A stretch of DNA of 50,433 nucleotides, from positions 1 to 50,433 of the forward strand of contig JBAYJS010000001.1 of NCBI GenBank assembly GCA_041664985.1. The letters are read 5' to 3'. A program made the translations under genes and the position numbers. Below are positions 1 to 50,433 of the stretch, one piece after another; positions within the stretch are counted from its first letter, which is position 1, and each line of letters begins with the position of its first letter. Origin of the DNA: Candidatus Buchananbacteria bacterium. GTDB taxonomy: Bacteria; Patescibacteriota; Patescibacteriia; Buchananbacterales; UBA6539. The notes beneath the pieces are model-generated. The model did no database searches. It saw nothing but the letters and a program-made list of their open reading frames with translations, and was not told the origin of the DNA.

Positions 1-743
1 AGGCAATGGCAGCAGCAATGTCTTTGGTTTTATTTGCCAGCCAGCTACCCATTCCCAAATTTCATCGTCGTTCGGAATTTGCCTGTCTGATTAAAGAAAA
101 CGAATACGCGATTTACGACGGGGCGGTTGAATTTTTTACCGGTAAAACCGTTTTGGCTAAAGATTACGGCCAAGTGATTAAAGAGTATCAATTGTTAGGT
201 CTTGCCGCCAAACGCGCCACTTACCAGGGTAAAAGTTTTATGGTTGGCGCTCTGGCCAGATTAAATATTAATCATGATCAATTAAGCCCTCAAGCAAAAA
301 AAGTAGTCAAAGATTTACAATTGGAATTTCCAATTCATAATACTTTTTATAATGTTTTGGCTCAGGCCATTGAATTGGTTCACGCCACCGAAATTGCCGG
401 TGAATTGCTTAAAGATTTGGTAAAAAATTTAAAACCTGAAGAGAGTATTGCCAAAAAAATTAATTTAATTGCCAAAGCCAACCCGAAAGGCAAAACTACT
501 ATTGGCTATTCGGTAATGGAAGCACCGCGAGGAATTTTATATGATATGTTGGAAATTGATCGTAATGGTATTATTGTTAAAGCCGATATTATCACGCCAA
601 CGGTTCAATTTTTAAATAATATCGAGCAAGATTTAAAAGTTTATTTACCAAATTTAAAAAAATTGAGTAACCAGGAACGGGAGCAAAAAATCAAAACTTT
701 GATTCGGGCTTATGATCCCTGCATTTCTTGTGCAACTCATTAA
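1..743 (+). CDS. [NiFe]-hydrogenase large (catalytic) subunit, C-terminal part; ORF open to the left window edge
   Basis: Translation ends ...IRAYDPCISCATH*, the C-terminal DPCxxCxxH Ni-Fe ligand motif of [NiFe] hydrogenase large subunits. The frame stays open back to nt 3, so the N-terminal part lies outside the window. Confidence 0.85.
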   Translation, partial: AMAAAMSLVLFASQLPIPKFHRRSEFACLIKENEYAIYDGAVEFFTGKTVLAKDYGQVIKEYQLLGLAAKRATYQGKSFMVGALARLNINHDQLSPQAKKVVKDLQLEFPIHNTFYNVLAQAIELVHATEIAGELLKDLVKNLKPEESIAKKINLIAKANPKGKTTIGYSVMEAPRGILYDMLEIDRNGIIVKADIITPTVQFLNNIEQDLKVYLPNLKKLSNQEREQKIKTLIRAYDPCISCATH

Positions 744-748
744 TTTAG

Positions 749-825
749 CAAGATAAGTTTTAAACAAGATAGGCAAGATATGTTATTGCCACCTGTCTTA
801 CTTATCTCGCTTATCTCGCTTATTA
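749..825 (+). repeat. Short repeat cluster: 3x CAAGATA (749, 765, 774), then 2.7x tandem CTTATCTCG (801-825), which is nearly its reverse complement
   Basis: Read directly: gCAAGATAagttttaaaCAAGATAggCAAGATAtg...CTTATCTCGCTTATCTCGCTTATTA. The reverse complement of CAAGATAAG is CTTATCTTG. Possible operator-type site between the hydrogenase and HypA-like genes. Confidence 0.5.
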
Positions 826-1079
826 TGCATGACCTACACGCCGCTGACCAAATTTTAAATTTAGTTTTAGGTCAAGCCATTGCCAATAAATTGCTTAAAG
901 TCAATAAAATCGTAATTGAGCTGGGTAGTATTATCGAACATGGCGCTGATATCAATCCGGATAACTTGGCTTTTAATCTAAAGCTTTTGGCTAAAAACAC
1001 TTTGGCGCGCGACGCTGCGGTAATAATTAAAAAAGTCCAAGGTAATAGTTGGAAGCTGGTTGAAATTGAAGGTGATTAA
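825..1079 (+). CDS. HypA-like hydrogenase nickel-insertion protein, short form without the C-terminal Zn-binding CxxC pairs
   Basis: The internal ATG at 825 gives MHDLHAADQILNLVL..., resembling the MHE N-terminal Ni-binding start of HypA. It sits directly after the hydrogenase large subunit. The product is 84 aa with no Cys. The track ORF starts earlier at 780 with a hydrophobic extension. Confidence 0.5.
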   Translation: MHDLHAADQILNLVLGQAIANKLLKVNKIVIELGSIIEHGADINPDNLAFNLKLLAKNTLARDAAVIIKKVQGNSWKLVEIEGD

Positions 1080-1171
1080 TTTGGCTAAAATTTCTCGTTA
1101 AAATGTGCTAGCGAGAATTTTGTTTTTGTGGTATAATTTTAATGTTTTAATGAATAATTTATTCAGGTTTT

Positions 1172-1972
1172 ATGCCCGAAAGAGGTGATCCAAAAGTGCA
1201 TGATTGGCAAGTGGGGGAAACCAAGCGTCACGAATTGGCAGAAATTATTAAAAAAACAGGCTACGACAATCCAGAGGTTGCCAGACGTTATTATGAGTTA
1301 TATAGCCGTGAAGGAATTGAGCCCAAAATTTCGCGTCATTTCAGTCGAATTCTTGATGAAACTTTGCCCAAAGAAGGGTTGGTAATTGATTCAGAAACAA
1401 AGTCTTTGAAAGATTGCACAGTATTGGATTTAGGCTCCGGTCCAGGCGTGCTATCCGAGCTTTTGCAGGAGAGATTCGGCAAAGTGATAGCCGTTGATAA
1501 AGCGCCGGCAATAGTTGATTTTATTAATCAGCAGCCTTTGTTTAAAGATAAAACTGAGGCCAGGGTTGGTGATTTCGGCGGGCAATTTCCAATAGAAGAT
1601 CAGGGTGTCGAAGTGGTTGTCAGTTTTAATACCACAAACGAACTTCGGCCGGAAGACGAAGATAATTTTTTACAAGAAATAGCGCGCGTAGTAAAATCCG
1701 GCGGTTTTGCTTTGTTAAATCGAATTGCCGATGCCAATAATTTGGCCATGAAACATAAGTTTAGCCGAGAGCGGCAGAGGGAGTTGGCTGATAGTAGTCC
1801 GGACGCTTTGCGTAATCATGTTTTTTTAAGTTCTGAGCTAGAGAGTCAGATTAATAGCTTGGTGTCAGATAAAGGAATAGAAGCTAAAGTTGAAATATTT
1901 GATGATCATTCCGATCAATGTTATTGTATCGCTAAAATAAATTTTAATAGAACCAAAACTGATGAAACTTAA
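1172..1972 (+). CDS. Class I SAM-dependent methyltransferase
   Basis: Motif I VLDLGSGPGVLS, plus a downstream acidic loop (AVDKA) and a VVVSFN-type motif. Confidence 0.75.
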   Translation: MPERGDPKVHDWQVGETKRHELAEIIKKTGYDNPEVARRYYELYSREGIEPKISRHFSRILDETLPKEGLVIDSETKSLKDCTVLDLGSGPGVLSELLQERFGKVIAVDKAPAIVDFINQQPLFKDKTEARVGDFGGQFPIEDQGVEVVVSFNTTNELRPEDEDNFLQEIARVVKSGGFALLNRIADANNLAMKHKFSRERQRELADSSPDALRNHVFLSSELESQINSLVSDKGIEAKVEIFDDHSDQCYCIAKINFNRTKTDET

Positions 1973-3191
1973 ATCTCTCAAGGAAATCAAAAGCTTGAAA
2001 GGCAAAAAAGTTTTATTAAGAGTGGCTTATGACGTGCCTTTAAAGCAGGAGGGAAAAAAATGGGTAGTCGCTGACGATCGGCGAATCAGAGAAACTTTGC
2101 CGACGATTAGGTATCTTTTAAAAAATAATTGTAAGATTGTTATTTTGTCCTGGTTGGGCCGTCCGGGCGGACAAAAAGTAGAAAAATTAAAAATGGATCC
2201 GGTCACCAAAGCGCTGGCAAAAATTTTGAAACAGCCGGTTAAAAAGATCGATGATTGTGTCGGACCGAAAGTTTTTTCAGAAATTCAAAAACTGAAAGGC
2301 AAACAAATTTTGATGCTGGAAAATGTCCGGTTTTATCCGCAGGAAGAAGAAAACAGTAAAATCTTTGCCAAACTTTTGGTTTCTGGAATGGATCTGATTG
2401 TTTTTGACGCTTTTGCTCAAGCCCATCGAATTCACGCTTCAACTACTGGTATTACCAAATTATTGCCAACTTACGCCGGATTTTTGCTGGAAAAAGAAAT
2501 TAAAGCTTTAAGCCAGATAACCAAAACTCCCAAACGGCCGTTGGTTGTAATTTTAGGTGGCGCAAAAATTTCGGATAAAATTGCGGTAATTTCCGAATTG
2601 GTTAAAGTGGCTGATAAAATTTTAATCGGCGGCGGTTCGGCCAATGTATTTTTAAAAGCCAATAAAGTGCCAATCGGCCAATCGTTTGTCCAGGATGTTT
2701 TTGTCGATAAAGCCAAAAGAAAAAAAATTAATTTTGTTAATTTGGCAGCCGACCTTTATCGAAAAAATAAAGATAAAATTATTTTGCCAGTTGATCTGAT
2801 TGCTGGCAATAAAATTGATCCTCACGCTCTGGTTGAAACTATTGATTTGGAAAAGGGTCAAAAAATTGACAGCCGATGGTTATTTTTGGATATCGGGCCA
2901 AAAACTATTGCTAATTATTTAGTGGCAATCAAAAGAGCCAATACTATATTTTTTAACGGACCAATGGGTGTATTTGAAATGGATAAATTTTCTTTTGGCA
3001 CCAAAAAAATTGCTGAAGCGGTGGCTCGATCAAAAGGCATTACGGTAATTGGCGGCGGTGACACCGAAGTCGTGGCGGCAAAATATAAAATTGAAGATAA
3101 AATCAGCCATATTTCCACTGGCGGCGGTGCGAGTTTGGAATTTTTAGCCGGCAAAGAATTACCAGCATTAAAGAGTATTATTAAAAAATAA
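1962..3191 (+). CDS. pgk: Phosphoglycerate kinase
   Basis: 409 aa. Family-typical segments: RVAYDVPL, ILSWLGRPGG, LENVRFYPQEE, FDAFAQAHR, GGAKISDKI, WNGPMGVFE-like FNGPMGVFEMD, GGGDT, STGGGASLEFL. Confidence 0.95.
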   Translation: MKLKSLKEIKSLKGKKVLLRVAYDVPLKQEGKKWVVADDRRIRETLPTIRYLLKNNCKIVILSWLGRPGGQKVEKLKMDPVTKALAKILKQPVKKIDDCVGPKVFSEIQKLKGKQILMLENVRFYPQEEENSKIFAKLLVSGMDLIVFDAFAQAHRIHASTTGITKLLPTYAGFLLEKEIKALSQITKTPKRPLVVILGGAKISDKIAVISELVKVADKILIGGGSANVFLKANKVPIGQSFVQDVFVDKAKRKKINFVNLAADLYRKNKDKIILPVDLIAGNKIDPHALVETIDLEKGQKIDSRWLFLDIGPKTIANYLVAIKRANTIFFNGPMGVFEMDKFSFGTKKIAEAVARSKGITVIGGGDTEVVAAKYKIEDKISHISTGGGASLEFLAGKELPALKSIIKK

Positions 3192-3296
3192 AATTTTCAA
3201 TTTTCAGTTTCCAATTTTCATTGAATTTTTAATTATTAAATAGTTTAAAGTAATTGAAAATTGGCTAATTGATCATTGATTGAAAATTAAAAATTA
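3190..3296 (+). repeat. Copy 1 of a 107-bp perfect direct repeat (pgk/SIMPL intergenic)
   Basis: aaaattttcaattttcagtttccaattttcattgaattttt...gattgaaaattaaaaatta is identical to 4114-4220. Similarity continues about 13 nt further after one mismatch. It contains an internal inverted repeat, ccaattttca / tgaaaattgg. Confidence 0.9.
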
Positions 3297-3322
3297 ATAA
3301 TTGAAAATTAATAAAAAAATCT

Positions 3323-4111
3323 ATGGAACAAGAAAAAAACGTTTGCTGCCAAAATATGCCGGTTTGGAAAATTCTTGGCGCAATTTTAACAATTTTTTTG
3401 GTGGTTTTCATTTCCGTTTTAACCTGGAATGAAATTAAAAAACATGATTACATCGGTCGGGAAAATCAACAGATTTACACCATCAGCATTTCGGGCGAAG
3501 GTAAAGTTAATGCCACGCCGGATATTGCCCAAATTTCTTTAGGTTTGCAAACGGAAAAAATTGAAGTGGCCCAAGCCCAAAAAGAAAATACCGAAAAGAT
3601 GAATAATATTATCAAAGAAATTAAAGCCATGGGCGTTGAGGCAAAAGATATTGCCACGGAAAATTATAGTATTTATCCGCGTTATGACTGGACCAGTGGC
3701 CGCCAGGTTTTGAAAGGTTATCAGGTTTCCCAAAATGTGACTGTTAAAATCAGAGACTTGGCAAAAATCGGTGACATTGTTGATAAAGCCGGAAAACTAG
3801 GCGCCAACCAGGTTGGCAGTTTGAGTTTTACAATTGATGAACCAGAAAAATTAAAACAACAGGCTAGAGAAAAAGCTTTAGTTAATGCCAAAGAAAAAGC
3901 CGAGGCTTTAGCAAAAATTGCCGGCGTTAAACTTGGCAAATTAGTTGCTTTTACTGAAACCAGCAGTGGTGGAGTGACGCCGGTTTATCGTGATTACGCC
4001 ATGAAGTCTTTGGATGCTGTTGGCGCTGGTGAAGCCATGCCAGCCCCGCAAATTGAAGCTGGTAGTCAGGATATTATCATTGATGTGATGGTAACGTACG
4101 AAGTGTTGTAA
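3323..4111 (+). CDS. SIMPL-domain (DUF541, 26-kDa periplasmic immunogenic protein-like) membrane-anchored protein
   Basis: N-terminal TM helix, then the characteristic GEGKV.A.PD.A....G..., YSIYPRYDW and ...I..GS..I....V.YEV pattern of SIMPL/BP26 proteins. Confidence 0.75.
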   Translation: MEQEKNVCCQNMPVWKILGAILTIFLVVFISVLTWNEIKKHDYIGRENQQIYTISISGEGKVNATPDIAQISLGLQTEKIEVAQAQKENTEKMNNIIKEIKAMGVEAKDIATENYSIYPRYDWTSGRQVLKGYQVSQNVTVKIRDLAKIGDIVDKAGKLGANQVGSLSFTIDEPEKLKQQAREKALVNAKEKAEALAKIAGVKLGKLVAFTETSSGGVTPVYRDYAMKSLDAVGAGEAMPAPQIEAGSQDIIIDVMVTYEVL

Positions 4112-4113
4112 AG

Positions 4114-4220
4114 AAAATTTTCAATTTTCAGTTTCCAATTTTCATTGAATTTTTAATTATTAAATAGTTTAAAGTAATTGAAAATTGGCTAATTGATCAT
4201 TGATTGAAAATTAAAAATTA
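4114..4220 (+). repeat. Copy 2 of the 107-bp perfect direct repeat (SIMPL/eno intergenic)
   Basis: Identical to 3190-3296 by direct comparison. Confidence 0.9.
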
Positions 4221-4241
4221 CTAATTGAAAATTTTATAATT

Positions 4242-5498
4242 ATGTTAAGAATCAAATCGATTCACGCTCTGGAAATTTTAGATTCCCGAGGCAATCCAAC
4301 GGTTCAAGTTGCCGTTACCTTGAATAATAAAATTGTTGGCAAAGCGTCAGTGCCTTCGGGCGCTTCAACCGGCATTCATGAAGCTTTGGAATTGCGCGAT
4401 GGCGATAAAAAACGCTATGGCGGCAAAGGGGTTTTGAAAGCGGTTACCAATGTCAATAAAATAATCGCGCCAAAGCTGATTGGCAAAGATCCGACTAAGC
4501 CCAGGCAGATTGATGAAATCATGCTCAAGCTTGATGGCACGGAAAACAAAACCAAGCTTGGAGCCAATGCGATTTTGGGGGTTTCTTTGGCGACAGCTCA
4601 TGCCGCGGCTGCGGCTTTGAATTTGCCATTGTATAAATATATTCGCAAAGCCTACAATTTAAAATATCAGGGCTGGAAATTACCATACCCCACCATGAAT
4701 ATTTTAAACGGCGGGGCTCATGCTGATTGGTCTTTGGATATTCAGGAATTTATGGTGGTGCCTCAGCAGAAAAAATTTGTCGAACGCGTACGTTGCGGTT
4801 CAGAAATATTTTTTGCTTTGGCCAAAATCATCAAAGCCAAAGGTTTTGATACCCTAAAAGGTGATGAAGGCGGTTATGCACCCAGATTGGCCGGCAACGA
4901 AATGGCTTTTGCGGCAATTATGCAAGCAATTACTGATTCGGGCTATCGACCGGGCAAAGATGTTAAACTGGCAATTGATGCTGCCTCTTCGGGATTTTAT
5001 AATGCCGACACCAAAAAATATGAGCTTAAAGCTGATAAAAAATCATTGACCGCTTTGGAAATGATTGAATTGGAAAAAGAATGGGTACAAAAATATCCAA
5101 TTGTTTCTTTGGAAGATGGTTTGGCCGAAGATGATTGGGACAACTGGGTGATTTTAACCAAAGAACTGGGCAAAAAAGTTGCTTTAGTCGGCGATGATTT
5201 GTTTGTTACCAACGTGAAAAGATTGGAGCAAGGAATCAAACAAAAAGTCGGTAATACGATTTTGGTTAAATTAAATCAGATTGGCAGTTTATCAGAAACT
5301 ATTGATGCAATTGAACTGGCGCATAAAAATAATTATAAAACTTCAATCTCTCATCGTTCCGGTGAAACCGGTGATACGACCATTGCCGATTTGGCAGTTG
5401 CGGTTAATTCGGAATTTATCAAAACCGGATCATTGTCGCGTTCAGAGCGAGTGGAAAAATATAATCGTTTGATGGAAATTGAAGAAGAGTTAAAATAG
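4242..5498 (+). CDS. eno: Enolase (phosphopyruvate hydratase)
   Basis: 418 aa. Family-typical segments: [76 protein letters not shown]. Confidence 0.97.
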
Positions 5499-5500
5499 AT

Positions 5501-6520
5501 ATGCCATTGTCAAAACCGGAAGAAAAAATTCTTAAATCAATTATTGTTGCTTCGGAAAATAATCCGAATAAACCTGAATTTCCGTCAGAAAATCCGAAAT
5601 TTCCCGCTACACCAACTTATAAAATCAAAGTGCCGGGTTTTACTAATGTTTGGCTAAAAGATGAAAGCTATAATCCAACTGGCACCCATAAAGATAGGAT
5701 GGCTTGGGAAATTATTGTTACTTATCGGGATTTTTTGTTAGCTAAAAAACGAGGTCAAATTAAAGGCAGTTTGCCGGCTATGTCAATTATTTCTTCCGGA
5801 TCGGCAGCAGTGGCAATTCAAACTCAGTTAAAGAAGTACCATTTACCTAATTTAAAAGTTTTAGTTGACTCCTATATTAATCCAACGATTTTGGAATCAT
5901 TAAAAAAATTGCAATGTGAGATTTACGAAACTGATTTAAGTAAAAAACCGTTTGGTTGGAAAGAAATTTTGGAATTAACCCATAATCCGAATGGATTTGA
6001 CATCACTTCCAGTGAAGCTCTAGACCCAACAACCAGATTTTATGATTGGTTAAGCTACGAGGTGATTAATAATTCGCCAAATTACTGTTTTATTCCTTTT
6101 GGCACCGGAAATCTTTATGAGAATATTTTAAATATTAATAAAAAAGAAGTTTTTGCTAAAAATCATGACCCGCGTTTTCAAGGTAAAGTTGAAATTTTGC
6201 GAAATTGTAACTTTTTAGGTATAACAACAAATAATCCCAGATCAAAAGCCGAAAAACTTTATTCACCTCATTTGCCATTTGTTCATTTCGACGAGCAATG
6301 GATCAGGCTGTACCGTTTTGCCGGATTTTGTGGAGCAGAATCAAATGTTTACTTATTAAAGGAACAATTTCTTGATGAGGCAATGAAAATTGCGTCAGAT
6401 CAAAAAATAAATTGTGAGTCATCAGGTATTGCCGGGCTAGCATTAATGTTACAGATGAAAAATAAGTTGCCAAAGAATAAAAAAATGTTAATTATTAATA
6501 CTGGAAAAACTAAATATTAA
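5501..6520 (+). CDS. PLP-dependent enzyme of the tryptophan-synthase-beta / threonine-synthase superfamily (fold type II), divergent
   Basis: KDESYNPTGTHKDRMAWEII matches the xNPTGSFKDR PLP-lysine motif with H in place of F. ISSGSAAVA occupies the SSGN position. Substrate cannot be assigned. Confidence 0.55.
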   Translation: MPLSKPEEKILKSIIVASENNPNKPEFPSENPKFPATPTYKIKVPGFTNVWLKDESYNPTGTHKDRMAWEIIVTYRDFLLAKKRGQIKGSLPAMSIISSGSAAVAIQTQLKKYHLPNLKVLVDSYINPTILESLKKLQCEIYETDLSKKPFGWKEILELTHNPNGFDITSSEALDPTTRFYDWLSYEVINNSPNYCFIPFGTGNLYENILNINKKEVFAKNHDPRFQGKVEILRNCNFLGITTNNPRSKAEKLYSPHLPFVHFDEQWIRLYRFAGFCGAESNVYLLKEQFLDEAMKIASDQKINCESSGIAGLALMLQMKNKLPKNKKMLIINTGKTKY

Positions 6521-6521
6521 A

Positions 6522-8105
6522 ATGAAAAATAATAAGATTAATAATACCAAAAAGCCGCCGTTTGTCTTGTTAATTCTAGATGGTTGGGGACTGGCGCCAA
6601 AAAATCCGGGTAATGCCATTGAATTGGCCAAAAAACCGAATTTTGATCGGCTTTGGAAAAATTATCCGCACACGCAGCTTCAGGCTTCGGATGGTTTTGT
6701 CGGTTTGCCGCCGTTGCAAGTTGGTAATTCCGAAGCGGGTCACATGAATATTGGTGCTGGTCGAGTAGTTGACCAAGACGCGGTTTTTATTTGCAAAGAA
6801 ATCAACACCGGTAAGTTTTTTAAAAATGCGGCTTTTGAAGCGGCTTATAAACATGTAACCAAAAATAAATCTGATTTGCATTTGATGGGTATGCTTTCCA
6901 ACGGCCAAAGCGCCCACAGTGATCCGGACCATTTACTGGCACTTTTGACTTGGGCGCGATTGAAAAAAGTTAAAAATGTTTATTTACATTTATTTACCGA
7001 TGGCCGCGATTCACCTCAGCACTCAGCTTTAAAATTGGTTGAAGCTTTGATGCGCCAGCTCAGAAATAAAGAAGAAAAAGGCAAAAGAAGCGGGGAATGG
7101 ATTGCCACTGTGACCGGCCGATTTTACGCCATGGATCGAAAAAAATCTTGGTCGCGCACTGAAGCGGCTTACAATGCCATGGTTTTAGGCAAAGGCGCAA
7201 CCGCTAAAAGTCCGCAGCTGGCCATTACTCAAGCTTACAACCGCCAGGAAACTGACGAGTTTATTCCGCCTTACGTGATCAAACGAAACGGTAAACCTTT
7301 GGCTAAAATTAAAGACGGCGACGCAGTTATTTTTTTCAATTTGCGATCTGACCGGGCCAGGCAGCTAGCCAAGGCTTTTGTTCAAACTGATTTTGGGAAT
7401 CATAATCCCGGTGCCTTTAAGCGTAAAAAAATTCTAAAAGATTTAGCGTTTGTGGCCATGACAGATTTTGGTCCGGACTTGGATTCAATTTTAAGCGCTT
7501 ATCCTTCCGCAGATTTAGCCGGTACTTTGCCTATGGTAATTGATGGCCGTAAGCAACTTTATATTGCGGAAAAAGAAAAATACGCTCATGTTACTTACTT
7601 TTTTAATGGTGGTTATGCCAATCCGGTTGCCGGTGAGGATCGGGTATTAATACCTTCGCCCAATGTCAATTCTTACGATTTGAAACCGGAAATGTCAGTT
7701 TATCAAATTACTGCCCGCGTAATCAAAGAGCTGGAAAATTATCAATTTATGGTCATTAATTTTGCCAATCCGGATATGATTGGTCATACCGGTAATTTGA
7801 AAGCTTGCATTAAAGCGGTTCAGCACGTTGATAAATGTTTAGAAAAAGTAAAAACTGAAGTATTAAAGCGCAAAGGAACTTTGGTGGTCACAGCCGACCA
7901 CGGCAATGCTGAAAAGATGCTAGACTTGGAAACTGGCGAGGTGTATACTGAACATACTTCAAATCCAGTGCCATTTATTTTAGTTGAGCCAAAAAAATCA
8001 AAACGGCAACTAAAAAAAGGTAAACTTGGTGACGTTGCGCCAACGATTTTAAAGTTGATGAAAATCAATAAACCAAAAGAGATGAAAGGCAAAACTCTTT
8101 TTTGA
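6522..8105 (+). CDS. gpmI: 2,3-bisphosphoglycerate-independent phosphoglycerate mutase, copy 1
   Basis: 527 aa. Family-typical segments: LLILDGWG, VGNSEAGHMNIGAGR, FTDGRD, GRFYAMDR, FNLRSDRARQL, EKYAHVTYFFNGG, NFANPDMIGHTG, TADHGNAE. Confidence 0.9.
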   Translation: MKNNKINNTKKPPFVLLILDGWGLAPKNPGNAIELAKKPNFDRLWKNYPHTQLQASDGFVGLPPLQVGNSEAGHMNIGAGRVVDQDAVFICKEINTGKFFKNAAFEAAYKHVTKNKSDLHLMGMLSNGQSAHSDPDHLLALLTWARLKKVKNVYLHLFTDGRDSPQHSALKLVEALMRQLRNKEEKGKRSGEWIATVTGRFYAMDRKKSWSRTEAAYNAMVLGKGATAKSPQLAITQAYNRQETDEFIPPYVIKRNGKPLAKIKDGDAVIFFNLRSDRARQLAKAFVQTDFGNHNPGAFKRKKILKDLAFVAMTDFGPDLDSILSAYPSADLAGTLPMVIDGRKQLYIAEKEKYAHVTYFFNGGYANPVAGEDRVLIPSPNVNSYDLKPEMSVYQITARVIKELENYQFMVINFANPDMIGHTGNLKACIKAVQHVDKCLEKVKTEVLKRKGTLVVTADHGNAEKMLDLETGEVYTEHTSNPVPFILVEPKKSKRQLKKGKLGDVAPTILKLMKINKPKEMKGKTLF

Positions 8106-8156
8106 TAAGTTGAGAGTATTTTATTTATTAATTTATTATTTTAATTTTTTATTCCC

Positions 8157-9746
8157 ATGGCAATTATCAGGCCAAAACCAGTTGTTTTAGTGATCATGGA
8201 TGGTTTTGGAATTGCGCCGCCGTCAAAAGGCAATGGCGTGACTTTGGCGAAAAAACCAGTTTTTGATTACTTGGTTTCCAATTATCCAGCGATGACTTTG
8301 CAAGCTTCGGGCGAAGCGGTTGGTTTGTCGTGGGGTGAAATGGGAAATTCCGAAGTTGGCCATTTGAATTTGGGTTCGGGAAAAATTGTCTATCAAACTT
8401 TACCAAGAATCAATAAGTCAATTGAAGACGGCAGCTTTGGCGACAATGAAGCTTTCAAGAAAGCTTTTGACCAAGTGAAAAAAAATAAATCGCGATTGCA
8501 TTTACTGGGCTTGGTTTCCAACGGCGGCGTTCATTCACATCAAAATCATTTATACGCTTTGCTTGATTTATGTAAAGCCCAGGGGACCAAGGAAGTTTAT
8601 ATTCACGTGATTTTAGACGGTCGTGATACTAAAAAAGACGGTGGTTTGGATTTTGTTAAACAGCTACAGGCCAAAATCAAAGAAACCGGCGTTGGCAAAA
8701 TTGCCAGTTTGTCAGGACGGTTTTATCCGATGGATCGGGATAATCATTGGGACCGAGAGGAAAAAGCTTTTTTGGCTATTGCTTTGGGTCAATCAGAAAT
8801 TAAAGCTGATGATCCTTTAAAAGCCATTGAGCAATCTTACCAAAACCAAATCTTTGATGAAGAATTTTTGCCAACAGTAATTACCGCCGGCGGTAAACCT
8901 TTAGCAACCATTGAAGATAAAGATGCGGTAATTTTTTTCAATTTCCGCGCTGATCGAGCCAGGCAAATTGCTGCGGCTTTTTCCGTGCCGGGCTTTGATA
9001 AATTTAATCGGCAGAAAGATTATAAAGATTTGGTTTTTGTTACTTTGACCGAATATGAAAAAGATTTGCCAGTTGACGTGGCTTTTGGTCCGGAAAAAAT
9101 TCAAAAACCGCTGGCAAAGATTATTGAAGAAAATAATTTAACCCAGTTGCATGCTGCGGAAACGGAAAAATACGCTCACGTCACTTTTTTCTTCAATGGC
9201 GGAAAAGAAGACGAATTCCAAGGGGAAAATCGGATTTTGGTGCCTTCGCCCTCAGTGCCGTCCTACGATCAAAAACCGGAAATGAGCGCTTTTGAGCTTA
9301 ATGCTAAATTATTGGGTGCAATTAAAGAAGCCAAGCATGATTTTATTGTAGTTAATTATGCCAATCCGGACATGGTGGCGCATACTGGTGTAATTAATGC
9401 AACCATTAAGGGAATCGAAACGGTTGATAAATGTCTTGGTGAATTAGTCAATTTGGTTTTAGCGCAGCAAGGAGTTTGTTTAATTACCGCTGATCATGGC
9501 AACGCCGAAGAACTGATTAATTTACAAACCGGTGAAGTTGATAAAGAACATAGCACCAATCCCGTGCCATTTATTGCCGTTGGCAGCCGTTGGGAGGGCC
9601 AATCAATGGCGGCTGGTTTGGATAATGCCGGCGGCGATTTAAGTATTGTTACGCCTTCAGGGATGTTAGCCGACATTTCGCCAACTATTTTAAAGATTTT
9701 GGAAATTAATCAGCCCGAAGAAATGACTGGCAGTCCGCTGATCTAA
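8157..9746 (+). CDS. gpmI: 2,3-bisphosphoglycerate-independent phosphoglycerate mutase, copy 2 (divergent tandem paralog)
   Basis: 529 aa. Family-typical segments: LVIMDGFG, MGNSEVGHLNLGSG, LDGRDT, GRFYPMDRD, FNFRADRARQ, EKYAHVTFFFNGG, NYANPDMVAHTG, TADHGNAEE. It has an extra Gly/Ala-rich insert near the C-terminus (SRWEGQSMAAGLDNAGGDL). Confidence 0.9.
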   Translation: MAIIRPKPVVLVIMDGFGIAPPSKGNGVTLAKKPVFDYLVSNYPAMTLQASGEAVGLSWGEMGNSEVGHLNLGSGKIVYQTLPRINKSIEDGSFGDNEAFKKAFDQVKKNKSRLHLLGLVSNGGVHSHQNHLYALLDLCKAQGTKEVYIHVILDGRDTKKDGGLDFVKQLQAKIKETGVGKIASLSGRFYPMDRDNHWDREEKAFLAIALGQSEIKADDPLKAIEQSYQNQIFDEEFLPTVITAGGKPLATIEDKDAVIFFNFRADRARQIAAAFSVPGFDKFNRQKDYKDLVFVTLTEYEKDLPVDVAFGPEKIQKPLAKIIEENNLTQLHAAETEKYAHVTFFFNGGKEDEFQGENRILVPSPSVPSYDQKPEMSAFELNAKLLGAIKEAKHDFIVVNYANPDMVAHTGVINATIKGIETVDKCLGELVNLVLAQQGVCLITADHGNAEELINLQTGEVDKEHSTNPVPFIAVGSRWEGQSMAAGLDNAGGDLSIVTPSGMLADISPTILKILEINQPEEMTGSPLI

Positions 9747-9780
9747 TTTATTTAGGATTATATTTTTAAAAATAAAAAAA

Positions 9781-9815
9781 AGAATTACCATTGTTGGGTT
9801 GTAATTCTTTTTTTA
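9781..9815 (+). terminator. Intrinsic terminator after gpmI copy 2
   Basis: AGAATTAC(9781-9788)/GTAATTCT(9801-9808) 8-bp stem followed by T7. Confidence 0.8.
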
Positions 9816-9911
9816 GTTTGTATTACCGGAACAGTTTAATTAAAGTAAAATAAAGTCGTAATATTTACGGCTATTTTTTGTCTAAGGTAAGTTGTTATTT
9901 TGAATTTTCAT

Positions 9912-9940
9912 TTGACATAAACAGCAAGATATTCTATGCT
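9912..9940 (+). promoter_or_regulatory. Sigma-70-type promoter of GC-rich cassette A
   Basis: TTGACA (9912-9917), 17 nt, TATGCT (9935-9940). Confidence 0.55.
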
Positions 9941-9985
9941 ATATTGTTAGTTATTTATTAATATATTTCTACGGTTACCTCTAAT

Positions 9986-10090
9986 TTTGCCATGGCAGAA
10001 AGCCCATTATTATTAGTGGATTATCTGCTGTGGCAAACCCAAGCCCGGCCCTCAAATAGCCAAGTCGGCGTTTCCGCATTGGGCGGAAAC
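9986..10090 (+). promoter_or_regulatory. Structured 5' leader of cassette A (two hairpins upstream of the SD)
   Basis: Hairpin 1 pairs TTTGCCATGGCAG (9986-9998) with CTGCTGTGGCAAA (10025-10037); two of the pairs are G-U wobbles that work only on the + strand RNA. Hairpin 2 is GTTTCCGC-ATTGG-GCGGAAAC (10070-10090), abutting AAGGAGG (10091-10097). A second AGGAG (10102-10106) lies 7 nt before the ATG. Confidence 0.55.
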
Positions 10091-10113
10091 AAGGAGGCGG
10101 CAGGAGATGGAAT

Positions 10114-10725
10114 ATGAAGACGTTGAATTGGAAAGAAGTCGGACGGTTTTTGTCGGTAGTTCAAAATTTGTATGCAGTTATTCATTATGCGTTCTCGGGT
10201 GCAGGAGTGGGACTCGAGATCATCGAGGTCGACGAGAACACCATCCGCGTCAATCTTGACGCACCGCCCACGCTACCGTTTAACGGAGCAATGGTGAAAA
10301 CCAACAGGAAGGGCGGCTGGGTCACTCTGCAAAAGCGAGCCGACGGACTGTATCAGGATGGCCATAAGTTCAGCCTGTATCGGTCCGAATACCAGAAGAA
10401 CGGCCAGGTTATCGGAGGTTATGATCTTGGCAACGAAGTGGTAAACCTTCCGGTCGTGCATCCCAACATTGAGGACGCGCTCCTGAAATATCCTCACCTC
10501 ATTCCCGAGAAATGGAAGAAAGATGAAAATGGCAATACCATTTACATTTACTTCTGGGCTGTCACATTCAGTGATCGGGACGGCCGTGTCTGCGTTCGCT
10601 GTATGTGCTTCGACGACGACGGTTGGCGCCGGGACTGCGTCAGGCTGGACGGCAGCGACTTCGGCGGCAGAGGCCCGGCGGCGGTCCTCACAGGTAACCT
10701 AAGTCCTTCGGACTTAAGAACTTAG
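10114..10725 (+). CDS. Cassette A: hypothetical 203-aa protein, GC-rich, Cys/Trp/Asp-rich C-terminus; no family recognised
   Basis: Long ORF in a visibly GC-rich stretch with C/G-ending codons (atc gag gtc gac gag aac acc atc cgc). AGGAG lies 7 nt upstream of the ATG. R/G/D-rich composition differs from the K/I/N-rich neighbours. Confidence 0.75.
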   Translation: MKTLNWKEVGRFLSVVQNLYAVIHYAFSGAGVGLEIIEVDENTIRVNLDAPPTLPFNGAMVKTNRKGGWVTLQKRADGLYQDGHKFSLYRSEYQKNGQVIGGYDLGNEVVNLPVVHPNIEDALLKYPHLIPEKWKKDENGNTIYIYFWAVTFSDRDGRVCVRCMCFDDDGWRRDCVRLDGSDFGGRGPAAVLTGNLSPSDLRT

Positions 10726-10770
10726 ACCTTGACTTTTGGTCTCAGTGCTTAGTCCTTGGATATGTAACTC

Positions 10771-10819
10771 ATCGACTCGCGTTGGTTCTCATAGACTGGC
10801 GCGGGTCGATTTCTTTTTA
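10771..10819 (+). terminator. Intrinsic terminator of cassette A
   Basis: ATCGACTCGCG (10771-10781) pairs with CGCGGGTCGAT (10800-10810), 11 bp including one U-G wobble, followed by TTCTTTTT. Confidence 0.7.
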
Positions 10820-10827
10820 CCCCCCCC
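10820..10827. repeat. Homopolymeric C8 tract
   Basis: ttac cccccccc gtt, read directly. It lies between the cassette A terminator and the start of the glycosyltransferase gene. Confidence 0.9.
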
Positions 10828-10890
10828 GTTAGATGTTTTAGTGGGAGTTAGCAGCTTGCCAAAACTGATTTTTTGTGGTTAAATAAGGGC

Positions 10891-12384
10891 ATGAAAGCAA
10901 ATATAAAATTCCGAATTTTAGAAATTATTCCAGGATTTCTAGTCTGGTTAACAATCCTTGGCACCATTCTTCTTTCCTTTATTAAGCCTTTATGGGCGAT
11001 TTATTTTATTATCGCTTTTGACTTATATTGGTTGCTTAGGATTTTATACATGCTAATTTACCTTTTGGCTTCCTGGAAACGTTATCGCCACGATTTGAGC
11101 ATTGATTGGTTTGCTAAAGTCAAAGAATTGCCAAAGGATTACAATGAGTATTATCATTTGATTTTTTTGCCAACCTATAAAGAGCCTTATCAAATTGTTG
11201 AAAAACCTTTTTTGGCGTTATGCCAATCAAATTATGATTTGAAAAAATTTATTGTGGTTTTGGCGGGTGAAGAGCTGGATCAAGATAATTTTTTACAGAT
11301 TTCTGAAAAAATTAAGCAAGAATACGGTGATAAGTTTTTTCAGTTTTTAATTACAATTCATCCGGCCCATGTTCCCGGCGAGCTTCAGGGTAAAGGTTCA
11401 AACACGCACTATGCTGCCAGGCAAGCTCAGAAGTTGATTGACCAACTTGGTTTTGACTACGCCAAGGTGATTGTTTCTAATTTTGATATTGACACCTGCG
11501 TTCATCCGCAATATTTTTCTTATTTAACCTATAAGTATTTAACTCATCCAAATCCGACGCGAGCAAGTTATCAACCGATTGCGATTTATAATAATAACGT
11601 TTGGGAGTCTAATCCGATTGTTCGAGTGGTAGCCAGTTCCACAACTTTTTGGCTTTTGACTGACCTGTCGCGGCCGGAACGGCTTTTTACTTTTTCCTCT
11701 CACAGTATGAGTTTTCGGGCCTTGGTTGATGTTGGCTTTTGGGACAATACGATTGTAACTGAAGATTCAAGAATTTTTTTGCAATGTTTGGTTCGCTATG
11801 ATGGCGATTATGAAACCGTACCAATGTATCTACCGGTTTATATGAATACTGTTGATATTGGTAATTTGTGGCGCAGTCTGAAAAATCAATATAAACAAAT
11901 GCGGCGCTGGGCTTGGGGTGTTGAACATTTCCCCTGGATGGTTAAAGAATTTTGGTTTAAAGAAGGTCAGGGTAAAAAAGTTCCATTTTTAAAAAAAATG
12001 TATTATTTATGGAATCAAACTGAGGGCGTTTATTCTTGGGCAACGGCGCCAATTATTATTTTGTTGGCTGGGCATTTACCTTTGTGGTTAGCGGCCCAAA
12101 ATGATCGGACAACGGCTTTATTTCAAAATGCACCTCACGTTTTAGCTTGGTTGATGCGTTTTTCGATGTTTGGCATGATTGTAATCGCAATATTGTATGC
12201 GATAATGTTGCCCCAAAAACCAAAACATTATCATTGGCATAATTATTTTGTCATGGTGTTGCAATGGGTTTTGGTGCCGGTGACTTTAATTCTTTTTGGG
12301 TCGATACCGGCAACCGATGCTCAAACCAGGTTAATGCTTGGTGGTAAATTCAGACTTGGTTTTTGGGTAACCGAGAAAAAATAA
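10891..12384 (+). CDS. Integral-membrane family-2 glycosyltransferase (processive beta-glycan synthase-like)
   Basis: N- and C-terminal TM segments flank a GT-A domain with TEDSRIF (TED-like) and QYKQMRRWAWG (QxxRW) motifs. ATG at 10891 is preferred over the TTG at 10873 listed in the track. Confidence 0.8.
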   Translation: MKANIKFRILEIIPGFLVWLTILGTILLSFIKPLWAIYFIIAFDLYWLLRILYMLIYLLASWKRYRHDLSIDWFAKVKELPKDYNEYYHLIFLPTYKEPYQIVEKPFLALCQSNYDLKKFIVVLAGEELDQDNFLQISEKIKQEYGDKFFQFLITIHPAHVPGELQGKGSNTHYAARQAQKLIDQLGFDYAKVIVSNFDIDTCVHPQYFSYLTYKYLTHPNPTRASYQPIAIYNNNVWESNPIVRVVASSTTFWLLTDLSRPERLFTFSSHSMSFRALVDVGFWDNTIVTEDSRIFLQCLVRYDGDYETVPMYLPVYMNTVDIGNLWRSLKNQYKQMRRWAWGVEHFPWMVKEFWFKEGQGKKVPFLKKMYYLWNQTEGVYSWATAPIIILLAGHLPLWLAAQNDRTTALFQNAPHVLAWLMRFSMFGMIVIAILYAIMLPQKPKHYHWHNYFVMVLQWVLVPVTLILFGSIPATDAQTRLMLGGKFRLGFWVTEKK

Positions 12385-12437
12385 AAAATTATCATTAAAT
12401 CTTATTAATTTCTTATTTCCTTAATTTATTATTTTTC

Positions 12438-13463
12438 ATGGCTAAAGTTTCAATTCAAATTGTTACCTGGAATTCACTCAATTACATTTTTGATTGTTTG
12501 GAATCTTTAATGCGCCAAAGTTTCAGGGATTTTTCGGTTTTGGTAATTGACAACGGTTCAGACGATGGCACGGTTGAATTTATCAGATCAAATTATCCGA
12601 CAGTTTCAATCTTACAAAATTTTAAAAATACCGGTTTTTGTAAAGCCAATAACCAAGGAATCCTGTTAGCCAAAAGCGAGTATGTTTTGGTGGTAAATCC
12701 CGACGTAATTTTGGATCAGAATTATTTACAAAACCTTGTAACTTTTGCCGATCAATGCCCAAAGGGTGCGAGCTTTGGCGGTAAAATTTTGAAAATTCAC
12801 AGTGAAGCTTTTGATTTAAATGAAGAATCGGGCTTGCGTGAAGTTGTAAAATCGGACGTGATTGATTCGGTTGGTTTTAAAATTTTTAAAAGTCGGCGGG
12901 TAGTTGACTGGGGCGAAGGTGAAAAAGATCAGGGTCAGTATGATAAAGTTCAAGAAGTTTTTGGCAATACCGGTGCTTGTGTTTTATATCGCCAGTCGGC
13001 TTTGCAGGATATTGTGATTAAAAATGAATTTTTTGACAATGATTTTTTTGCTTATAAAGAAGATATTGATATTGCCTGGCATTTTCGACTTTCGGGTTGG
13101 CAGTGCTGGTATTGTCCAACGGCGATTTGCTATCACCATCGACAGTTTCCCGGTGCCGGCGAAAATTTGATTAAAAATTTTAAACATCGTCGAGCCGTTT
13201 CCAAAGTTTTAAGATCGCTTTCACTTCGAAATTATCACCTGATGCTGGTTAAAAACGATCAATGGTCAAATGTTGTTATGTCTTTGCCTTGGTTTTTATT
13301 TCGAGAATTAAAAATTGTTATTTACGCTTTAATTTTAGAGCCGTTTCAGTATCAAACTCTGGTTGAATTTTTTAAGCTTTTACCCAGTGCCTTGAGGAAA
13401 AGGAAAGTGATTATGGCTCACAAAAAAGTCAGTGCCAAAGAAATGAGAAAATGGTTTAAATAA
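12438..13463 (+). CDS. Family-2 glycosyltransferase (rhamnosyltransferase-like)
   Basis: VSIQIVTWNS, VIDNGSDDGT, VNPDV and YKEDIDIAW are typical GT2 DxD/ED motifs. Confidence 0.85.
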   Translation: MAKVSIQIVTWNSLNYIFDCLESLMRQSFRDFSVLVIDNGSDDGTVEFIRSNYPTVSILQNFKNTGFCKANNQGILLAKSEYVLVVNPDVILDQNYLQNLVTFADQCPKGASFGGKILKIHSEAFDLNEESGLREVVKSDVIDSVGFKIFKSRRVVDWGEGEKDQGQYDKVQEVFGNTGACVLYRQSALQDIVIKNEFFDNDFFAYKEDIDIAWHFRLSGWQCWYCPTAICYHHRQFPGAGENLIKNFKHRRAVSKVLRSLSLRNYHLMLVKNDQWSNVVMSLPWFLFRELKIVIYALILEPFQYQTLVEFFKLLPSALRKRKVIMAHKKVSAKEMRKWFK

Positions 13464-13477
13464 TTTTTGTTTTGACT

Positions 13478-14347
13478 ATGGACTTATCAATTGTCATCCT
13501 AAATTATAAACAAAAAGGCCTTTTGAAACAGTGTCTGAAAGGAATTATTTTGGCTCAGCCGCAACTTGATTATGAAATTATTGTGGTTGATAATAAATCA
13601 GATGATGGCAGCCTGGAAATGGTTAAAGAAATTTTTTTGGCAAAAAAAGATGATAATCAGCCTCAGCTTAAACTACCAATTACCAAACCTTTAGCCGTGC
13701 CGCCAATTCAGACAATTCAAGCTGATGTCAATAATGGTTTTGCCGCCGGCAATAATTTGGGTATTGCTAAAGCTTTGGGTAAATATGTTATGATTTTGAA
13801 TCCTGATGTGGCAATCGTTTCCGGAGTTTTAGAAAAGATGGTTGATTTTATGCAAAACAATTCCGATGTTGGTATGATCGGACCAAGATTGATTAATCCT
13901 GACGGCAGCACTCAATATTCTTGTCGTCGGTTTCCGGGTTCGCTGGTGCCGGTTTATCGGCGAACAATTTTTGGTAAATTGCCTTTTGCCAAAAAAATTA
14001 TTGACAGCTACTTAATGCTTGATTTTGATCACGAAAATAACCGTTTGGTGGATTGGCTGTTTGGCGCTTGCTTGGTTATTCGTAAATCGGCATTGGATAA
14101 AGTCGGATCTTTTGATGAGAAGTTTTTTATGTATTTTGAGGATTTGGATTTATGCCGCCGGTTTTGGCAGCAAAATTTTAAAGTTCTGTATTTTGCCGGT
14201 GCGGAAATGGTTCATTACCATCAGCAGTGGTCAACGGAAAAAGGTGGGATTTTTGGTGTTTTGCGGCGCGGTGGCCGCGTCCATGTGGCTTCCGGTATCA
14301 AATATTTTATTAAATATTTTGGGACTAAAATACCGGTGAAAAATTAA
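13478..14347 (+). CDS. Family-2 glycosyltransferase
   Basis: LSIVILNYK, VVDNKSDDGS, LNPDV, GACLVIRK and YFEDLDLC. ATG at 13478 (the track lists TTG at 13472). Confidence 0.85.
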   Translation: MDLSIVILNYKQKGLLKQCLKGIILAQPQLDYEIIVVDNKSDDGSLEMVKEIFLAKKDDNQPQLKLPITKPLAVPPIQTIQADVNNGFAAGNNLGIAKALGKYVMILNPDVAIVSGVLEKMVDFMQNNSDVGMIGPRLINPDGSTQYSCRRFPGSLVPVYRRTIFGKLPFAKKIIDSYLMLDFDHENNRLVDWLFGACLVIRKSALDKVGSFDEKFFMYFEDLDLCRRFWQQNFKVLYFAGAEMVHYHQQWSTEKGGIFGVLRRGGRVHVASGIKYFIKYFGTKIPVKN

Positions 14348-14408
14348 CCAAGGCTTGCCAAAAGCGGTTAATTTGTTTAAGATTAAGGAACGAAAATAAC
14401 TTTTTTAT

Positions 14409-15416
14409 ATGTTGATTAAGAAAATTGGAATTGATTTAGGAACAACCAACTCATTGGTTTATTTGCCAAAGCGGGGGATTGTAATTAACGAACCATCAGT
14501 GGTGGCAGTTTCGTCAGTTGATAAAAAAATCTTGGCCGTCGGGGCTGAAGCTAAGGAAATGCTTGGCCGAACGCCGGATACGATTATTGCCGTTAGGCCA
14601 ATGAAAGACGGTGTGATTGCTGATTATAAAACCACCGCCGCTATGTTGCGCTATTTTGTCAATAAAGCTTTGGGCGGCGTGAGACTTTTTCGGCCAGAAG
14701 TAATGGTGGCGGTGCCCGCCGGTATTACTTCAACTGAAAGAAGAGCAGTAATTGATGCCACAATTGCCGCCGGTGCCAAAGCGGCTTATATTATCAAAGA
14801 ACCGATTGTGGCAGCGATTGGCGCCAATATTCCAATTGGTTCGCCTTCAGGCCATATGATTATTGATATTGGCGGTGGTACCTCGGAAATGGCGGTTATT
14901 TCTTTAGGCGGAATTGTCGCTTCCACGTCCGTTCGGATTGGCGGCAACCGATTTGATAGCGCCATTGCCGAATATGTTCGCCGGAAATACAATTTGGCAA
15001 TCGGTGAGAGAACGGCTGAACGGATAAAAATTGATATTGGTTCGGCTATGTATATGGAAGAGCGGCTTTTAACCGAGGTTCGCGGTCGGGATATTGTAAC
15101 AGGTTTACCGCGAACAATTGAAGTTACCTCTGACGATGTGACTGATGGAATTCAAAATGAACTTGAAGGAATTATCCAGGCAGTTAAAGATGTTTTACAC
15201 AAAACGCCGCCCGAACTTTCGGCTGACGTTATTGATAAAGGTATCATTATGTCTGGCGGTTCAAGTTTATTACGAAATATTGATCAACTTATCACTCAAG
15301 TTACCGGCGTACCGGCCTATATTGCCGATGAAGCGCTATTTTGTGTGGCCAAAGGTACTGGTATTGCCTTAGAAAATTTGGAATCATATAAGAGAAGTAT
15401 TCTATCAATAAAATAA
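14409..15416 (+). CDS. mreB: Rod-shape-determining actin homolog MreB, copy 1
   Basis: IGIDLGTTNSLVY, RPMKDGVIADY, VPAGITSTERRAV, IDIGGGTSE.AVISLGGIV and GGSSLLRNID. Confidence 0.93.
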   Translation: MLIKKIGIDLGTTNSLVYLPKRGIVINEPSVVAVSSVDKKILAVGAEAKEMLGRTPDTIIAVRPMKDGVIADYKTTAAMLRYFVNKALGGVRLFRPEVMVAVPAGITSTERRAVIDATIAAGAKAAYIIKEPIVAAIGANIPIGSPSGHMIIDIGGGTSEMAVISLGGIVASTSVRIGGNRFDSAIAEYVRRKYNLAIGERTAERIKIDIGSAMYMEERLLTEVRGRDIVTGLPRTIEVTSDDVTDGIQNELEGIIQAVKDVLHKTPPELSADVIDKGIIMSGGSSLLRNIDQLITQVTGVPAYIADEALFCVAKGTGIALENLESYKRSILSIK

Positions 15417-15430
15417 TAAAATATAAAACT

Positions 15431-15535
15431 ATGGGACAAAACAGCGCTTTAAAAGCCAGAATCAAGCATGCCAAAAAAAACACCAAAATTGGCAAGCGTT
15501 TGGCTAAAAATACAAAAGATCTAAGAAGAAAATAA
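15431..15535 (+). CDS. Possible 34-aa highly basic micro-protein (MGQNSALKARIKHAKKNTKIGKRLAKNTKDLRRK)
   Basis: An ATG ORF below the track cutoff, 15 nt after the mreB stop, followed by a hairpin terminator at 15559-15581. No homology recognised. Confidence 0.3.
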   Translation: MGQNSALKARIKHAKKNTKIGKRLAKNTKDLRRK

Positions 15536-15558
15536 TAAATTTTTAGGTTGAAATATTA

Positions 15559-15581
15559 AGCCTGATTTAAGGCTGTTTTTT
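15559..15581 (+). terminator. Intrinsic terminator after mreB copy 1 and the micro-ORF
   Basis: AGCCT (15559-15563)/AGGCT (15570-15574) stem followed by GTTTTTT. Confidence 0.55.
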
Positions 15582-15608
15582 GTTGGCAAAATTTGGTATA
15601 ATTAAATT

Positions 15609-16622
15609 ATGAAAAAAATTCAAGCGTTGCCGAAAAAAACAATGGTATTCTTAGGATTAATTTTGGTTTTAGTTGGATTAATTATTTTTTCTTTTTGGCA
15701 AAATTTTGGTCTTGGTAAAACTCAAATTTACGGCGTAACTTTCAGTAAAAAATACGCCACCGAGCTTGGTTTAGATTGGCAGAAAAATTATTTGGCGATT
15801 CTGTATGATTTAAAAGTCAGTCATGTTCGTTTGATCGCCTACTGGGACGAAATTGAAAAAACCAAAGACCAGTATGATTTTTCGGAGCTTGATTGGCAGT
15901 TAAGGCAAGCAACTAACGCCGGAGCCAAAGTCATTTTGACGGTTGGCCGACGTACGCCGCGCTGGCCGGAGTGTCACGATCCGTTATGGCTTAATCAATT
16001 AAATAATCAGACAATAAATCAAAAGCAACTTGATTTTGTTAAAACCACGATTTTACGCTACCAAGACCAAACCAACGTCTCTGCTTGGCAAATTGAAAAT
16101 GAACCAATGCTTTCGGTTTTTGGTCAATGTCCGACTCCCAGTCTGGATCTTTTGCGTCAGGAAGTTAACCTGGTTAAATCACTTGATAAAAGGTTGGTAA
16201 TTGTGACTGATAGCGGTGAATTGGGCGATTGGCAAAAAGTCGCCGGTGTAGCTGATGTTTTGGGTAGTACGATGTATCGAATTGTTTGGAATAAGTATTT
16301 TGGTTTCTGGGATTATTTTTTTGTGCCGCCGGCCTTTTATCGCTACAAAGCCGATCTGACCCAGACTTTGCATCCAAATTTGAGAGATGTGATTATCACC
16401 GAATTGCAAATGGAGCCGTGGACTCTGGACGGTTTAATGATTAATCAAAGTATTGCCAATCAGCAAAAATCATTTACTTTGAAGCGCTTTAAGGATAATA
16501 TCGCCTATGTTAAAAAGGCCGGATTTTCTCAAGTTTATCTTTGGGGAGTTGAATATTGGTATTGGCAAATGCAGCAGGGCTACCCGGAATATTGGCAACA
16601 GGCCAAAAAACTGTGGCAGTAG
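15609..16622 (+). CDS. Membrane-anchored clan GH-A (TIM-barrel) glycoside hydrolase-like protein
   Basis: N-terminal TM helix. WQIENEP (acid/base NEP motif) and a later ITELQMEPW (candidate nucleophile Glu) match the GH5/GH-A pattern. Confidence 0.6.
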   Translation: MKKIQALPKKTMVFLGLILVLVGLIIFSFWQNFGLGKTQIYGVTFSKKYATELGLDWQKNYLAILYDLKVSHVRLIAYWDEIEKTKDQYDFSELDWQLRQATNAGAKVILTVGRRTPRWPECHDPLWLNQLNNQTINQKQLDFVKTTILRYQDQTNVSAWQIENEPMLSVFGQCPTPSLDLLRQEVNLVKSLDKRLVIVTDSGELGDWQKVAGVADVLGSTMYRIVWNKYFGFWDYFFVPPAFYRYKADLTQTLHPNLRDVIITELQMEPWTLDGLMINQSIANQQKSFTLKRFKDNIAYVKKAGFSQVYLWGVEYWYWQMQQGYPEYWQQAKKLWQ

Positions 16623-16643
16623 CGTAAACAATTTTTAATTTTT

Positions 16644-16675
16644 GGGCATTTGTGGTTGTCAGTGCCCTTTTTATT
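16644..16675 (+). terminator. Intrinsic terminator
   Basis: GGGCA (16644-16648)/TGCCC (16663-16667) stem followed by TTTTTATTTTT. Confidence 0.6.
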
Positions 16676-16736
16676 TTTGTTATTTTGTGTTATAATTTAG
16701 GCTTGCCAAATCCTGATTTTATGCTAAAATATATCT

Positions 16737-17765
16737 ATGTCTAAGGTGCCAGACAATTTTTTTAAGTGGTCAATTATCGGTCATCGTCAGATTGTTAGTT
16801 ATTTGCAAAATAATTTGAAAAATTCGCAAACCGCCCATGCCTATTTGTTCTGCGGACCAAGCCATATTGGCAAATCAACTGTGGCCAAAGAATTTTTGGC
16901 ATCACTGGTTTGCCGGAATTTGCACCAAAAGCAATCAAGCGTGCCTTGCGGCCAGTGTGATTGTTGCAAGCAAATAAATTCGCAAATTCATCCGGATGTT
17001 TATTGGCTTAAGCGAGAAATTAACGAAAAGACTGGCAAGAAAAAAAAGAATATCAGCATCGAGCAAGTCCGCGAATTGCAGAATAAATTAAGTCTTCATT
17101 CTTTTTTGGATACGTATAAAATCGCTGTAATTGCCGATGCTCAAACTTTAAGTCAGGAAGCGGCCAATTCGCTTTTGAAAACTCTCGAAGAACCATCGCC
17201 TAAAACTATAATAATTTTACTGGCGACCAATTCGGCTGAATTGCCGGCAACGATTATTTCCCGCTGTCAGTTGATTAAATTTTACCCTGTTGATCCTAAA
17301 GATATTTTTGATCATTTGATCGATTTAAAGGTGGAAAGAAAAAAAGCCAAAACCCTTACCGCTTTGTCTTTTGGCCGGCCGGGAGTGGCTTTAAACTATT
17401 TTTTGGCGCCGGAAAAATATGAGGCTTTTGAAGAACAGATTCAAGAGTTTGTTTCTTTGATTAAGTCCGGCAATATTGAAAGATTTAAAATGATTTCAGA
17501 AATTATTGAAAGTCACGATGCCGATGAGCTTAAAGAAATTTTGGCGGTTTGGACTAAAGTAATTCGGGATTTACTTTTATTGCGCATTGGTGCTCAAGAT
17601 TTTATCAGTAATCTCAATCTTTTTTCCGAGCTGGAACAGGTCGCAAAAGTATATCAGTCAAAAGATTTAATTGAAAATCTGAAAAAAATTAATCAAGCCA
17701 AACGCTATTTGTCAGCCAACGTCAATCCAAAGTTGGCGCTGGAAAATTTAGTTTTAAATTTTTAA
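16737..17765 (+). CDS. holB: DNA polymerase III delta-prime subunit
   Basis: HAYLFCGPSHIGKST Walker-A-like motif, CGQCDCCKQI zinc module, and SQEAANSLLKTLEEP plus SRCQ sensor motifs. Confidence 0.88.
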   Translation: MSKVPDNFFKWSIIGHRQIVSYLQNNLKNSQTAHAYLFCGPSHIGKSTVAKEFLASLVCRNLHQKQSSVPCGQCDCCKQINSQIHPDVYWLKREINEKTGKKKKNISIEQVRELQNKLSLHSFLDTYKIAVIADAQTLSQEAANSLLKTLEEPSPKTIIILLATNSAELPATIISRCQLIKFYPVDPKDIFDHLIDLKVERKKAKTLTALSFGRPGVALNYFLAPEKYEAFEEQIQEFVSLIKSGNIERFKMISEIIESHDADELKEILAVWTKVIRDLLLLRIGAQDFISNLNLFSELEQVAKVYQSKDLIENLKKINQAKRYLSANVNPKLALENLVLNF

Positions 17766-17801
17766 ATTTTTCAAAAATATTTTATCTCTAACTAAAAAAT
17801 T

Positions 17802-18884
17802 ATGAGAAAAATAAAAACAAGTCGGGGTTTTAAAAAAATCGGAGTAATAATTTTTTTGGCGGCAATTTTGACGACCGGTTGTTCAATTCAGCTGGGCACG
17901 GCCAAAAAAGTCTCAACCGCTGGAATTTTTAAATCTTTTGACAAGGGTAATACCTGGACTCAGAAAAATTTATTTCTTTTCTCGGGTGGTGTTGGTAATA
18001 TTGCCGGTTTAAATGTGGTTAATTTAACTTTTGATCCACAGGATAATCGGGCAATTTACTTGGCTTCGGATGCTCAGGGGTTATTTTATACTTATGATGC
18101 CGGCGACAGCTGGATGAAAGCCGTGCCTGTTGGTAGCGCCAGAATTGAATCAGTGGCCGTTGATCCCAAAGACAAATGTACGATTTATGCCACCTACGGC
18201 AGTACGATTTTAAAGAGTAATGACTGCTCTCGAAGCTGGTTGGAGGTTTATATTGACACTCGAGCCGCCAAAGCCGCAGTTACAGCCTTGGCGATCGATA
18301 ATTATAATAACCTTTCAATTTACGCCGGTAATTCCGCTGGTGATATTTTAAAAAGCCAAGATGGCGGGGCTAATTGGCAGGTAATCAATCGTTTAAACGA
18401 TAAAGTGGCAAAAATTTTAGTTAACCCCAAAGATACCAGAATTGTCTATGTGGCCACTAAAAGCAAGGGTATTTTCAAAACCACTGATTCGGGCGGCAGT
18501 TGGTCTGATATTAATGAAGGTTTGAAACCTTATTCTTCTTCAATGGAATATAAAAATTTGGTTTTTGATTTAAGCCAGCCCAACGCTTTACTTTTAGTTT
18601 CCAAGTATGGTTTGATAAAAACCAATGACGGTGGTACCAGTTGGGAAGCGATTAAATTAATCACGCCGCCGGCCTCAACCGATATTTATTCGGCGGCCAT
18701 TAATTCTCAGAATAATTTGGAAATTTATTATTCAACTGCGACCACTTTTTATAAAACCGTTGATGGCGGAAAAAATTGGATTACCAAGCGTTTGCCCAGC
18801 GGCGCAGTCAGCACTTTTTTAGCAGTGGATTTGCAAAATCCAAATATTATTTATATGGGTATGACTAATTTTACTAAAAAATAA
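17802..18884 (+). CDS. Lipoprotein with BNR/Asp-box repeats (beta-propeller, Ycf48/sialidase-like fold)
   Basis: Lipobox LTTGC. There are seven SxDxGxxW-type repeats (DKGNTW, DAGDSW, NDCSRSW, QDGGANW, TDSGGSW, NDGGTSW, VDGGKNW). Confidence 0.8.
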   Translation: MRKIKTSRGFKKIGVIIFLAAILTTGCSIQLGTAKKVSTAGIFKSFDKGNTWTQKNLFLFSGGVGNIAGLNVVNLTFDPQDNRAIYLASDAQGLFYTYDAGDSWMKAVPVGSARIESVAVDPKDKCTIYATYGSTILKSNDCSRSWLEVYIDTRAAKAAVTALAIDNYNNLSIYAGNSAGDILKSQDGGANWQVINRLNDKVAKILVNPKDTRIVYVATKSKGIFKTTDSGGSWSDINEGLKPYSSSMEYKNLVFDLSQPNALLLVSKYGLIKTNDGGTSWEAIKLITPPASTDIYSAAINSQNNLEIYYSTATTFYKTVDGGKNWITKRLPSGAVSTFLAVDLQNPNIIYMGMTNFTKK

Positions 18885-18900
18885 TAATTAAAAATAAAAT

Positions 18901-19455
18901 ATGAGTTTGATTATCGAAAATTTTAAGCCGGAATTTGAAAGGGCAATTGAAAATTTAAAAAATGAATTGTCAACTTTGCGGGTTGGTCGGGCCAATCCTT
19001 TGATGGTGGAAAATATTTTAGTTGAAGCTTATGCCTCAAAAATGCCGGTTAAGCAATTAGCCTCGGTGGTAGTACCGGAAGCCAGAACTTTATTAATTCA
19101 GCCTTGGGATAAAACTGTTATTAAAGAAATCGAAAAAGCAATTATTAAAGCCAACATCGGTATTAATCCGGTTAACGAAGGCCAGCAATTGCGATTAACT
19201 ATTCCGGCTTTGACCGAAGAAAGCCGTAAAGAATTAACCAAATCGGTTGGCGAAAAAGTTGAAAGAACCAGAATTACCATTCGCCAAATTAGAGATAAAA
19301 CCAAAGATGAAATTGCCAAACAGGAGAAGAACAAAGAAATTACCGAAGATGATAAATATGAACTGCAAAAAAAGCTAGACGAGGTGGTCAAAGATTACAA
19401 TGAAAAAGTCAAACAAATGGGCGAAAGTAAAGAAGAAGAAATAATGACTTTATAA
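18901..19455 (+). CDS. frr: Ribosome recycling factor
   Basis: 184 aa. Family-typical segments: LSTLRVGRANP, LIQPWD, IGINP, LRLTIPALTEE and RNIRRD-like IRQIRDK. Confidence 0.93.
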   Translation: MSLIIENFKPEFERAIENLKNELSTLRVGRANPLMVENILVEAYASKMPVKQLASVVVPEARTLLIQPWDKTVIKEIEKAIIKANIGINPVNEGQQLRLTIPALTEESRKELTKSVGEKVERTRITIRQIRDKTKDEIAKQEKNKEITEDDKYELQKKLDEVVKDYNEKVKQMGESKEEEIMTL

Positions 19456-19486
19456 TTTTATTAATTTTTAAATTTAAGATTAAATT

Positions 19487-20653
19487 ATGCTTTTAACGAT
19501 TGTCGCTTTTTTTCTAGTTTTAGGTGTTTTGGTCATAGTTCATGAATTAGGCCATTTTTTTGTCGCCAGAAAATCGGGCGTGGCTGTTGATGAATTTGGT
19601 TTTGGCCTGCCACCGCGAATTTTTGGTATTTACAAAGACGAAACTGGCAAATGGAAACTGGTTGGTTTAAAAACCAAAGAAACCAAAAGTACCATCTACT
19701 CTTTAAACTGGATACCGATGGGTGGATTTGTAAAAATTAAGGGCGAAGAAGGTGAAGCCGCCACTGACTCTGACAGTTTTGCTCATAAAAGCGTTTGGAT
19801 TAGAATGTTGATAATCTCGGCCGGAGTTTTCATGAATGTGGTTTTAGCCGTTATTTTATTAAGTATTGGTTTGACTGTTGGTTCACCTCAATATTTAGAT
19901 AAAAAATTACCAGCCGTAGCCAAGGTTCGTGATGTCAAAATTCGGGTAGTCGAAATTCTGCCGGATTTTCCGGCGGCCAAAGCCGGTCTAGTTGCTGGGG
20001 ATTCGATTCTCACGATTGACAATCAGGAATTTCCCAAAATCGAAGGTTTGCAAGAATATTTGGATAAAAAAGTCGGTCAAGAAGTGACAGTTAAATTTGA
20101 ACGCGATCAAAAAGTAGCTGAAGTAAAAATCGTACCGCAAATTTTAAGCCAAACCAATAAAGGGGGAATGGGCGCCGCTTTAGCTCAAACCGGCTTTGTT
20201 TCTTATCCTTGGTATGTGGCTTGGTGGTATGGGTTAAAGGAAACTTTTGGCATGATTTGGAGCGTAATTTACGGCTTTTATGTGATTTTGAAAAATTTGA
20301 TTGTTTCGCGCCATTTGATCGGCGAAGTCTACGGTCCGGTGGGTATTGCCACTTTGGTTGGCGATGCGGCGCGTTCGGGCTTTTTGTATGTGATGCAGTT
20401 TACTGCCGTTTTGTCAGTAATTATTGCCGTAATTAATTTTTTGCCTTTTCCAGCTTTGGACGGCGGGCGCGTCTTTTTCCTTTTACTCGAGGCAATCAGA
20501 AAAAAACCAATCAATCAAAAATTGGAAGCAGCGATGCATAATATTGGTTTTGCTTTGTTAATGATTTTAGTCGTAGTCGTTACCTTTCGTGATATTGCCA
20601 GAATTTCTTCGGGATTTTTGAATTGGTGGCAAAAAATTATTGGTTTGTTTTAG
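19487..20653 (+). CDS. rseP: RIP site-2 metalloprotease RseP
   Basis: HELGHF zinc motif, an internal PDZ-like segment (AAKAGL.AGD.I..I), and C-terminal NFLPFPALDGG. Confidence 0.9.
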   Translation: MLLTIVAFFLVLGVLVIVHELGHFFVARKSGVAVDEFGFGLPPRIFGIYKDETGKWKLVGLKTKETKSTIYSLNWIPMGGFVKIKGEEGEAATDSDSFAHKSVWIRMLIISAGVFMNVVLAVILLSIGLTVGSPQYLDKKLPAVAKVRDVKIRVVEILPDFPAAKAGLVAGDSILTIDNQEFPKIEGLQEYLDKKVGQEVTVKFERDQKVAEVKIVPQILSQTNKGGMGAALAQTGFVSYPWYVAWWYGLKETFGMIWSVIYGFYVILKNLIVSRHLIGEVYGPVGIATLVGDAARSGFLYVMQFTAVLSVIIAVINFLPFPALDGGRVFFLLLEAIRKKPINQKLEAAMHNIGFALLMILVVVVTFRDIARISSGFLNWWQKIIGLF

Positions 20654-20667
20654 CTTAACTAAATTTT

Positions 20668-21045
20668 ATGAGAATTGTTTTACCCTTTGATTTTCAGGTA
20701 AATTTTCGGAATTTTTTGCAGCGCGCCGGCTACACGGAAATTAATGATTACCACACCAAAAAAACTTCCTACGTTAAGCGACTCAGTCGTGATTATTATC
20801 CGCGATTTCATGTTTATTTGGAAACTGATAAAGATAACCGGCAAATTTTAAATTTACATTTGGATCAAAAAAAACCTTCCTATCAGGGTTCATCGGCTCA
20901 CAGCGGAGAATATGACAGCGAGTTGGTAAAAAATGAAGCGGCAATGATTGAAGGTTTGATTAAAAATCAAATGGATAACCAAGCCCAAAAACCGGTTGAA
21001 CAAAATCTGGAAAAAAAAGGTTTTTGGTCGAAATTTTTTGGTTAA
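20668..21045 (+). CDS. Hypothetical protein (125 aa)
   Basis: AT-rich native-style ORF filling the rseP-proS gap. No family recognised. Confidence 0.55.
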   Translation: MRIVLPFDFQVNFRNFLQRAGYTEINDYHTKKTSYVKRLSRDYYPRFHVYLETDKDNRQILNLHLDQKKPSYQGSSAHSGEYDSELVKNEAAMIEGLIKNQMDNQAQKPVEQNLEKKGFWSKFFG

Positions 21046-21086
21046 ATTATTTTTACTAAAATTAGAATTGAAAAAATATAATATCT

Positions 21087-22331
21087 ATGTTGCAATCAAA
21101 ACTTTTTGGAAAAACTTTTAAAGAAGCGCCAAAAGACGAAGTCAGCACCAATGCGATTTTTTTGGCTCGGGCCGGATTTATTGATAAATTAACTGCCGGA
21201 GTTTATACTTATTTACCTTTGGGTTTAAGGGTTTTAAATAAAATCAAACAAATTGTCCGCGAAGAAATGAATGCAATTGACGGCCAGGAAATTTTAATGC
21301 CGGCTTTACAGCCCAAAGAAATTTGGGAAAAAACCGGCCGCTGGACCGATCCGGGCAAAGAAGTAATGTTTCAATTTAAGGGCCGAAGCGACAAGGAATT
21401 TGGTTTAGGCTGGACAGCCGAAGAAGTGATTACACCTTTGGTTAAAAAATTTGTCAATTCCTACAAAGATTTGCCGATTGCGCTTTATCAAATTCAGGAT
21501 AAATTCAGAAATGAGCCAAGAGCCAAATCCGGTTTGATGCGCGGTATTGAATTTTCAATGAAAGATTTGTACAGCTTTCACCATAATGAAAAAGAATTAG
21601 AGGATTATTATCAAAAAGCTTTACTGGCTTACCAAAAGATTTTTAATCGCTGTGGTTTGGATTCAATAGTTACCGAAGCTTCCGGCGGCAGTTTTTCCAA
21701 ATATTCTCATGAATTTCAAGTTTTGACTCAGTACGGTGAAGACACAATTTTTTATTGCAACCAATGCCATTATGCTCAAAATAAAGAAGTGGCTGAGTAT
21801 AAAGCCGGTGACAGTTGCCCAAAATGTAAAACCGGAAAAATTAAAGAAGACAAAGCCATTGAAGTTGGTAATATTTTTCCGTTAAAAACCAAATATTCCG
21901 AACCGTTCAAACTTGAATACGCCGATGAAACCGGCAAAAAGCAACCGGTGATGATGGGTTGTTACGGTATTGGCCCCAGCCGAGTGATGGGTGCGATTGT
22001 GGAAATTTATCACGACCAAAACGGCATTATTTGGCCCGAAAGTGTGGCGCCGTTTGCCGTTCATTTGCTGCAAATTGGCGACGATTTGGCAGTTGCGAAA
22101 TTAGCCCAAGAGGTGTATGATAAAATACTTGGTTTGGGCTTAGAAATTTTGTTTGACGACCGCCCGGGTTTGACTGCCGGCCAAAAATTTGCCGACGCTG
22201 ACTTGATTGGAATTCCCAATCGGTTGGTAGTTTCACCAAAAACCAATGGTAAAATTGAGTTTAAAAAACGTTTAGAAAAAGATTTTGAACTTTTGGATAT
22301 TAAGCAAGTATTGGCAAAAATTAAAGCTTGA
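21087..22331 (+). CDS. proS: Prolyl-tRNA synthetase, bacterial-type core lacking the INS editing domain, with a CxxC...CxxC insert
   Basis: Class II motifs FRNEPRAKSGLMRGIEF, SHEFQVL and GCYGIGPSRV, only 414 aa. CNQCHYAQNKEVAEYKAGDSCPKCKTG sits where the INS domain normally lies. Confidence 0.88.
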   Translation: MLQSKLFGKTFKEAPKDEVSTNAIFLARAGFIDKLTAGVYTYLPLGLRVLNKIKQIVREEMNAIDGQEILMPALQPKEIWEKTGRWTDPGKEVMFQFKGRSDKEFGLGWTAEEVITPLVKKFVNSYKDLPIALYQIQDKFRNEPRAKSGLMRGIEFSMKDLYSFHHNEKELEDYYQKALLAYQKIFNRCGLDSIVTEASGGSFSKYSHEFQVLTQYGEDTIFYCNQCHYAQNKEVAEYKAGDSCPKCKTGKIKEDKAIEVGNIFPLKTKYSEPFKLEYADETGKKQPVMMGCYGIGPSRVMGAIVEIYHDQNGIIWPESVAPFAVHLLQIGDDLAVAKLAQEVYDKILGLGLEILFDDRPGLTAGQKFADADLIGIPNRLVVSPKTNGKIEFKKRLEKDFELLDIKQVLAKIKA

Positions 22332-22341
22332 TTTTTAAAAT

Positions 22342-22377
22342 AAAAAAAGAAGACCGGAGTTAGTGAGACCGGTCTTT
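22342..22377 (-). terminator. Intrinsic terminator of cassette B (may also stop proS from the other side)
   Basis: On the minus strand, AAGACCGG...CCGGTCTT stem (22349-22357/22369-22377) followed by CTTCTTTTTTTA. Confidence 0.7.
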
Positions 22378-22615
22378 AGGCGACAGCTTTCAGGTCGTGG
22401 CGAAATGCTTTTTCGCTTCCTTGTGGCCGAAGCCAAAGGATGCTGCCGTGGCAGCATGCCGCGAGAAGCGGTTTGTCGTTGAGGTCTTTTGGCACCCAGA
22501 GGCCAAGGCCGCCAGCGCATTTGTTCGGTCCGGTTACTATCCGTCCAGACCGGTTGCCTGCGCCGCTTCGTTTTTCGCAAATCCTGCGAGACTTTCTGCC
22601 AGTGCCGTTTTTCAT
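22376..22615 (-). CDS. Cassette B: candidate 79-aa basic, Cys-containing protein; a structured ncRNA is not excluded
   Basis: ATG at 22615 with GGAGG (22632-22628) 12 nt upstream. Codons are strongly C-ending (GGC, AAC, UGC, GAC, CUC, CAC). The UAA stop abuts the terminator hairpin. Caveat: four overlapping ORFs in different frames are open here. Confidence 0.4.
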   Translation of the reverse strand: MKNGTGRKSRRICEKRSGAGNRSGRIVTGPNKCAGGLGLWVPKDLNDKPLLAACCHGSILWLRPQGSEKAFRHDLKAVA

Positions 22616-22700
22616 AAAGAACGAATTCCTCCGTCGGGTTGGTTTATGCCTTTTTCTGCCTTTTTGATTGCCACCCGATTAGCAATCATAATTAAAAATA

Positions 22701-22729
22701 AATATACTAGATAATATCCATTTTGTCAA
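22701..22729 (-). promoter_or_regulatory. Sigma-70-type promoter of cassette B
   Basis: Minus strand: TTGACA (22729-22724), 17 nt, TATATT (22706-22701). Confidence 0.6.
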
Positions 22730-22739
22730 CCTTATTGAT

Positions 22740-23798
22740 ATGTTAAACAGTTTATTCAAAAAATTCTCTAAAGATGTTGGAATTGATTTAGGCACTTCCA
22801 ATACTTTGATTTACGTCAAAGAACGGGGGATTGTGATTAATGAATCCTCAATTGTTGCTTTAAATAATCGGACCGATCAGATTTTGGCCGTTGGCGAAGA
22901 AGCGCAAAAAATGGTTGGCAAAACCCCGCCGCATATTACAATTTCCAAACCTTTGGTTGATAGCATTATTTCTGATTTTGAAGTTACGGAAAAAATGCTT
23001 AAATATTTTATTGACCGGATTACTCAAAAAAGTTTTGGTCTTTCGCCGCGGCCAAGAGTGGTAATTGGTGTGCCTTTGGACGTGACGGAAGTTGAGAAAA
23101 AAGCGGTTGAAGATGTCGTACTTTCCGCTGGTGCCCGCGAGGTTTATTTGGTGGAAAATGTAATTGCTACGGCCGTTGGTGCCAGGCAGCCGATTCAAGA
23201 TCCGTCCGGCAATATGGTGGTTGATCTAGGCGGTGGTATTACTGAAATTGCGGTAATTTCGCTTTCTGGTGTTGTTGCCTGGAAATCTTTGAGAATTGCC
23301 GGCAATCGGCTGAATCAAGATATTGTTTCTTTTGCCAGAAATGAATTTAATTTATTAATTGGTGAACGCGTGGCTGAAGATATAAAAATCAGAGCCGGTA
23401 AGTTGACTGACAGCAATGAGCCAATTGAATTAAAAATGCGCGGCCGCGATTTAATTACCGGTTTGCCTAAAGAAGTAATTATTACCAGTGAACAAGTTAA
23501 AGTTGCAATGCAACGTTCAATTGCCGCAATTATTGATGGTATAAAAAGTACTCTGGAAATTACCCCGCCGGAATTGGTGGCTGATATTTATCAGCGGGGA
23601 ATGATTTTGGCTGGTGGCGGTGCTTTGCTTGCGGGGCTAGACGAAATGATTGCCAAAGTTACTAAAATTCCCGTTAAAGTGATTGAAGATCCATTAACTT
23701 GTGCCGTTCGGGGCATGGGTTTAATTTTGGAAGATGATAATTTGCTTTTGGAAGTTGCGGTGCCATCGTCAACCAAAGAAGAAAAAAAATCTCGATAG
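22740..23798 (+). CDS. mreB: Rod-shape-determining actin homolog MreB, copy 2 (heads the mreBCD-mrdA cluster)
   Basis: VGIDLGTSNTLIY, KPLVDSIISDF, VPLDVTEVEKKAV, VDLGGGITEIAVISLSGVV and GGGALLAGLD. Confidence 0.92.
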   Translation: MLNSLFKKFSKDVGIDLGTSNTLIYVKERGIVINESSIVALNNRTDQILAVGEEAQKMVGKTPPHITISKPLVDSIISDFEVTEKMLKYFIDRITQKSFGLSPRPRVVIGVPLDVTEVEKKAVEDVVLSAGAREVYLVENVIATAVGARQPIQDPSGNMVVDLGGGITEIAVISLSGVVAWKSLRIAGNRLNQDIVSFARNEFNLLIGERVAEDIKIRAGKLTDSNEPIELKMRGRDLITGLPKEVIITSEQVKVAMQRSIAAIIDGIKSTLEITPPELVADIYQRGMILAGGGALLAGLDEMIAKVTKIPVKVIEDPLTCAVRGMGLILEDDNLLLEVAVPSSTKEEKKSR

Positions 23799-23819
23799 CT
23801 TATTTCAATTTTCAGTTTT

Positions 23820-24632
23820 ATGTTTAAGTATATAAAATCAAGACCGCTAGCCGTTATTTTATTAGCAGTTGTTTTTCTGCTAATTTTTTTGCATTATGTT
23901 TCGATCTTAAAACCGGTTGAAAATTTGGTAATTAGAATTTTAACGCCGATTCAGCGTCAAATTTACAGCATTGGTTCGGGCATTAATAATTATTATTATG
24001 CCGCCACTAGTCGCAAAGACTACGGCGAGGATAATAAAAAATTAACTGAGCAGATTAATCAATTAACAATTGAGAATGCCCAGTTAAAAGTCGCTTTGCA
24101 GGAAAACCAAGAGATTGCCAAGCAAAGTGGCTTTTTGGCCAGGAATGGTCTGTCGGCGGTAACAGCCAAAGTGATTGGGAAAAATCCGGAGCCTAACTTG
24201 CAGTCAATAATTTTAGATAAAGGTTTAAAGGATGGGATTAAGATTGATTATCCAATAATTACTGCTGACGGGATTTTGGTTGGTAAAATTTCAAATGTAA
24301 AAGCCAATAGCTCTGAGGCAATTTTAATTAATGATTCAAGAAGTAAAATTGCCGCGACAATTCAAAATGAAAATAACACCAAGGGTGTGGTGGTGGGTGA
24401 ACATGGCTTGAGTTTGATTATGGAGCTAATTGCCAAAAATGATGTGGTAAAAGTCGGTGACGTGGTGGTAACGTCAGGTTTAGAATCAACTGTGCCTAGA
24501 GGTTTGGTGATTGGTAAAATTAATCGGATTGTTTCTGAATCAAACAGCACTTTTCAAACGGCTTGGTTACAGGCTTTGGTGAGGGTTGATAATTTAACCG
24601 TCGTTTCAGTCCTTAAATTGCCGGAATTATAA
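23820..24632 (+). CDS. mreC: Rod-shape-determining protein MreC
   Basis: N-terminal TM helix, a coiled coil (LTEQINQLTIENAQLK), and a C-terminal beta domain with VVTSGL..T.PRGL.IGKI. It follows mreB. Confidence 0.85.
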   Translation: MFKYIKSRPLAVILLAVVFLLIFLHYVSILKPVENLVIRILTPIQRQIYSIGSGINNYYYAATSRKDYGEDNKKLTEQINQLTIENAQLKVALQENQEIAKQSGFLARNGLSAVTAKVIGKNPEPNLQSIILDKGLKDGIKIDYPIITADGILVGKISNVKANSSEAILINDSRSKIAATIQNENNTKGVVVGEHGLSLIMELIAKNDVVKVGDVVVTSGLESTVPRGLVIGKINRIVSESNSTFQTAWLQALVRVDNLTVVSVLKLPEL

Positions 24633-25150
24633 TGAGTATTTTTTTAAATACAATTTTTATTTTGGTTATTGGTATATTTCAAGTCAGCCTTCTAACCACT
24701 TGGCCTGAGCCGGTTTCTTCTTTGAATTTGATTTTAACCTTGGTTATTTTTTTAACCGTGATTGTTAATTATGAAAAAGGATTGTGGCTAGCTTTGGGCG
24801 GCGGATTGTTTTTGGAACTTTATTCCGCTTCATTTTTTGGAATTACCACTTTAAGTTTAGTTTTAACGGCGATGTTGATAAATTTTTTGTTTGGCAATCT
24901 TTTTACTAATCGATCGCTTTATTCGCTGATGATTTTAGGGTATATTGGTACTTTAAGTTATAATTTGGCGATTTTATTTTTTAATTCGGTGGCTTTGGTT
25001 TTTACCACCAGTAGTTATTTTTTATTTTTTAATTTTTGGTCGCAAATTTTTTGGCAGCCGCTTTTTAATGTTTTAATTTTGATTATCATTTTTTTCACTT
25101 ACCACATCTCGACCGGGCGGTTAAAAAATATTTTTTTATTTCCCGCTTAA
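24632..25150 (+). CDS. mreD: Rod-shape-determining protein MreD
   Basis: 172-aa polytopic membrane protein, start overlapping the mreC stop (TAATG), in the canonical mreC-mreD-mrdA position. Confidence 0.75.
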   Translation: MSIFLNTIFILVIGIFQVSLLTTWPEPVSSLNLILTLVIFLTVIVNYEKGLWLALGGGLFLELYSASFFGITTLSLVLTAMLINFLFGNLFTNRSLYSLMILGYIGTLSYNLAILFFNSVALVFTTSSYFLFFNFWSQIFWQPLFNVLILIIIFFTYHISTGRLKNIFLFPA

Positions 25151-25153
25151 TTT

Positions 25154-27145
25154 ATGAGTCAACGATTTAAAGCCGACAATTTTGATATTTTTGGTAGTCC
25201 GCAAAATAGCGGTTATTTAGTCAATCGCAAATCTAATAATAAATGGTTTGAGGTTGATTTATTTTCCAGTCATAACCGGAGTTTAAATAATAATGCCACC
25301 CAGGCTTCAGTCGATCAAAAAATAATTAATCTCTGGTTGGTAGTATTATTTATCGGTTTATCGGTTTTGGGAGCTCGGACCGCTTATTTGCAGTTATTTG
25401 AAGGAACTTATTTTCGGTCAATTGCTGAAGGTAACCGGGTTAGAATTTTAGATATTAAAGCCACTCGCGGCGTAATTTATGATCGAAATAATCAGTTGTT
25501 AGTTGAAAATATTCCAAGTTTTTCTCTGGTAATAGTGCCAGTTGATTTGTCAAAAAAAACCGAAGACCGCCAACAGATTGCCAATGAATTGGCAAAAATT
25601 TCTCAAAAACCAGCCAATGAGATTTTTGATATTTTAATGAATCAGTCGCCCTATTCCTATCAACCGGTAGTGATTGCCGAAAATTTAACCCAGGATCAAG
25701 CCATTGCCGCCAAAATTTTAGCCGGGCGATTTTTGGGTATTGGTTTACAAATTGATAACTCTAGAAATTATTTAAAATCAGGCGAGGTGCAAAGTTTTTC
25801 CCATCTTTTGGGTTATACGGGAAAAATTGACGAAACTAAATTGCAAGAATATCTGGCCAAAGGTTATTTGATTGATGATAGTGTTGGCAAATCGGGGTTG
25901 GAAATGTCTTATGAAAAAGAGCTCAAAGGAATTAACGGCCGGCAGCAGGTTGAAGTCGATGCCACCGGCGAAGCTAAAGAAATTTTAGCTTACCAAAAAC
26001 CGGTTTCAGGCGACAATTTAGTTTTAACTATTGATGTTGATTTGCAAAAACAGGCGGAGCTCAGCTTAAAGAAAGTTTTACAAAAAACCAACAAAAAACG
26101 GGGAGTGGTGATTGCCACTGATCCGACTTCGGGTGGGATTTTGGCTTTAGTCAGTTTGCCTGCCTATGATAATAATTTATTCAGCCGCGGTATCAGCCAA
26201 AAAGATTTATCAGATTTGATTAGTGATCCCAATCATCCCTTATACTCCCGAGCCGTCAGCGGGGAATATCCGCCTGGTTCAACTTTTAAATTAATTGTGG
26301 CTTGTGCGGCTTTACAGGAAAAATTAATTAATCAAAATACCAGCTTTATGAGCACCGGCGGCATTTCAGTCAGCCGTTGGTTTTTTCCCGATTGGAAAGC
26401 CGGCGGTCACGGGTTGACTAATGTGACCAAAGCCATTGCCGAGTCGGTTAATACTTTTTTTTATATTATTGGCGGTGGTTATAATGATTTCAAAGGCTTG
26501 GGCGTGGCTAATATTAAAAAATACGCTGAGCAGTTTGGTTTAAACAAGGAATTGGGAGTTGACTTACCAAACGAGTCTGCCGGGTTTGTTCCCAGTGAAG
26601 AATGGAAGGAAAAAATCAAAAAAGAAATATGGTATATTGGTGATACTTATCATTTTGCCATTGGTCAAGGTGATTTATCAGCTACGCCATTGCAAGTAGC
26701 GTTTTGGACTTTAGCTATTGCCAACGGTGGCACTTTGTATCAACCGCATTTGTTAAAATCGGTTTTAGATAATAATAATCAAGTAATTAAAGAAATTAAA
26801 CCGGTTGTTTTAAGCCAGAATTTTATTGACCCTAAAAATATTGCGATTGTCGGACAAGGCATGCGCCAAACGGTTTTGTCTGGTAGCGGCCGCTATTTTG
26901 GCAGTTTGCCGGTAGAAGTAGCGGCCAAAACCGGTACGGCTGAATGGGCCAGCAATAAACCGACTCATGCCTGGGTGACCACTTTTGCGCCCTATAAAGA
27001 CCCAAAAATTGTCGTGACGGTTTTGGTTGAAGAGGGTGGCGAAGGTAGTAGCGTGGCTGCCCCGGTGGCTTATGATATTTTAAATTGGTGGGCTGAAAAT
27101 CGCTTAAATCCAACCACTACGCCAAATATTGCGGTTAAGCCTTAA
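25154..27145 (+). CDS. mrdA: Penicillin-binding protein 2 (elongasome transpeptidase)
   Basis: RG.IYDRN dimerisation-domain motif, STFK active-site motif (PGSTFKL), SVN-like AESVN, and KTGTAE. Confidence 0.9.
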   Translation: MSQRFKADNFDIFGSPQNSGYLVNRKSNNKWFEVDLFSSHNRSLNNNATQASVDQKIINLWLVVLFIGLSVLGARTAYLQLFEGTYFRSIAEGNRVRILDIKATRGVIYDRNNQLLVENIPSFSLVIVPVDLSKKTEDRQQIANELAKISQKPANEIFDILMNQSPYSYQPVVIAENLTQDQAIAAKILAGRFLGIGLQIDNSRNYLKSGEVQSFSHLLGYTGKIDETKLQEYLAKGYLIDDSVGKSGLEMSYEKELKGINGRQQVEVDATGEAKEILAYQKPVSGDNLVLTIDVDLQKQAELSLKKVLQKTNKKRGVVIATDPTSGGILALVSLPAYDNNLFSRGISQKDLSDLISDPNHPLYSRAVSGEYPPGSTFKLIVACAALQEKLINQNTSFMSTGGISVSRWFFPDWKAGGHGLTNVTKAIAESVNTFFYIIGGGYNDFKGLGVANIKKYAEQFGLNKELGVDLPNESAGFVPSEEWKEKIKKEIWYIGDTYHFAIGQGDLSATPLQVAFWTLAIANGGTLYQPHLLKSVLDNNNQVIKEIKPVVLSQNFIDPKNIAIVGQGMRQTVLSGSGRYFGSLPVEVAAKTGTAEWASNKPTHAWVTTFAPYKDPKIVVTVLVEEGGEGSSVAAPVAYDILNWWAENRLNPTTTPNIAVKP

Positions 27146-27188
27146 GTTTTATTCAGCTAATGATTGTGGATAAGTATCAGTTGCATCC

Positions 27189-27217
27189 TTGACAATATAT
27201 TGAAAGTAATTTAGAAT
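27189..27217 (+). promoter_or_regulatory. greA promoter
   Basis: TTGACA (27189-27194), 17 nt, TAGAAT (27212-27217). Confidence 0.6.
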
Positions 27218-27231
27218 ATATTAAGCTATTG

Positions 27232-27260
27232 AAAATATACAGTTTGTACTGTATATTTTT
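27232..27260 (+). terminator. Terminator-like hairpin inside the greA 5' leader (possible attenuator)
   Basis: ATATACAG (27235-27242)/CTGTATAT (27249-27256) with flanking A/T extension, followed by TTTT. It lies 25 nt before the greA ATG. Confidence 0.5.
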
Positions 27261-27284
27261 AGTTCTAAAAATAAAAAAATATCT

Positions 27285-27746
27285 ATGACTCCAACTACTT
27301 ATATCACCCAAAACGGCTTAGAGAAATTAAAGGATGAATTAGAGTACCTCAAAAAGGCTAAAATGCCTGAAGTTATCGAAAGAATCGCCCGAGCCAGAGA
27401 GTTGGGAGACCTTTCGGAAAATGCCGAGTATCAAGATGCTAAAGACGAACAAGGTTTTATTGCCGGTCGAATTGCCGAGCTCGAACATCTAATTAATAAG
27501 TCAGAAATTATTAAAGAAAACGGCGGACGTGGTGTGGTCAGTATTGGTTGCACCATTAAAGTCATGTGCGGTCCCAGTCAGCAAGAGTATACGATCGTTG
27601 GCTCTAATGAAGCTGATCCGGCCAAAGGCTTGATTTCCAATGAATCACCAATCGGTCGAGCATTTTTAGGCCGAAAACGGGGAGAAAAAGTAATGGTTAA
27701 AATTCCCAAAGGTGAAATGGAATGTGAAATTTTAGACATTAAATAG
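27285..27746 (+). CDS. greA: Transcription elongation factor GreA
   Basis: 153 aa. Family-typical segments: T..G...L..EL..L, GDLSENAEY.DAK.EQ, and ISNESPIGRAFLGRK.GE. Confidence 0.93.
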   Translation: MTPTTYITQNGLEKLKDELEYLKKAKMPEVIERIARARELGDLSENAEYQDAKDEQGFIAGRIAELEHLINKSEIIKENGGRGVVSIGCTIKVMCGPSQQEYTIVGSNEADPAKGLISNESPIGRAFLGRKRGEKVMVKIPKGEMECEILDIK

Positions 27747-27762
27747 ATCCAAATACTTTAGT

Positions 27763-27792
27763 AAAAAATACCAATTTAATTGGTATTTTTTG
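27763..27792 (+). terminator. greA terminator
   Basis: ATACCAA (27768-27774)/TTGGTAT (27780-27786) stem flanked by an A-run and a T-run. Confidence 0.7.
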
Positions 27793-27905
27793 TTTTACCG
27801 TATTATGGTTGGATTGACGGCAGTGGACTCTATTTTTGGCAGTTTCCTTCGTTGACCAAACCTTAAAATTTTAGTAAAATTATGATATAATTTTTAATCA
27901 AAATT

Positions 27906-29375
27906 ATGGCTAATATTTTAAACGACGAGTATCAGACTCGCTTAGAAAAGCTGGAAAATCTCAAAAAAGAAGGGATTAATCCTTATTTGGATAAATTTGA
28001 AAAAGCTCAGCCAATAGCTGAAGTTTTGAAGTTTAAATTGGGTGCCAAAGCCAGAATTGCCGGCCGGTTAATGACAATTCGGGAAATGGGTAAAATTTGT
28101 TTTTGCCATGTCAAAGACGGATCGGGTCGAATGCAGGTGGTTTTAAAGCAAGACGATTTGGATTTAAAAAAGTTTTTGAAAATTTTTGATCCGGCCGATT
28201 TTATTGGTATTGAAGGTGAAGTTTTTAAAACCCAAAAAGGTGAAATATCGGTTTTGGTCAAAAAATATTTTTTATTATCAAAAGCTTTAAGACCGTTGCC
28301 GGAAAAATGGCATGGTTTGCAAGATCAAGAAATAAAATATCGCCAGCGGTATTTGGATTTAATTTCTAGCCAAGAAACAACTGATCGGTTTTTATTTCGT
28401 TCAAATTTTATCAAAAATTTGCGGGAATTTTACTGGCAAAATGGTTTTACTGAAATTGAAACGCCGATTTTAACCAATACTGCTTCCGGCGCTTTAGCTA
28501 AACCATTTAAAACTCATTATAATGCTTTGGACATTGATGTTTATTTAAGAATTGCCATTGAAACTTTTCAAAAAGAAGCAATCGTTGGTGGATTTGAAAA
28601 GACTTTTGAGATTGGACATTGTTTTCGCAACGAAGGCATGGATCCTTCCCATCTTCAGGAATTTACAATGTGTGAGCACTATGCGGCCTATTGGGATTTT
28701 ATAGATAATATGAAATTTACCGAAGAGATGTTTGTCTTTTTATTGAAAAAAATGTTTGGCACTTTAAAGATTGAAATTAAAGACCGCCAAGGCCAAAAAG
28801 TAATGGTTGATTTTAAACCGCCCTGGCCTAAAGTCAGTTTTGCCGATTTGATCAAAAAAGATTGCGGGATTGATATTGATAAATTTGAAACTACCGCTCA
28901 ACTTCGAACGGAAATTAAAGCCAAAAAAATCAAAATTGAAGATTTGGATAAATTAGAACGCGGCAATTTGATTGATGCTTTGTACAAAGAAGTTTCGCGG
29001 CAAAAATTAGTTCAGCCGACATTTTTAATTAATCATCCCTTGGATCTTTCGCCATTGGCCAGACGCAATGATGACAATCCTTCAATTGTTGACCGCTTTC
29101 AGCTGGTGGTTAATACTTGGGAAATTGTTAACGCTTATTCGGAGCTGGTTGATCCGATTGACCAAAAAGAAAGATTTGAAAAACAAGCTAAAGCCAAAGC
29201 CTCTGGCGACGTTGAAGCTCACGGCAAAGATGATGAATACGTTAAAGCTTTAGAGCACGGTGCGCCGCCAATTTCTGGCTGGGGTATGGGCATTGATCGA
29301 ATTGTCACTTTATTAACTCAACAAGATAATTTAAGAGACGTAGTACTGTTTCCCTTGCTGCGTCCGGAAAAATAA
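27906..29375 (+). CDS. lysS: Lysyl-tRNA synthetase, class II
   Basis: OB-fold N-domain (GR.MT.R..GK..F....D..G..Q), RQRYLDLI, FRNEG.D..H..EFT, and GWGMGIDR. Confidence 0.93.
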   Translation: MANILNDEYQTRLEKLENLKKEGINPYLDKFEKAQPIAEVLKFKLGAKARIAGRLMTIREMGKICFCHVKDGSGRMQVVLKQDDLDLKKFLKIFDPADFIGIEGEVFKTQKGEISVLVKKYFLLSKALRPLPEKWHGLQDQEIKYRQRYLDLISSQETTDRFLFRSNFIKNLREFYWQNGFTEIETPILTNTASGALAKPFKTHYNALDIDVYLRIAIETFQKEAIVGGFEKTFEIGHCFRNEGMDPSHLQEFTMCEHYAAYWDFIDNMKFTEEMFVFLLKKMFGTLKIEIKDRQGQKVMVDFKPPWPKVSFADLIKKDCGIDIDKFETTAQLRTEIKAKKIKIEDLDKLERGNLIDALYKEVSRQKLVQPTFLINHPLDLSPLARRNDDNPSIVDRFQLVVNTWEIVNAYSELVDPIDQKERFEKQAKAKASGDVEAHGKDDEYVKALEHGAPPISGWGMGIDRIVTLLTQQDNLRDVVLFPLLRPEK

Positions 29376-29379
29376 AAAT

Positions 29380-29850
29380 ATGATTTTAACCACCTTTCAA
29401 ATCGTATTTCGTTTGCTGCTGTCGGCTGCCTTATCTGGTGTGGTTGGCTTGGAACGAGAGTATCGCCATAAGCCGGCTGGCCTAAGAACCAATATTTTGG
29501 TTGGTGTCGGTTCGACTTTGGTCATGCTAACTTCACTTTTTGTTTCCGGCCAAGACGGCGATCCAACCAAGCTTGCCTATGGGGTTATTACTGGCATTGG
29601 TTTTTTGGGTGCCGGTGTCATTATCCGCGGCCGGGGCGACAAAGAAGACGAAGAAATGGTCCACGGTATAACTACAGCGGCAACGATTTGGTTGGTTTCG
29701 GCAATTGGTTTAGCGGTTGGCTTGGGTTTTTATTTTGCGGCAATTTTTACTACAGCGATTGCTCTGGCTGTTCTTTACGGTTTAAATAGCGATCGAATTC
29801 GTGACAAAATGGAAAATAATCATAAAGAAAAACCGGAAAATTATGAATAG
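29380..29850 (+). CDS. MgtC/SapB family membrane protein
   Basis: LLLSAALSGVVGLERE...AGLRT and ITGIGFLGAG.I are typical MgtC N-domain motifs. Confidence 0.8.
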   Translation: MILTTFQIVFRLLLSAALSGVVGLEREYRHKPAGLRTNILVGVGSTLVMLTSLFVSGQDGDPTKLAYGVITGIGFLGAGVIIRGRGDKEDEEMVHGITTAATIWLVSAIGLAVGLGFYFAAIFTTAIALAVLYGLNSDRIRDKMENNHKEKPENYE

Positions 29851-30409
29851 ACAACAAGCTTACATTTTGCTTACCGAGCACATGAAAATTCCGGCTAATT
29901 TAAATCATAGTCGGGAATCAGAGGTAATCATGAGGGCATTAGCCCGTCGGTTAGGCGAAAATGAAGAGGATTGGGGCAATCTAGGCTTGTTGCATGATAT
30001 TGACTGGGAATACGGGCAAAACGTCCATTGTCGCCAATGCCGCGAGATTTTGGGCCAAGCCGGCTTTAATGATAATTTTATCGAAACGGTTATTTCTCAC
30101 GGTTACGGTTTTGAGGCTTTGGGATCGGATTTAGCGGCCAAACAAAGAACCACTAAATTGCAGCATTTGCTGGCTGCCGCCGAGACAATCACCGGTTTGA
30201 TTTATTCTTGCGCTTTGGTTAGGCCGGATAAAAAATTAGCCTCAGTGGAAGTTAGTTCAATTAAAAAGAAAATGAAAGACAAGTCATTTGCTGCTAATGT
30301 TAATCGTGATATCATTCGCGAATGTGAACAAGCGGGAATTGCTTTGGATGATTTTATTGATTTGAGTTTGCAGGCAGTTAAAGAAATTGCCGGTGAAATT
30401 GGTATCTAG
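29843..30409 (+). CDS. HD-domain (HDIG-like) phosphohydrolase
   Basis: The ATG at 29843 overlaps the upstream stop. H...RALA...LLHDIDWE and ISHGYG are HD-superfamily metal ligands. Confidence 0.7.
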   Translation: MNRQQAYILLTEHMKIPANLNHSRESEVIMRALARRLGENEEDWGNLGLLHDIDWEYGQNVHCRQCREILGQAGFNDNFIETVISHGYGFEALGSDLAAKQRTTKLQHLLAAAETITGLIYSCALVRPDKKLASVEVSSIKKKMKDKSFAANVNRDIIRECEQAGIALDDFIDLSLQAVKEIAGEIGI

Positions 30410-30412
30410 TCT

Positions 30413-30808
30413 ATGAAAAAGATAATGGTTTTCGGGACGTTTGACGGATTGCATGCGGGGCATTTAAATTTTTTTAATCAGGCAAAAAAACTTGGTAACT
30501 ATTTAATTGTTGTGATTGCCAGAGATTATAATGTAAAAAAAATCAAAAATAAATTACCAAGATTAAACGAAACCGAAAGGCAATCGGCAGTCAAAAAAAT
30601 AAAAATTGCCGAAAAGGTAGTTTTGGGCCAAATTAAAAATCCTTACAAAGTTATTGAAAAATATCAGCCGACAGTAATTGCTTTGGGCTATGACCAAAAA
30701 AGTTTTACCAAAGATTTAAAAAAGAATTTTACCAAAATAAAAATTGTCAGATTAAAACCTTATAAACCAAATATTTATAAATCATCTAAACTAGCGCTTA
30801 AAACCTAG
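30413..30808 (+). CDS. Cytidylyltransferase-family nucleotidyltransferase (RibL / FAD-synthase-like)
   Basis: VFGTFDGLHAGHL is an HxGH nucleotidyltransferase signature. 131 aa. Confidence 0.7.
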   Translation: MKKIMVFGTFDGLHAGHLNFFNQAKKLGNYLIVVIARDYNVKKIKNKLPRLNETERQSAVKKIKIAEKVVLGQIKNPYKVIEKYQPTVIALGYDQKSFTKDLKKNFTKIKIVRLKPYKPNIYKSSKLALKT

Positions 30809-30848
30809 ATTTCTAACAACCTATAAACCTATAACCTAATTAACCAGT

Positions 30849-32096
30849 ATGCTAGACATTAATAAAATTCGCAAAGAAAAAGAAATAATTAAAACTGCAT
30901 TGCTCAAAAGAATGGAGCCAAAAAATTTGGATTTGGATTTGGTTTTGGAGCTAGACGATCAAAGAAAAAAGATGTTGCAGCAAGTTGAAGTTTTAAAAGC
31001 CCAAAGAAATAAATATTCCAAAACCAAACCAAGTCCCGAGGTGATTGCTAAAATGAAAGAAATCGGTGAAGAGATTAAAAAAATGGATGACCAAGTCAAA
31101 TTAACCGAAACGGAACTGAATGAAAAATTAGCGGCTTTGCCAAATATTCCAGCCGATGATGTTTTACCCGGCGGCAAAGAAAACAATAAAGTAATTAAAA
31201 CTTTTGGTAAAAAACCGGAATTTAAATTTACGCCCAAAGATCATGTCCAGCTGGCAACTGATTTAGGTATTATTGATTATGAGCGGGGAGTGAAAATGTC
31301 CGGCAACGGTTTTTGGATTTACAAAGGCCAAGGCGCGATTTTGGAATGGGCGCTTTTGAGTTATTTTATCAAATTTCATCAAAAAAACGGCTACACTTTT
31401 ATGATCCCGCCGTTTTTATTAACCGAGCAATCCGCTTACACTTCCGGCCATTTGCCGAAATTTCGTGATGATTTGTATTGGACGCAAGAAAATACTTGTT
31501 TAAATGCAACTTCGGAAATGATGCTTGGCAATTATCATCGGGAAGAAATTTTAGCCGAAGAAGAGTTACCTTACAAATATTGTGCTTACTCGGCTTGCTT
31601 TCGGCGCGAGGCTGGTTCTTACCGCAAAGAAGAGCGGGGGATGATTCGCGGCCATCAATTTAATAAAATTGAAATGTTTCAGTATACCAAGCCCGAACAA
31701 TCTTGGGATTCGTTTAAAGAGTTAGCTGCTAATGCGGAAAAATTAGTTGAAGGTTTGGGCTTGCATTTTCAGTCCGTGCTTTTGGCCGCCGGCGACGCCA
31801 GTGCGGCAATGGCCAAAACCATTGATATTGAGGTTTGGATTCCCAGCATGGAAATTTATAAAGAAGTTTCCAGCGTTTCCAATGCTTTGGACTATCAGGC
31901 CAGAAGAGGTAATGTTCGATTTAAAAACAAAGAAACCGGTAAAAATGAATTTGCTCATACTTTAAATGCTTCGGGTTTGGCTACCAGCCGTTTGTTTCCG
32001 GCAATTTTAGAGCAGTTTCAGCAAAAAGACGGCAGCGTTTTAGTGCCAAAAGTTTTGCAGCCATTTTGTGGTTTTAAAAAAATTGAAAAAAAGTAA
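30849..32096 (+). CDS. serS: Seryl-tRNA synthetase
   Basis: N-terminal coiled-coil arm, CFRREAGS.....G..R.HQF.K.E, and TLNASGLATSR. Confidence 0.93.
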   Translation: MLDINKIRKEKEIIKTALLKRMEPKNLDLDLVLELDDQRKKMLQQVEVLKAQRNKYSKTKPSPEVIAKMKEIGEEIKKMDDQVKLTETELNEKLAALPNIPADDVLPGGKENNKVIKTFGKKPEFKFTPKDHVQLATDLGIIDYERGVKMSGNGFWIYKGQGAILEWALLSYFIKFHQKNGYTFMIPPFLLTEQSAYTSGHLPKFRDDLYWTQENTCLNATSEMMLGNYHREEILAEEELPYKYCAYSACFRREAGSYRKEERGMIRGHQFNKIEMFQYTKPEQSWDSFKELAANAEKLVEGLGLHFQSVLLAAGDASAAMAKTIDIEVWIPSMEIYKEVSSVSNALDYQARRGNVRFKNKETGKNEFAHTLNASGLATSRLFPAILEQFQQKDGSVLVPKVLQPFCGFKKIEKK

Positions 32097-32112
32097 AGTT
32101 AAAGTTAAAGTT

Positions 32113-32161
32113 AAAGGGAAAGGGCCGATTCATGCGCGCATCAATGCACATAAACCGGCCC
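32113..32161 (-). terminator. Terminator-like hairpin of cassette C
   Basis: Minus strand: GGGCCG (32161-32156)...CGGCCC (32127-32122), enclosing a 10-bp ATGCGCGCAT palindrome, followed by TTTCCCTTT. Confidence 0.45.
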
Positions 32162-32195
32162 CGTGAAAGCAGAATGTTCTGCTGGTAAGCAACGA

Positions 32196-32294
32196 CTAGC
32201 GTTGCTGTTCGCGAGCTTGCTGGATTTCTTTCAGCAGCTCTTCGCGACTGGCGGCAACGATCACGTTGCCTTGCGAGTCAACTACTCGTACCAT
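32196..32294 (-). CDS. Cassette C: candidate 32-aa micro-protein MVRVVDSQGNVIVAASREELLKEIQQAREQQR
   Basis: Not in the ORF track. GGAGG (32306-32302) lies 7 nt upstream of the ATG at 32294. GC-rich codons, own promoter and terminator. Confidence 0.45.
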   Translation of the reverse strand: MVRVVDSQGNVIVAASREELLKEIQQAREQQR

Positions 32295-32361
32295 TGGTCT
32301 TCCTCCGTTGTCTCTTATCTCTGCCTTTTGTTTTCCCATCCTGTGAGATGGTTAACAATAT

Positions 32362-32390
32362 ATAATACCATATTGTATAAATATTGTCAA
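32362..32390 (-). promoter_or_regulatory. Sigma-70-type promoter of cassette C
   Basis: Minus strand: TTGACA (32390-32385), 17 nt, TATTAT (32367-32362). Confidence 0.6.
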
Positions 32391-32439
32391 TAGGAATTGA
32401 GATAAAATGGCTAAATTTAGCTAAAAATTGTTTAAAATA

Positions 32440-33552
32440 ATGTATAGTTCTTGGGTAGAAATTTCTCAGTCGGCAATTTTACATAATTTGGCGCAGTATC
32501 AAAAAGTAGTCGGTCACTCGGTTCAGATCATGCCAATTGTTAAAAGCAACGCTTACGGTCATGGGATGATTGAAATTGCCAAATTAGTCAGTCCAAAAGT
32601 TGGCTGGCTTGGCGTGGTCAGTTTGGCTGAGGCATTGGCACTGAGAAAAAATAAAATTAAAAACCGAATTTTTGTTTTAAGTTATTTTCAAAATCAATCT
32701 TTGGCCAAAGGTATTAGCCAAAATATAGAATTGCCAGTCTATGATTTGGAATCGGCCAAGTTGATTTCGCAAACTGCCAAAAGAATAAAAAAAATTGCCA
32801 AAGTGCATATTAAAATTGATACCGGCGCCAGTCGAATTGGAATTTTATCGGAAAATGCTTTAGCGCTGATTAAAAAAATCAATCAGTTACCGAATTTAAA
32901 AATTGTTGGTGTCTACAGCCATTTTGCCGCTTCCGAAGAAAACCAAAAATACACCAAATTGCAACTTGATAAGTTTAGCCAGGTTTTGAATCAAACGGAT
33001 GAATTTAAAATTATTCCTTATCGCCATTTTGCCTGTTCGGCAGCCACTTTAGTCAAGCCGCAGGCTCATTTAAATTTAGTCAGACTGGGTTTGGGTTTAT
33101 ACGGGCTTTGGCCATCGGTGTTGGCAAAAAAACAAGCTTTAAAACTTTATCCGTGGCTGAAACTAAAACCGGCTTTGACTTGGAAAACTAAAATTATTCA
33201 GATTAAAGAAATTGCCGCCGGCACTAAAATCGGTTATGGTTGCGCTTATACGGCCAAACGAAAAATGAAAATCGCAGTTTTGGCGGTTGGCTATTGGGAA
33301 GGTTATGATCGGCGCTTGGGAAATATCGGTGAAGTATTGATTAGAAATAAAAAATGTCCGGTGGTCGGGCGGGTTTGCATGAATTTGACTATGGTTGATG
33401 TCAGTAAAATAAAAAATATCAAAACCAAAGATGAGGTAATTTTATTAGGACAGGGGATACCGGCTGAGGCTTTGGCGCAAAAAATCGGCACAATTAATTA
33501 TGAAGTGGTAACCAGGATAAATCCGTTATTAACAAGAAAATATATAAAATAA
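32440..33552 (+). CDS. alr: Alanine racemase
   Basis: [12 protein letters not shown]-lysine motif, later SHFA and GYGCAY / VCMN motifs. ATG at 32440 (the track lists TTG at 32428). Confidence 0.9.
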
Positions 33553-33556
33553 ATTT

Positions 33557-34702
33557 ATGGCTAAAAAGAAATTAAAAATTGGAGTAATTTTTGGTGGGCG
33601 TTCGGGCGAGCATGAAGTTTCAATTGTTTCGGCCCAGTCAGTGATGAAAGCTTTAGATAAAAATAAATATGACGTTATCCCGATTGGCATTACCAAAGAA
33701 GGTAAATGGATTGCCGGCAGTCAAGCGGTTGATTTTTTGAAAGACGGAATGAAAAAATTACCCTTTAAATCAGTGATTGTGCCGGATCCAACCGAGAAAG
33801 GATTAATCTCGGTTAAAGACAGTAATTTGGCTAAAATTAAAGAGCCAAAACAATCATTTGCCAAGCTAGATGTAATTTTTCCGGTAATGCACGGTACTTA
33901 TGGCGAAGACGGCAAGCTCCAGGGACTTTTGGAAATGGCTAATATTGCCTATGTCGGGCCGGACGTTTTGGGTTCGGCTTTGGGTATGGATAAAATTGTT
34001 CAAAAGCAATTATTTGCCCAGCAACACTTACCGATTGTAAAATATGATTGGTTTTTGACAACCAAGTGGCAAACCGACCGTAATAATATTTTAAAGCGTT
34101 TGGAAAAGAAATTGGTTTACCCGATGTTTACCAAGCCTGCCAATACCGGTTCGAGTGTTGGGGTTGGTAAATGCCATAATCGTAAAGAGTTAATTGCCGG
34201 AATTGCTGAAGCAATGCAATATGACCGAAAAATTATTGTTGAACAGGGGATTGAAAATATTTCCGAAATTGAAGTGGCAGTTTTAGGTAATGACCAGCCC
34301 CGCGCTTCAGTACCGGGTGAAATTGTGCCGGGTAATGAATTTTATGATTATGATGCTAAATATGTTGATGGTAATTCCCAAGCAATAATTCCTGCCAAAT
34401 TGCCCGCTAATTTAATTAAAGAAATTCAAGCGGCGGCAGTTTTGGGTTTTAAAACCCTTGACTTGGCGGGTATGGCACGAGTTGATTTTTTTGTGGTTAA
34501 AAATACCAAAAAGATTTATATCAACGAAGTCAATACTATTCCCGGATTTACTTCAATTTCAATGTATCCAAAGCTTTGGGCCGCATCCGGCATCCCTTAT
34601 CCTGAGTTATTGGATCGTTTAATCAAACTGGCAATCCAACGGTTTGAACAAAAAAATAAGTTTGCCACTTCTTATCAACCAAAGCAAGATTGGTATAAAT
34701 AA
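33557..34702 (+). CDS. ddl: D-alanine--D-alanine ligase
   Basis: [33 protein letters not shown] and EVNTIPGFT. Confidence 0.93.
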
Positions 34703-34704
34703 AT

Positions 34705-35571
34705 ATGAAACCAAAATCAAGGCGCGATTATCATCAAAAAAGTTTCAGAAATCCTTATTATTTACCCAAAGCCAAGGCGAAAAAAAATAAAAGCCGTAAA
34801 TTTGGTTTGGTTTTGATAATCTTAGTCTTTATTTTTTGTTTATATCTTTTATTTGGCAAGCCATTGAAAATCACTGCTGTTCAGGTCGTTGGCAATCAAA
34901 CAATTACCCAAAGTGAAATCCAAACCGTAGTTTATGATCAAATGGCTGAAAACCGTTGGCTAATTTTTAGTCAAAAAAATATTTTGTTTTTTAGCACTGA
35001 GCAGACCAAAAAAAATTTAATGGAAAAATATCTACTTGATGACTTAAAAATTAAAAAGAAATATTTTAATGAAGTTGTCGTTACGGTCAAAGAAAAGCAG
35101 GCTTATTTGATTTGGTCGACCGGTGATGAAAAATACTCATTAGATTTAAGTGGCATGGCGATAAAAAAAATTGAAGACAGTGATTTAGTCATTGTTCAGT
35201 CTGGTAGCAACGAAATAGTTAAAACCGAGAGTAATCAATCGGGCTACCCGATAATTTATGATCAAAGTTGTTCTGATGTCCAAATCGGTAATTTAGTTGC
35301 CAACAAAAAACTGATTGATTTTATCATTAATTTAACCGAACAAATTGAATTAAATACCGATCTTAGCATTTCTCATTATAATTTGGTCAATCCTTTGGCT
35401 AATGATATTGCTTTAGTAACTGCCGGCGGTTGGGAGGCCAGATTTAGCCTGGATCAGCCGATTAAAAGCCAAATTGACCTTTTGATTGTTGTTTTGCAAA
35501 AACAAGTTAAAGATCAAAGTAAATTACAATACATTGATTTGCGATTTGGGGATAAAGTTTTTTATCAATAA
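34705..35571 (+). CDS. ftsQ: Cell-division protein FtsQ/DivIB-like (TM helix plus POTRA)
   Basis: Basic N-terminus, single TM helix, a POTRA-like I..V.V.GN segment, in the ddl-ftsQ synteny position. Confidence 0.7.
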   Translation: MKPKSRRDYHQKSFRNPYYLPKAKAKKNKSRKFGLVLIILVFIFCLYLLFGKPLKITAVQVVGNQTITQSEIQTVVYDQMAENRWLIFSQKNILFFSTEQTKKNLMEKYLLDDLKIKKKYFNEVVVTVKEKQAYLIWSTGDEKYSLDLSGMAIKKIEDSDLVIVQSGSNEIVKTESNQSGYPIIYDQSCSDVQIGNLVANKKLIDFIINLTEQIELNTDLSISHYNLVNPLANDIALVTAGGWEARFSLDQPIKSQIDLLIVVLQKQVKDQSKLQYIDLRFGDKVFYQ

Positions 35572-36111
35572 TTTTTTATCATTAAGGCTTTATTTTTTAG
35601 TTCCCTAGCCTTGCGTCGCAAAATATATAAATAAAAAAAAGTTGGTAGGCAGGGTAAAGGGGATAAGCTGAAAAAAATTATTGGTTAAGGTGATCAAAAG
35701 GTAACGTTTTTGTCTATCTATTTTAGACTTCATGGATAAGTCCGCTTGGCGGATTTTTTTATTTAAAATTTATATTTTAGGGTTAATTAGTATTAACTTA
35801 ATCTAAAATGATTAAATCAATTAATATTTATTACAAAATAGATAGGTGGGATACCTAAAAGAGTTTAAGTTGTTAAGTTTTTGATTGATTTGGATCCTTT
35901 TTATGGGTTTAGGCTCAGACTTTATTATCTGGCCAAAAGCACTACCCTAGTGTCGTATAAGATATATTGTGCGACTCTAAGCTATTTAAAAATAAAGCCT
36001 AACTAATCAATAATCAATTATTCCCCCGTTAAATCAGCCAGGGATTTTTTATAATTTAATTTTAAAATTAAATTATTTTTATTAAATAAATATTAATCCT
36101 TCATTTTGGCC

Positions 36112-36140
36112 TTGACACGGTTATTTTTTGGCGTTAAAAT
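36112..36140 (+). promoter_or_regulatory. Sigma-70-type promoter of cassette D
   Basis: TTGACA (36112-36117), 17 nt, TAAAAT (36135-36140). Confidence 0.6.
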
Positions 36141-36180
36141 AAAAAGCCGGCTTTTAGCCAGGAATTTGCACCTTAAAACA

Positions 36181-36237
36181 GTTTGCCCTTCGCTAATGGT
36201 CAATAAGAGTTTTATTGACGGTTAAGGGAGGGCAAAC
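36181..36237 (+). promoter_or_regulatory. Long nested hairpin in the cassette D leader
   Basis: Outer stem GTTTGCCCTTC (36181-36191)/GGGAGGGCAAAC (36226-36237). Inner stem GTCAATAA (36199-36206)/TTATTGAC (36212-36219). The 3' arm buries a GGGAGGG SD-like element. Confidence 0.55.
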
Positions 36238-36301
36238 AACAGCCGGGACTGGTCATTTCGGGTATGTTTAGCCCAACCTCTAATTCATAAGTATCAATCT
36301 T

Positions 36302-36466
36302 ATGTTTGAAGCCATCAGAGGGGGTCTGGCTCTCGCCGTGACCTTAGTGGTCCTAAAGCTGTTCCTCCCCGAGGTCGCAGCAAAGCTTGTCTTGTTGATT
36401 ACTAACGTGATTGACATTTTACTGCTCGCAGTGAATCAAGCTTCTGTTGCCAACCTCATTCACTAA
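36302..36466 (+). CDS. Cassette D: candidate 54-aa hydrophobic (two-helix) peptide MFEAIRGGLALAVTLVVLKLFLPEVAAKLVLLITNVIDILLLAVNQASVANLIH
   Basis: Not in the ORF track. It is the only sizeable ORF in a roughly 350-nt GC-rich promoter-to-terminator unit. There is no SD next to the ATG, so the unit could instead be a non-coding RNA. Confidence 0.4.
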   Translation: MFEAIRGGLALAVTLVVLKLFLPEVAAKLVLLITNVIDILLLAVNQASVANLIH

Positions 36467-36471
36467 AACCC

Positions 36472-36507
36472 GAAGGCTCGAGATTAATTTCCCGAGCCTT
36501 CTTTTCT
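36472..36507 (+). terminator. Intrinsic terminator of cassette D
   Basis: GAAGGCTCG (36472-36480)/CGAGCCTTC (36493-36501) 9-bp stem followed by TTTTCT. Confidence 0.7.
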
Positions 36508-36543
36508 ATAAATTATTTTGATTGTGTTTAGTGTCGCAAAACG

Positions 36544-37209
36544 TTAAGATTTCTTTTCTAATTTTTTAAATAATAAAAAGGAATAAACTATTGGAACTAT
36601 TACAACTATTACCATGGTGATTATGAATAGTAGCCAAAAAATTTCATTGGGTAAAAATACACCCAAAAGCATTAAAATTCCGGTTAGGATAAATAATTTG
36701 CCGCCAAGCCGATTGGTTTTATCCCAAACTATTTCGTTTGACAGCGTCCAAGGTGTTCTAATACCCATAAACCAATTTGACTTGATTTTTCCAAGATAGT
36801 TACCCATAATAATAAATAAAGCACCAACTGAGGCCGGCACCACTACATCGATTGATATGTTATACCCTAGACCCGCAAAGCCAACCAGAAAATAAATCGC
36901 GGTCATAAAAATCACAAATAGATTCTTGAAAATATGGTAAGGTTTGGCAAATTCGGCGTAACGATCTTTTTTTGGATCAAAATAAGGTAAGGCTAAAAAT
37001 AAAAGATATATCCCAATACTTAAAGCCGGAAAAAAGAAAGCGGCAAAAGCCTTTGAGGACCAGCCGTCAATTTCACCGCGGTAATTCCAGTGAGTGGCAA
37101 CGGTTTGAGGGAAATTGGCATAAAAATAGAAACTGGCGGCAATGCTTAGTAAAATTAAAATTGCCGGTATTGCCTCGGATTTTAAACTGATTTTTAGTGG
37201 GTTGGTCAT
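36544..37209 (-). CDS. SdpI/YhfL-family (DUF1648 + SdpI) membrane immunity-type protein
   Basis: HWNYRGEIDGW (DUF1648 signature) plus NWFMGIRTPWTL and multiple TM helices. ATG at 37209 is preferred; the longer track ORF overlaps the upstream regulator. Confidence 0.8.
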   Translation of the reverse strand: MTNPLKISLKSEAIPAILILLSIAASFYFYANFPQTVATHWNYRGEIDGWSSKAFAAFFFPALSIGIYLLFLALPYFDPKKDRYAEFAKPYHIFKNLFVIFMTAIYFLVGFAGLGYNISIDVVVPASVGALFIIMGNYLGKIKSNWFMGIRTPWTLSNEIVWDKTNRLGGKLFILTGILMLLGVFLPNEIFWLLFIITMVIVVIVPIVYSFLLFKKLEKKS

Positions 37210-37219
37210 AGTTTTTTGA

Positions 37220-37522
37220 TTATTTTTTATTATTTTTTTTGAAAAAATTATATACTTCTTCGGCAATTTCTTCAAACACGCTTAAGTTTAAAGAATAAAT
37301 TATTTGTTGGCCTCTTCTCTTAGTACTGACCAGATCGGCATTTTTTAGAATATTTAAATGGTGTGAAAGCGATGGCAAAGTCATATCAAAATCCCCCGCT
37401 ATTTCATTAACGGATAAGTCGTTTTTTCGAAGCAACTGAAGTATTTTTCTTCTGGTCGGATCAGATAAGGCCTGAAAAGTTTTGTTTAAAGTCACCTGAT
37501 TTTTATTTAGATATTTAGACAA
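37220..37522 (-). CDS. ArsR/SdpR-family winged-helix transcriptional repressor
   Basis: FQALSDPTRRKILQLL....LSVNEIA......LPSLSHHLNILK.A.LV...R.GQ.I.YSL. The only start candidates are TTG at 37522 or GTG at 37495. A 9-bp inverted repeat ATTTAGATA/TATCTAAAT (37505-37532) lies at or upstream of the start and is a likely operator. Confidence 0.85.
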   Translation of the reverse strand: MSKYLNKNQVTLNKTFQALSDPTRRKILQLLRKNDLSVNEIAGDFDMTLPSLSHHLNILKNADLVSTKRRGQQIIYSLNLSVFEEIAEEVYNFFKKNNKK

Positions 37523-37575
37523 CTATCTAAATATTACCATTAAATAAAAATTGGGTCAACAAAAGTTATCCCCAA

Positions 37576-37974
37576 TTAAATTTCGTCCCAGTAGATGAAT
37601 TTTAGGTAAGTTAAGGCCAAAAAAGCCGAGATTGCTTGAAAAATATTAGTCAGTGCCGGTTTTTCGCCAAAAAATAAAGGTAGAGCTAAGATAATAATTG
37701 GCACTAAATAAATCAAAATATCGTGAGTCATGGCTTGACCCCAATTTAAATTTACGGTTTGGATAAAATTGGGCGTGGCCTTCGTTTTTTTAATAATTTT
37801 TTGGTCGCGAGTAAAAATATAAATTCCACCGGCAAAAAAAATCAAAGCCGGCGATGCGGCAACAATAGCATCCCCTATCGATTGCATTTGGGTGAAAAAT
37901 TTTATGTAAAAAAAAGTTATTACGGCAACAATCAGCCAAATTCCCAAATTGATATAAAAATCTTTATTTTTCAT
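37576..37974 (-). CDS. Hypothetical polytopic membrane protein (132 aa)
   Basis: Four hydrophobic segments, native AT-rich composition. No family recognised. Confidence 0.55.
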   Translation of the reverse strand: MKNKDFYINLGIWLIVAVITFFYIKFFTQMQSIGDAIVAASPALIFFAGGIYIFTRDQKIIKKTKATPNFIQTVNLNWGQAMTHDILIYLVPIIILALPLFFGEKPALTNIFQAISAFLALTYLKFIYWDEI

Positions 37975-37980
37975 AAAAAG

Positions 37981-39234
37981 TTACGGCAAGTAATCAAGTG
38001 GATTGACCGGAATACCATTGAGACGAATTTCTAAATGAAGATGCGGACCGGTGGTCATTTTGCCCGCGCCAGTAGTACCGGGCGTGGCGCCACTGGCACC
38101 AATCACCTGTCCTTGGTTGACATATTCGTCTTCTTTGACGTTAACCCGGGAAACGTGACCATAAACACTTGATAAGCCGTTGGCGTGAATTATCATAATG
38201 TAAGCATAGCTGGTGTCACCGTTAAATTTAACTCTGGCCACATAACCGGAATCAACTGATTTTATTGTCGTGCCTTGGGGCGTTCTGATATCAATTCCCG
38301 GGTGTTCGTAAATATAGCGGAAAGGATAATCCGGATCATGAAAAATGGCGCTGATGCCTTTAGCCGGATTAACTGGCCAAATAAAGCCGGCGGCGCTTGA
38401 ATTTTGGAGTTGTGATTGTTTCTGCTGTTCTTCCAGTTTTTGTCTGACGGTTTTTTCCAAAGTAACAATATCGGCATTGATTTGTTGCTGCTCAATTTGC
38501 AACTGATAAAGATATGATTTGTATTGTTTTTCGGTAAGTTTGTTTTGGATCAATAAAATTTCCTGGGCACTGCTTTTTTCGGAAAGTTGAGATTTTTGTT
38601 CTTGGAGCTGATCTTTCAGTTTTCCTTCCAGCTCGGCTTTTTCCTGCCATTTGGTTTTTTGAGTCTCTAAATCATTTTTACTGTTTTTTAATTTTTTCAA
38701 GGCACTGTTTAAGTTGCTGTGAATTTCTTGAGTGTATTTGATTTGATCAAAGAAATCAGAAAATGAATCATTGGTCAGGACAACTTCCAAATAGCTGACC
38801 TGATCGTTATGGTTAATCAACCGCAAATACTCGGCAATTTTGCTTTTGTTGTCAGTGATTTTTTTTTCGGTTTGTTGAATTTGAATATTAAGACTTTGAA
38901 TTTCCAAGTTGGTTTGTTCAATTCTAATTTCAGTTTCTTCAATGTCTAAATTGATTTTGGCGATTTGATTGTCCAAAATTGCCAATTGATTTTTTAGACT
39001 CTTGGCTTGATTTTGTTTATCTTTAATCTGGGCATTGTAAGCGTCAATTTCTTTTTGCAAAATGTCAATGTCTTTTTTTCTTTTTTCGATTTGCTGGCTT
39101 AAGCTGTTAAGATCATCTTGGGCAATGGCGGTTTTTGGGTTAATTGCCAAAAAATCAGCCAAAATAAAGCTGATTAGCAAAAGAAAAACTAATATTTTAG
39201 TTCGGACAAATTTTTTATTTTTATTTTTAATCAT
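37981..39234 (-). CDS. M23-family metallopeptidase with long N-terminal coiled coil (EnvC/murein hydrolase activator-like)
   Basis: Signal/TM segment, about 250 aa of heptad-rich Q/E/K sequence, and a C-terminal HPGIDI...GHV...G.TG...GPHLHLE LytM motif set. Confidence 0.88.
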   Translation of the reverse strand: MIKNKNKKFVRTKILVFLLLISFILADFLAINPKTAIAQDDLNSLSQQIEKRKKDIDILQKEIDAYNAQIKDKQNQAKSLKNQLAILDNQIAKINLDIEETEIRIEQTNLEIQSLNIQIQQTEKKITDNKSKIAEYLRLINHNDQVSYLEVVLTNDSFSDFFDQIKYTQEIHSNLNSALKKLKNSKNDLETQKTKWQEKAELEGKLKDQLQEQKSQLSEKSSAQEILLIQNKLTEKQYKSYLYQLQIEQQQINADIVTLEKTVRQKLEEQQKQSQLQNSSAAGFIWPVNPAKGISAIFHDPDYPFRYIYEHPGIDIRTPQGTTIKSVDSGYVARVKFNGDTSYAYIMIIHANGLSSVYGHVSRVNVKEDEYVNQGQVIGASGATPGTTGAGKMTTGPHLHLEIRLNGIPVNPLDYLP

Positions 39235-39274
39235 TAATATATTTATAGCACAAATTTGGCATTTTTACAAAAAT

Positions 39275-39303
39275 ATTGACAAAAAAGCTTTGTCAATATA
39301 ACT
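39275..39303 (+). promoter_or_regulatory. Promoter of cassette E, embedded in a 9-bp perfect inverted repeat
   Basis: ATTGACAAA (39275-39283) / TTTGTCAAT (39289-39297). TTGACA (39276-39281) is followed after 15-16 nt by TATAAC/ATAACT. The palindrome also places a TTGACA on the minus strand, facing the M23 gene. Confidence 0.5.
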
Positions 39304-39355
39304 TTATAGCAAGTGAAATAATGACTATTCTGAACACATTGGAGGAGAATCAGCC

Positions 39356-39568
39356 ATGAAGGTAGCTATTTGCACCAGGCGGGTCAGCTTTTTGCCAATC
39401 AGTCAATCGGCTGGCAAAAAGGTCAGTGTCTTAGTAAGGAATCATGCCAAATTGGGCCAAATCAAGCGTCGAGCCTGGCTGGCATTGGCAAGAAAATTGG
39501 GGCAGAAGCCCGCTGTTTTGAAGCAACAGTACAGTATTGGCCCGTTAACCTGGAAGGAGAAATTGTGA
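39356..39568 (+). CDS. Cassette E gene 1: hypothetical 70-aa basic protein
   Basis: GGAGGAG (39341-39347) lies 8 nt before the ATG. GC-rich. The stop overlaps the next start (GTGA). Confidence 0.5.
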   Translation: MKVAICTRRVSFLPISQSAGKKVSVLVRNHAKLGQIKRRAWLALARKLGQKPAVLKQQYSIGPLTWKEKL

Positions 39569-39735
39569 TAAACCAAACTAGTCAATCGGCTGCTGGCAGC
39601 CAGACTGGCCAGCCACAATTTTCGGCTGAGCAGGCCAGGGAGGTTGCGGCCATGGCCGCTCTCAGCCAACGGCACCGTCTGAACCCGGGACAACTTTGGC
39701 AGGCGCTTCACCCTGCCCCTCATGCACCTTATTGA
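39565..39735 (+). CDS. Cassette E gene 2: hypothetical 56-aa protein (GTG start; Q/S/G-rich N-terminus, AEQAREVAAMAALSQRHRLNPGQLWQAL core)
   Basis: AGGAG (39555-39559) lies 5 nt before the GTG at 39565. Same frame as the 121-aa track ORF, whose upstream part has only a TTG start and no SD. Confidence 0.45.
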   Translation: MINQTSQSAAGSQTGQPQFSAEQAREVAAMAALSQRHRLNPGQLWQALHPAPHAPY

Positions 39736-39736
39736 C

Positions 39737-39768
39737 GTAGTCAAATCAAGTATTTGGCTACTTTTTTT
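39737..39768 (+). terminator. Intrinsic terminator of cassette E
   Basis: GTAGTCAAA (39737-39745)/TTTGGCTAC (39753-39761), one U-G wobble valid only on the + strand, followed by T7. It abuts the gltX stop. Confidence 0.75.
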
Positions 39769-41197
39769 ATGACAAAAAATTAATTGCAGTTTCAATTCGG
39801 TTTAAGCTTTCTTTTTTGCCCAAAGCCTCGGCAATTTCAAATGGTCCGGGCGAATTTTTCAGCCCTGATAAAGCAACTCGCATCGGCCAAAGCATATCCC
39901 CTGTTCCTACGCCCTTTTGACTGATTAACTCTTTAATTTCTTTTTCCAAATCTATTGACTGCCATTTTTTATCAGCTAGGTCTGAAAGTTTTTCCTTTAA
40001 AGCTTTTAAATTATCAGCAATTTCTTTTTGACTTAATTTTTTCCAAAGCAAAAGCTCGGTTTCGTACTTTGGCTGAGTAAAGAAAAATTGGGTATTGGGT
40101 ACGATGTCTTCAAGTTTTTTGATTCGATCTTTTTCGGTAATAACAATTTTTTCCAGAGTTTTTGAGTCAGTTTCGATCCCCGCAGCGGTAAAATATGGTT
40201 GGCAAAGTTTGGCCAACTCAGCGGCTGATTTTTCTCGGATGTAATGGCCGTTTAACCAGTCTAGTTTTTGGACATTAAAAACAGCGCCGGATTTGTTTAC
40301 TTTTTCCAGACTAAAAGCCTTGATCATTTCGGCAAAATTAAAAATTTCTTGCTCAGTTCCCGGATTCCAACCTAAAAGTAAAACAAAATTCAATAAGGCT
40401 TCAGGCAAATAACCCTTTTTTAAATAATCTTCAACTGCCACGTCGCCTTGGCGCTTGGATAATTTTGAATGGTCGGAATTAAGCAATAAAGGCAGATGGG
40501 CAAATTCGGGTGCTTGCCAGCCAAAAGCCTGATAAAGCAAAATGTGTTTGGGTGTTGACGGTAGCCATTCTTCTCCTCGAATAACGTGGCTGATATTCAT
40601 TTCGTGATCGTCAACTATTGAAGCTAAATGATAAGTTGGAAAGCCGTCTGATTTTAAAATAATTTGATCATCCAAGGTGTTATTGGCAAAACTGACTTTG
40701 CCGCGAATCAAATCAGTAAATTCCGTTACGCCGGTTTTTGGCATTTTAAAACGAATGACATAGGCAAGACCAGAGGCAATTTGTTTTTTGGCAATTTCCG
40801 GATCTAAATCGCAGCACTTGCCGTCGTACATTGGTGGTAATTTTTTGGCAGTCTGAATTTGGCGCAGCTGATCAAGCCTTTCGGGAGTACAAAAACAATA
40901 ATAGGCTTTACCCTCTTTGACCAGTTGTTCGGCGTATTTTTTGTAAATTGCCAATCTTTGTGATTGAATCATCGGCTTTTTATTTTCCCAATTCAAACCA
41001 AATTTTTTCAGGACAATTTGCAGACTTTCCACAGCACCCTCAACTTTTCGGCTTTGGTCGGTGTCTTCAATGCGTAAAAGAAATTGGCCGTTATTTTTTT
41101 TGGCAAAAAGATAAGCGTATAAAGCCGTGCGCAGTCCGCCGATATGCAAAAAGCCGGTTGGACTGGGTGAAAAACGAGTGATTATTTTTTCAGACAT
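39767..41197 (-). CDS. gltX: Glutamyl-tRNA synthetase
   Basis: RFSPSPTGFLHIGGLRTAL (HIGH motif), KLSKRQG (KMSKS motif). ATG at 41197 is preferred over the TTG at 41209. Confidence 0.93.
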   Translation of the reverse strand: MSEKIITRFSPSPTGFLHIGGLRTALYAYLFAKKNNGQFLLRIEDTDQSRKVEGAVESLQIVLKKFGLNWENKKPMIQSQRLAIYKKYAEQLVKEGKAYYCFCTPERLDQLRQIQTAKKLPPMYDGKCCDLDPEIAKKQIASGLAYVIRFKMPKTGVTEFTDLIRGKVSFANNTLDDQIILKSDGFPTYHLASIVDDHEMNISHVIRGEEWLPSTPKHILLYQAFGWQAPEFAHLPLLLNSDHSKLSKRQGDVAVEDYLKKGYLPEALLNFVLLLGWNPGTEQEIFNFAEMIKAFSLEKVNKSGAVFNVQKLDWLNGHYIREKSAAELAKLCQPYFTAAGIETDSKTLEKIVITEKDRIKKLEDIVPNTQFFFTQPKYETELLLWKKLSQKEIADNLKALKEKLSDLADKKWQSIDLEKEIKELISQKGVGTGDMLWPMRVALSGLKNSPGPFEIAEALGKKESLNRIETAINFLS

Positions 41198-41202
41198 ATT
41201 TT

Positions 41203-41231
41203 TTGACAATGGTTAGGTTATTTTGTAAGAT
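41203..41231 (+). promoter_or_regulatory. Sigma-70-type promoter of cassette F
   Basis: TTGACA (41203-41208), 17 nt, TAAGAT (41226-41231). Confidence 0.55.
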
Positions 41232-41278
41232 ATTAGCTCCGGGTCAAAATTTACATAATGATTGGAGGGTTTGCACCC

Positions 41279-41587
41279 ATGGATTTACAGTCAGCAATTA
41301 AGGCGGCAGAGGATTTGGTCAGGAGGGCTGCCGAGAAACAGAGACTTGGATTTGCAGTTTCTGACCTTGCTAGTTTTTCTGCTATTTTTCAGGTCGCCAA
41401 AGCCGGTCAAGGATCAATCACGTTGATTAATCTAGACGCCGAGGTTGAGGGTCAACCTGGTTTGAAAATCCAGGTTATCGACTGGCAGCGCCCTGATGGT
41501 GAGGTTTTTCGGTTTCATTATTGGACCTACGACAATCTGGCGGTGGAACTGGCCAAAGTTGGTATCGAATTACCTGCTGCCGACTGA
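41279..41587 (+). CDS. Cassette F: hypothetical 102-aa protein
   Basis: GC-rich ORF. GGAGGG (41264-41269) lies 9 nt before the ATG at 41279 (an alternative ATG at 41258 has no SD). Followed by a strong hairpin terminator. Confidence 0.6.
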   Translation: MDLQSAIKAAEDLVRRAAEKQRLGFAVSDLASFSAIFQVAKAGQGSITLINLDAEVEGQPGLKIQVIDWQRPDGEVFRFHYWTYDNLAVELAKVGIELPAAD

Positions 41588-41601
41588 TCGGCAAACTGTT
41601 T

Positions 41602-41634
41602 AGGCTTCATCTTTTTAGGTGAAGCCTGTTTTTT
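41602..41634. terminator. Strong hairpin terminator of cassette F, overlapping the 3' end of the convergent tagA-like gene
   Basis: AGGCTTCATC (41602-41611)/GGTGAAGCCT (41618-41627) 10 bp with one U-G wobble, followed by GTTTTTT. Confidence 0.75.
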
Positions 41635-42353
41635 ATGATTAAGAACGGAAAAACTATTACTGCATTAATAATTCTTTGCCACCTGGTTGGTTCTTTGATT
41701 AGGCGGTAGAGCCATTCCAGGCCGATTTTTCGTAAATATTCTGGGGCTCGCGGCACGGTTTCGGAAATATAATCAAAAGCGCCGCCAACGCCCATGGCCA
41801 ATCTAACCGTTGGCAGTTTGTCTAAGTGATAAAAAATCCATTCTTCTTGTTTAATTTGGCCCAAAGCCACAAAAATGATTTGGGGAGCGGCTTGATTGAT
41901 TTGGTCGATCAGCTCCTGATTGATTAGTTGCGGATCAGTTATTTCTCCCCCGCTTTGGCTGCCGGCGATTTTTAAATTGGGAAATTCCTGTTTTAAAACT
42001 TCAGCTGTTTTTTCGGCTACTGATTTGCCGGCACCAAGGAAATAGACTGAACAACTTTTTTGTTCAGCTAGCTGGCAAATATACCAGATTAAATCAACGC
42101 CGGTAATGCGCTGTAGCCTTTGGCCCAAGAATTTAGCGGCATAGGTCAGGCCAACACCGTCAGCGGTTGCGATATCGGCATAGTTTAAAATCTCTTTAAA
42201 CTTTTTATTTTTTTGGGCAGCAACCAAAAATTCCGGATTAGGCGTAACAATATAATGTGGATCAGTTGAATCCAAAAATTTATCAATTTGAACTAAAATT
42301 TCCTGCAAAGACAAATCATCTATTTTTACACCTAAAATTTCGACTTTGGCCAT
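41607..42353 (-). CDS. WecB/TagA/CpsF-family glycosyltransferase
   Basis: ILGV.ID......................VTPN.E....A.........L..AD....DG.G and GVGG.FD are typical of the family (GT26). Confidence 0.85.
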   Translation of the reverse strand: MAKVEILGVKIDDLSLQEILVQIDKFLDSTDPHYIVTPNPEFLVAAQKNKKFKEILNYADIATADGVGLTYAAKFLGQRLQRITGVDLIWYICQLAEQKSCSVYFLGAGKSVAEKTAEVLKQEFPNLKIAGSQSGGEITDPQLINQELIDQINQAAPQIIFVALGQIKQEEWIFYHLDKLPTVRLAMGVGGAFDYISETVPRAPEYLRKIGLEWLYRLIKEPTRWQRIINAVIVFPFLIIKNRLHLKR

Positions 42354-42362
42354 AGGTTTAAA

Positions 42363-42500
42363 TTAACCTTTTTGCCGCGGCAAAGGCTGGCTGTATTGAA
42401 AACGCTGAAATTCCTGCGGTCCGTCAGCTCGATAGCGGCTTTTAGTGCGGTAGCGAGTCACCTTGGTTTTATTATATTTTCGAGAAGAATGATCGCGCAT
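42363..42500 (-). CDS. Possible 45-aa very basic micro-protein (MRDHSSRKYNKTKVTRYRTKSRYRADGPQEFQRFQYSQPLPRQKG)
   Basis: ORF below the track cutoff that exactly fills the thpR-tagA gap. It contains the 14-bp palindrome TTTGCCGCGGCAAA. No SD and no homology recognised. Confidence 0.3.
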   Translation of the reverse strand: MRDHSSRKYNKTKVTRYRTKSRYRADGPQEFQRFQYSQPLPRQKG

Positions 42501-42516
42501 AATAAATAAATAATTA

Positions 42517-43071
42517 TTAATATTTCAAATTATAACTGGCTAAAATTTTGTATTCCGGGCCAATTGAACTTAACTGACTTGCCATTAGTTCAATGCTGGT
42601 GACTGGAATTTCCAATTTTGGCGGGTCAAAATTATCCGGTTTGAAAATGATTGGGCTTTTAACCCGAGCTAAAGTCAAGTGCGGCGTCCACGGCCGATTT
42701 TCGGTTTTGATGCCAATTTTATTTAGTTCCTCCCCTACTTTGTTTTGCAAAAGGCTAAGACTTTCATTGCCGATTTGTTGGCCGGATAAATAAATAATTT
42801 TTGGCTCATTTAAATTGGGAAAAGCGCTAATTTTATCGGTTAAAAGTTTAGCGGTTTTAAAATCTTTGACTTGATTTTCTAAAATATCCTTAACCGCTTC
42901 AATCTGTGAATCACTTAAATCCCCTAAAAAATGTAAAGTCAGATGGGCGGTTTTGGTCTGAACACCAGTGACGGAATTTTTATAATATTTTTTTAGCTTT
43001 AAAGTCAGATCGTCAATTTCTTTGACGGCAGCTGGCAAAAGATTAATGGCAATAAAACAGCGCTTGGACAT
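42517..43071 (-). CDS. thpR: RNA 2',3'-cyclic phosphodiesterase (2H family, ThpR/LigT)
   Basis: Two HxT motifs: HLTLHFLG and HLTLARV. 184 aa. Confidence 0.88.
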   Translation of the reverse strand: MSKRCFIAINLLPAAVKEIDDLTLKLKKYYKNSVTGVQTKTAHLTLHFLGDLSDSQIEAVKDILENQVKDFKTAKLLTDKISAFPNLNEPKIIYLSGQQIGNESLSLLQNKVGEELNKIGIKTENRPWTPHLTLARVKSPIIFKPDNFDPPKLEIPVTSIELMASQLSSIGPEYKILASYNLKY

Positions 43072-43119
43072 AGTAATATTTTAGCAGATTTTTTTAATAA
43101 TTTCCAGTATTTTGAAGAT

Positions 43120-43152
43120 AAAAAAAAGACCTTACTAATACTACGTAAGGTC
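43120..43152 (-). terminator. Intrinsic terminator of cassette G
   Basis: Minus strand: GACCTTAC/GTAAGGTC 8-bp stem (43152-43145/43135-43128) followed by T8. Confidence 0.8.
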
Positions 43153-43162
43153 GCCAATGAAC

Positions 43163-43720
43163 TTAATCGCCACCTCCAAGGTGCATCAAAATGCGGACGC
43201 ATTTTTGGGGGTTGCGGTTGTACGCTGCCAAGAAATAGCACCTTAGCCACGTATCGTCGCCACAAACTGTTGGCCAGTAAGCTCCTGGAACCTTGCTGTG
43301 GCATTCGATCTCCGCTTCGGTCATGTCCCTGACCGAGCTAGGATCGACTAAGTAAGAGTCCCAGCCCCCGTTCCAAAGGATCGGGGCGAACTGGGCTTGG
43401 CCCAAAAACATGCTGATCCGAGCCCGGCAAACGTCCTGATTGGCTGGCTCCATGATGCCAAATGCCCATCCCCAAAGATATTCTGGGGAGCATTTCGTCC
43501 TGTCGGGGACGAAAATGTCCTCTTCTAGTCCAAAGACTGTAGAGCGGGCATAGGCAAACCGGAAGCCGGCAAGATACTTTTCCAGGTCTCGGTTCCTAAT
43601 CTTTTGGGCCAGTTTGGCGCGCTCTTTTGTCGCGCCTTGGCCGGGGCCAAACTTTTGGTCCAGCGCCGCCAACCGTTGCTCGTAAGTTCTGCCTACATTT
43701 GTCTCTCCCTGTTGGGCCAT
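43163..43720 (-). CDS. Cassette G: hypothetical 185-aa protein, Trp/Cys-rich; no family recognised
   Basis: GC-rich ORF. GGAGG (43732-43728) lies 7 nt before the ATG. The leader has nested hairpins: GACAGGA/TCCTGTC (43741-43747/43783-43789) and GCAATTAG-loop-CTAATTGC (43754-43774). Confidence 0.75.
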   Translation of the reverse strand: MAQQGETNVGRTYEQRLAALDQKFGPGQGATKERAKLAQKIRNRDLEKYLAGFRFAYARSTVFGLEEDIFVPDRTKCSPEYLWGWAFGIMEPANQDVCRARISMFLGQAQFAPILWNGGWDSYLVDPSSVRDMTEAEIECHSKVPGAYWPTVCGDDTWLRCYFLAAYNRNPQKCVRILMHLGGGD

Positions 43721-43813
43721 CGCTTTTCCTCCTATCGTTAGACAGGAGAATCAGCAATTAGCCAATCTAATTGCACATTTCATCCTGTCATAGTGAATTG
43801 AAAAGAGCTTTGT

Positions 43814-43842
43814 AATATATACTATAATTATGTTTTTGTCAA
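43814..43842 (-). promoter_or_regulatory. Sigma-70-type promoter of cassette G
   Basis: Minus strand: TTGACA (43842-43837), 17 nt, TATATT (43819-43814). Confidence 0.6.
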
Positions 43843-43850
43843 GTTATAAT

Positions 43851-43886
43851 AAAAAAAAGACCCTTGGTTTAAATTCCCGGGTCTTT
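43851..43886 (-). terminator. Intrinsic terminator of cassette H
   Basis: Minus strand: AAAGACCC...GGGTCTTT stem (43886-43879/43863-43856) running into a T-run (reverse complement of the A-run at 43851-43858). Confidence 0.65.
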
Positions 43887-43909
43887 GTCCGAATGATTTT
43901 GATTGTTGG

Positions 43910-44341
43910 CTATATGTCTAAAGCCTCAAAAACGGCGGCCTTTTTCTCCTTTGTGGAGATGTTTTTAAGAGAGGTTTTAAAATCAACATCTCTTATGACC
44001 TGGCCGGTAACAGCGAGTAGTTCAAGGGCCTGTTTGAGATCTGAGTAATTCTTAGACAACACTGCCTCTCCGGCTCGTCGCGCGACTTGGAATCGTACAT
44101 CCCTTTTGGCGTGGGCCTGTATGGTTCGGAAATCTTCCCAAAGAATTTTCTCGCCCCGACGAGTCTTAATGGTGCGGGCCTCAACTGGGTTCAAGAGTTG
44201 AATGTAACGGCCTTTAGTCTGGCCTTGCTTTCCTAAGGCTGAATCTACTCCAAGTAGTCGCTTCTGGCTAAACCAAACGGCGGTTACTTGTACAGACCCA
44301 ATCTTTCCCCGCCTTTGAAGGTGCGATACTTTAGTTGACAT
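43910..44341 (-). CDS. Cassette H: hypothetical 143-aa basic protein; no family recognised
   Basis: GGAGG (44354-44350) lies 8 nt before the ATG at 44341. The N-terminal 41 codons of the longer track ORF are AT-rich promoter sequence. Confidence 0.7.
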   Translation of the reverse strand: MSTKVSHLQRRGKIGSVQVTAVWFSQKRLLGVDSALGKQGQTKGRYIQLLNPVEARTIKTRRGEKILWEDFRTIQAHAKRDVRFQVARRAGEAVLSKNYSDLKQALELLAVTGQVIRDVDFKTSLKNISTKEKKAAVFEALDI

Positions 44342-44429
44342 GGCTGTATCCTCCTGATTTAAAGGTTTCTGCCATTTGTCCTGTTGCTGCCCAGTGCAGT
44401 GACGAATCGGACGTTGTTTGTCATAATAA

Positions 44430-44458
44430 TTTATATAACAAAAAAATATTTTTAGCAA
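44430..44458 (-). promoter_or_regulatory. Candidate promoter of cassette H
   Basis: Minus strand: TTGCTA (44458-44453), 17 nt, TATAAA (44435-44430). Confidence 0.45.
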
Positions 44459-44568
44459 CAGCAAAAAATAAAAAAAGTTACGGTCTTAAATTATTACCAA
44501 GATGCTTTGAAAGTATTATATAAAAAAACTTATGATAATTACAAAATTGTAGTATAATAATTGTATAT

Positions 44569-45588
44569 ATGAAAGAAGCATTATTCTATAAAAAATTGGA
44601 AGATAATAAGGTCAAATGTGAGCTTTGTCATCAGTTTTGCCAGATTATGTCCGGTAAGCGCGGCTTGTGCGGCGTGCGGGAAAATTCAGGCGGTACTTTG
44701 CAGACTTTGGTTTATGGTAAAATTGCATCAGCCAATATTGATCCGATTGAAAAAAAACCGTTTTTTCATTTTTTGCCCGGTTCCCAGGCTTTTTCCATTG
44801 CCACGGTTGGCTGTAATTTTTCCTGCGCGAATTGCCAAAACGCCGATATTTCCCAGTCGCCAAAAGAAAAATTAAAATTTTTGTCGCAAATGCCAGGCTC
44901 GGAAGCGACGCCGGAGCAAGTGGTAAAACTGGCTTTGGAATCAAATTGTCAAAGTATTGCCTACACTTATACCGAGCCAACCATTTTTTTTGAGTTTGCT
45001 TTGGATTGTATGAAGCTAGCCAAAAAGAGCGGCTTGAAAAATGTCTGGGTTTCCAATGGCTACACTAATTTGCCGGCTTTGGAAATGGCTAAGCCTTATT
45101 TGGACGCGGTTAATGTTGATTTAAAGTTTTTTTCCGAAAAAAATTATCAAAAAATTTGTGGCGCGAAACTCCAGCCGGTTTTAGATAATTTAATTTGGTA
45201 TAAACAAAATAATATTTGGTTGGAAATTACGACTTTGTTAATCCCGACTTTAAATGAAGGTAGTGATGAACTGACTAAAATTGCCAGGTTTATTAAAGAC
45301 CAATTGGGCGCTAATACGCCCTGGCATGTTTCGGCTTTTTTTCCGCAGTATAAATTAAATAAAATTCCCGCAACCGTACCAGCCGATATTAAAAAAGCTT
45401 GGCAAATCGGCCGGGCAGTCGGACTGAATTATGTTTATGGCGGTAATATTTTTGGTCAGCAAACCGAAGATACGAGCTGTCCGGCTTGCGGCCAAACTGC
45501 TATTTCGCGGCAAGGTTATCAGGTAAAGCGTTTTGATAATAAGGGATTGTGCCCGTTTTGTGGGGCCAAAATTGATTTAATAATTTAA
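44569..45588 (+). CDS. AmmeMemoRadiSam-system-type radical SAM enzyme (PflA-like activase fold)
   Basis: N-terminal KCELCHQFCQI..GKRGLCGVR auxiliary Cys cluster, DPIEKKPFFHF, and GCNFSCANCQN (CxxxCxxC radical SAM motif). TATAAT (44553-44558) lies only 10 nt before the ATG. Confidence 0.8.
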   Translation: MKEALFYKKLEDNKVKCELCHQFCQIMSGKRGLCGVRENSGGTLQTLVYGKIASANIDPIEKKPFFHFLPGSQAFSIATVGCNFSCANCQNADISQSPKEKLKFLSQMPGSEATPEQVVKLALESNCQSIAYTYTEPTIFFEFALDCMKLAKKSGLKNVWVSNGYTNLPALEMAKPYLDAVNVDLKFFSEKNYQKICGAKLQPVLDNLIWYKQNNIWLEITTLLIPTLNEGSDELTKIARFIKDQLGANTPWHVSAFFPQYKLNKIPATVPADIKKAWQIGRAVGLNYVYGGNIFGQQTEDTSCPACGQTAISRQGYQVKRFDNKGLCPFCGAKIDLII

Positions 45589-45604
45589 ATTAAAATAACT
45601 CATC

Positions 45605-46942
45605 ATGAAAAAAAACCTTTTGTTCTGTTTTTTTATTTTGGCTTTATTGCCGCTGCCGGCACTGGCTGGCTATTCTTTTAATCCCCACTTTATAATCACC
45701 GATGAAGAAATGACTGACCATACCTCAATGTCAGTTTCGGAAATCCAGCGGTTTTTAGATCAAAAAAGCAGCGGGATTGCCAATCGATATTTTTTGGATT
45801 ATCAAAATTTAAATAAAAAAGCCGCTGAAATTATTTGGCAGGCCGCTCAAGAAAGTAAAATTAATCCTAAAATGCTTTTGGCAACTTTGCAAAAGGAACA
45901 AAGTTTAATCGGCGATCCGTCCCCAAGCCAAAACCAACTTGATAAGGCCATGGGTTATCGTTGTCCGGATAGTGGCGGATGCAATCCCCGAGCCGCGGGC
46001 TTTGGCAAGCAAGTTGACGGTGCGGCTTGGCAATTTCGGCAATATTTTGACAATCCTTTTAATTGGCATTTTCAAGTTGGCAATAGCTATGTGGTTGATA
46101 ATACTTATCTGATCGCGCCGGTTAATCAGGCAACCGCGAGTTTATATAATTACACGCCGCACTATTCCGGTAATCAACATTTTTGGCAAATTTGGCAAAG
46201 CTATTGGGGTAAAGATTATCCGGACGGTTCGCTTTTAAAAACCGAAAAAGATCCCGGGGTTTGGTTTTTGCAGTATGGTATTCGCCGGCTGATTTCTTCA
46301 TATTCGGTTTTATTGTCTCGATTTAATCCTAAAAAGATTTTAATTGTGACTGAGGCTGATTTAAAAAAATATGAGATTGGTCCGGCAATAAAGTTTCATA
46401 ATTATGCTTTGATTCATCTGCCTTCGGGTAAAGCTTACCTTTTGGTTGACGATAAATTACATTATATTGACAGTGAAGAAACTTTCCGAGTTTTAGGCTT
46501 TAATTGGGAAGAAGTCGTTGAAGCCACTGAAGCGGATTTGGCCGGTTACGGCTACGGTGATAATTTGACGGTCAAAAGCGCTTATCCAACCGGAACTTTA
46601 TTGCAAAATACCGCCACTGCTGAAATCTTTTTTGTCCAAAATGGCATTAAGCAACCGGTTTTGGCCAAAGAAATTATCACTTCGAATTTTGGCAAAAAAA
46701 CCATAGTTAAAGCCTTGGCGGCAGAATTGGAAAAATATACACTTGGCGAGCCTTTGAAATTCAGGGATGGTGAATTGGTTAAAAGTACTTTAGACTCAAA
46801 AGTTTACGTAATCTCTGACGGTTATCGGCGCTGGATTAAAACCGAAGAGGCGTTTAACAAGTTTGGGTACAAATGGTATAATGTGATTAATACTGACCAA
46901 AAAGCGATTGAAATTCAGCCTTTAGGTCAAGATATAGAGTAG
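45605..46942 (+). CDS. Secreted hypothetical protein (445 aa)
   Basis: Signal peptide (LLFCFFILALLPLPALA). The N-terminal region contains INPKMLLATLQKEQSL, a segment I associate with cell-wall-hydrolase-like accessory domains. The C-terminal half looks like internal repeats (...YLLVDDKLHYI..., ...IFFVQNGIKQPV..., ...VYVISDGYRRWI...). Confidence 0.65.
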   Translation: MKKNLLFCFFILALLPLPALAGYSFNPHFIITDEEMTDHTSMSVSEIQRFLDQKSSGIANRYFLDYQNLNKKAAEIIWQAAQESKINPKMLLATLQKEQSLIGDPSPSQNQLDKAMGYRCPDSGGCNPRAAGFGKQVDGAAWQFRQYFDNPFNWHFQVGNSYVVDNTYLIAPVNQATASLYNYTPHYSGNQHFWQIWQSYWGKDYPDGSLLKTEKDPGVWFLQYGIRRLISSYSVLLSRFNPKKILIVTEADLKKYEIGPAIKFHNYALIHLPSGKAYLLVDDKLHYIDSEETFRVLGFNWEEVVEATEADLAGYGYGDNLTVKSAYPTGTLLQNTATAEIFFVQNGIKQPVLAKEIITSNFGKKTIVKALAAELEKYTLGEPLKFRDGELVKSTLDSKVYVISDGYRRWIKTEEAFNKFGYKWYNVINTDQKAIEIQPLGQDIE

Positions 46943-46969
46943 AGTTTAAAAGTTTTTAACTTTTATTTT

Positions 46970-47767
46970 ATGCCCATAGTTTTTGCCGCCTCTGTCCCCC
47001 ATCCACCGGTTTTAATTCCGGAAATCGGTAAGGACAATATTAAACAAATCAAAAAAACCGAAGACGCGTTCAAAAAGCTTGAGCAGGATTTTTATGCGTC
47101 TAAGCCGGAGAGTATTTTGATTATTTCGCCTCATGGTAAAGTTTTAGCTGATGCTTTCAGTATTAATCTGAATGCCGATTACACGGCTAATTTTAAAGAC
47201 TTTGGTGACTTTGGTTTGGAAATGAAATTCAAAAGCGATTATTTATCAATTCAAGAAATCAGAGCAGCTGATGAAACCAGCAAAACGATTCCAATCGTTT
47301 TGTCTAGTGACCAAGAGTTGGATCACGGTTTTTCCATTCCGCTTTACTTTTTAACTCAGCATTTGAAAAATATTCCGATTATTCCGGTGACTTATTCAAC
47401 TTTGGATTATCAGCAGCATTTTGCTTTTGGTCAATTTTTGCATCGCCAGCTTTCAAAAATAAATAAAAGATTTGCCGTGATTGCGTCTGGTGATTTGTCT
47501 CACCGTCTCACCAAAGAAGCGCCGGCGGGCTATTCGGAAAAAGGTCAGGAATTTGATAATAAATTGATTGAATTGATCAAAAACAAAGATTTTGCCGGTT
47601 TATTAAAAATTGATCCGGAACTGATTAGTCAGGCCGGTGAATGCGGTTTGCGTTCGATTATTATTTTGGCTGGTATTATTGAGTCTTTGAATTTTGCGCC
47701 AGAGATTCTTTCCTATGAAGGTCCGTTTGGTGTCGGTTACTTGATCAGTGAATTTAAATTAGTTTAA
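46970..47767 (+). CDS. LigB/Memo-superfamily protein (class III extradiol dioxygenase subunit B-like)
   Basis: AASVPHPPVLIPEIG N-terminal motif, DHGFSIPLYF, and ASGDLSHRL. Confidence 0.7.
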   Translation: MPIVFAASVPHPPVLIPEIGKDNIKQIKKTEDAFKKLEQDFYASKPESILIISPHGKVLADAFSINLNADYTANFKDFGDFGLEMKFKSDYLSIQEIRAADETSKTIPIVLSSDQELDHGFSIPLYFLTQHLKNIPIIPVTYSTLDYQQHFAFGQFLHRQLSKINKRFAVIASGDLSHRLTKEAPAGYSEKGQEFDNKLIELIKNKDFAGLLKIDPELISQAGECGLRSIIILAGIIESLNFAPEILSYEGPFGVGYLISEFKLV

Positions 47768-47785
47768 ACCTAAAATTTTTTGTAT

Positions 47786-47817
47786 AAAAAAGTAGAGACT
47801 TGTGTCTCTATTTTTTT
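47786..47817. terminator. Bidirectional intrinsic terminator
   Basis: A-run, TAGAGAC (47793-47799)/GTCTCTA (47804-47810) with a 4-nt loop, then T7. Confidence 0.75.
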
Positions 47818-48071
47818 GATATGATTTTGAAAAAATATTTCCATTTTTCTGTGGTCTGACAAAGTTCTTTGGTATCATTGAGGCATTTTTCAATAAATTC
47901 TTTGGGGTATTTTTTGCAGACCAAAAAGACGGAATTTTTTTTTGGCGGCGGAATATTGAGTTCATTAATAATTTTTAAAGCCAAATCCTGCCATTGATAA
48001 GCCGGCGGTTTAACCGTCTTTTTTTTAGCTAAAATGTCTTTAAAATTTTGAAAACCATTATCAATTGGCAT
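47808..48071 (-). CDS. Hypothetical protein (87 aa), native AT-rich composition
   Basis: ORF only. No family recognised. Confidence 0.45.
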   Translation of the reverse strand: MPIDNGFQNFKDILAKKKTVKPPAYQWQDLALKIINELNIPPPKKNSVFLVCKKYPKEFIEKCLNDTKELCQTTEKWKYFFKIISKK

Positions 48072-48099
48072 ATTGGGATTATAACAAAATTTTGTTGAT

Positions 48100-48131
48100 A
48101 AAAAAAGAGATTCACTAAAAATCAGTGAATC
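48100..48131 (-). terminator. Intrinsic terminator of cassette I
   Basis: Minus strand: GATTCACT/AGTGAATC 8-bp stem (48131-48124/48116-48109) followed by CTCTTTTTTT. The stop codon of gene I2 lies in the stem. Confidence 0.75.
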
Positions 48132-48351
48132 AACTCAAAGAACGAAGATAATACTTGCCTGGGGCCGGCCCGATTAGGATGATGTAAAGGCAGATGCCTA
48201 CGCCGCAGGCGATAAAGATCCAGGGTGCCAGCAGATTGATTGCAAAGTTTCTGGCTCGACCATGGTTTTTGGGCAATGTTTGCCAGCACAGCCCAGTGCC
48301 GATGATTTGGATTGCCAGCAATGTCAGTAAAATATACCAAAGCCAAGTCAT
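48130..48351 (-). CDS. Cassette I gene 2: hypothetical 73-aa two-TM membrane protein
   Basis: GGGAGG (48363-48358) lies 6 nt before the ATG at 48351. Hydrophobic helices WLWYILLTLLAIQIIGTGL and LLAPWIFIACGVGICLYIILI. Confidence 0.6.
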   Translation of the reverse strand: MTWLWYILLTLLAIQIIGTGLCWQTLPKNHGRARNFAINLLAPWIFIACGVGICLYIILIGPAPGKYYLRSLS

Positions 48352-48352
48352 G

Positions 48353-48706
48353 TTAGTCCTCCCAGTTTGAACGGCCGGTGCCTACCGGTGGATACGGATA
48401 TTCGTCAGCCGAGATATCTTCCCAGATCGTGCAGATTCGGTCGATAAGCCAAGACACGGCCAAGGCGATGGCCAAAAGAATTGGGCCAAAAAGCTTGGCA
48501 CCAAGCTTTTTGCCAGGCAAAGTCAGCACGTCCCAGATAAAATCGGCCAGTCGCTTTGACCACTCTTTTTTAACCGATTTATCCCAGGAGTCAGGATTGT
48601 TGGTTGTCAGCTTGGCTGTTTGGTGCCGCTGGGCAAGCGCCCGATCTAGGCCATTTGCCAGGTATATCACAACGCCGGCAAGTAACCCAATCAATGTAGT
48701 AGACAT
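48353..48706 (-). CDS. Cassette I gene 1: hypothetical 117-aa membrane protein (N-terminal and central TM helices, acidic/Pro-rich tail)
   Basis: GGGAGG (48720-48715) lies 8 nt before the ATG at 48706. GC-rich. Its last codons contain the SD of gene 2. Confidence 0.65.
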   Translation of the reverse strand: MSTTLIGLLAGVVIYLANGLDRALAQRHQTAKLTTNNPDSWDKSVKKEWSKRLADFIWDVLTLPGKKLGAKLFGPILLAIALAVSWLIDRICTIWEDISADEYPYPPVGTGRSNWED

Positions 48707-48745
48707 GGTGTTTTCCTCCCTATCTGCGGTTTGAACACTACCGTG

Positions 48746-48774
48746 ATTTTAGGTAATTAATATTAAAAAGTCAA
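48746..48774 (-). promoter_or_regulatory. Sigma-70-type promoter of cassette I
   Basis: Minus strand: TTGACT (48774-48769), 17 nt, TAAAAT (48751-48746). Confidence 0.6.
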
Positions 48775-48810
48775 TTTAATAAAAAGTAAAATTATCCCCA
48801 AGGCAAATCC

Positions 48811-48838
48811 TTGACACGTAATTTTTTTACGGTATAAT
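48811..48838 (+). promoter_or_regulatory. Near-consensus promoter upstream of the def-fmt region
   Basis: TTGACA (48811-48816), 16 nt, TATAAT (48833-48838). Confidence 0.65.
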
Positions 48839-48860
48839 GAAGACTTCAAAAGTTGAAATC

Positions 48861-48890
48861 TCTCCCAAAACGCCGGGAGATTTTACTTTT
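48861..48890 (+). terminator. Terminator-like hairpin about 20 nt downstream of the predicted start site (tiny RNA or attenuator)
   Basis: TCTCCC (48861-48866)/GGGAGA (48875-48880) followed by TTTTACTTTT. Confidence 0.45.
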
Positions 48891-48920
48891 ACTTGATAAA
48901 TAAATAAAAATAAAAAGCCA

Positions 48921-49058
48921 ATGAAACAAAATTCCGAATCAATTATCGAAGAACTGAAATTTCACTTAACTTTACAGCTGGAAGCTTTCTACAAACAAGA
49001 TACGGAGTTGTATGACAAGCTAGAAAAAAAGATTCTGGGACTAGAAAAGAATCTATAG
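48921..49058 (+). CDS. Possible 45-aa helical micro-protein (MKQNSESIIEELKFHLTLQLEAFYKQDTELYDKLEKKILGLEKNL)
   Basis: ATG ORF below the track cutoff, native AT-rich composition, heptad-like pattern. No other support. Confidence 0.3.
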   Translation: MKQNSESIIEELKFHLTLQLEAFYKQDTELYDKLEKKILGLEKNL

Positions 49059-49103
49059 CTTAAATAAGTAAAATATGCTATTATTTAAGAGTAATATTAA
49101 TTT

Positions 49104-49604
49104 ATGGCTAAATTGTTACCCATAAAAATTTACTCCTGTCCGGTTTTGCGTCAAAAATCAAAGGCGCTAAAATCTGAAGAGCTGCAAAAAAAAGAATTTG
49201 GGCAGCTTCTTTTAGATATGGAAAAAACGATGAAAGAAAAGGACGGTGTCGGTTTGGCGGCACCTCAGATTGGCAAAAGTATTCGGGTGGTGGTAATCAG
49301 TACGGCCGACGGTTCGGTTTTTTTGATTAATCCAAAAATTTTAAAAAAATCGTGGAAAAAAGAAATTTTAGAGGAAGGCTGTCTGAGTTTGCCTGAAGTT
49401 TGGGGTTTGGTGAAACGATCATTAAAAATTACCATTGTTGCTTTAGATCCGAAAGGCAAAAAAATGAAATTTACAGCCTCAGGAATGTTTGCCCGAGTGA
49501 TTCAGCATGAAGTTGACCACTTGGATGGAATTTTATTTATTGACAAAGCTAAAAAAATTACCCAGGGAGCGGATAAATTAGAGGCAATGAAATCAACAAA
49601 ATAA
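49104..49604 (+). CDS. def: Peptide deformylase
   Basis: GVGLAAPQIG, EGCLSLP and QHEVDHLDG motifs. Confidence 0.93.
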   Translation: MAKLLPIKIYSCPVLRQKSKALKSEELQKKEFGQLLLDMEKTMKEKDGVGLAAPQIGKSIRVVVISTADGSVFLINPKILKKSWKKEILEEGCLSLPEVWGLVKRSLKITIVALDPKGKKMKFTASGMFARVIQHEVDHLDGILFIDKAKKITQGADKLEAMKSTK

Positions 49605-49669
49605 CAAAATAATAAAATAAGAAATTAAAAAATTAAAGCAAAATTTTTTCTTAGATTCTTGACTCTTTT

Positions 49670-50433
49670 ATGCCAAATTTAAATCCTAAAATAATTTTTC
49701 TGGGTACACCCGAATTTGCCGTGCCGGCTTTGCAAGCTTTGGTTCAAGGCGGTTTTTTGCCAGCTTTGGTAATTACTCAGCCGGATAAACCAGTCGGCCG
49801 CAATCAGCAGTTGACTCCCCCGCCAGTCAAAGAATTCGCTTTGGCTAATAATTTAACCATTGCCCAACCAAAAAACAAAAAAGAATTAGAAAAAATTTTT
49901 GCAAATAATGATTGTGATGTTTGCATTTTGGCGGCATTTGGTATGATTATTCCTGACGACTGTTTGGCTAAACCTAAATTTGGCTTTTTAAATATCCATC
50001 CGTCGCTTTTGCCCGAGTTTCGCGGTTCGGCGCCGATTCAGCAAGCGATTTTGGATGGCCATAAAACCACCGGTGTTTCAATTATCAAATTAGTCAAAGA
50101 AGTTGACGCGGGTCCGATTTACGCTCAAAAAGAAATTCCGATTTTAGCGCAAGATAACGCTCAAACTTTAGGCGCGAAATTGGCTTTTGTCGGCGCGCAA
50201 CTTTTGGTGGAAATTTTACCGGATTTTTTGGCTCAAAAAATAAAACCAACCTTGCAATCTGATAATTTGGCGACTTTTACCAAAATTATTGAGCGCGATG
50301 ACGGTCGGGTTGACTGGCAGCAAACTGCCGGGCAAATTGACCGACAATTTCGGGCATTTTTCCCTTGGCCAGGGGTTTTTACCCATTTGGCCGGTAAGCG
50401 TCTTAAAATCGCAAATTTGAGCGTTTTAGAGGG
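49670..50433 (+). CDS. fmt: Methionyl-tRNA formyltransferase, 3'-truncated by the window end
   Basis: Not in the track because there is no stop in the window. ATG at 49670 gives MPNLNPKIIFLGTPEFAVPALQALV...ITQPDKPVGRNQQLTPPPVKEFA...NIHPSLLPEFRGSAPIQ. Confidence 0.9.
   Translation, partial: MPNLNPKIIFLGTPEFAVPALQALVQGGFLPALVITQPDKPVGRNQQLTPPPVKEFALANNLTIAQPKNKKELEKIFANNDCDVCILAAFGMIIPDDCLAKPKFGFLNIHPSLLPEFRGSAPIQQAILDGHKTTGVSIIKLVKEVDAGPIYAQKEIPILAQDNAQTLGAKLAFVGAQLLVEILPDFLAQKIKPTLQSDNLATFTKIIERDDGRVDWQQTAGQIDRQFRAFFPWPGVFTHLAGKRLKIANLSVLE

What the first reader, a model, noticed from the sequence alone, without database searches (positions are those of the whole stretch)
9912..48774. Nine or more GC-rich, SD-bearing, self-contained cassettes inserted between SD-less AT-rich housekeeping genes
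Seen in the sequence: the backbone genes are AT-rich and encode K/I/N-rich proteins. I could find no GGAGG-type Shine-Dalgarno in front of any of them (for example aaaatatatctATG at holB, tataatatctATG at proS, aaaattATG at lysS, attaatttATG at def).

Nine short stretches are visibly GC-richer and encode R/A/G/W/C-rich ORFs:
- A 9912-10827
- B 22342-22729
- C 32113-32390
- D 36112-36507
- E 39275-39768
- F 41203-41634
- G 43120-43842
- H 43851-44458
- I 48100-48774

They repeat one architecture:
- A TTGACA-like -35 and an A/T-rich -10 sit in the flanking AT-rich DNA.
- Several have a hairpin-containing leader (A, B, D, G).
- A canonical GGAGG or GGGAGG lies 5-12 nt before the start codon. Ten of the eleven ORFs have this; D is the exception.
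- Each carries one or two small ORFs (32-203 aa) that match no family I recognise.
- Each ends in a strong intrinsic terminator. Several terminators contain G-U wobbles that fit only the proposed strand.

Every cassette sits in an intergenic gap between conserved genes, sometimes in the opposite orientation to both neighbours (E, F). No integrase, transposase, tRNA or flanking direct repeat is present.

Established knowledge: this is the definition of phage morons, which are promoter-gene-terminator units of deviant composition between conserved genes. Here it occurs in a cellular housekeeping region.

Inference: these may be a family of independently acquired or specially regulated accessory micro-operons of unknown function. 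Candidates are host-interaction, toxin/immunity or defence factors. The retained SD in an organism that otherwise seems not to use SD suggests recent foreign (higher-GC donor) origin or a dedicated translation regime.
Basis: partly seen in the sequence, partly recalled or inferred. Interest (0 to 1): 0.8.

Follow-up and report, generated by a model that had tools for sequence, protein, structure and literature searches.

The report
GC-rich SD-led mini-operons in Parcubacteria
A tiny groundwater bacterium (Parcubacteria) translates its AT-rich core genes without ribosome-binding sites, yet scatters GC-rich, self-contained mini-genes with textbook promoters, ribosome-binding sites and terminators between them; this looks like a long-lived special gene class, not freshly imported DNA.

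Summary
Eleven small ORFs in nine islets have GC3 0.45-0.63, against 0.26-0.48 for 45 backbone genes. Ten of the 11 carry GGAG-type Shine-Dalgarno (SD) motifs; none of the 45 backbone genes does (Fisher p = 3e-10). The best promoter and terminator matches in the window sit on the islets. Independent assemblies carry cassettes A, G, H and I in identical form, so these are not chimeras.

The organism is a Parcubacterium close to Candidatus Buchananbacteria. Four syntenic relatives show the same split. Their slots may be empty (F, G/H, E), hold unrelated GC-rich SD-led ORFs, or hold fast-diverging orthologues (C, E, I). D is a conserved core gene.

Cassette A is a target gene of a diversity-generating retroelement (DGR). 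A 59%-identical homologue has a template repeat in which all 15 mismatches fall on adenines, plus an Avd gene. The roughly 1-kb A unit occurs in five genomic contexts. No other ORF matches Pfam, PHROGs, PADLOC or NCBIfam, and neither modelled protein matches a PDB fold.

The "moron-like accessory unit" reading is partly supported. "Recent foreign origin" is not supported for C, D, E and I. A reserved SD translation channel remains possible but untested, because the window holds no 16S rRNA.

The parts
9818..10819 (+). Cassette A as a unit. Upstream insulating hairpin 9854-9872; -35 at 9912-9917; -10 at 9935-9940; structured leader about 9947-10113; SD GGAG 10104-10107; ORF 10114-10725 (203 aa); terminator 10771-10810.
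   Evidence: The whole unit is conserved with L012 in a different genomic context, and the promoter plus leader are highly conserved at the nucleotide level. The leader folds with z = -4.1. A long leader stem is seen in five loci, with apparent compensatory changes by eye. The terminator has 17 pairs.
10573..10716 (+). DGR variable-region equivalent of A (10573-10692). It ends in the GC-rich stretch CCCGGCGGCGGTCCTC, followed by the hairpin TAAGTCC-TTC-GGACTTA (10700-10716).
   Evidence: Compared with the template repeat of L012, 23 of 35 template-A sites differ against 13 of 85 other sites (p = 1e-7). The A content is 0.12 here against 0.25 for the whole ORF. The 3' GC-rich end and the hairpin are conserved with the L012 variable region.
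22342..22729 (-). Cassette B. -35 at 22729-22724; -10 at 22706-22701; SD 22632-22628; ORF 22615-22376 (79 aa, pI 10.5); terminator about 22375-22342.
   Evidence: No homology search was run for B, and this exact sequence is not in the protein collection. Coding is inferred from the SD, the ATG and an ORF that fills the transcript.
32113..32390 (-). Cassette C. -35 at 32390-32385; -10 at 32367-32362; SD 32306-32302; ORF 32294-32196 (32 aa); terminator 32162-32121.
   Evidence: An orthologous cassette in L018 has a well-conserved promoter, an SD, a 34-aa ORF and a conserved terminator, but a strongly diverged peptide.
36112..36507 (+). Cassette D. -35 at 36112-36117; -10 at 36135-36140; structured leader 36147-36301 in which GGGAGGG is sequestered in a hairpin; SD-less ORF 36302-36466 (54 aa, membrane); terminator 36472-36501.
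   Evidence: The leader folds with z = -4.0. A transmembrane-like segment is predicted. Orthologues are present in L018, L024, L025 and L020 (91, 62, 60 and 50% identity), so D is a core gene.
39276..39768 (+). Cassette E. Promoter with the palindrome TTGACAAAAAAGCTTTGTCAA; SD 39341-39345; E1 39356-39568 (70 aa, pI 11.8); E2 39565-39735 (56 aa), whose GTG start overlaps the E1 stop; terminator 39737-39761.
   Evidence: L018 has orthologues at 50% aa identity with conserved promoter, SD and terminator. The slot is empty in L020 and L025 and holds an unrelated 126-aa GC-rich ORF in L024.
41203..41634 (+). Cassette F. -35 at 41203-41208; -10 at 41226-41231; SD 41264-41268; ORF 41279-41587 (102 aa); terminator 41601-41628, which overlaps the 3' end of the WecG-family gene.
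   Evidence: It is a clean ~410-nt insertion. In L018 the WecG-family gene and gltX overlap, and L024 and L025 are also empty at this point. L020 has a different ~540-nt GC-rich SD-led ORF at the same junction. The ORF folds with z = -3.9.
43120..43842 (-). Cassette G. -35 at 43842-43837; -10 at 43819-43814; leader hairpin; SD 43732-43728; ORF 43720-43163 (185 aa); terminator about 43152-43120.
   Evidence: The C-terminal 75-aa domain (ILWNGGWDxY...HLGGGD) occurs in 46 protein clusters, either alone or at the end of ~280-aa proteins; two of three scanned carry a weak, sub-threshold cold-shock-domain match. AlphaFold2 gives pLDDT above 90 for most of the C-terminal domain, with no PDB fold match. 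The leader folds with z = -6.3 and the ORF with z = -5.5. G is absent from all four relatives.
43851..44460 (-). Cassette H. Weak promoter at about 44460-44430; SD 44354-44350; ORF 44341-43910 (143 aa, pI 10.5); terminator about 43885-43851.
   Evidence: Only one homologue was found among 5.8 billion proteins (60% identity, on a 991-nt contig). H is absent from all four relatives. L018 has an unrelated 147-aa ORF in this slot.
48100..48774 (-). Cassette I. -35 at 48774-48769; -10 at 48751-48746; SD 48719-48715; I1 48706-48353 (117 aa, two transmembrane-like segments); SD 48362-48358; I2 48351-48130 (73 aa, two transmembrane-like segments); terminator 48131-48109.
   Evidence: The slot is occupied in L018, L020 and L025 by one to three small ORFs with GGAGG (L024 does not reach it). 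I1 has homologues at 57% (partial) in L020 and 30% in L018.

Best explanation
The islets are a distinct, lineage-wide class of small-protein genes in a Buchananbacteria-like Parcubacterium. They are not recent imports.

How each unit works. Each is an insulated expression unit: a full sigma-70 type -35/-10 promoter, a 35-170-nt leader that is often a stable hairpin, SD-dependent initiation, one or two small ORFs, and an intrinsic terminator. The surrounding core operons use neither SD nor long leaders. Some look leaderless, with an extended -10 box 6 nt before the ATG.

How the units change. They occupy a limited set of intergenic slots between conserved genes. Across relatives these slots differ by presence or absence of a unit, by unrelated contents, and by rapid divergence of the coding part. 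The promoter, SD and terminator ends stay conserved. I infer that turnover happens by recombination between the conserved flanks; this was not tested.

What they encode. The content is mixed:
- A is a DGR variable-protein gene, a hypervariable binding protein.
- D, I1 and I2 are small membrane proteins, and D is core to the clade.
- E1/E2 are a translationally coupled pair of small proteins (E1 strongly basic) behind a palindromic promoter.
- B, C, F, G and H are orphan small proteins.

Inference. They are fast-evolving envelope or interaction factors, directed at a host, a phage or competitors. Their output is controlled separately from housekeeping genes through SD-dependent, leader-gated translation. 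The GC-richness at all codon positions is a maintained property of the class. Its cause is unknown; candidates are selection for mRNA structure or stability, rare-codon use, or recombination-linked GC bias.
For: Shown:
- The class split is very strong in the window: SD in 10/11 cassette ORFs against 0/45 backbone genes, and median GC3 0.57 against 0.36.
- The split recurs in L018 (3/4 against 0/20) and L020 (7/8 against 1/18). It is also seen by inspection in L024, L025, L002, L004, L005 and L012, including SD-less ribosomal-protein genes in L004.
- D is retained in all five syntenic genomes and is still GC-rich where computed (GC3 0.53-0.58 in the window, L020 and L025).
- The C and E orthologues in L018, and the I-slot ORFs in L018, L020 and L025, keep GGAG(G) at SD distance while the proteins drop to about 30-50% identity or, for C, below tblastn detection. 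GltX is 87-69% identical across the same genomes.
- Slot turnover is documented: F, G/H and E are empty in some relatives, and unrelated ORFs fill the G/H, E and C slots in others.
- The A unit of about 1 kb lies in five contexts. The DGR proof in L012 is 15/35 template-A sites mismatched against 0/85 other sites, with bAvd adjacent. The window copy shows the same signature, 23/35 against 13/85.
- The leaders of A, D and G, and the ORFs of G, F and C, fold far better than shuffled controls. Core windows average z = -0.5, sd 1.2.
- Independent assemblies rule out chimeras for A, G, H and I.

Inferred: the function of the SD, the role of the proteins and the cause of the GC bias.
Against: - No 16S rRNA lies on the contig, so an anti-SD in this organism is not shown.
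- In another Parcubacterium that carries an A homologue (L022), the 16S tail reads GGAGUAAUUCCAAA, without CCUCC. Its A gene still has GGAGG 4 nt before the ATG. In that genome the motif cannot act by canonical pairing.
- About half of Parcubacteria lack the anti-SD motif (PMC9297842).
- GGAGG depletion in core genes occurs on both strands, so it gives no evidence for a working anti-SD.
- GC enrichment at codon positions 1 and 2 is what a foreign origin would predict.
- F, G and H have no orthologue in any relative examined.
- No function was assigned to 10 of the 11 ORFs.
- Only four syntenic relatives were seen, and only for the C-to-I part of the window. The A and B slots were not compared.
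Confidence: 0.55

Rival explanations
1. Recent horizontal acquisition. The cassettes are un-ameliorated imports from higher-GC, SD-using donors. They were inserted by illegitimate or flank-guided recombination, and the SD and GC content are simply donor traits.
For: - GC is raised at all three codon positions and the proteins are R/A/G/W-rich.
- F, G and H are absent from all relatives, and F is a clean insertion.
- Unit A is found in five unrelated contexts, with GC3 0.54-0.79 whatever the host GC3 (0.17-0.58).
- L022 lacks the anti-SD, yet its A cassette keeps GGAGG.
- All cassette proteins looked up are near-singletons (1-3 members) at 90% identity.
Against: - D is core to the clade.
- C, E and I are syntenic orthologues whose SD, promoter and terminator are conserved across lineages with 69-87% GltX identity. 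Neutral GC3 and unused SD motifs should have decayed over that distance.
- No donor was found. Apart from one MAG binned as Terrimicrobiaceae, which I suspect is misbinned, the named homologue is from Buchananbacteria, and every locus inspected has an AT-rich (one at 50% GC), SD-less core like this one.
- The A and G families have no relatives in IMG/VR.
Confidence: 0.25
2. Phage morons or remnants of prophages and other mobile elements. The units were delivered by a temperate phage or an integrative element that has since decayed, leaving only the cargo.
For: - The promoter-gene-terminator architecture and deviant composition match the moron definition.
- DGRs, to which A belongs, are often phage-borne (PMC8144416).
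Against: - There are no phage, integrase or transposase genes in 50 kb, no tRNA attachment site and no flanking repeats.
- No PHROG hit has an E-value below 0.02.
- The A and G families are absent from IMG/VR.
- The DGR clade restricted to Patescibacteria is almost entirely cell-encoded (PMC8144416).
- Nine separate single-gene insertions are not what prophage decay leaves behind.
Confidence: 0.05
3. The GC-rich islets are mainly structured non-coding RNAs, or dual-function RNAs such as type I toxin mRNAs. In AT-rich genomes, GC-rich islands usually mark RNA genes. On this reading some of the ORFs are incidental.
For: - Whole-transcript folding z-scores are -8.1 (G), -6.3 (C and D), -5.8 (A), -4.6 (H) and -3.7 (F). 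Core windows average -0.5, sd 1.2.
- ORF-only z-scores are -5.5 (G), -3.9 (F) and -3.3 (C).
- The C peptide diverges while its promoter and terminator are conserved.
- D and I2 are short hydrophobic ORFs behind structured leaders, as in type I toxins.
Against: - Protein-level homologues exist for A (15 proteins including the query), the G domain (46 clusters), H, D, E1 and I1.
- The ORFs fill the space from SD to terminator. An SD at the right spacing is kept in orthologues.
- Much of the whole-transcript z-score comes from terminator and leader hairpins. ORF-only z is -0.3 to -2 for A, B, E, H and I.
- There is no Rfam match even at E = 1.
- No antisense RNA was identified.
Confidence: 0.1
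4. Assembly artefact: chimeric joins of reads from a higher-GC organism into an AT-rich contig.
For: The composition boundaries are sharp.
Against: - A, G, H, I1 and I2 recur exactly, in the same context, in independent assemblies (ERZ27249449, SRR6484324).
- Orthologous cassettes sit in the same slots in relatives from other samples.
- The boundaries coincide with promoters and terminators.
Confidence: 0.01

Closest known systems
Phage morons (promoter-gene-terminator units between conserved lambdoid phage genes)
   Same: They are autonomous transcription units with their own promoter and terminator. Their composition is deviant. They sit between conserved genes, are absent from some relatives, and carry cargo of mostly unknown function.
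   Different: The host is a cellular chromosome among housekeeping genes, with no phage context or phage homologues. Several units (D, C, E, I) are inherited vertically over long distances. They also differ from their neighbours in translation-initiation mode, which is not part of the moron concept.
DGR variable-protein genes, including remote targets (applies to cassette A)
   Same: A homologue (L012) has a variable/template repeat pair with strictly adenine-specific mismatches and an Avd gene. The window copy keeps the A-depleted variable region, the GC-rich 3' end and the downstream hairpin. Patescibacteria are known to be rich in DGRs (PMC8144416).
   Different: There is no template repeat, reverse transcriptase or Avd on the 50-kb contig. 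The confident AlphaFold2 model (pLDDT 84) matches no PDB chain, so no C-type lectin fold was detected, although that fold is typical of DGR targets. The protein is identical in two assemblies, so there is no sign of ongoing diversification at consensus level.
SD-blind translation in Bacteroidia, with the SD reserved for rpsU (PMC7797042, PMC9976891, PMC13000453)
   Same: Almost all genes in the lineage lack an SD, while a few specific genes carry a strong one. That opens the possibility of a separate, switchable translation channel.
   Different: In Flavobacterium johnsoniae one gene (rpsU) carries a strong SD; here about 10 ORFs in 50 kb do. They are small accessory or orphan proteins, not a ribosomal protein. 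Whether the 16S rRNA keeps, sequesters or has lost the anti-SD is unknown for this organism. It is lost in at least one other Parcubacterium (L022).
Hypervariable genomic islets of streamlined bacteria, and integron gene cassettes
   Same: Strain-variable small genes of unknown function sit at fixed positions between core genes. Content is replaced while the flanks are kept.
   Different: The scale is 0.3-1 kb single-gene units, each with its own promoter, SD and terminator. No attC-like repeat family or integrase was found, and integron cassettes are usually promoterless.
Type I toxin-antitoxin loci and small membrane proteins
   Same: D, I1 and I2 (and many slot ORFs in relatives) are membrane proteins of 49-117 aa. 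D has a structured leader. All have strong terminators and lie in intergenic positions.
   Different: No antisense RNA or overlapping promoter was identified. D is conserved like a core gene. Most cassette ORFs (A, B, C, E, F, G, H) are not hydrophobic.

Membership tests
Phage moron | Lies inside a phage or prophage genome between conserved phage genes | tested here: not met
   The flanks are gpmI, a GT2 glycosyltransferase, proS, mreB, serS, alr, gltX, a WecG-family gene, LigT, a radical-SAM gene and def. There are no PHROG hits and no phage or recombinase domains.
Phage moron | Own promoter and own terminator, with composition unlike the neighbours | tested here: met
   The top sigma-70 and terminator matches of the window fall on the cassettes. 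The GC3 difference has p = 4e-7.
Phage moron | Absent from the same position in related genomes | tested here: inconclusive
   Met for F, G and H, and for E in L020 and L025. Not met for D, which is in all five genomes. C, E and I have orthologues in at least one relative.
DGR target gene (cassette A) | Variable region paired with a template repeat that differs only at template adenines | tested here: inconclusive
   Met in the homologue L012/L013: 15/35 A sites against 0/85 other sites. The window has no template repeat on the contig. Its variable region still shows the adenine-biased pattern against the L012 template (23/35 against 13/85, p = 1e-7).
DGR target gene (cassette A) | Reverse transcriptase and accessory Avd in the locus | tested here: not met
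   No reverse-transcriptase or Avd domain was found among the unidentified ORFs scanned. bAvd lies next to the L012 homologue. A remote DGR elsewhere in the genome cannot be excluded.
DGR target gene (cassette A) | GC-rich IMH-type 3' end of the variable region (IMH: initiation of mutagenic homing), followed by a hairpin | tested here: met
   CCCGGCGGCGGTCCTC followed by the TAAGTCC-TTC-GGACTTA hairpin. Both are conserved with L012.
DGR target gene (cassette A) | Variable region displayed on a C-type lectin (or Ig-like) fold | tested here: not met
   The AlphaFold2 model has pLDDT 84, and 90-95 over most of the variable region. No PDB or BFVD match has E below 0.03, and TM-scores are about 0.1-0.2.
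Integron gene cassette | attC recombination site at the cassette end and an IntI integrase nearby | tested here: not met
   The cassettes share no repeat family. No integrase domain was found. The cassettes carry their own promoters.
Known RNA families (Rfam 15) | Covariance-model match at the gathering score | tested here: not met
   Zero matches at gathering score. Only two chance-level matches appear at E up to 1.
Bacteroidia-type reserved-SD translation | Core genes lack an SD while a few genes carry a strong one | tested here: met
   SD in 0/45 backbone genes against 10/11 cassette ORFs. The same holds in relatives.
Bacteroidia-type reserved-SD translation | The 16S rRNA retains the CCUCC anti-SD | not testable with these tools
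In the unrelated Parcubacterium L022 the tail is GGAGUAAUUCCAAA, with no CCUCC. About 48% of Parcubacteria keep the motif (PMC9297842).
Type I toxin-antitoxin | Small hydrophobic toxin ORF plus an overlapping antisense RNA | tested here: inconclusive
   D, I1 and I2 are hydrophobic, and the D leader is structured. No antisense promoter or RNA was identified, and D is conserved like a core gene.

The most novel reading that the evidence does not exclude
Some Parcubacteria run two translation-initiation regimes in one cell. Housekeeping genes are read without an SD, from leaderless or A/U-rich starts. SD/anti-SD pairing is reserved for a dispersed regulon of GC-rich, structured-leader mRNAs that encode fast-evolving small envelope or interaction proteins, including DGR-diversified ones. 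A change in ribosome state, for example exposure of the 16S tail as in Bacteroidia ribosomes lacking bS21, could then switch the whole accessory set on or off at once. The GC-richness would be selected, because only SD-anchored ribosomes can start on such structured mRNAs.
Probability: 0.2. Interest if true: 0.85.

Novelty: new variant of a known kind. Interest (0 to 1): 0.6.

Why it matters
Candidate phyla radiation (CPR/Patescibacteria) bacteria make up a large share of bacterial diversity. They are mostly uncultured, and much of their strain-specific gene content is small proteins of unknown function.

This window gives a simple sequence rule that separates such genes from the core genome: a full -35/-10 promoter, a leader, GGAGG, a GC-rich small ORF and a terminator. 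The rule holds in several Parcubacteria lineages and persists over long evolutionary distances.

If the rule holds genome-wide, it offers three things:
- A way to list the interaction or accessory gene set of these episymbionts straight from sequence.
- A natural test of whether a lineage said to have lost or abandoned the anti-SD still uses SD pairing for a subset of genes.
- A case in which atypical composition does not mean recent transfer. This matters for composition-based detection of horizontal transfer and for gene callers, which missed or mis-started several of these ORFs.

It also adds a family of DGR variable proteins whose confident model shows no detectable C-type lectin fold.

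Tried and rejected
- Known families. Pfam, PHROGs, PADLOC and NCBIfam gave nothing for the cassette ORFs scanned (each ORF was scanned against two to four of the libraries). A PDB profile search for family A gave nothing.
- Folds. AlphaFold2 models of A (pLDDT 84) and G (pLDDT 69 overall, above 90 for most of the C-terminal domain) had no PDB match. A also had no BFVD match.
- Rfam. There were no hits at the gathering score or at E up to 1.
- Phage origin. IMG/VR scans with profiles of families A and G found no relatives.
- Close relatives by peptide patterns. The syntenic relatives came instead from a gltX homology search followed by contig look-ups.
- Anti-SD function from motif avoidance. 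GGAGG is depleted in core coding sequence (5 observed against 18 expected). CCTCC (0 against 9) and CTCC (13 against 47) are depleted as well, so the effect is on both strands and says nothing about mRNA-level selection.
- 16S tail. It could not be obtained for this clade. The only 16S 3' end reached belongs to a different Parcubacterium (L022) and lacks CCUCC.
- Shared cassette ends. No attC-like or other repeat family was found.
- F and the 106-aa ORF in the same slot of L020. Their similarity is only marginal (E = 0.04 over 12 residues). H and the 147-aa ORF of L018 show none.
- GC-rich ddl-alr inserts of L018 and L020. They are unrelated to each other and have no Rfam hit.
- Whole-transcript folding z-scores. 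They looked spectacular, but ORF-only and leader-only folds show that terminators and leaders account for much of the signal.
- One folding script timed out. A multi-fragment alignment of the G/H slot was uninformative.

Full report
**1. What is in the window**

The 50,433-base window is a whole contig from a Parcubacterium (Patescibacteria/CPR) close to Candidatus Buchananbacteria. The best GltX relatives are MAGs of that group, at 87-60% identity.

Forty-five backbone genes have GC 0.29-0.45 and GC3 0.26-0.48. They include pgk, eno, two gpmI, three GT2 glycosyltransferases, two mreB, holB, frr, proS, mreC and mreD, a PBP2 homologue, greA, lysS, serS, alr, ddl, ftsQ, gltX, def and others.

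I placed the eleven ORFs by their start codons:
- A: 10114-10725 (+), 203 aa
- B: 22376-22615 (-), 79 aa
- C: 32196-32294 (-), 32 aa
- D: 36302-36466 (+), 54 aa
- E1: 39356-39568 (+), 70 aa
- E2: 39565-39735 (+), 56 aa
- F: 41279-41587 (+), 102 aa
- G: 43163-43720 (-), 185 aa
- H: 43910-44341 (-), 143 aa
- I1: 48353-48706 (-), 117 aa
- I2: 48130-48351 (-), 73 aa

**2. Check of the observation**

Every descriptive claim holds.
- Composition. Cassette ORFs have GC3 0.45-0.63. GC is raised at all three codon positions (0.57/0.42/0.56 against 0.46/0.33/0.36). The proteins are richer in R, A, G, W and C and poorer in K, I and N.
- Shine-Dalgarno. A GGAG-type motif lies at -20..-4 in 10 of 11 cassette ORFs and in none of the 45 backbone genes (Fisher p = 3e-10). 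The median predicted anti-SD duplex energy is -9.5 against +0.7 kcal/mol. D is the exception. Fourteen of the 20 GGAGG sites in the window lie inside cassettes.
- Promoters. The pattern TTGAC-N(15-18)-TANNNT occurs 21 times against 6.5 expected. The 10-12-of-12 consensus matches with a full TTGAC -35 sit in front of A, B, C, D, F, G and I. H has only a weaker match, read by eye.
- Terminators. The strongest terminator-like hairpins of the window are those of A, C, D and F.
- Leaders. The leaders of A, D and G are significantly structured (z = -4.1, -4.0 and -6.3). The B leader is not.
- Absent features. There are no tRNAs, no Rfam families, no flanking repeat family, and no recombinase or reverse-transcriptase domain in the otherwise unidentified backbone ORFs.
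- Not an artefact. The exact proteins A, G, H, I1 and I2 occur in the same context on contigs from other assemblies.

**3. The split is a property of the lineage**

Four syntenic relatives were recovered through GltX:
- L018/L019, 87% identity
- L024, 76%
- L020/L021, 71%, on a 922-kb contig
- L025, 69%

The relatives show the same pattern. Their core genes are AT-rich and SD-less. Small GC-richer ORFs with GGAGG at SD distance sit in the same intergenic slots. The counts are 3/4 against 0/20 in L018 and 7/8 against 1/18 in L020, with clear GC3 shifts.

The pattern also appears in more distant Parcubacteria that carry A homologues (L002, L004, L005, L012). There even ribosomal-protein genes, nusG and secE lack an SD, while the A homologue has one and has GC3 0.54-0.79 against 0.17-0.58 for its neighbours.

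Some core genes at the head of an operon have an extended -10 box ending about 6 nt before the ATG (15609, 16737, 42517, 47808). This suggests leaderless mRNAs. That is an inference from sequence only.

**4. Slots, turnover and inheritance**

The order def, Memo, radical-SAM, LigT, WecG-family, gltX, M23 peptidase, SdpI, ftsQ, ddl, alr, serS is conserved. The gaps between these genes behave as slots.

- F. F is a clean insertion of about 410 nt between the end of the WecG-family gene and the gltX start. In L018 the two genes overlap, and in L024 and L025 they abut. L020 has a different GC-rich SD-led insert of about 540 nt at the same junction.
- G and H. They fill a 1.5-kb gap. That gap is 39 nt in L020 and L025 and 167 nt in L024. 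In L018 it holds an unrelated 147-aa ORF.
- E. E has orthologues in L018 at 50% aa identity, with conserved promoter, SD and terminator. The slot is empty in L020 and L025, and L024 holds an unrelated 126-aa GC-rich ORF.
- C. C has an orthologous cassette in L018. The promoter is well conserved and the terminator is conserved, but the 32/34-aa peptide is strongly diverged. L020 has three small membrane ORFs there and L025 a 377-aa gene.
- I. The I slot is occupied in L018, L020 and L025 (L024 does not reach it) by one to three small ORFs with GGAGG. Recognisable similarity is weak or absent: I1 is 57% identical over a partial match in L020 and 30% in L018.
- D. D is present in all five genomes (91, 62, 60 and 50% identity), tracking GltX. 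It is therefore a core gene. It is still GC-richer than its neighbours, with GC3 0.53-0.58 where computed.

The set is therefore mixed. It contains truly variable units (F, G, H, A), fast-evolving but inherited units (C, E, I), and one conserved small membrane protein (D).

GC3 stays high and the SD is kept in orthologues separated by 13-31% GltX divergence. This argues that both are maintained, not left over from a recent import. This step is an inference: neutral third positions and unused motifs should have decayed over that distance.

**5. Cassette A is a DGR-type variable-protein gene**

A has 14 homologues among 5.8 billion proteins. Apart from one MAG binned as Terrimicrobiaceae, which I suspect is misbinned, the only named one is from Buchananbacteria, and the loci inspected look Parcubacteria-like. 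The homologues lie in four other contexts:
- next to tRNAs and an AMP-binding enzyme gene
- between rplL and secE/nusG
- between a sugar-transferase gene and secD
- next to a DNA methylase gene

In the last locus (L012/L013) the 3' end of the gene is repeated 390 nt downstream. The two copies are identical at 105 of 120 positions. All 15 mismatches fall on adenines of the downstream copy (15/35 A sites against 0/85 other sites, p = 7e-10). A bAvd gene lies next to it. This is the hallmark of a diversity-generating retroelement.

The window copy has no template repeat, Avd or reverse transcriptase on the contig. Even so:
- Its variable-region equivalent (10573-10692) differs from the L012 template mostly at template adenines (23/35 against 13/85, p = 1e-7).
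- It is A-poor (0.12 against 0.25 for the ORF).
- It ends in the conserved GC-rich stretch and hairpin expected of a DGR target.

The whole unit is conserved with L012, from about 95 nt upstream of the -35 box to the terminator. The promoter and 170-nt leader are highly conserved at the nucleotide level, while the protein is 59% identical. A long leader stem recurs in all five loci, with apparent compensatory changes by eye.

The AlphaFold2 model is confident (pLDDT 84). It matches nothing in the PDB or BFVD, so no C-type lectin fold was detected.

Patescibacteria have their own, almost entirely cell-encoded, DGR clade, and remote targets are known to be missed in fragmented assemblies (PMC8144416).

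**6. The other ORFs**

None matches Pfam, PHROGs, PADLOC or NCBIfam.
- G. G carries a C-terminal 75-aa domain (ILWNGGWDxY...WLRC...HLGGGD). It is found in 46 protein clusters, either alone or at the end of ~280-aa proteins; two of three scanned carry a weak, sub-threshold cold-shock-domain match. The domain is predicted confidently but has no PDB match.
- H. H has a single homologue.
- D, I1 and I2. These have transmembrane-like segments.
- B, E1 and H. These are strongly basic (pI 10.5-11.8).
- E1 and E2. Their stop and start codons overlap, and they follow a palindromic promoter.
- Uniqueness. All cassette proteins looked up are near-singletons (1-3 members) at the 90% level.
- Phage link. 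Families A and G have no relatives in IMG/VR.

**7. RNA structure**

Whole cassette transcripts fold much better than dinucleotide shuffles (z down to -8.1). Twenty-six core windows average -0.5, sd 1.2.

Much of this signal comes from terminators and leaders. For ORFs alone, only G (-5.5), F (-3.9), C (-3.3) and D (-2.8) stand out. Structured leaders that end just before the SD (A, G) or that sequester an SD-like GGGAGGG (D) suggest that translation is gated. This was not tested.

**8. The anti-SD problem**

The contig has no rRNA. Published work reports that about half of Parcubacteria lack the CCUCCU motif in 16S rRNA (PMC9297842).

I could reach one 16S 3' end, in L022. This is a different Parcubacterium with 50% GC that carries an A homologue. 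Its tail reads GGAGUAAUUCCAAA where the consensus has GGAUCACCUCCUUU, so it has no canonical anti-SD. Its A homologue nevertheless has GGAGG 4 nt before the ATG.

GGAGG is depleted in the window's core genes, but so is its reverse complement. That depletion therefore says nothing about ribosome-mRNA pairing.

For the window's own clade, the only evidence for a working SD is that the motif is kept at the right spacing in diverged orthologues and in unrelated slot ORFs.

**9. Interpretation**

The best-supported reading is a lineage-wide class of insulated, SD-led, GC-rich small-protein genes. They occupy intergenic slots, turn over or diverge quickly, and include a DGR-diversified binding protein and several small membrane proteins. 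They are most plausibly envelope or interaction factors that are expressed under control separate from housekeeping genes.

The main rival is recent horizontal acquisition. It explains F, G, H, the mobility of A and the L022 paradox. It fails for D, C, E and I, and no donors were found.

Phage-moron, pure non-coding RNA and chimera readings are weak or refuted.

The closest functional analogy for the translation split is Bacteroidia. Their ribosomes ignore SD sequences unless bS21 is missing, and the SD is reserved for rpsU (PMC7797042, PMC9976891, PMC13000453). Membership of that system cannot be claimed without the 16S tail.

**10. Verdict**

The finding is a new variant of known kinds: accessory islets or morons, DGR targets, and SD-less lineages. 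One component is unusual and testable: two translation-signal classes within one genome that persist over long divergence. Interest is scored at 0.6.

Noticed in passing
window 3186-3309 and 4110-4233: A 124-nt AT-rich direct repeat (98% identical) flanks the SIMPL/DUF541 gene (3323-4111), which lies between pgk and eno. Each copy contains internal inverted repeats. It may mark a duplication or an insertion boundary.
   Followed up: no
window, all backbone coding sequence: GGAG/CTCC-type words are depleted on both strands: CTCC 13 against 47 expected (z = -6.2), CCTCC 0 against 9, GGAGG 5 against 18. GGCGG is enriched (z = +5). This looks like avoidance at the DNA level, perhaps of a restriction site, rather than avoidance of SD-like sequences in mRNA.
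   Followed up: partly
window 48811-49059: A perfect TTGACA-16-TATAAT promoter (48811-48838) is followed by a leader hairpin with a U-run (48861-48880, attenuator-like) and an AT-rich 45-aa ORF (48922-49059). A 45-aa ORF sits at the same position just before def in L018, L020 and L025.
   Followed up: partly
window 35572-36111: A 540-nt ORF-less stretch lies between ftsQ and cassette D, with a terminator-like hairpin at 35738-35756. The same gap is 750-990 nt in all four relatives. It could hold an unannotated small RNA.
   Followed up: no
L018 17640-18537 and L020 17551-18295: The ddl-alr junction has almost no gap in the window and in L025. In L018 and L020 it carries ORF-poor inserts of 750-900 nt containing GC-rich stretches (GC 0.50-0.65). 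These are unrelated to each other and have no Rfam match. They may be structured RNAs.
   Followed up: partly
L022 12875-15027: The 16S rRNA of another Parcubacterium is interrupted by insertions that carry LAGLIDADG ORFs. Its 3' tail (GGAGUAAUUCCAAA) lacks the CCUCC anti-SD.
   Followed up: yes
window 39270-39304: The promoter of cassette E contains the palindrome TTGACAAAAAAGCTTTGTCAA. It matches the promoter pattern on both strands and is partly conserved in L018. It may be an operator for autoregulation.
   Followed up: no
window 9990-10040; also L012, L002, L004, L005: The leader of the A family has a conserved long stem (GCCATGGCAGAAAG ... TTCTGCTGTGGC) with apparent compensatory changes, seen by eye, across five loci in different genomes. 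It is a candidate new cis-regulatory RNA linked to a DGR target gene.
   Followed up: partly
window 6522-9746; 14409-15416 and 22740-23798: There are tandem paralogues of phosphoglycerate mutase (gpmI) and two mreB paralogues. Repeat matches of 48-91 nt between the copies are about 70-81% identical.
   Followed up: no
window 6-1079: The contig starts with the C-terminal part of a NiFe-hydrogenase large subunit and a HypA-like nickel chaperone. These are uncommon in Parcubacteria-type reduced genomes.
   Followed up: no

Follow-up and report, generated by a model that had tools for sequence, protein, structure and literature searches.

A GC-rich cassette between proS and mreB in a Candidatus Buchananbacteria genome, a possible diverged relative of a slot-specific small-protein family

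Between proS and mreB, in the window analysed here (50,433 nucleotides of a Candidatus Buchananbacteria contig), lies cassette B, a GC-rich promoter-to-terminator unit of ~390 bases on the minus strand. We put forward, with confidence that reaches about halfway, that this cassette is an accessory gene for a small protein, related in shortened and strongly diverged form to a family of small genes that occupies the same slot in sister genera (hereafter, the slot family). It would then be a self-contained accessory gene, with a strong sigma-70 promoter, a leader of ~78 nt, a Shine-Dalgarno (SD) sequence, a 79-codon open reading frame and a terminator, and its product, whose translation we infer, would be a small and very basic protein (P0001), in which the Arg/Lys/Gly-rich N-terminal half may bind nucleic acid and the C-terminal part may form a small three-stranded beta unit around a conserved cysteine.

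A previous sequence-only reading had described the promoter, leader hairpin, GGAGG, ATG, 79-codon frame, stop codon and terminator on the minus strand, and all of these elements are indeed at the positions it gave. The sigma-70-type promoter (22701-22729) consists of TTGACA (22729-22724), a 17-nt spacer and TATATT (22706-22701), with 11 of 12 consensus matches, in a surrounding kilobase that holds six promoter-like sites (1.7 expected). From the presumed start site, the leader (22616-22694, minus strand) can form two mutually exclusive hairpins: the one already noted at 22678-22634 (UCGGGUGG/CCAACCCGA, pairing 22678-22671 with 22642-34), which can be read directly, and a competing 9-bp hairpin at 22688-22665 (UGAUUGCUA/UGGCAAUCA), which is part of the minimum-energy fold of the transcript, a fold in which GGAGG and AUG are both partly paired. 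The GGAGG motif (22628-22632) precedes the ATG at 22615 by 12 nt, a spacing as long as had been stated. The open reading frame (22376-22615) ends in a TAA (22378-22376) abutting the hairpin of the intrinsic terminator (22342-22376), whose 8-bp stem, AAGACCGG (22376-22369) with CCGGUCUU (22357-22350), encloses an 11-nt loop and is followed by C and U7 (22348-22342), the unit ending at 22342. Counting the overlapping frames also gave the four of 75-105 aa that had been claimed (81 and 79 aa on the minus strand, 105 and 75 aa on the plus strand), so that four of the six frames are open, the 105-aa one being a typical shadow ORF, antisense to the 79-aa frame and in codon register with it. The GC content of the segment is 58-62%, against 39% for the 1.1-Mb genome.

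The order proS then mreB is conserved throughout the family, with a gap of 0-100 bp in most genomes. mreB is part of an mreB-mreC-mreD-mrdA operon, and the cassette lies antisense to it, in a variable slot behind proS. In three sister genera (represented by G018, G016 and G002) this slot contains inserts of 440-590 bp, each with a small minus-strand gene. The promoter of each such gene has TTGACA, its SD is placed at 7-9 nt and its terminator belongs to the AAGACCGG..CCGGTCTT type; a hairpin of the same type as the cassette terminator closes the slot in G018, G002, G016, G017 and G006. The encoded proteins (P0005 in G018, P0006/P0008 in G016 and P0007 in G002) and two further members from public data (P0012 from SRR29243436 and P0013 from an ENA metagenome, the latter bridging the subgroups) have 98-107 aa and no Pfam, NCBIfam-type name, PHROG or PADLOC entry. 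The proteins of the three genera are mutually homologous (E 2e-6 for P0005 against P0006). Divergence from mreB is seen directly for G018, G016 and G002, and for P0012 and P0013 the known neighbourhood is the convergent ProRS side. Public gene finders call the members as genes, the codon model favours their reading frame and their GC content by codon position is 0.56-0.63/0.40-0.44/0.48-0.60; the slot family is clearly real and protein-coding.

Other genomes of the family have different contents at this position. The slot of G017 (L027) holds an 820-bp insert with long direct repeats and an unrelated, acidic, Pro-rich ORF of 73 aa, and that of G006 (L023) holds the terminator hairpin only. In G001, which belongs to the same genus as the present species, one terminator arm (AACCGGTCT) is left inside the 23-bp spacer (L015), suggesting deletion of an ancestral unit. 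Separately, the ProRS of G015 (L031/L032, contig C8:186261-187958) matches the ProRS of the present genome in two pieces, residues 1-240 and 241-410, which are ~450 nt apart in a single open frame of 571 aa; the G015 protein therefore has an inserted domain of ~150 residues that the latter protein does not have.

The cassette resembles the slot-family genes in several respects: it is located between proS and mreB, in the same slot and strand, convergent with proS, with its own TTGACA promoter, SD, GC-rich small ORF and AAGACCGG..CCGGTCTT terminator, and P0001 shares the basic Gly/Lys/Arg-rich N-terminal half of the family. Its C-terminal part may correspond to the family's C-terminal module, in which P-[IL]-x-x-A-x-C-[NHT], with an invariant alanine and cysteine, precedes hydrophobic strands. 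The cassette also differs, since P0001 has 79 rather than 98-107 aa, a higher GC content and a flat distribution of GC by codon position, and does not contain the N-terminal motif of the family (a hydrophobic strand and LPGG[KR]VK..RGGKxAEKG, profile positions 1-35). This motif is absent from every frame of the insert; we had considered a frameshifted relic, which was rejected, as the motif was not found in another frame.

The sole segment with detectable similarity to the slot family (G018, G016 and G002) comprises codons 38-63 (GLWVPKDLNDKPLLAACCHGSILWLR; 22427-22504, minus strand). Aligned by hhalign with a three-member profile, residues 38-63 scored 28.3 (P 1.5e-4), and with a five-member profile the score went down to 23.1 (P 1e-3), while 300 shuffles of P0001 gave a mean of 11.0 (sd 2.2, maximum 22.2) and the other five frames of the insert 7-13. 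BLASTP of P0001 against P0005 returned E 5e-4 over 20 residues and a second, collinear N-terminal segment with a non-significant E of 1.2, which, if genuine, would mean that P0001 has lost ~24 residues from the variable central part. A HMMER search of the genome with the slot-family profile did not detect P0001 at E ≤ 10^-2 (0.01). Compared with P0005, P0001 ranked third among the 10,109 ORFs of the genome, and a spurious antisense ORF scored higher (27.3 vs 21.6 bits), so that the match with P0005 owes its significance solely to the choice of the locus beforehand. Among the six best matches listed for each of the other four family members, P0001 did not appear. Codon-position identities in the aligned segment (13, 17 and 8 of 26) are coding-like; with an alignment built from amino acids, however, they do not count as independent evidence. 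The similarity between P0001 and the slot family is weak, specific to one frame and confined to 26 C-terminal residues.

P0001 is basic (net charge of about +11), with cysteine residues at positions 13, 33, 54 and 55 and histidine residues at positions 56 and 73, and its tryptic fragments include LLAACCHGSILWLR-type peptides. AlphaFold2 models had pLDDT values of 54.6 for P0001 and 38.9 for the slot family, both too poor for a fold search; in the low-confidence models of P0001 and P0005 there are three C-terminal beta strands each, with the conserved cysteine in the first. The suggestion of a metal-binding protein is not supported, since a search for CxxC or CxxH pairs of the zinc-ribbon type found no CxxC pair in P0001 and the slot family has a single invariant cysteine. 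Nucleic-acid binding, the other function that had been suggested, may follow from the very basic Arg/Lys/Gly-rich N-terminal half. Of the protein-or-RNA alternative left by the sequence-only reading, the protein branch is the better supported, by the frame-specific similarity to the slot family, and the RNA branch gained no support.

The distribution of the cassette is narrow. Searches with P0001 in Pfam, PADLOC and PHROG found no family, a k-mer search of 5.8 billion protein clusters no homologue, and an exhaustive phmmer search of 1.84 billion representatives a single match, to a repeat protein, judged spurious. Scans of metagenome, genome and viral contigs retrieved no homologue either; one match, straddling two genes of an alphaproteobacterial metagenome-assembled genome, was discarded as a pattern-seeded chance match. 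Noise was all that was obtained from 400 genomes of the class, and from a protein atlas search, in which scores did not exceed 0.80. As for DNA, the cassette is single-copy in its own genome and has no match in 60 relatives, phages or plasmids, and G001, with only 23 bp between proS and mreB, has no match to it elsewhere. Judging from these searches, the cassette seems to be species-specific. A mobile element was also considered and rejected, as neither terminal repeats nor a target duplication could be made out convincingly and the repeats present are AT-rich 75% ones.

The reading that comes next, which we regard as unlikely, is that the cassette is non-functional DNA, either the decayed remnant of a slot gene whose N-terminal part was lost or foreign GC-rich DNA of recent acquisition, in which the frame is open only through the scarcity of stop codons in such a composition. 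With four of six frames open, the openness of one carries little weight, and of random sequences matched in composition, 53% have an ORF of at least 79 codons in one of the six frames. Four ORFs of at least 75 aa occur in 0.4% of them. An ATG-initiated ORF of at least 79 codons on the same strand behind an SD-like motif occurs in 0.3%; this layout, in which the cassette ORF takes up the whole stretch that begins right behind GGAGG and ends at the terminator, supports the coding reading, and its rarity goes against non-functional DNA. Codon statistics are ambiguous: GC by codon position is flat in the P0001 frame (0.59/0.54/0.57), and in the codon model it ranks at about the 15th-20th percentile among windows that truly code (as estimated from printed percentiles), with a slightly better score for the antisense model. 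Two gene-calling runs skipped the 79-aa ORF, and the gene calls on an independent contig, identical to our own without any sequence variation, list no gene at the cassette. The missing N-terminal motif and the species-specific occurrence fit non-functional DNA as well, as does the loss of the whole unit except one terminator arm in G001, which indicates that the slot tolerates loss, and the location of all GC-rich islands of the window in segments that are not shared with G001. Nevertheless, the promoter, SD, ATG, stop codon and terminator are intact and correctly ordered, and the GC content, still 60% in a genome of 39% GC and above that of the sister-genus genes, shows no drift towards AT, which speaks against prolonged neutral decay.

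The composition of the remaining genome is also relevant for the reading of the cassette as a small-protein gene. There are 124 islands with at least 56% GC (76 kb, about 7% of the genome), embedded in AT-rich contigs; the majority carry long ORFs that look clearly coding, with about 0.60/0.42/0.63 GC by codon position, and those without a convincing ORF are mostly tRNA or rRNA genes. Initiation signals divide the genes into two classes: an SD-like motif precedes 7% of the AT-type ORFs of at least 200 aa (n = 515; background 4%) and 60% of the GC-type ORFs (n = 58, at least 52% GC). Since the SD marks the GC-type class, the canonical CCUCC anti-SD is kept at the 3' end of the 16S rRNA (contig C15) and the cassette is of GC type by composition, these data support the coding reading. 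In the window, every GC-rich island is in a segment without blastn match to the collinear G001 contig, which, together with the SD-led class, places cassette B in a flexible, GC-rich and SD-led part of the genome. The idea that GC-rich islands in AT-rich genomes point to non-coding RNAs, on which the sequence-only reading had relied, fails here, as the 124 islands are mostly protein genes with the codon-position pattern and SD.

Other GC-rich segments were observed in the same survey. Positions 9747-10865 (cassette A) and 42731-44567 of the window are GC-rich and have no counterpart in the collinear contig of G001; a coding signature, but no Pfam family, was found for the 203-aa ORF of cassette A (0.57/0.39/0.63 GC by codon position) and for a 184-aa ORF at 43163-43717. 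Elsewhere in the genome, on the minus strand of contig C5 (15499-16064; L039:100-665), there is a second orphan GC-rich unit of ~520 nt, with a TTGCCA-17-TATATT promoter, a hairpin and U-run terminator but without a convincing ORF; Rfam gives no match to it, and its sole DNA match among 19 family genomes is a 38-nt stretch in G014.

It is improbable, in our assessment, that the cassette is instead a new structured or dual-function RNA of ~350 nt, whose helices would do the work and whose ORF would be incidental or secondary. Dual-function small RNAs that also encode a small protein include SgrS/SgrT and RNAIII/delta-haemolysin. The cassette may be likened to them as a promoter-to-terminator transcript of a few hundred nucleotides with a small ORF and stable helices, but it has no known target, Hfq-type module or conserved seed, and no sequence or Rfam relationship with them. 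Its high GC content and its stable hairpins, one of them a stem with a C(UUCG)G tetraloop, would suit a structured RNA, as would the fold of the whole transcript, terminator included, with z = -2.79. Without the terminator, however, the 263-nt core reaches z = -1.69 on the minus strand, hardly better than the -1.06 of the plus strand, and the description of the transcript as packed with helices loses its force, since core folding is near chance; the many local helices are about what a sequence of 55-60% GC gives by chance. Rfam 15 gave no match in the whole window at gathering scores, and at E ≤ 10 only four chance-level matches in the cassette region (13-20 bits, against cut-offs of 40-70), so that the Rfam scan that had been proposed as a check identified no known RNA family at the cassette. 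The lack of DNA conservation in the 60 relatives and the absence of the cassette from a genome of the same genus also speak against an RNA.

The observation most favourable to an RNA is a perfect 7-bp hairpin inside the ORF (22440-22457, minus strand; AUGCUGC-CACG-GCAGCAU over codons 53-59), which spans the conserved cysteine codon. In the same codon register, the G018 homologue has UUUUUGC-AACG-GCAAAAA, and the G018 and SRR29243436 homologues both keep a perfect 7-bp hairpin with three pairs changed on both sides. In a gapless alignment of five sequences, 88.6% of the cells pair, against 73% in shuffles (none of 500 reaches the observed value) and 40-57% when the alignment is slid; four pairs change on both sides across the five sequences, one of them appearing as GC, UA, CG and AU, and the wobble pairs fit the sense strand only. 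These compensatory changes are a hint of an RNA signal that may be embedded in the ORF. Against this, the structure was derived from the cassette's own sequence and the five sequences amount to effectively four lineages, G016 and G002 keep just five of the seven pairs, with internal mismatches, a codon-aligned alifold analysis of the C-terminal region found nothing beyond a trivial stem, and the slot family itself codes for protein. The third-position GC content of the slot family stays high (0.48-0.60) despite AT-rich hosts, which would agree with selection on the RNA. That the selected element is the RNA and not (only) the protein, with the in-ORF hairpin as a functional signal, seems to us doubtful. 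In that case, the hairpin would serve in processing, pausing or attenuation, or would form the core of a dual-function RNA, and the slot cassettes would be GC-rich, SD-led transcripts kept in otherwise SD-less, AT-rich genomes.

A divergent housekeeping RNA (RNase P RNA, tmRNA, SRP RNA or 6S RNA) missed by Rfam is nearly refuted: the length of ~330 nt and the GC-richness are in the range of RNase P RNA and tmRNA, and neither SRP RNA nor 6S RNA was found anywhere in the genome, but the cassette, being single-copy, without DNA match in 60 relatives and replaced by a 23-bp spacer in G001, is excluded by its distribution, as a housekeeping RNA would be conserved in close relatives as the sole copy of its kind and would not be missing from a genome of the same genus. 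The individual candidates were also rejected. Like bacterial RNase P RNA type A (RF00010), the cassette is GC-rich and of suitable length, and its GGCAGAAAGUC string recalls the P4 region, but there is no match to RF00010 at E ≤ 10 and the genuine RNase P RNA gene is on contig C23 (218.9 bits). The genuine tmRNA gene is on contig C8 (126.9 bits), and ARAGORN found nothing. As for SRP RNA, none is expected, given that the SRP proteins could not be detected either.

This last point is an observation in its own right. In the present genome (G000), which is 91.6% complete and in which SecY was found at 358 bits, we detected no SRP RNA (RF00169, RF01854), Ffh M domain (PF02978), SRP54-type GTPase (PF00448) or TIGR00959 match, and a motif scan of the six-frame translation found no protein with GxxGxGKTT...DTAGR or TKxDG..[KR]GG. 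RF00169 was found in none of 20 family genomes searched, the present one included, PF02978 in none of the 20 family genomes nor of 101 genomes of a phylum sample, and PF00448 gave just P-loop-level matches (up to 29 bits) in 81 genomes of the class, closed single-contig ones included; the search controls were matched in 14 of 14 genomes. Genuine loss, extreme divergence or a blind spot in the first look of the search could each explain the missing components.

The position of the cassette may also matter for its neighbour. The ATG of mreB (22740, plus strand) is not preceded by an SD and is 10 nt from the cassette -35 element on the opposite strand, so that the cassette promoter must overlap the promoter region of mreB, the region from which mreB has to be driven when the insert parts it from proS. 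On the plus strand, mreB has just two promoter-like sites (22664-22692 and 22679-22708, each with 9 of 12 matches), and both overlap the cassette promoter and leader, an arrangement of divergent, overlapping promoters in which the cassette promoter could interfere with mreB transcription.

Taken alone, the cassette has little import, as yet another orphan unit with a small gene in the flexible portion of a small genome, and the gene classes with and without SD and the undetected SRP may deserve more attention. It does provide a caution, that GC-rich islands in this genome mostly mark accessory SD-led protein genes and not non-coding RNAs, and a possible example of an insertion that parts mreB from proS and sets a strong divergent promoter atop the mreB start region. 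As a putative relative of the slot genes, it also gives access to an uncharacterised family of small proteins linked with the proS-mreB slot.
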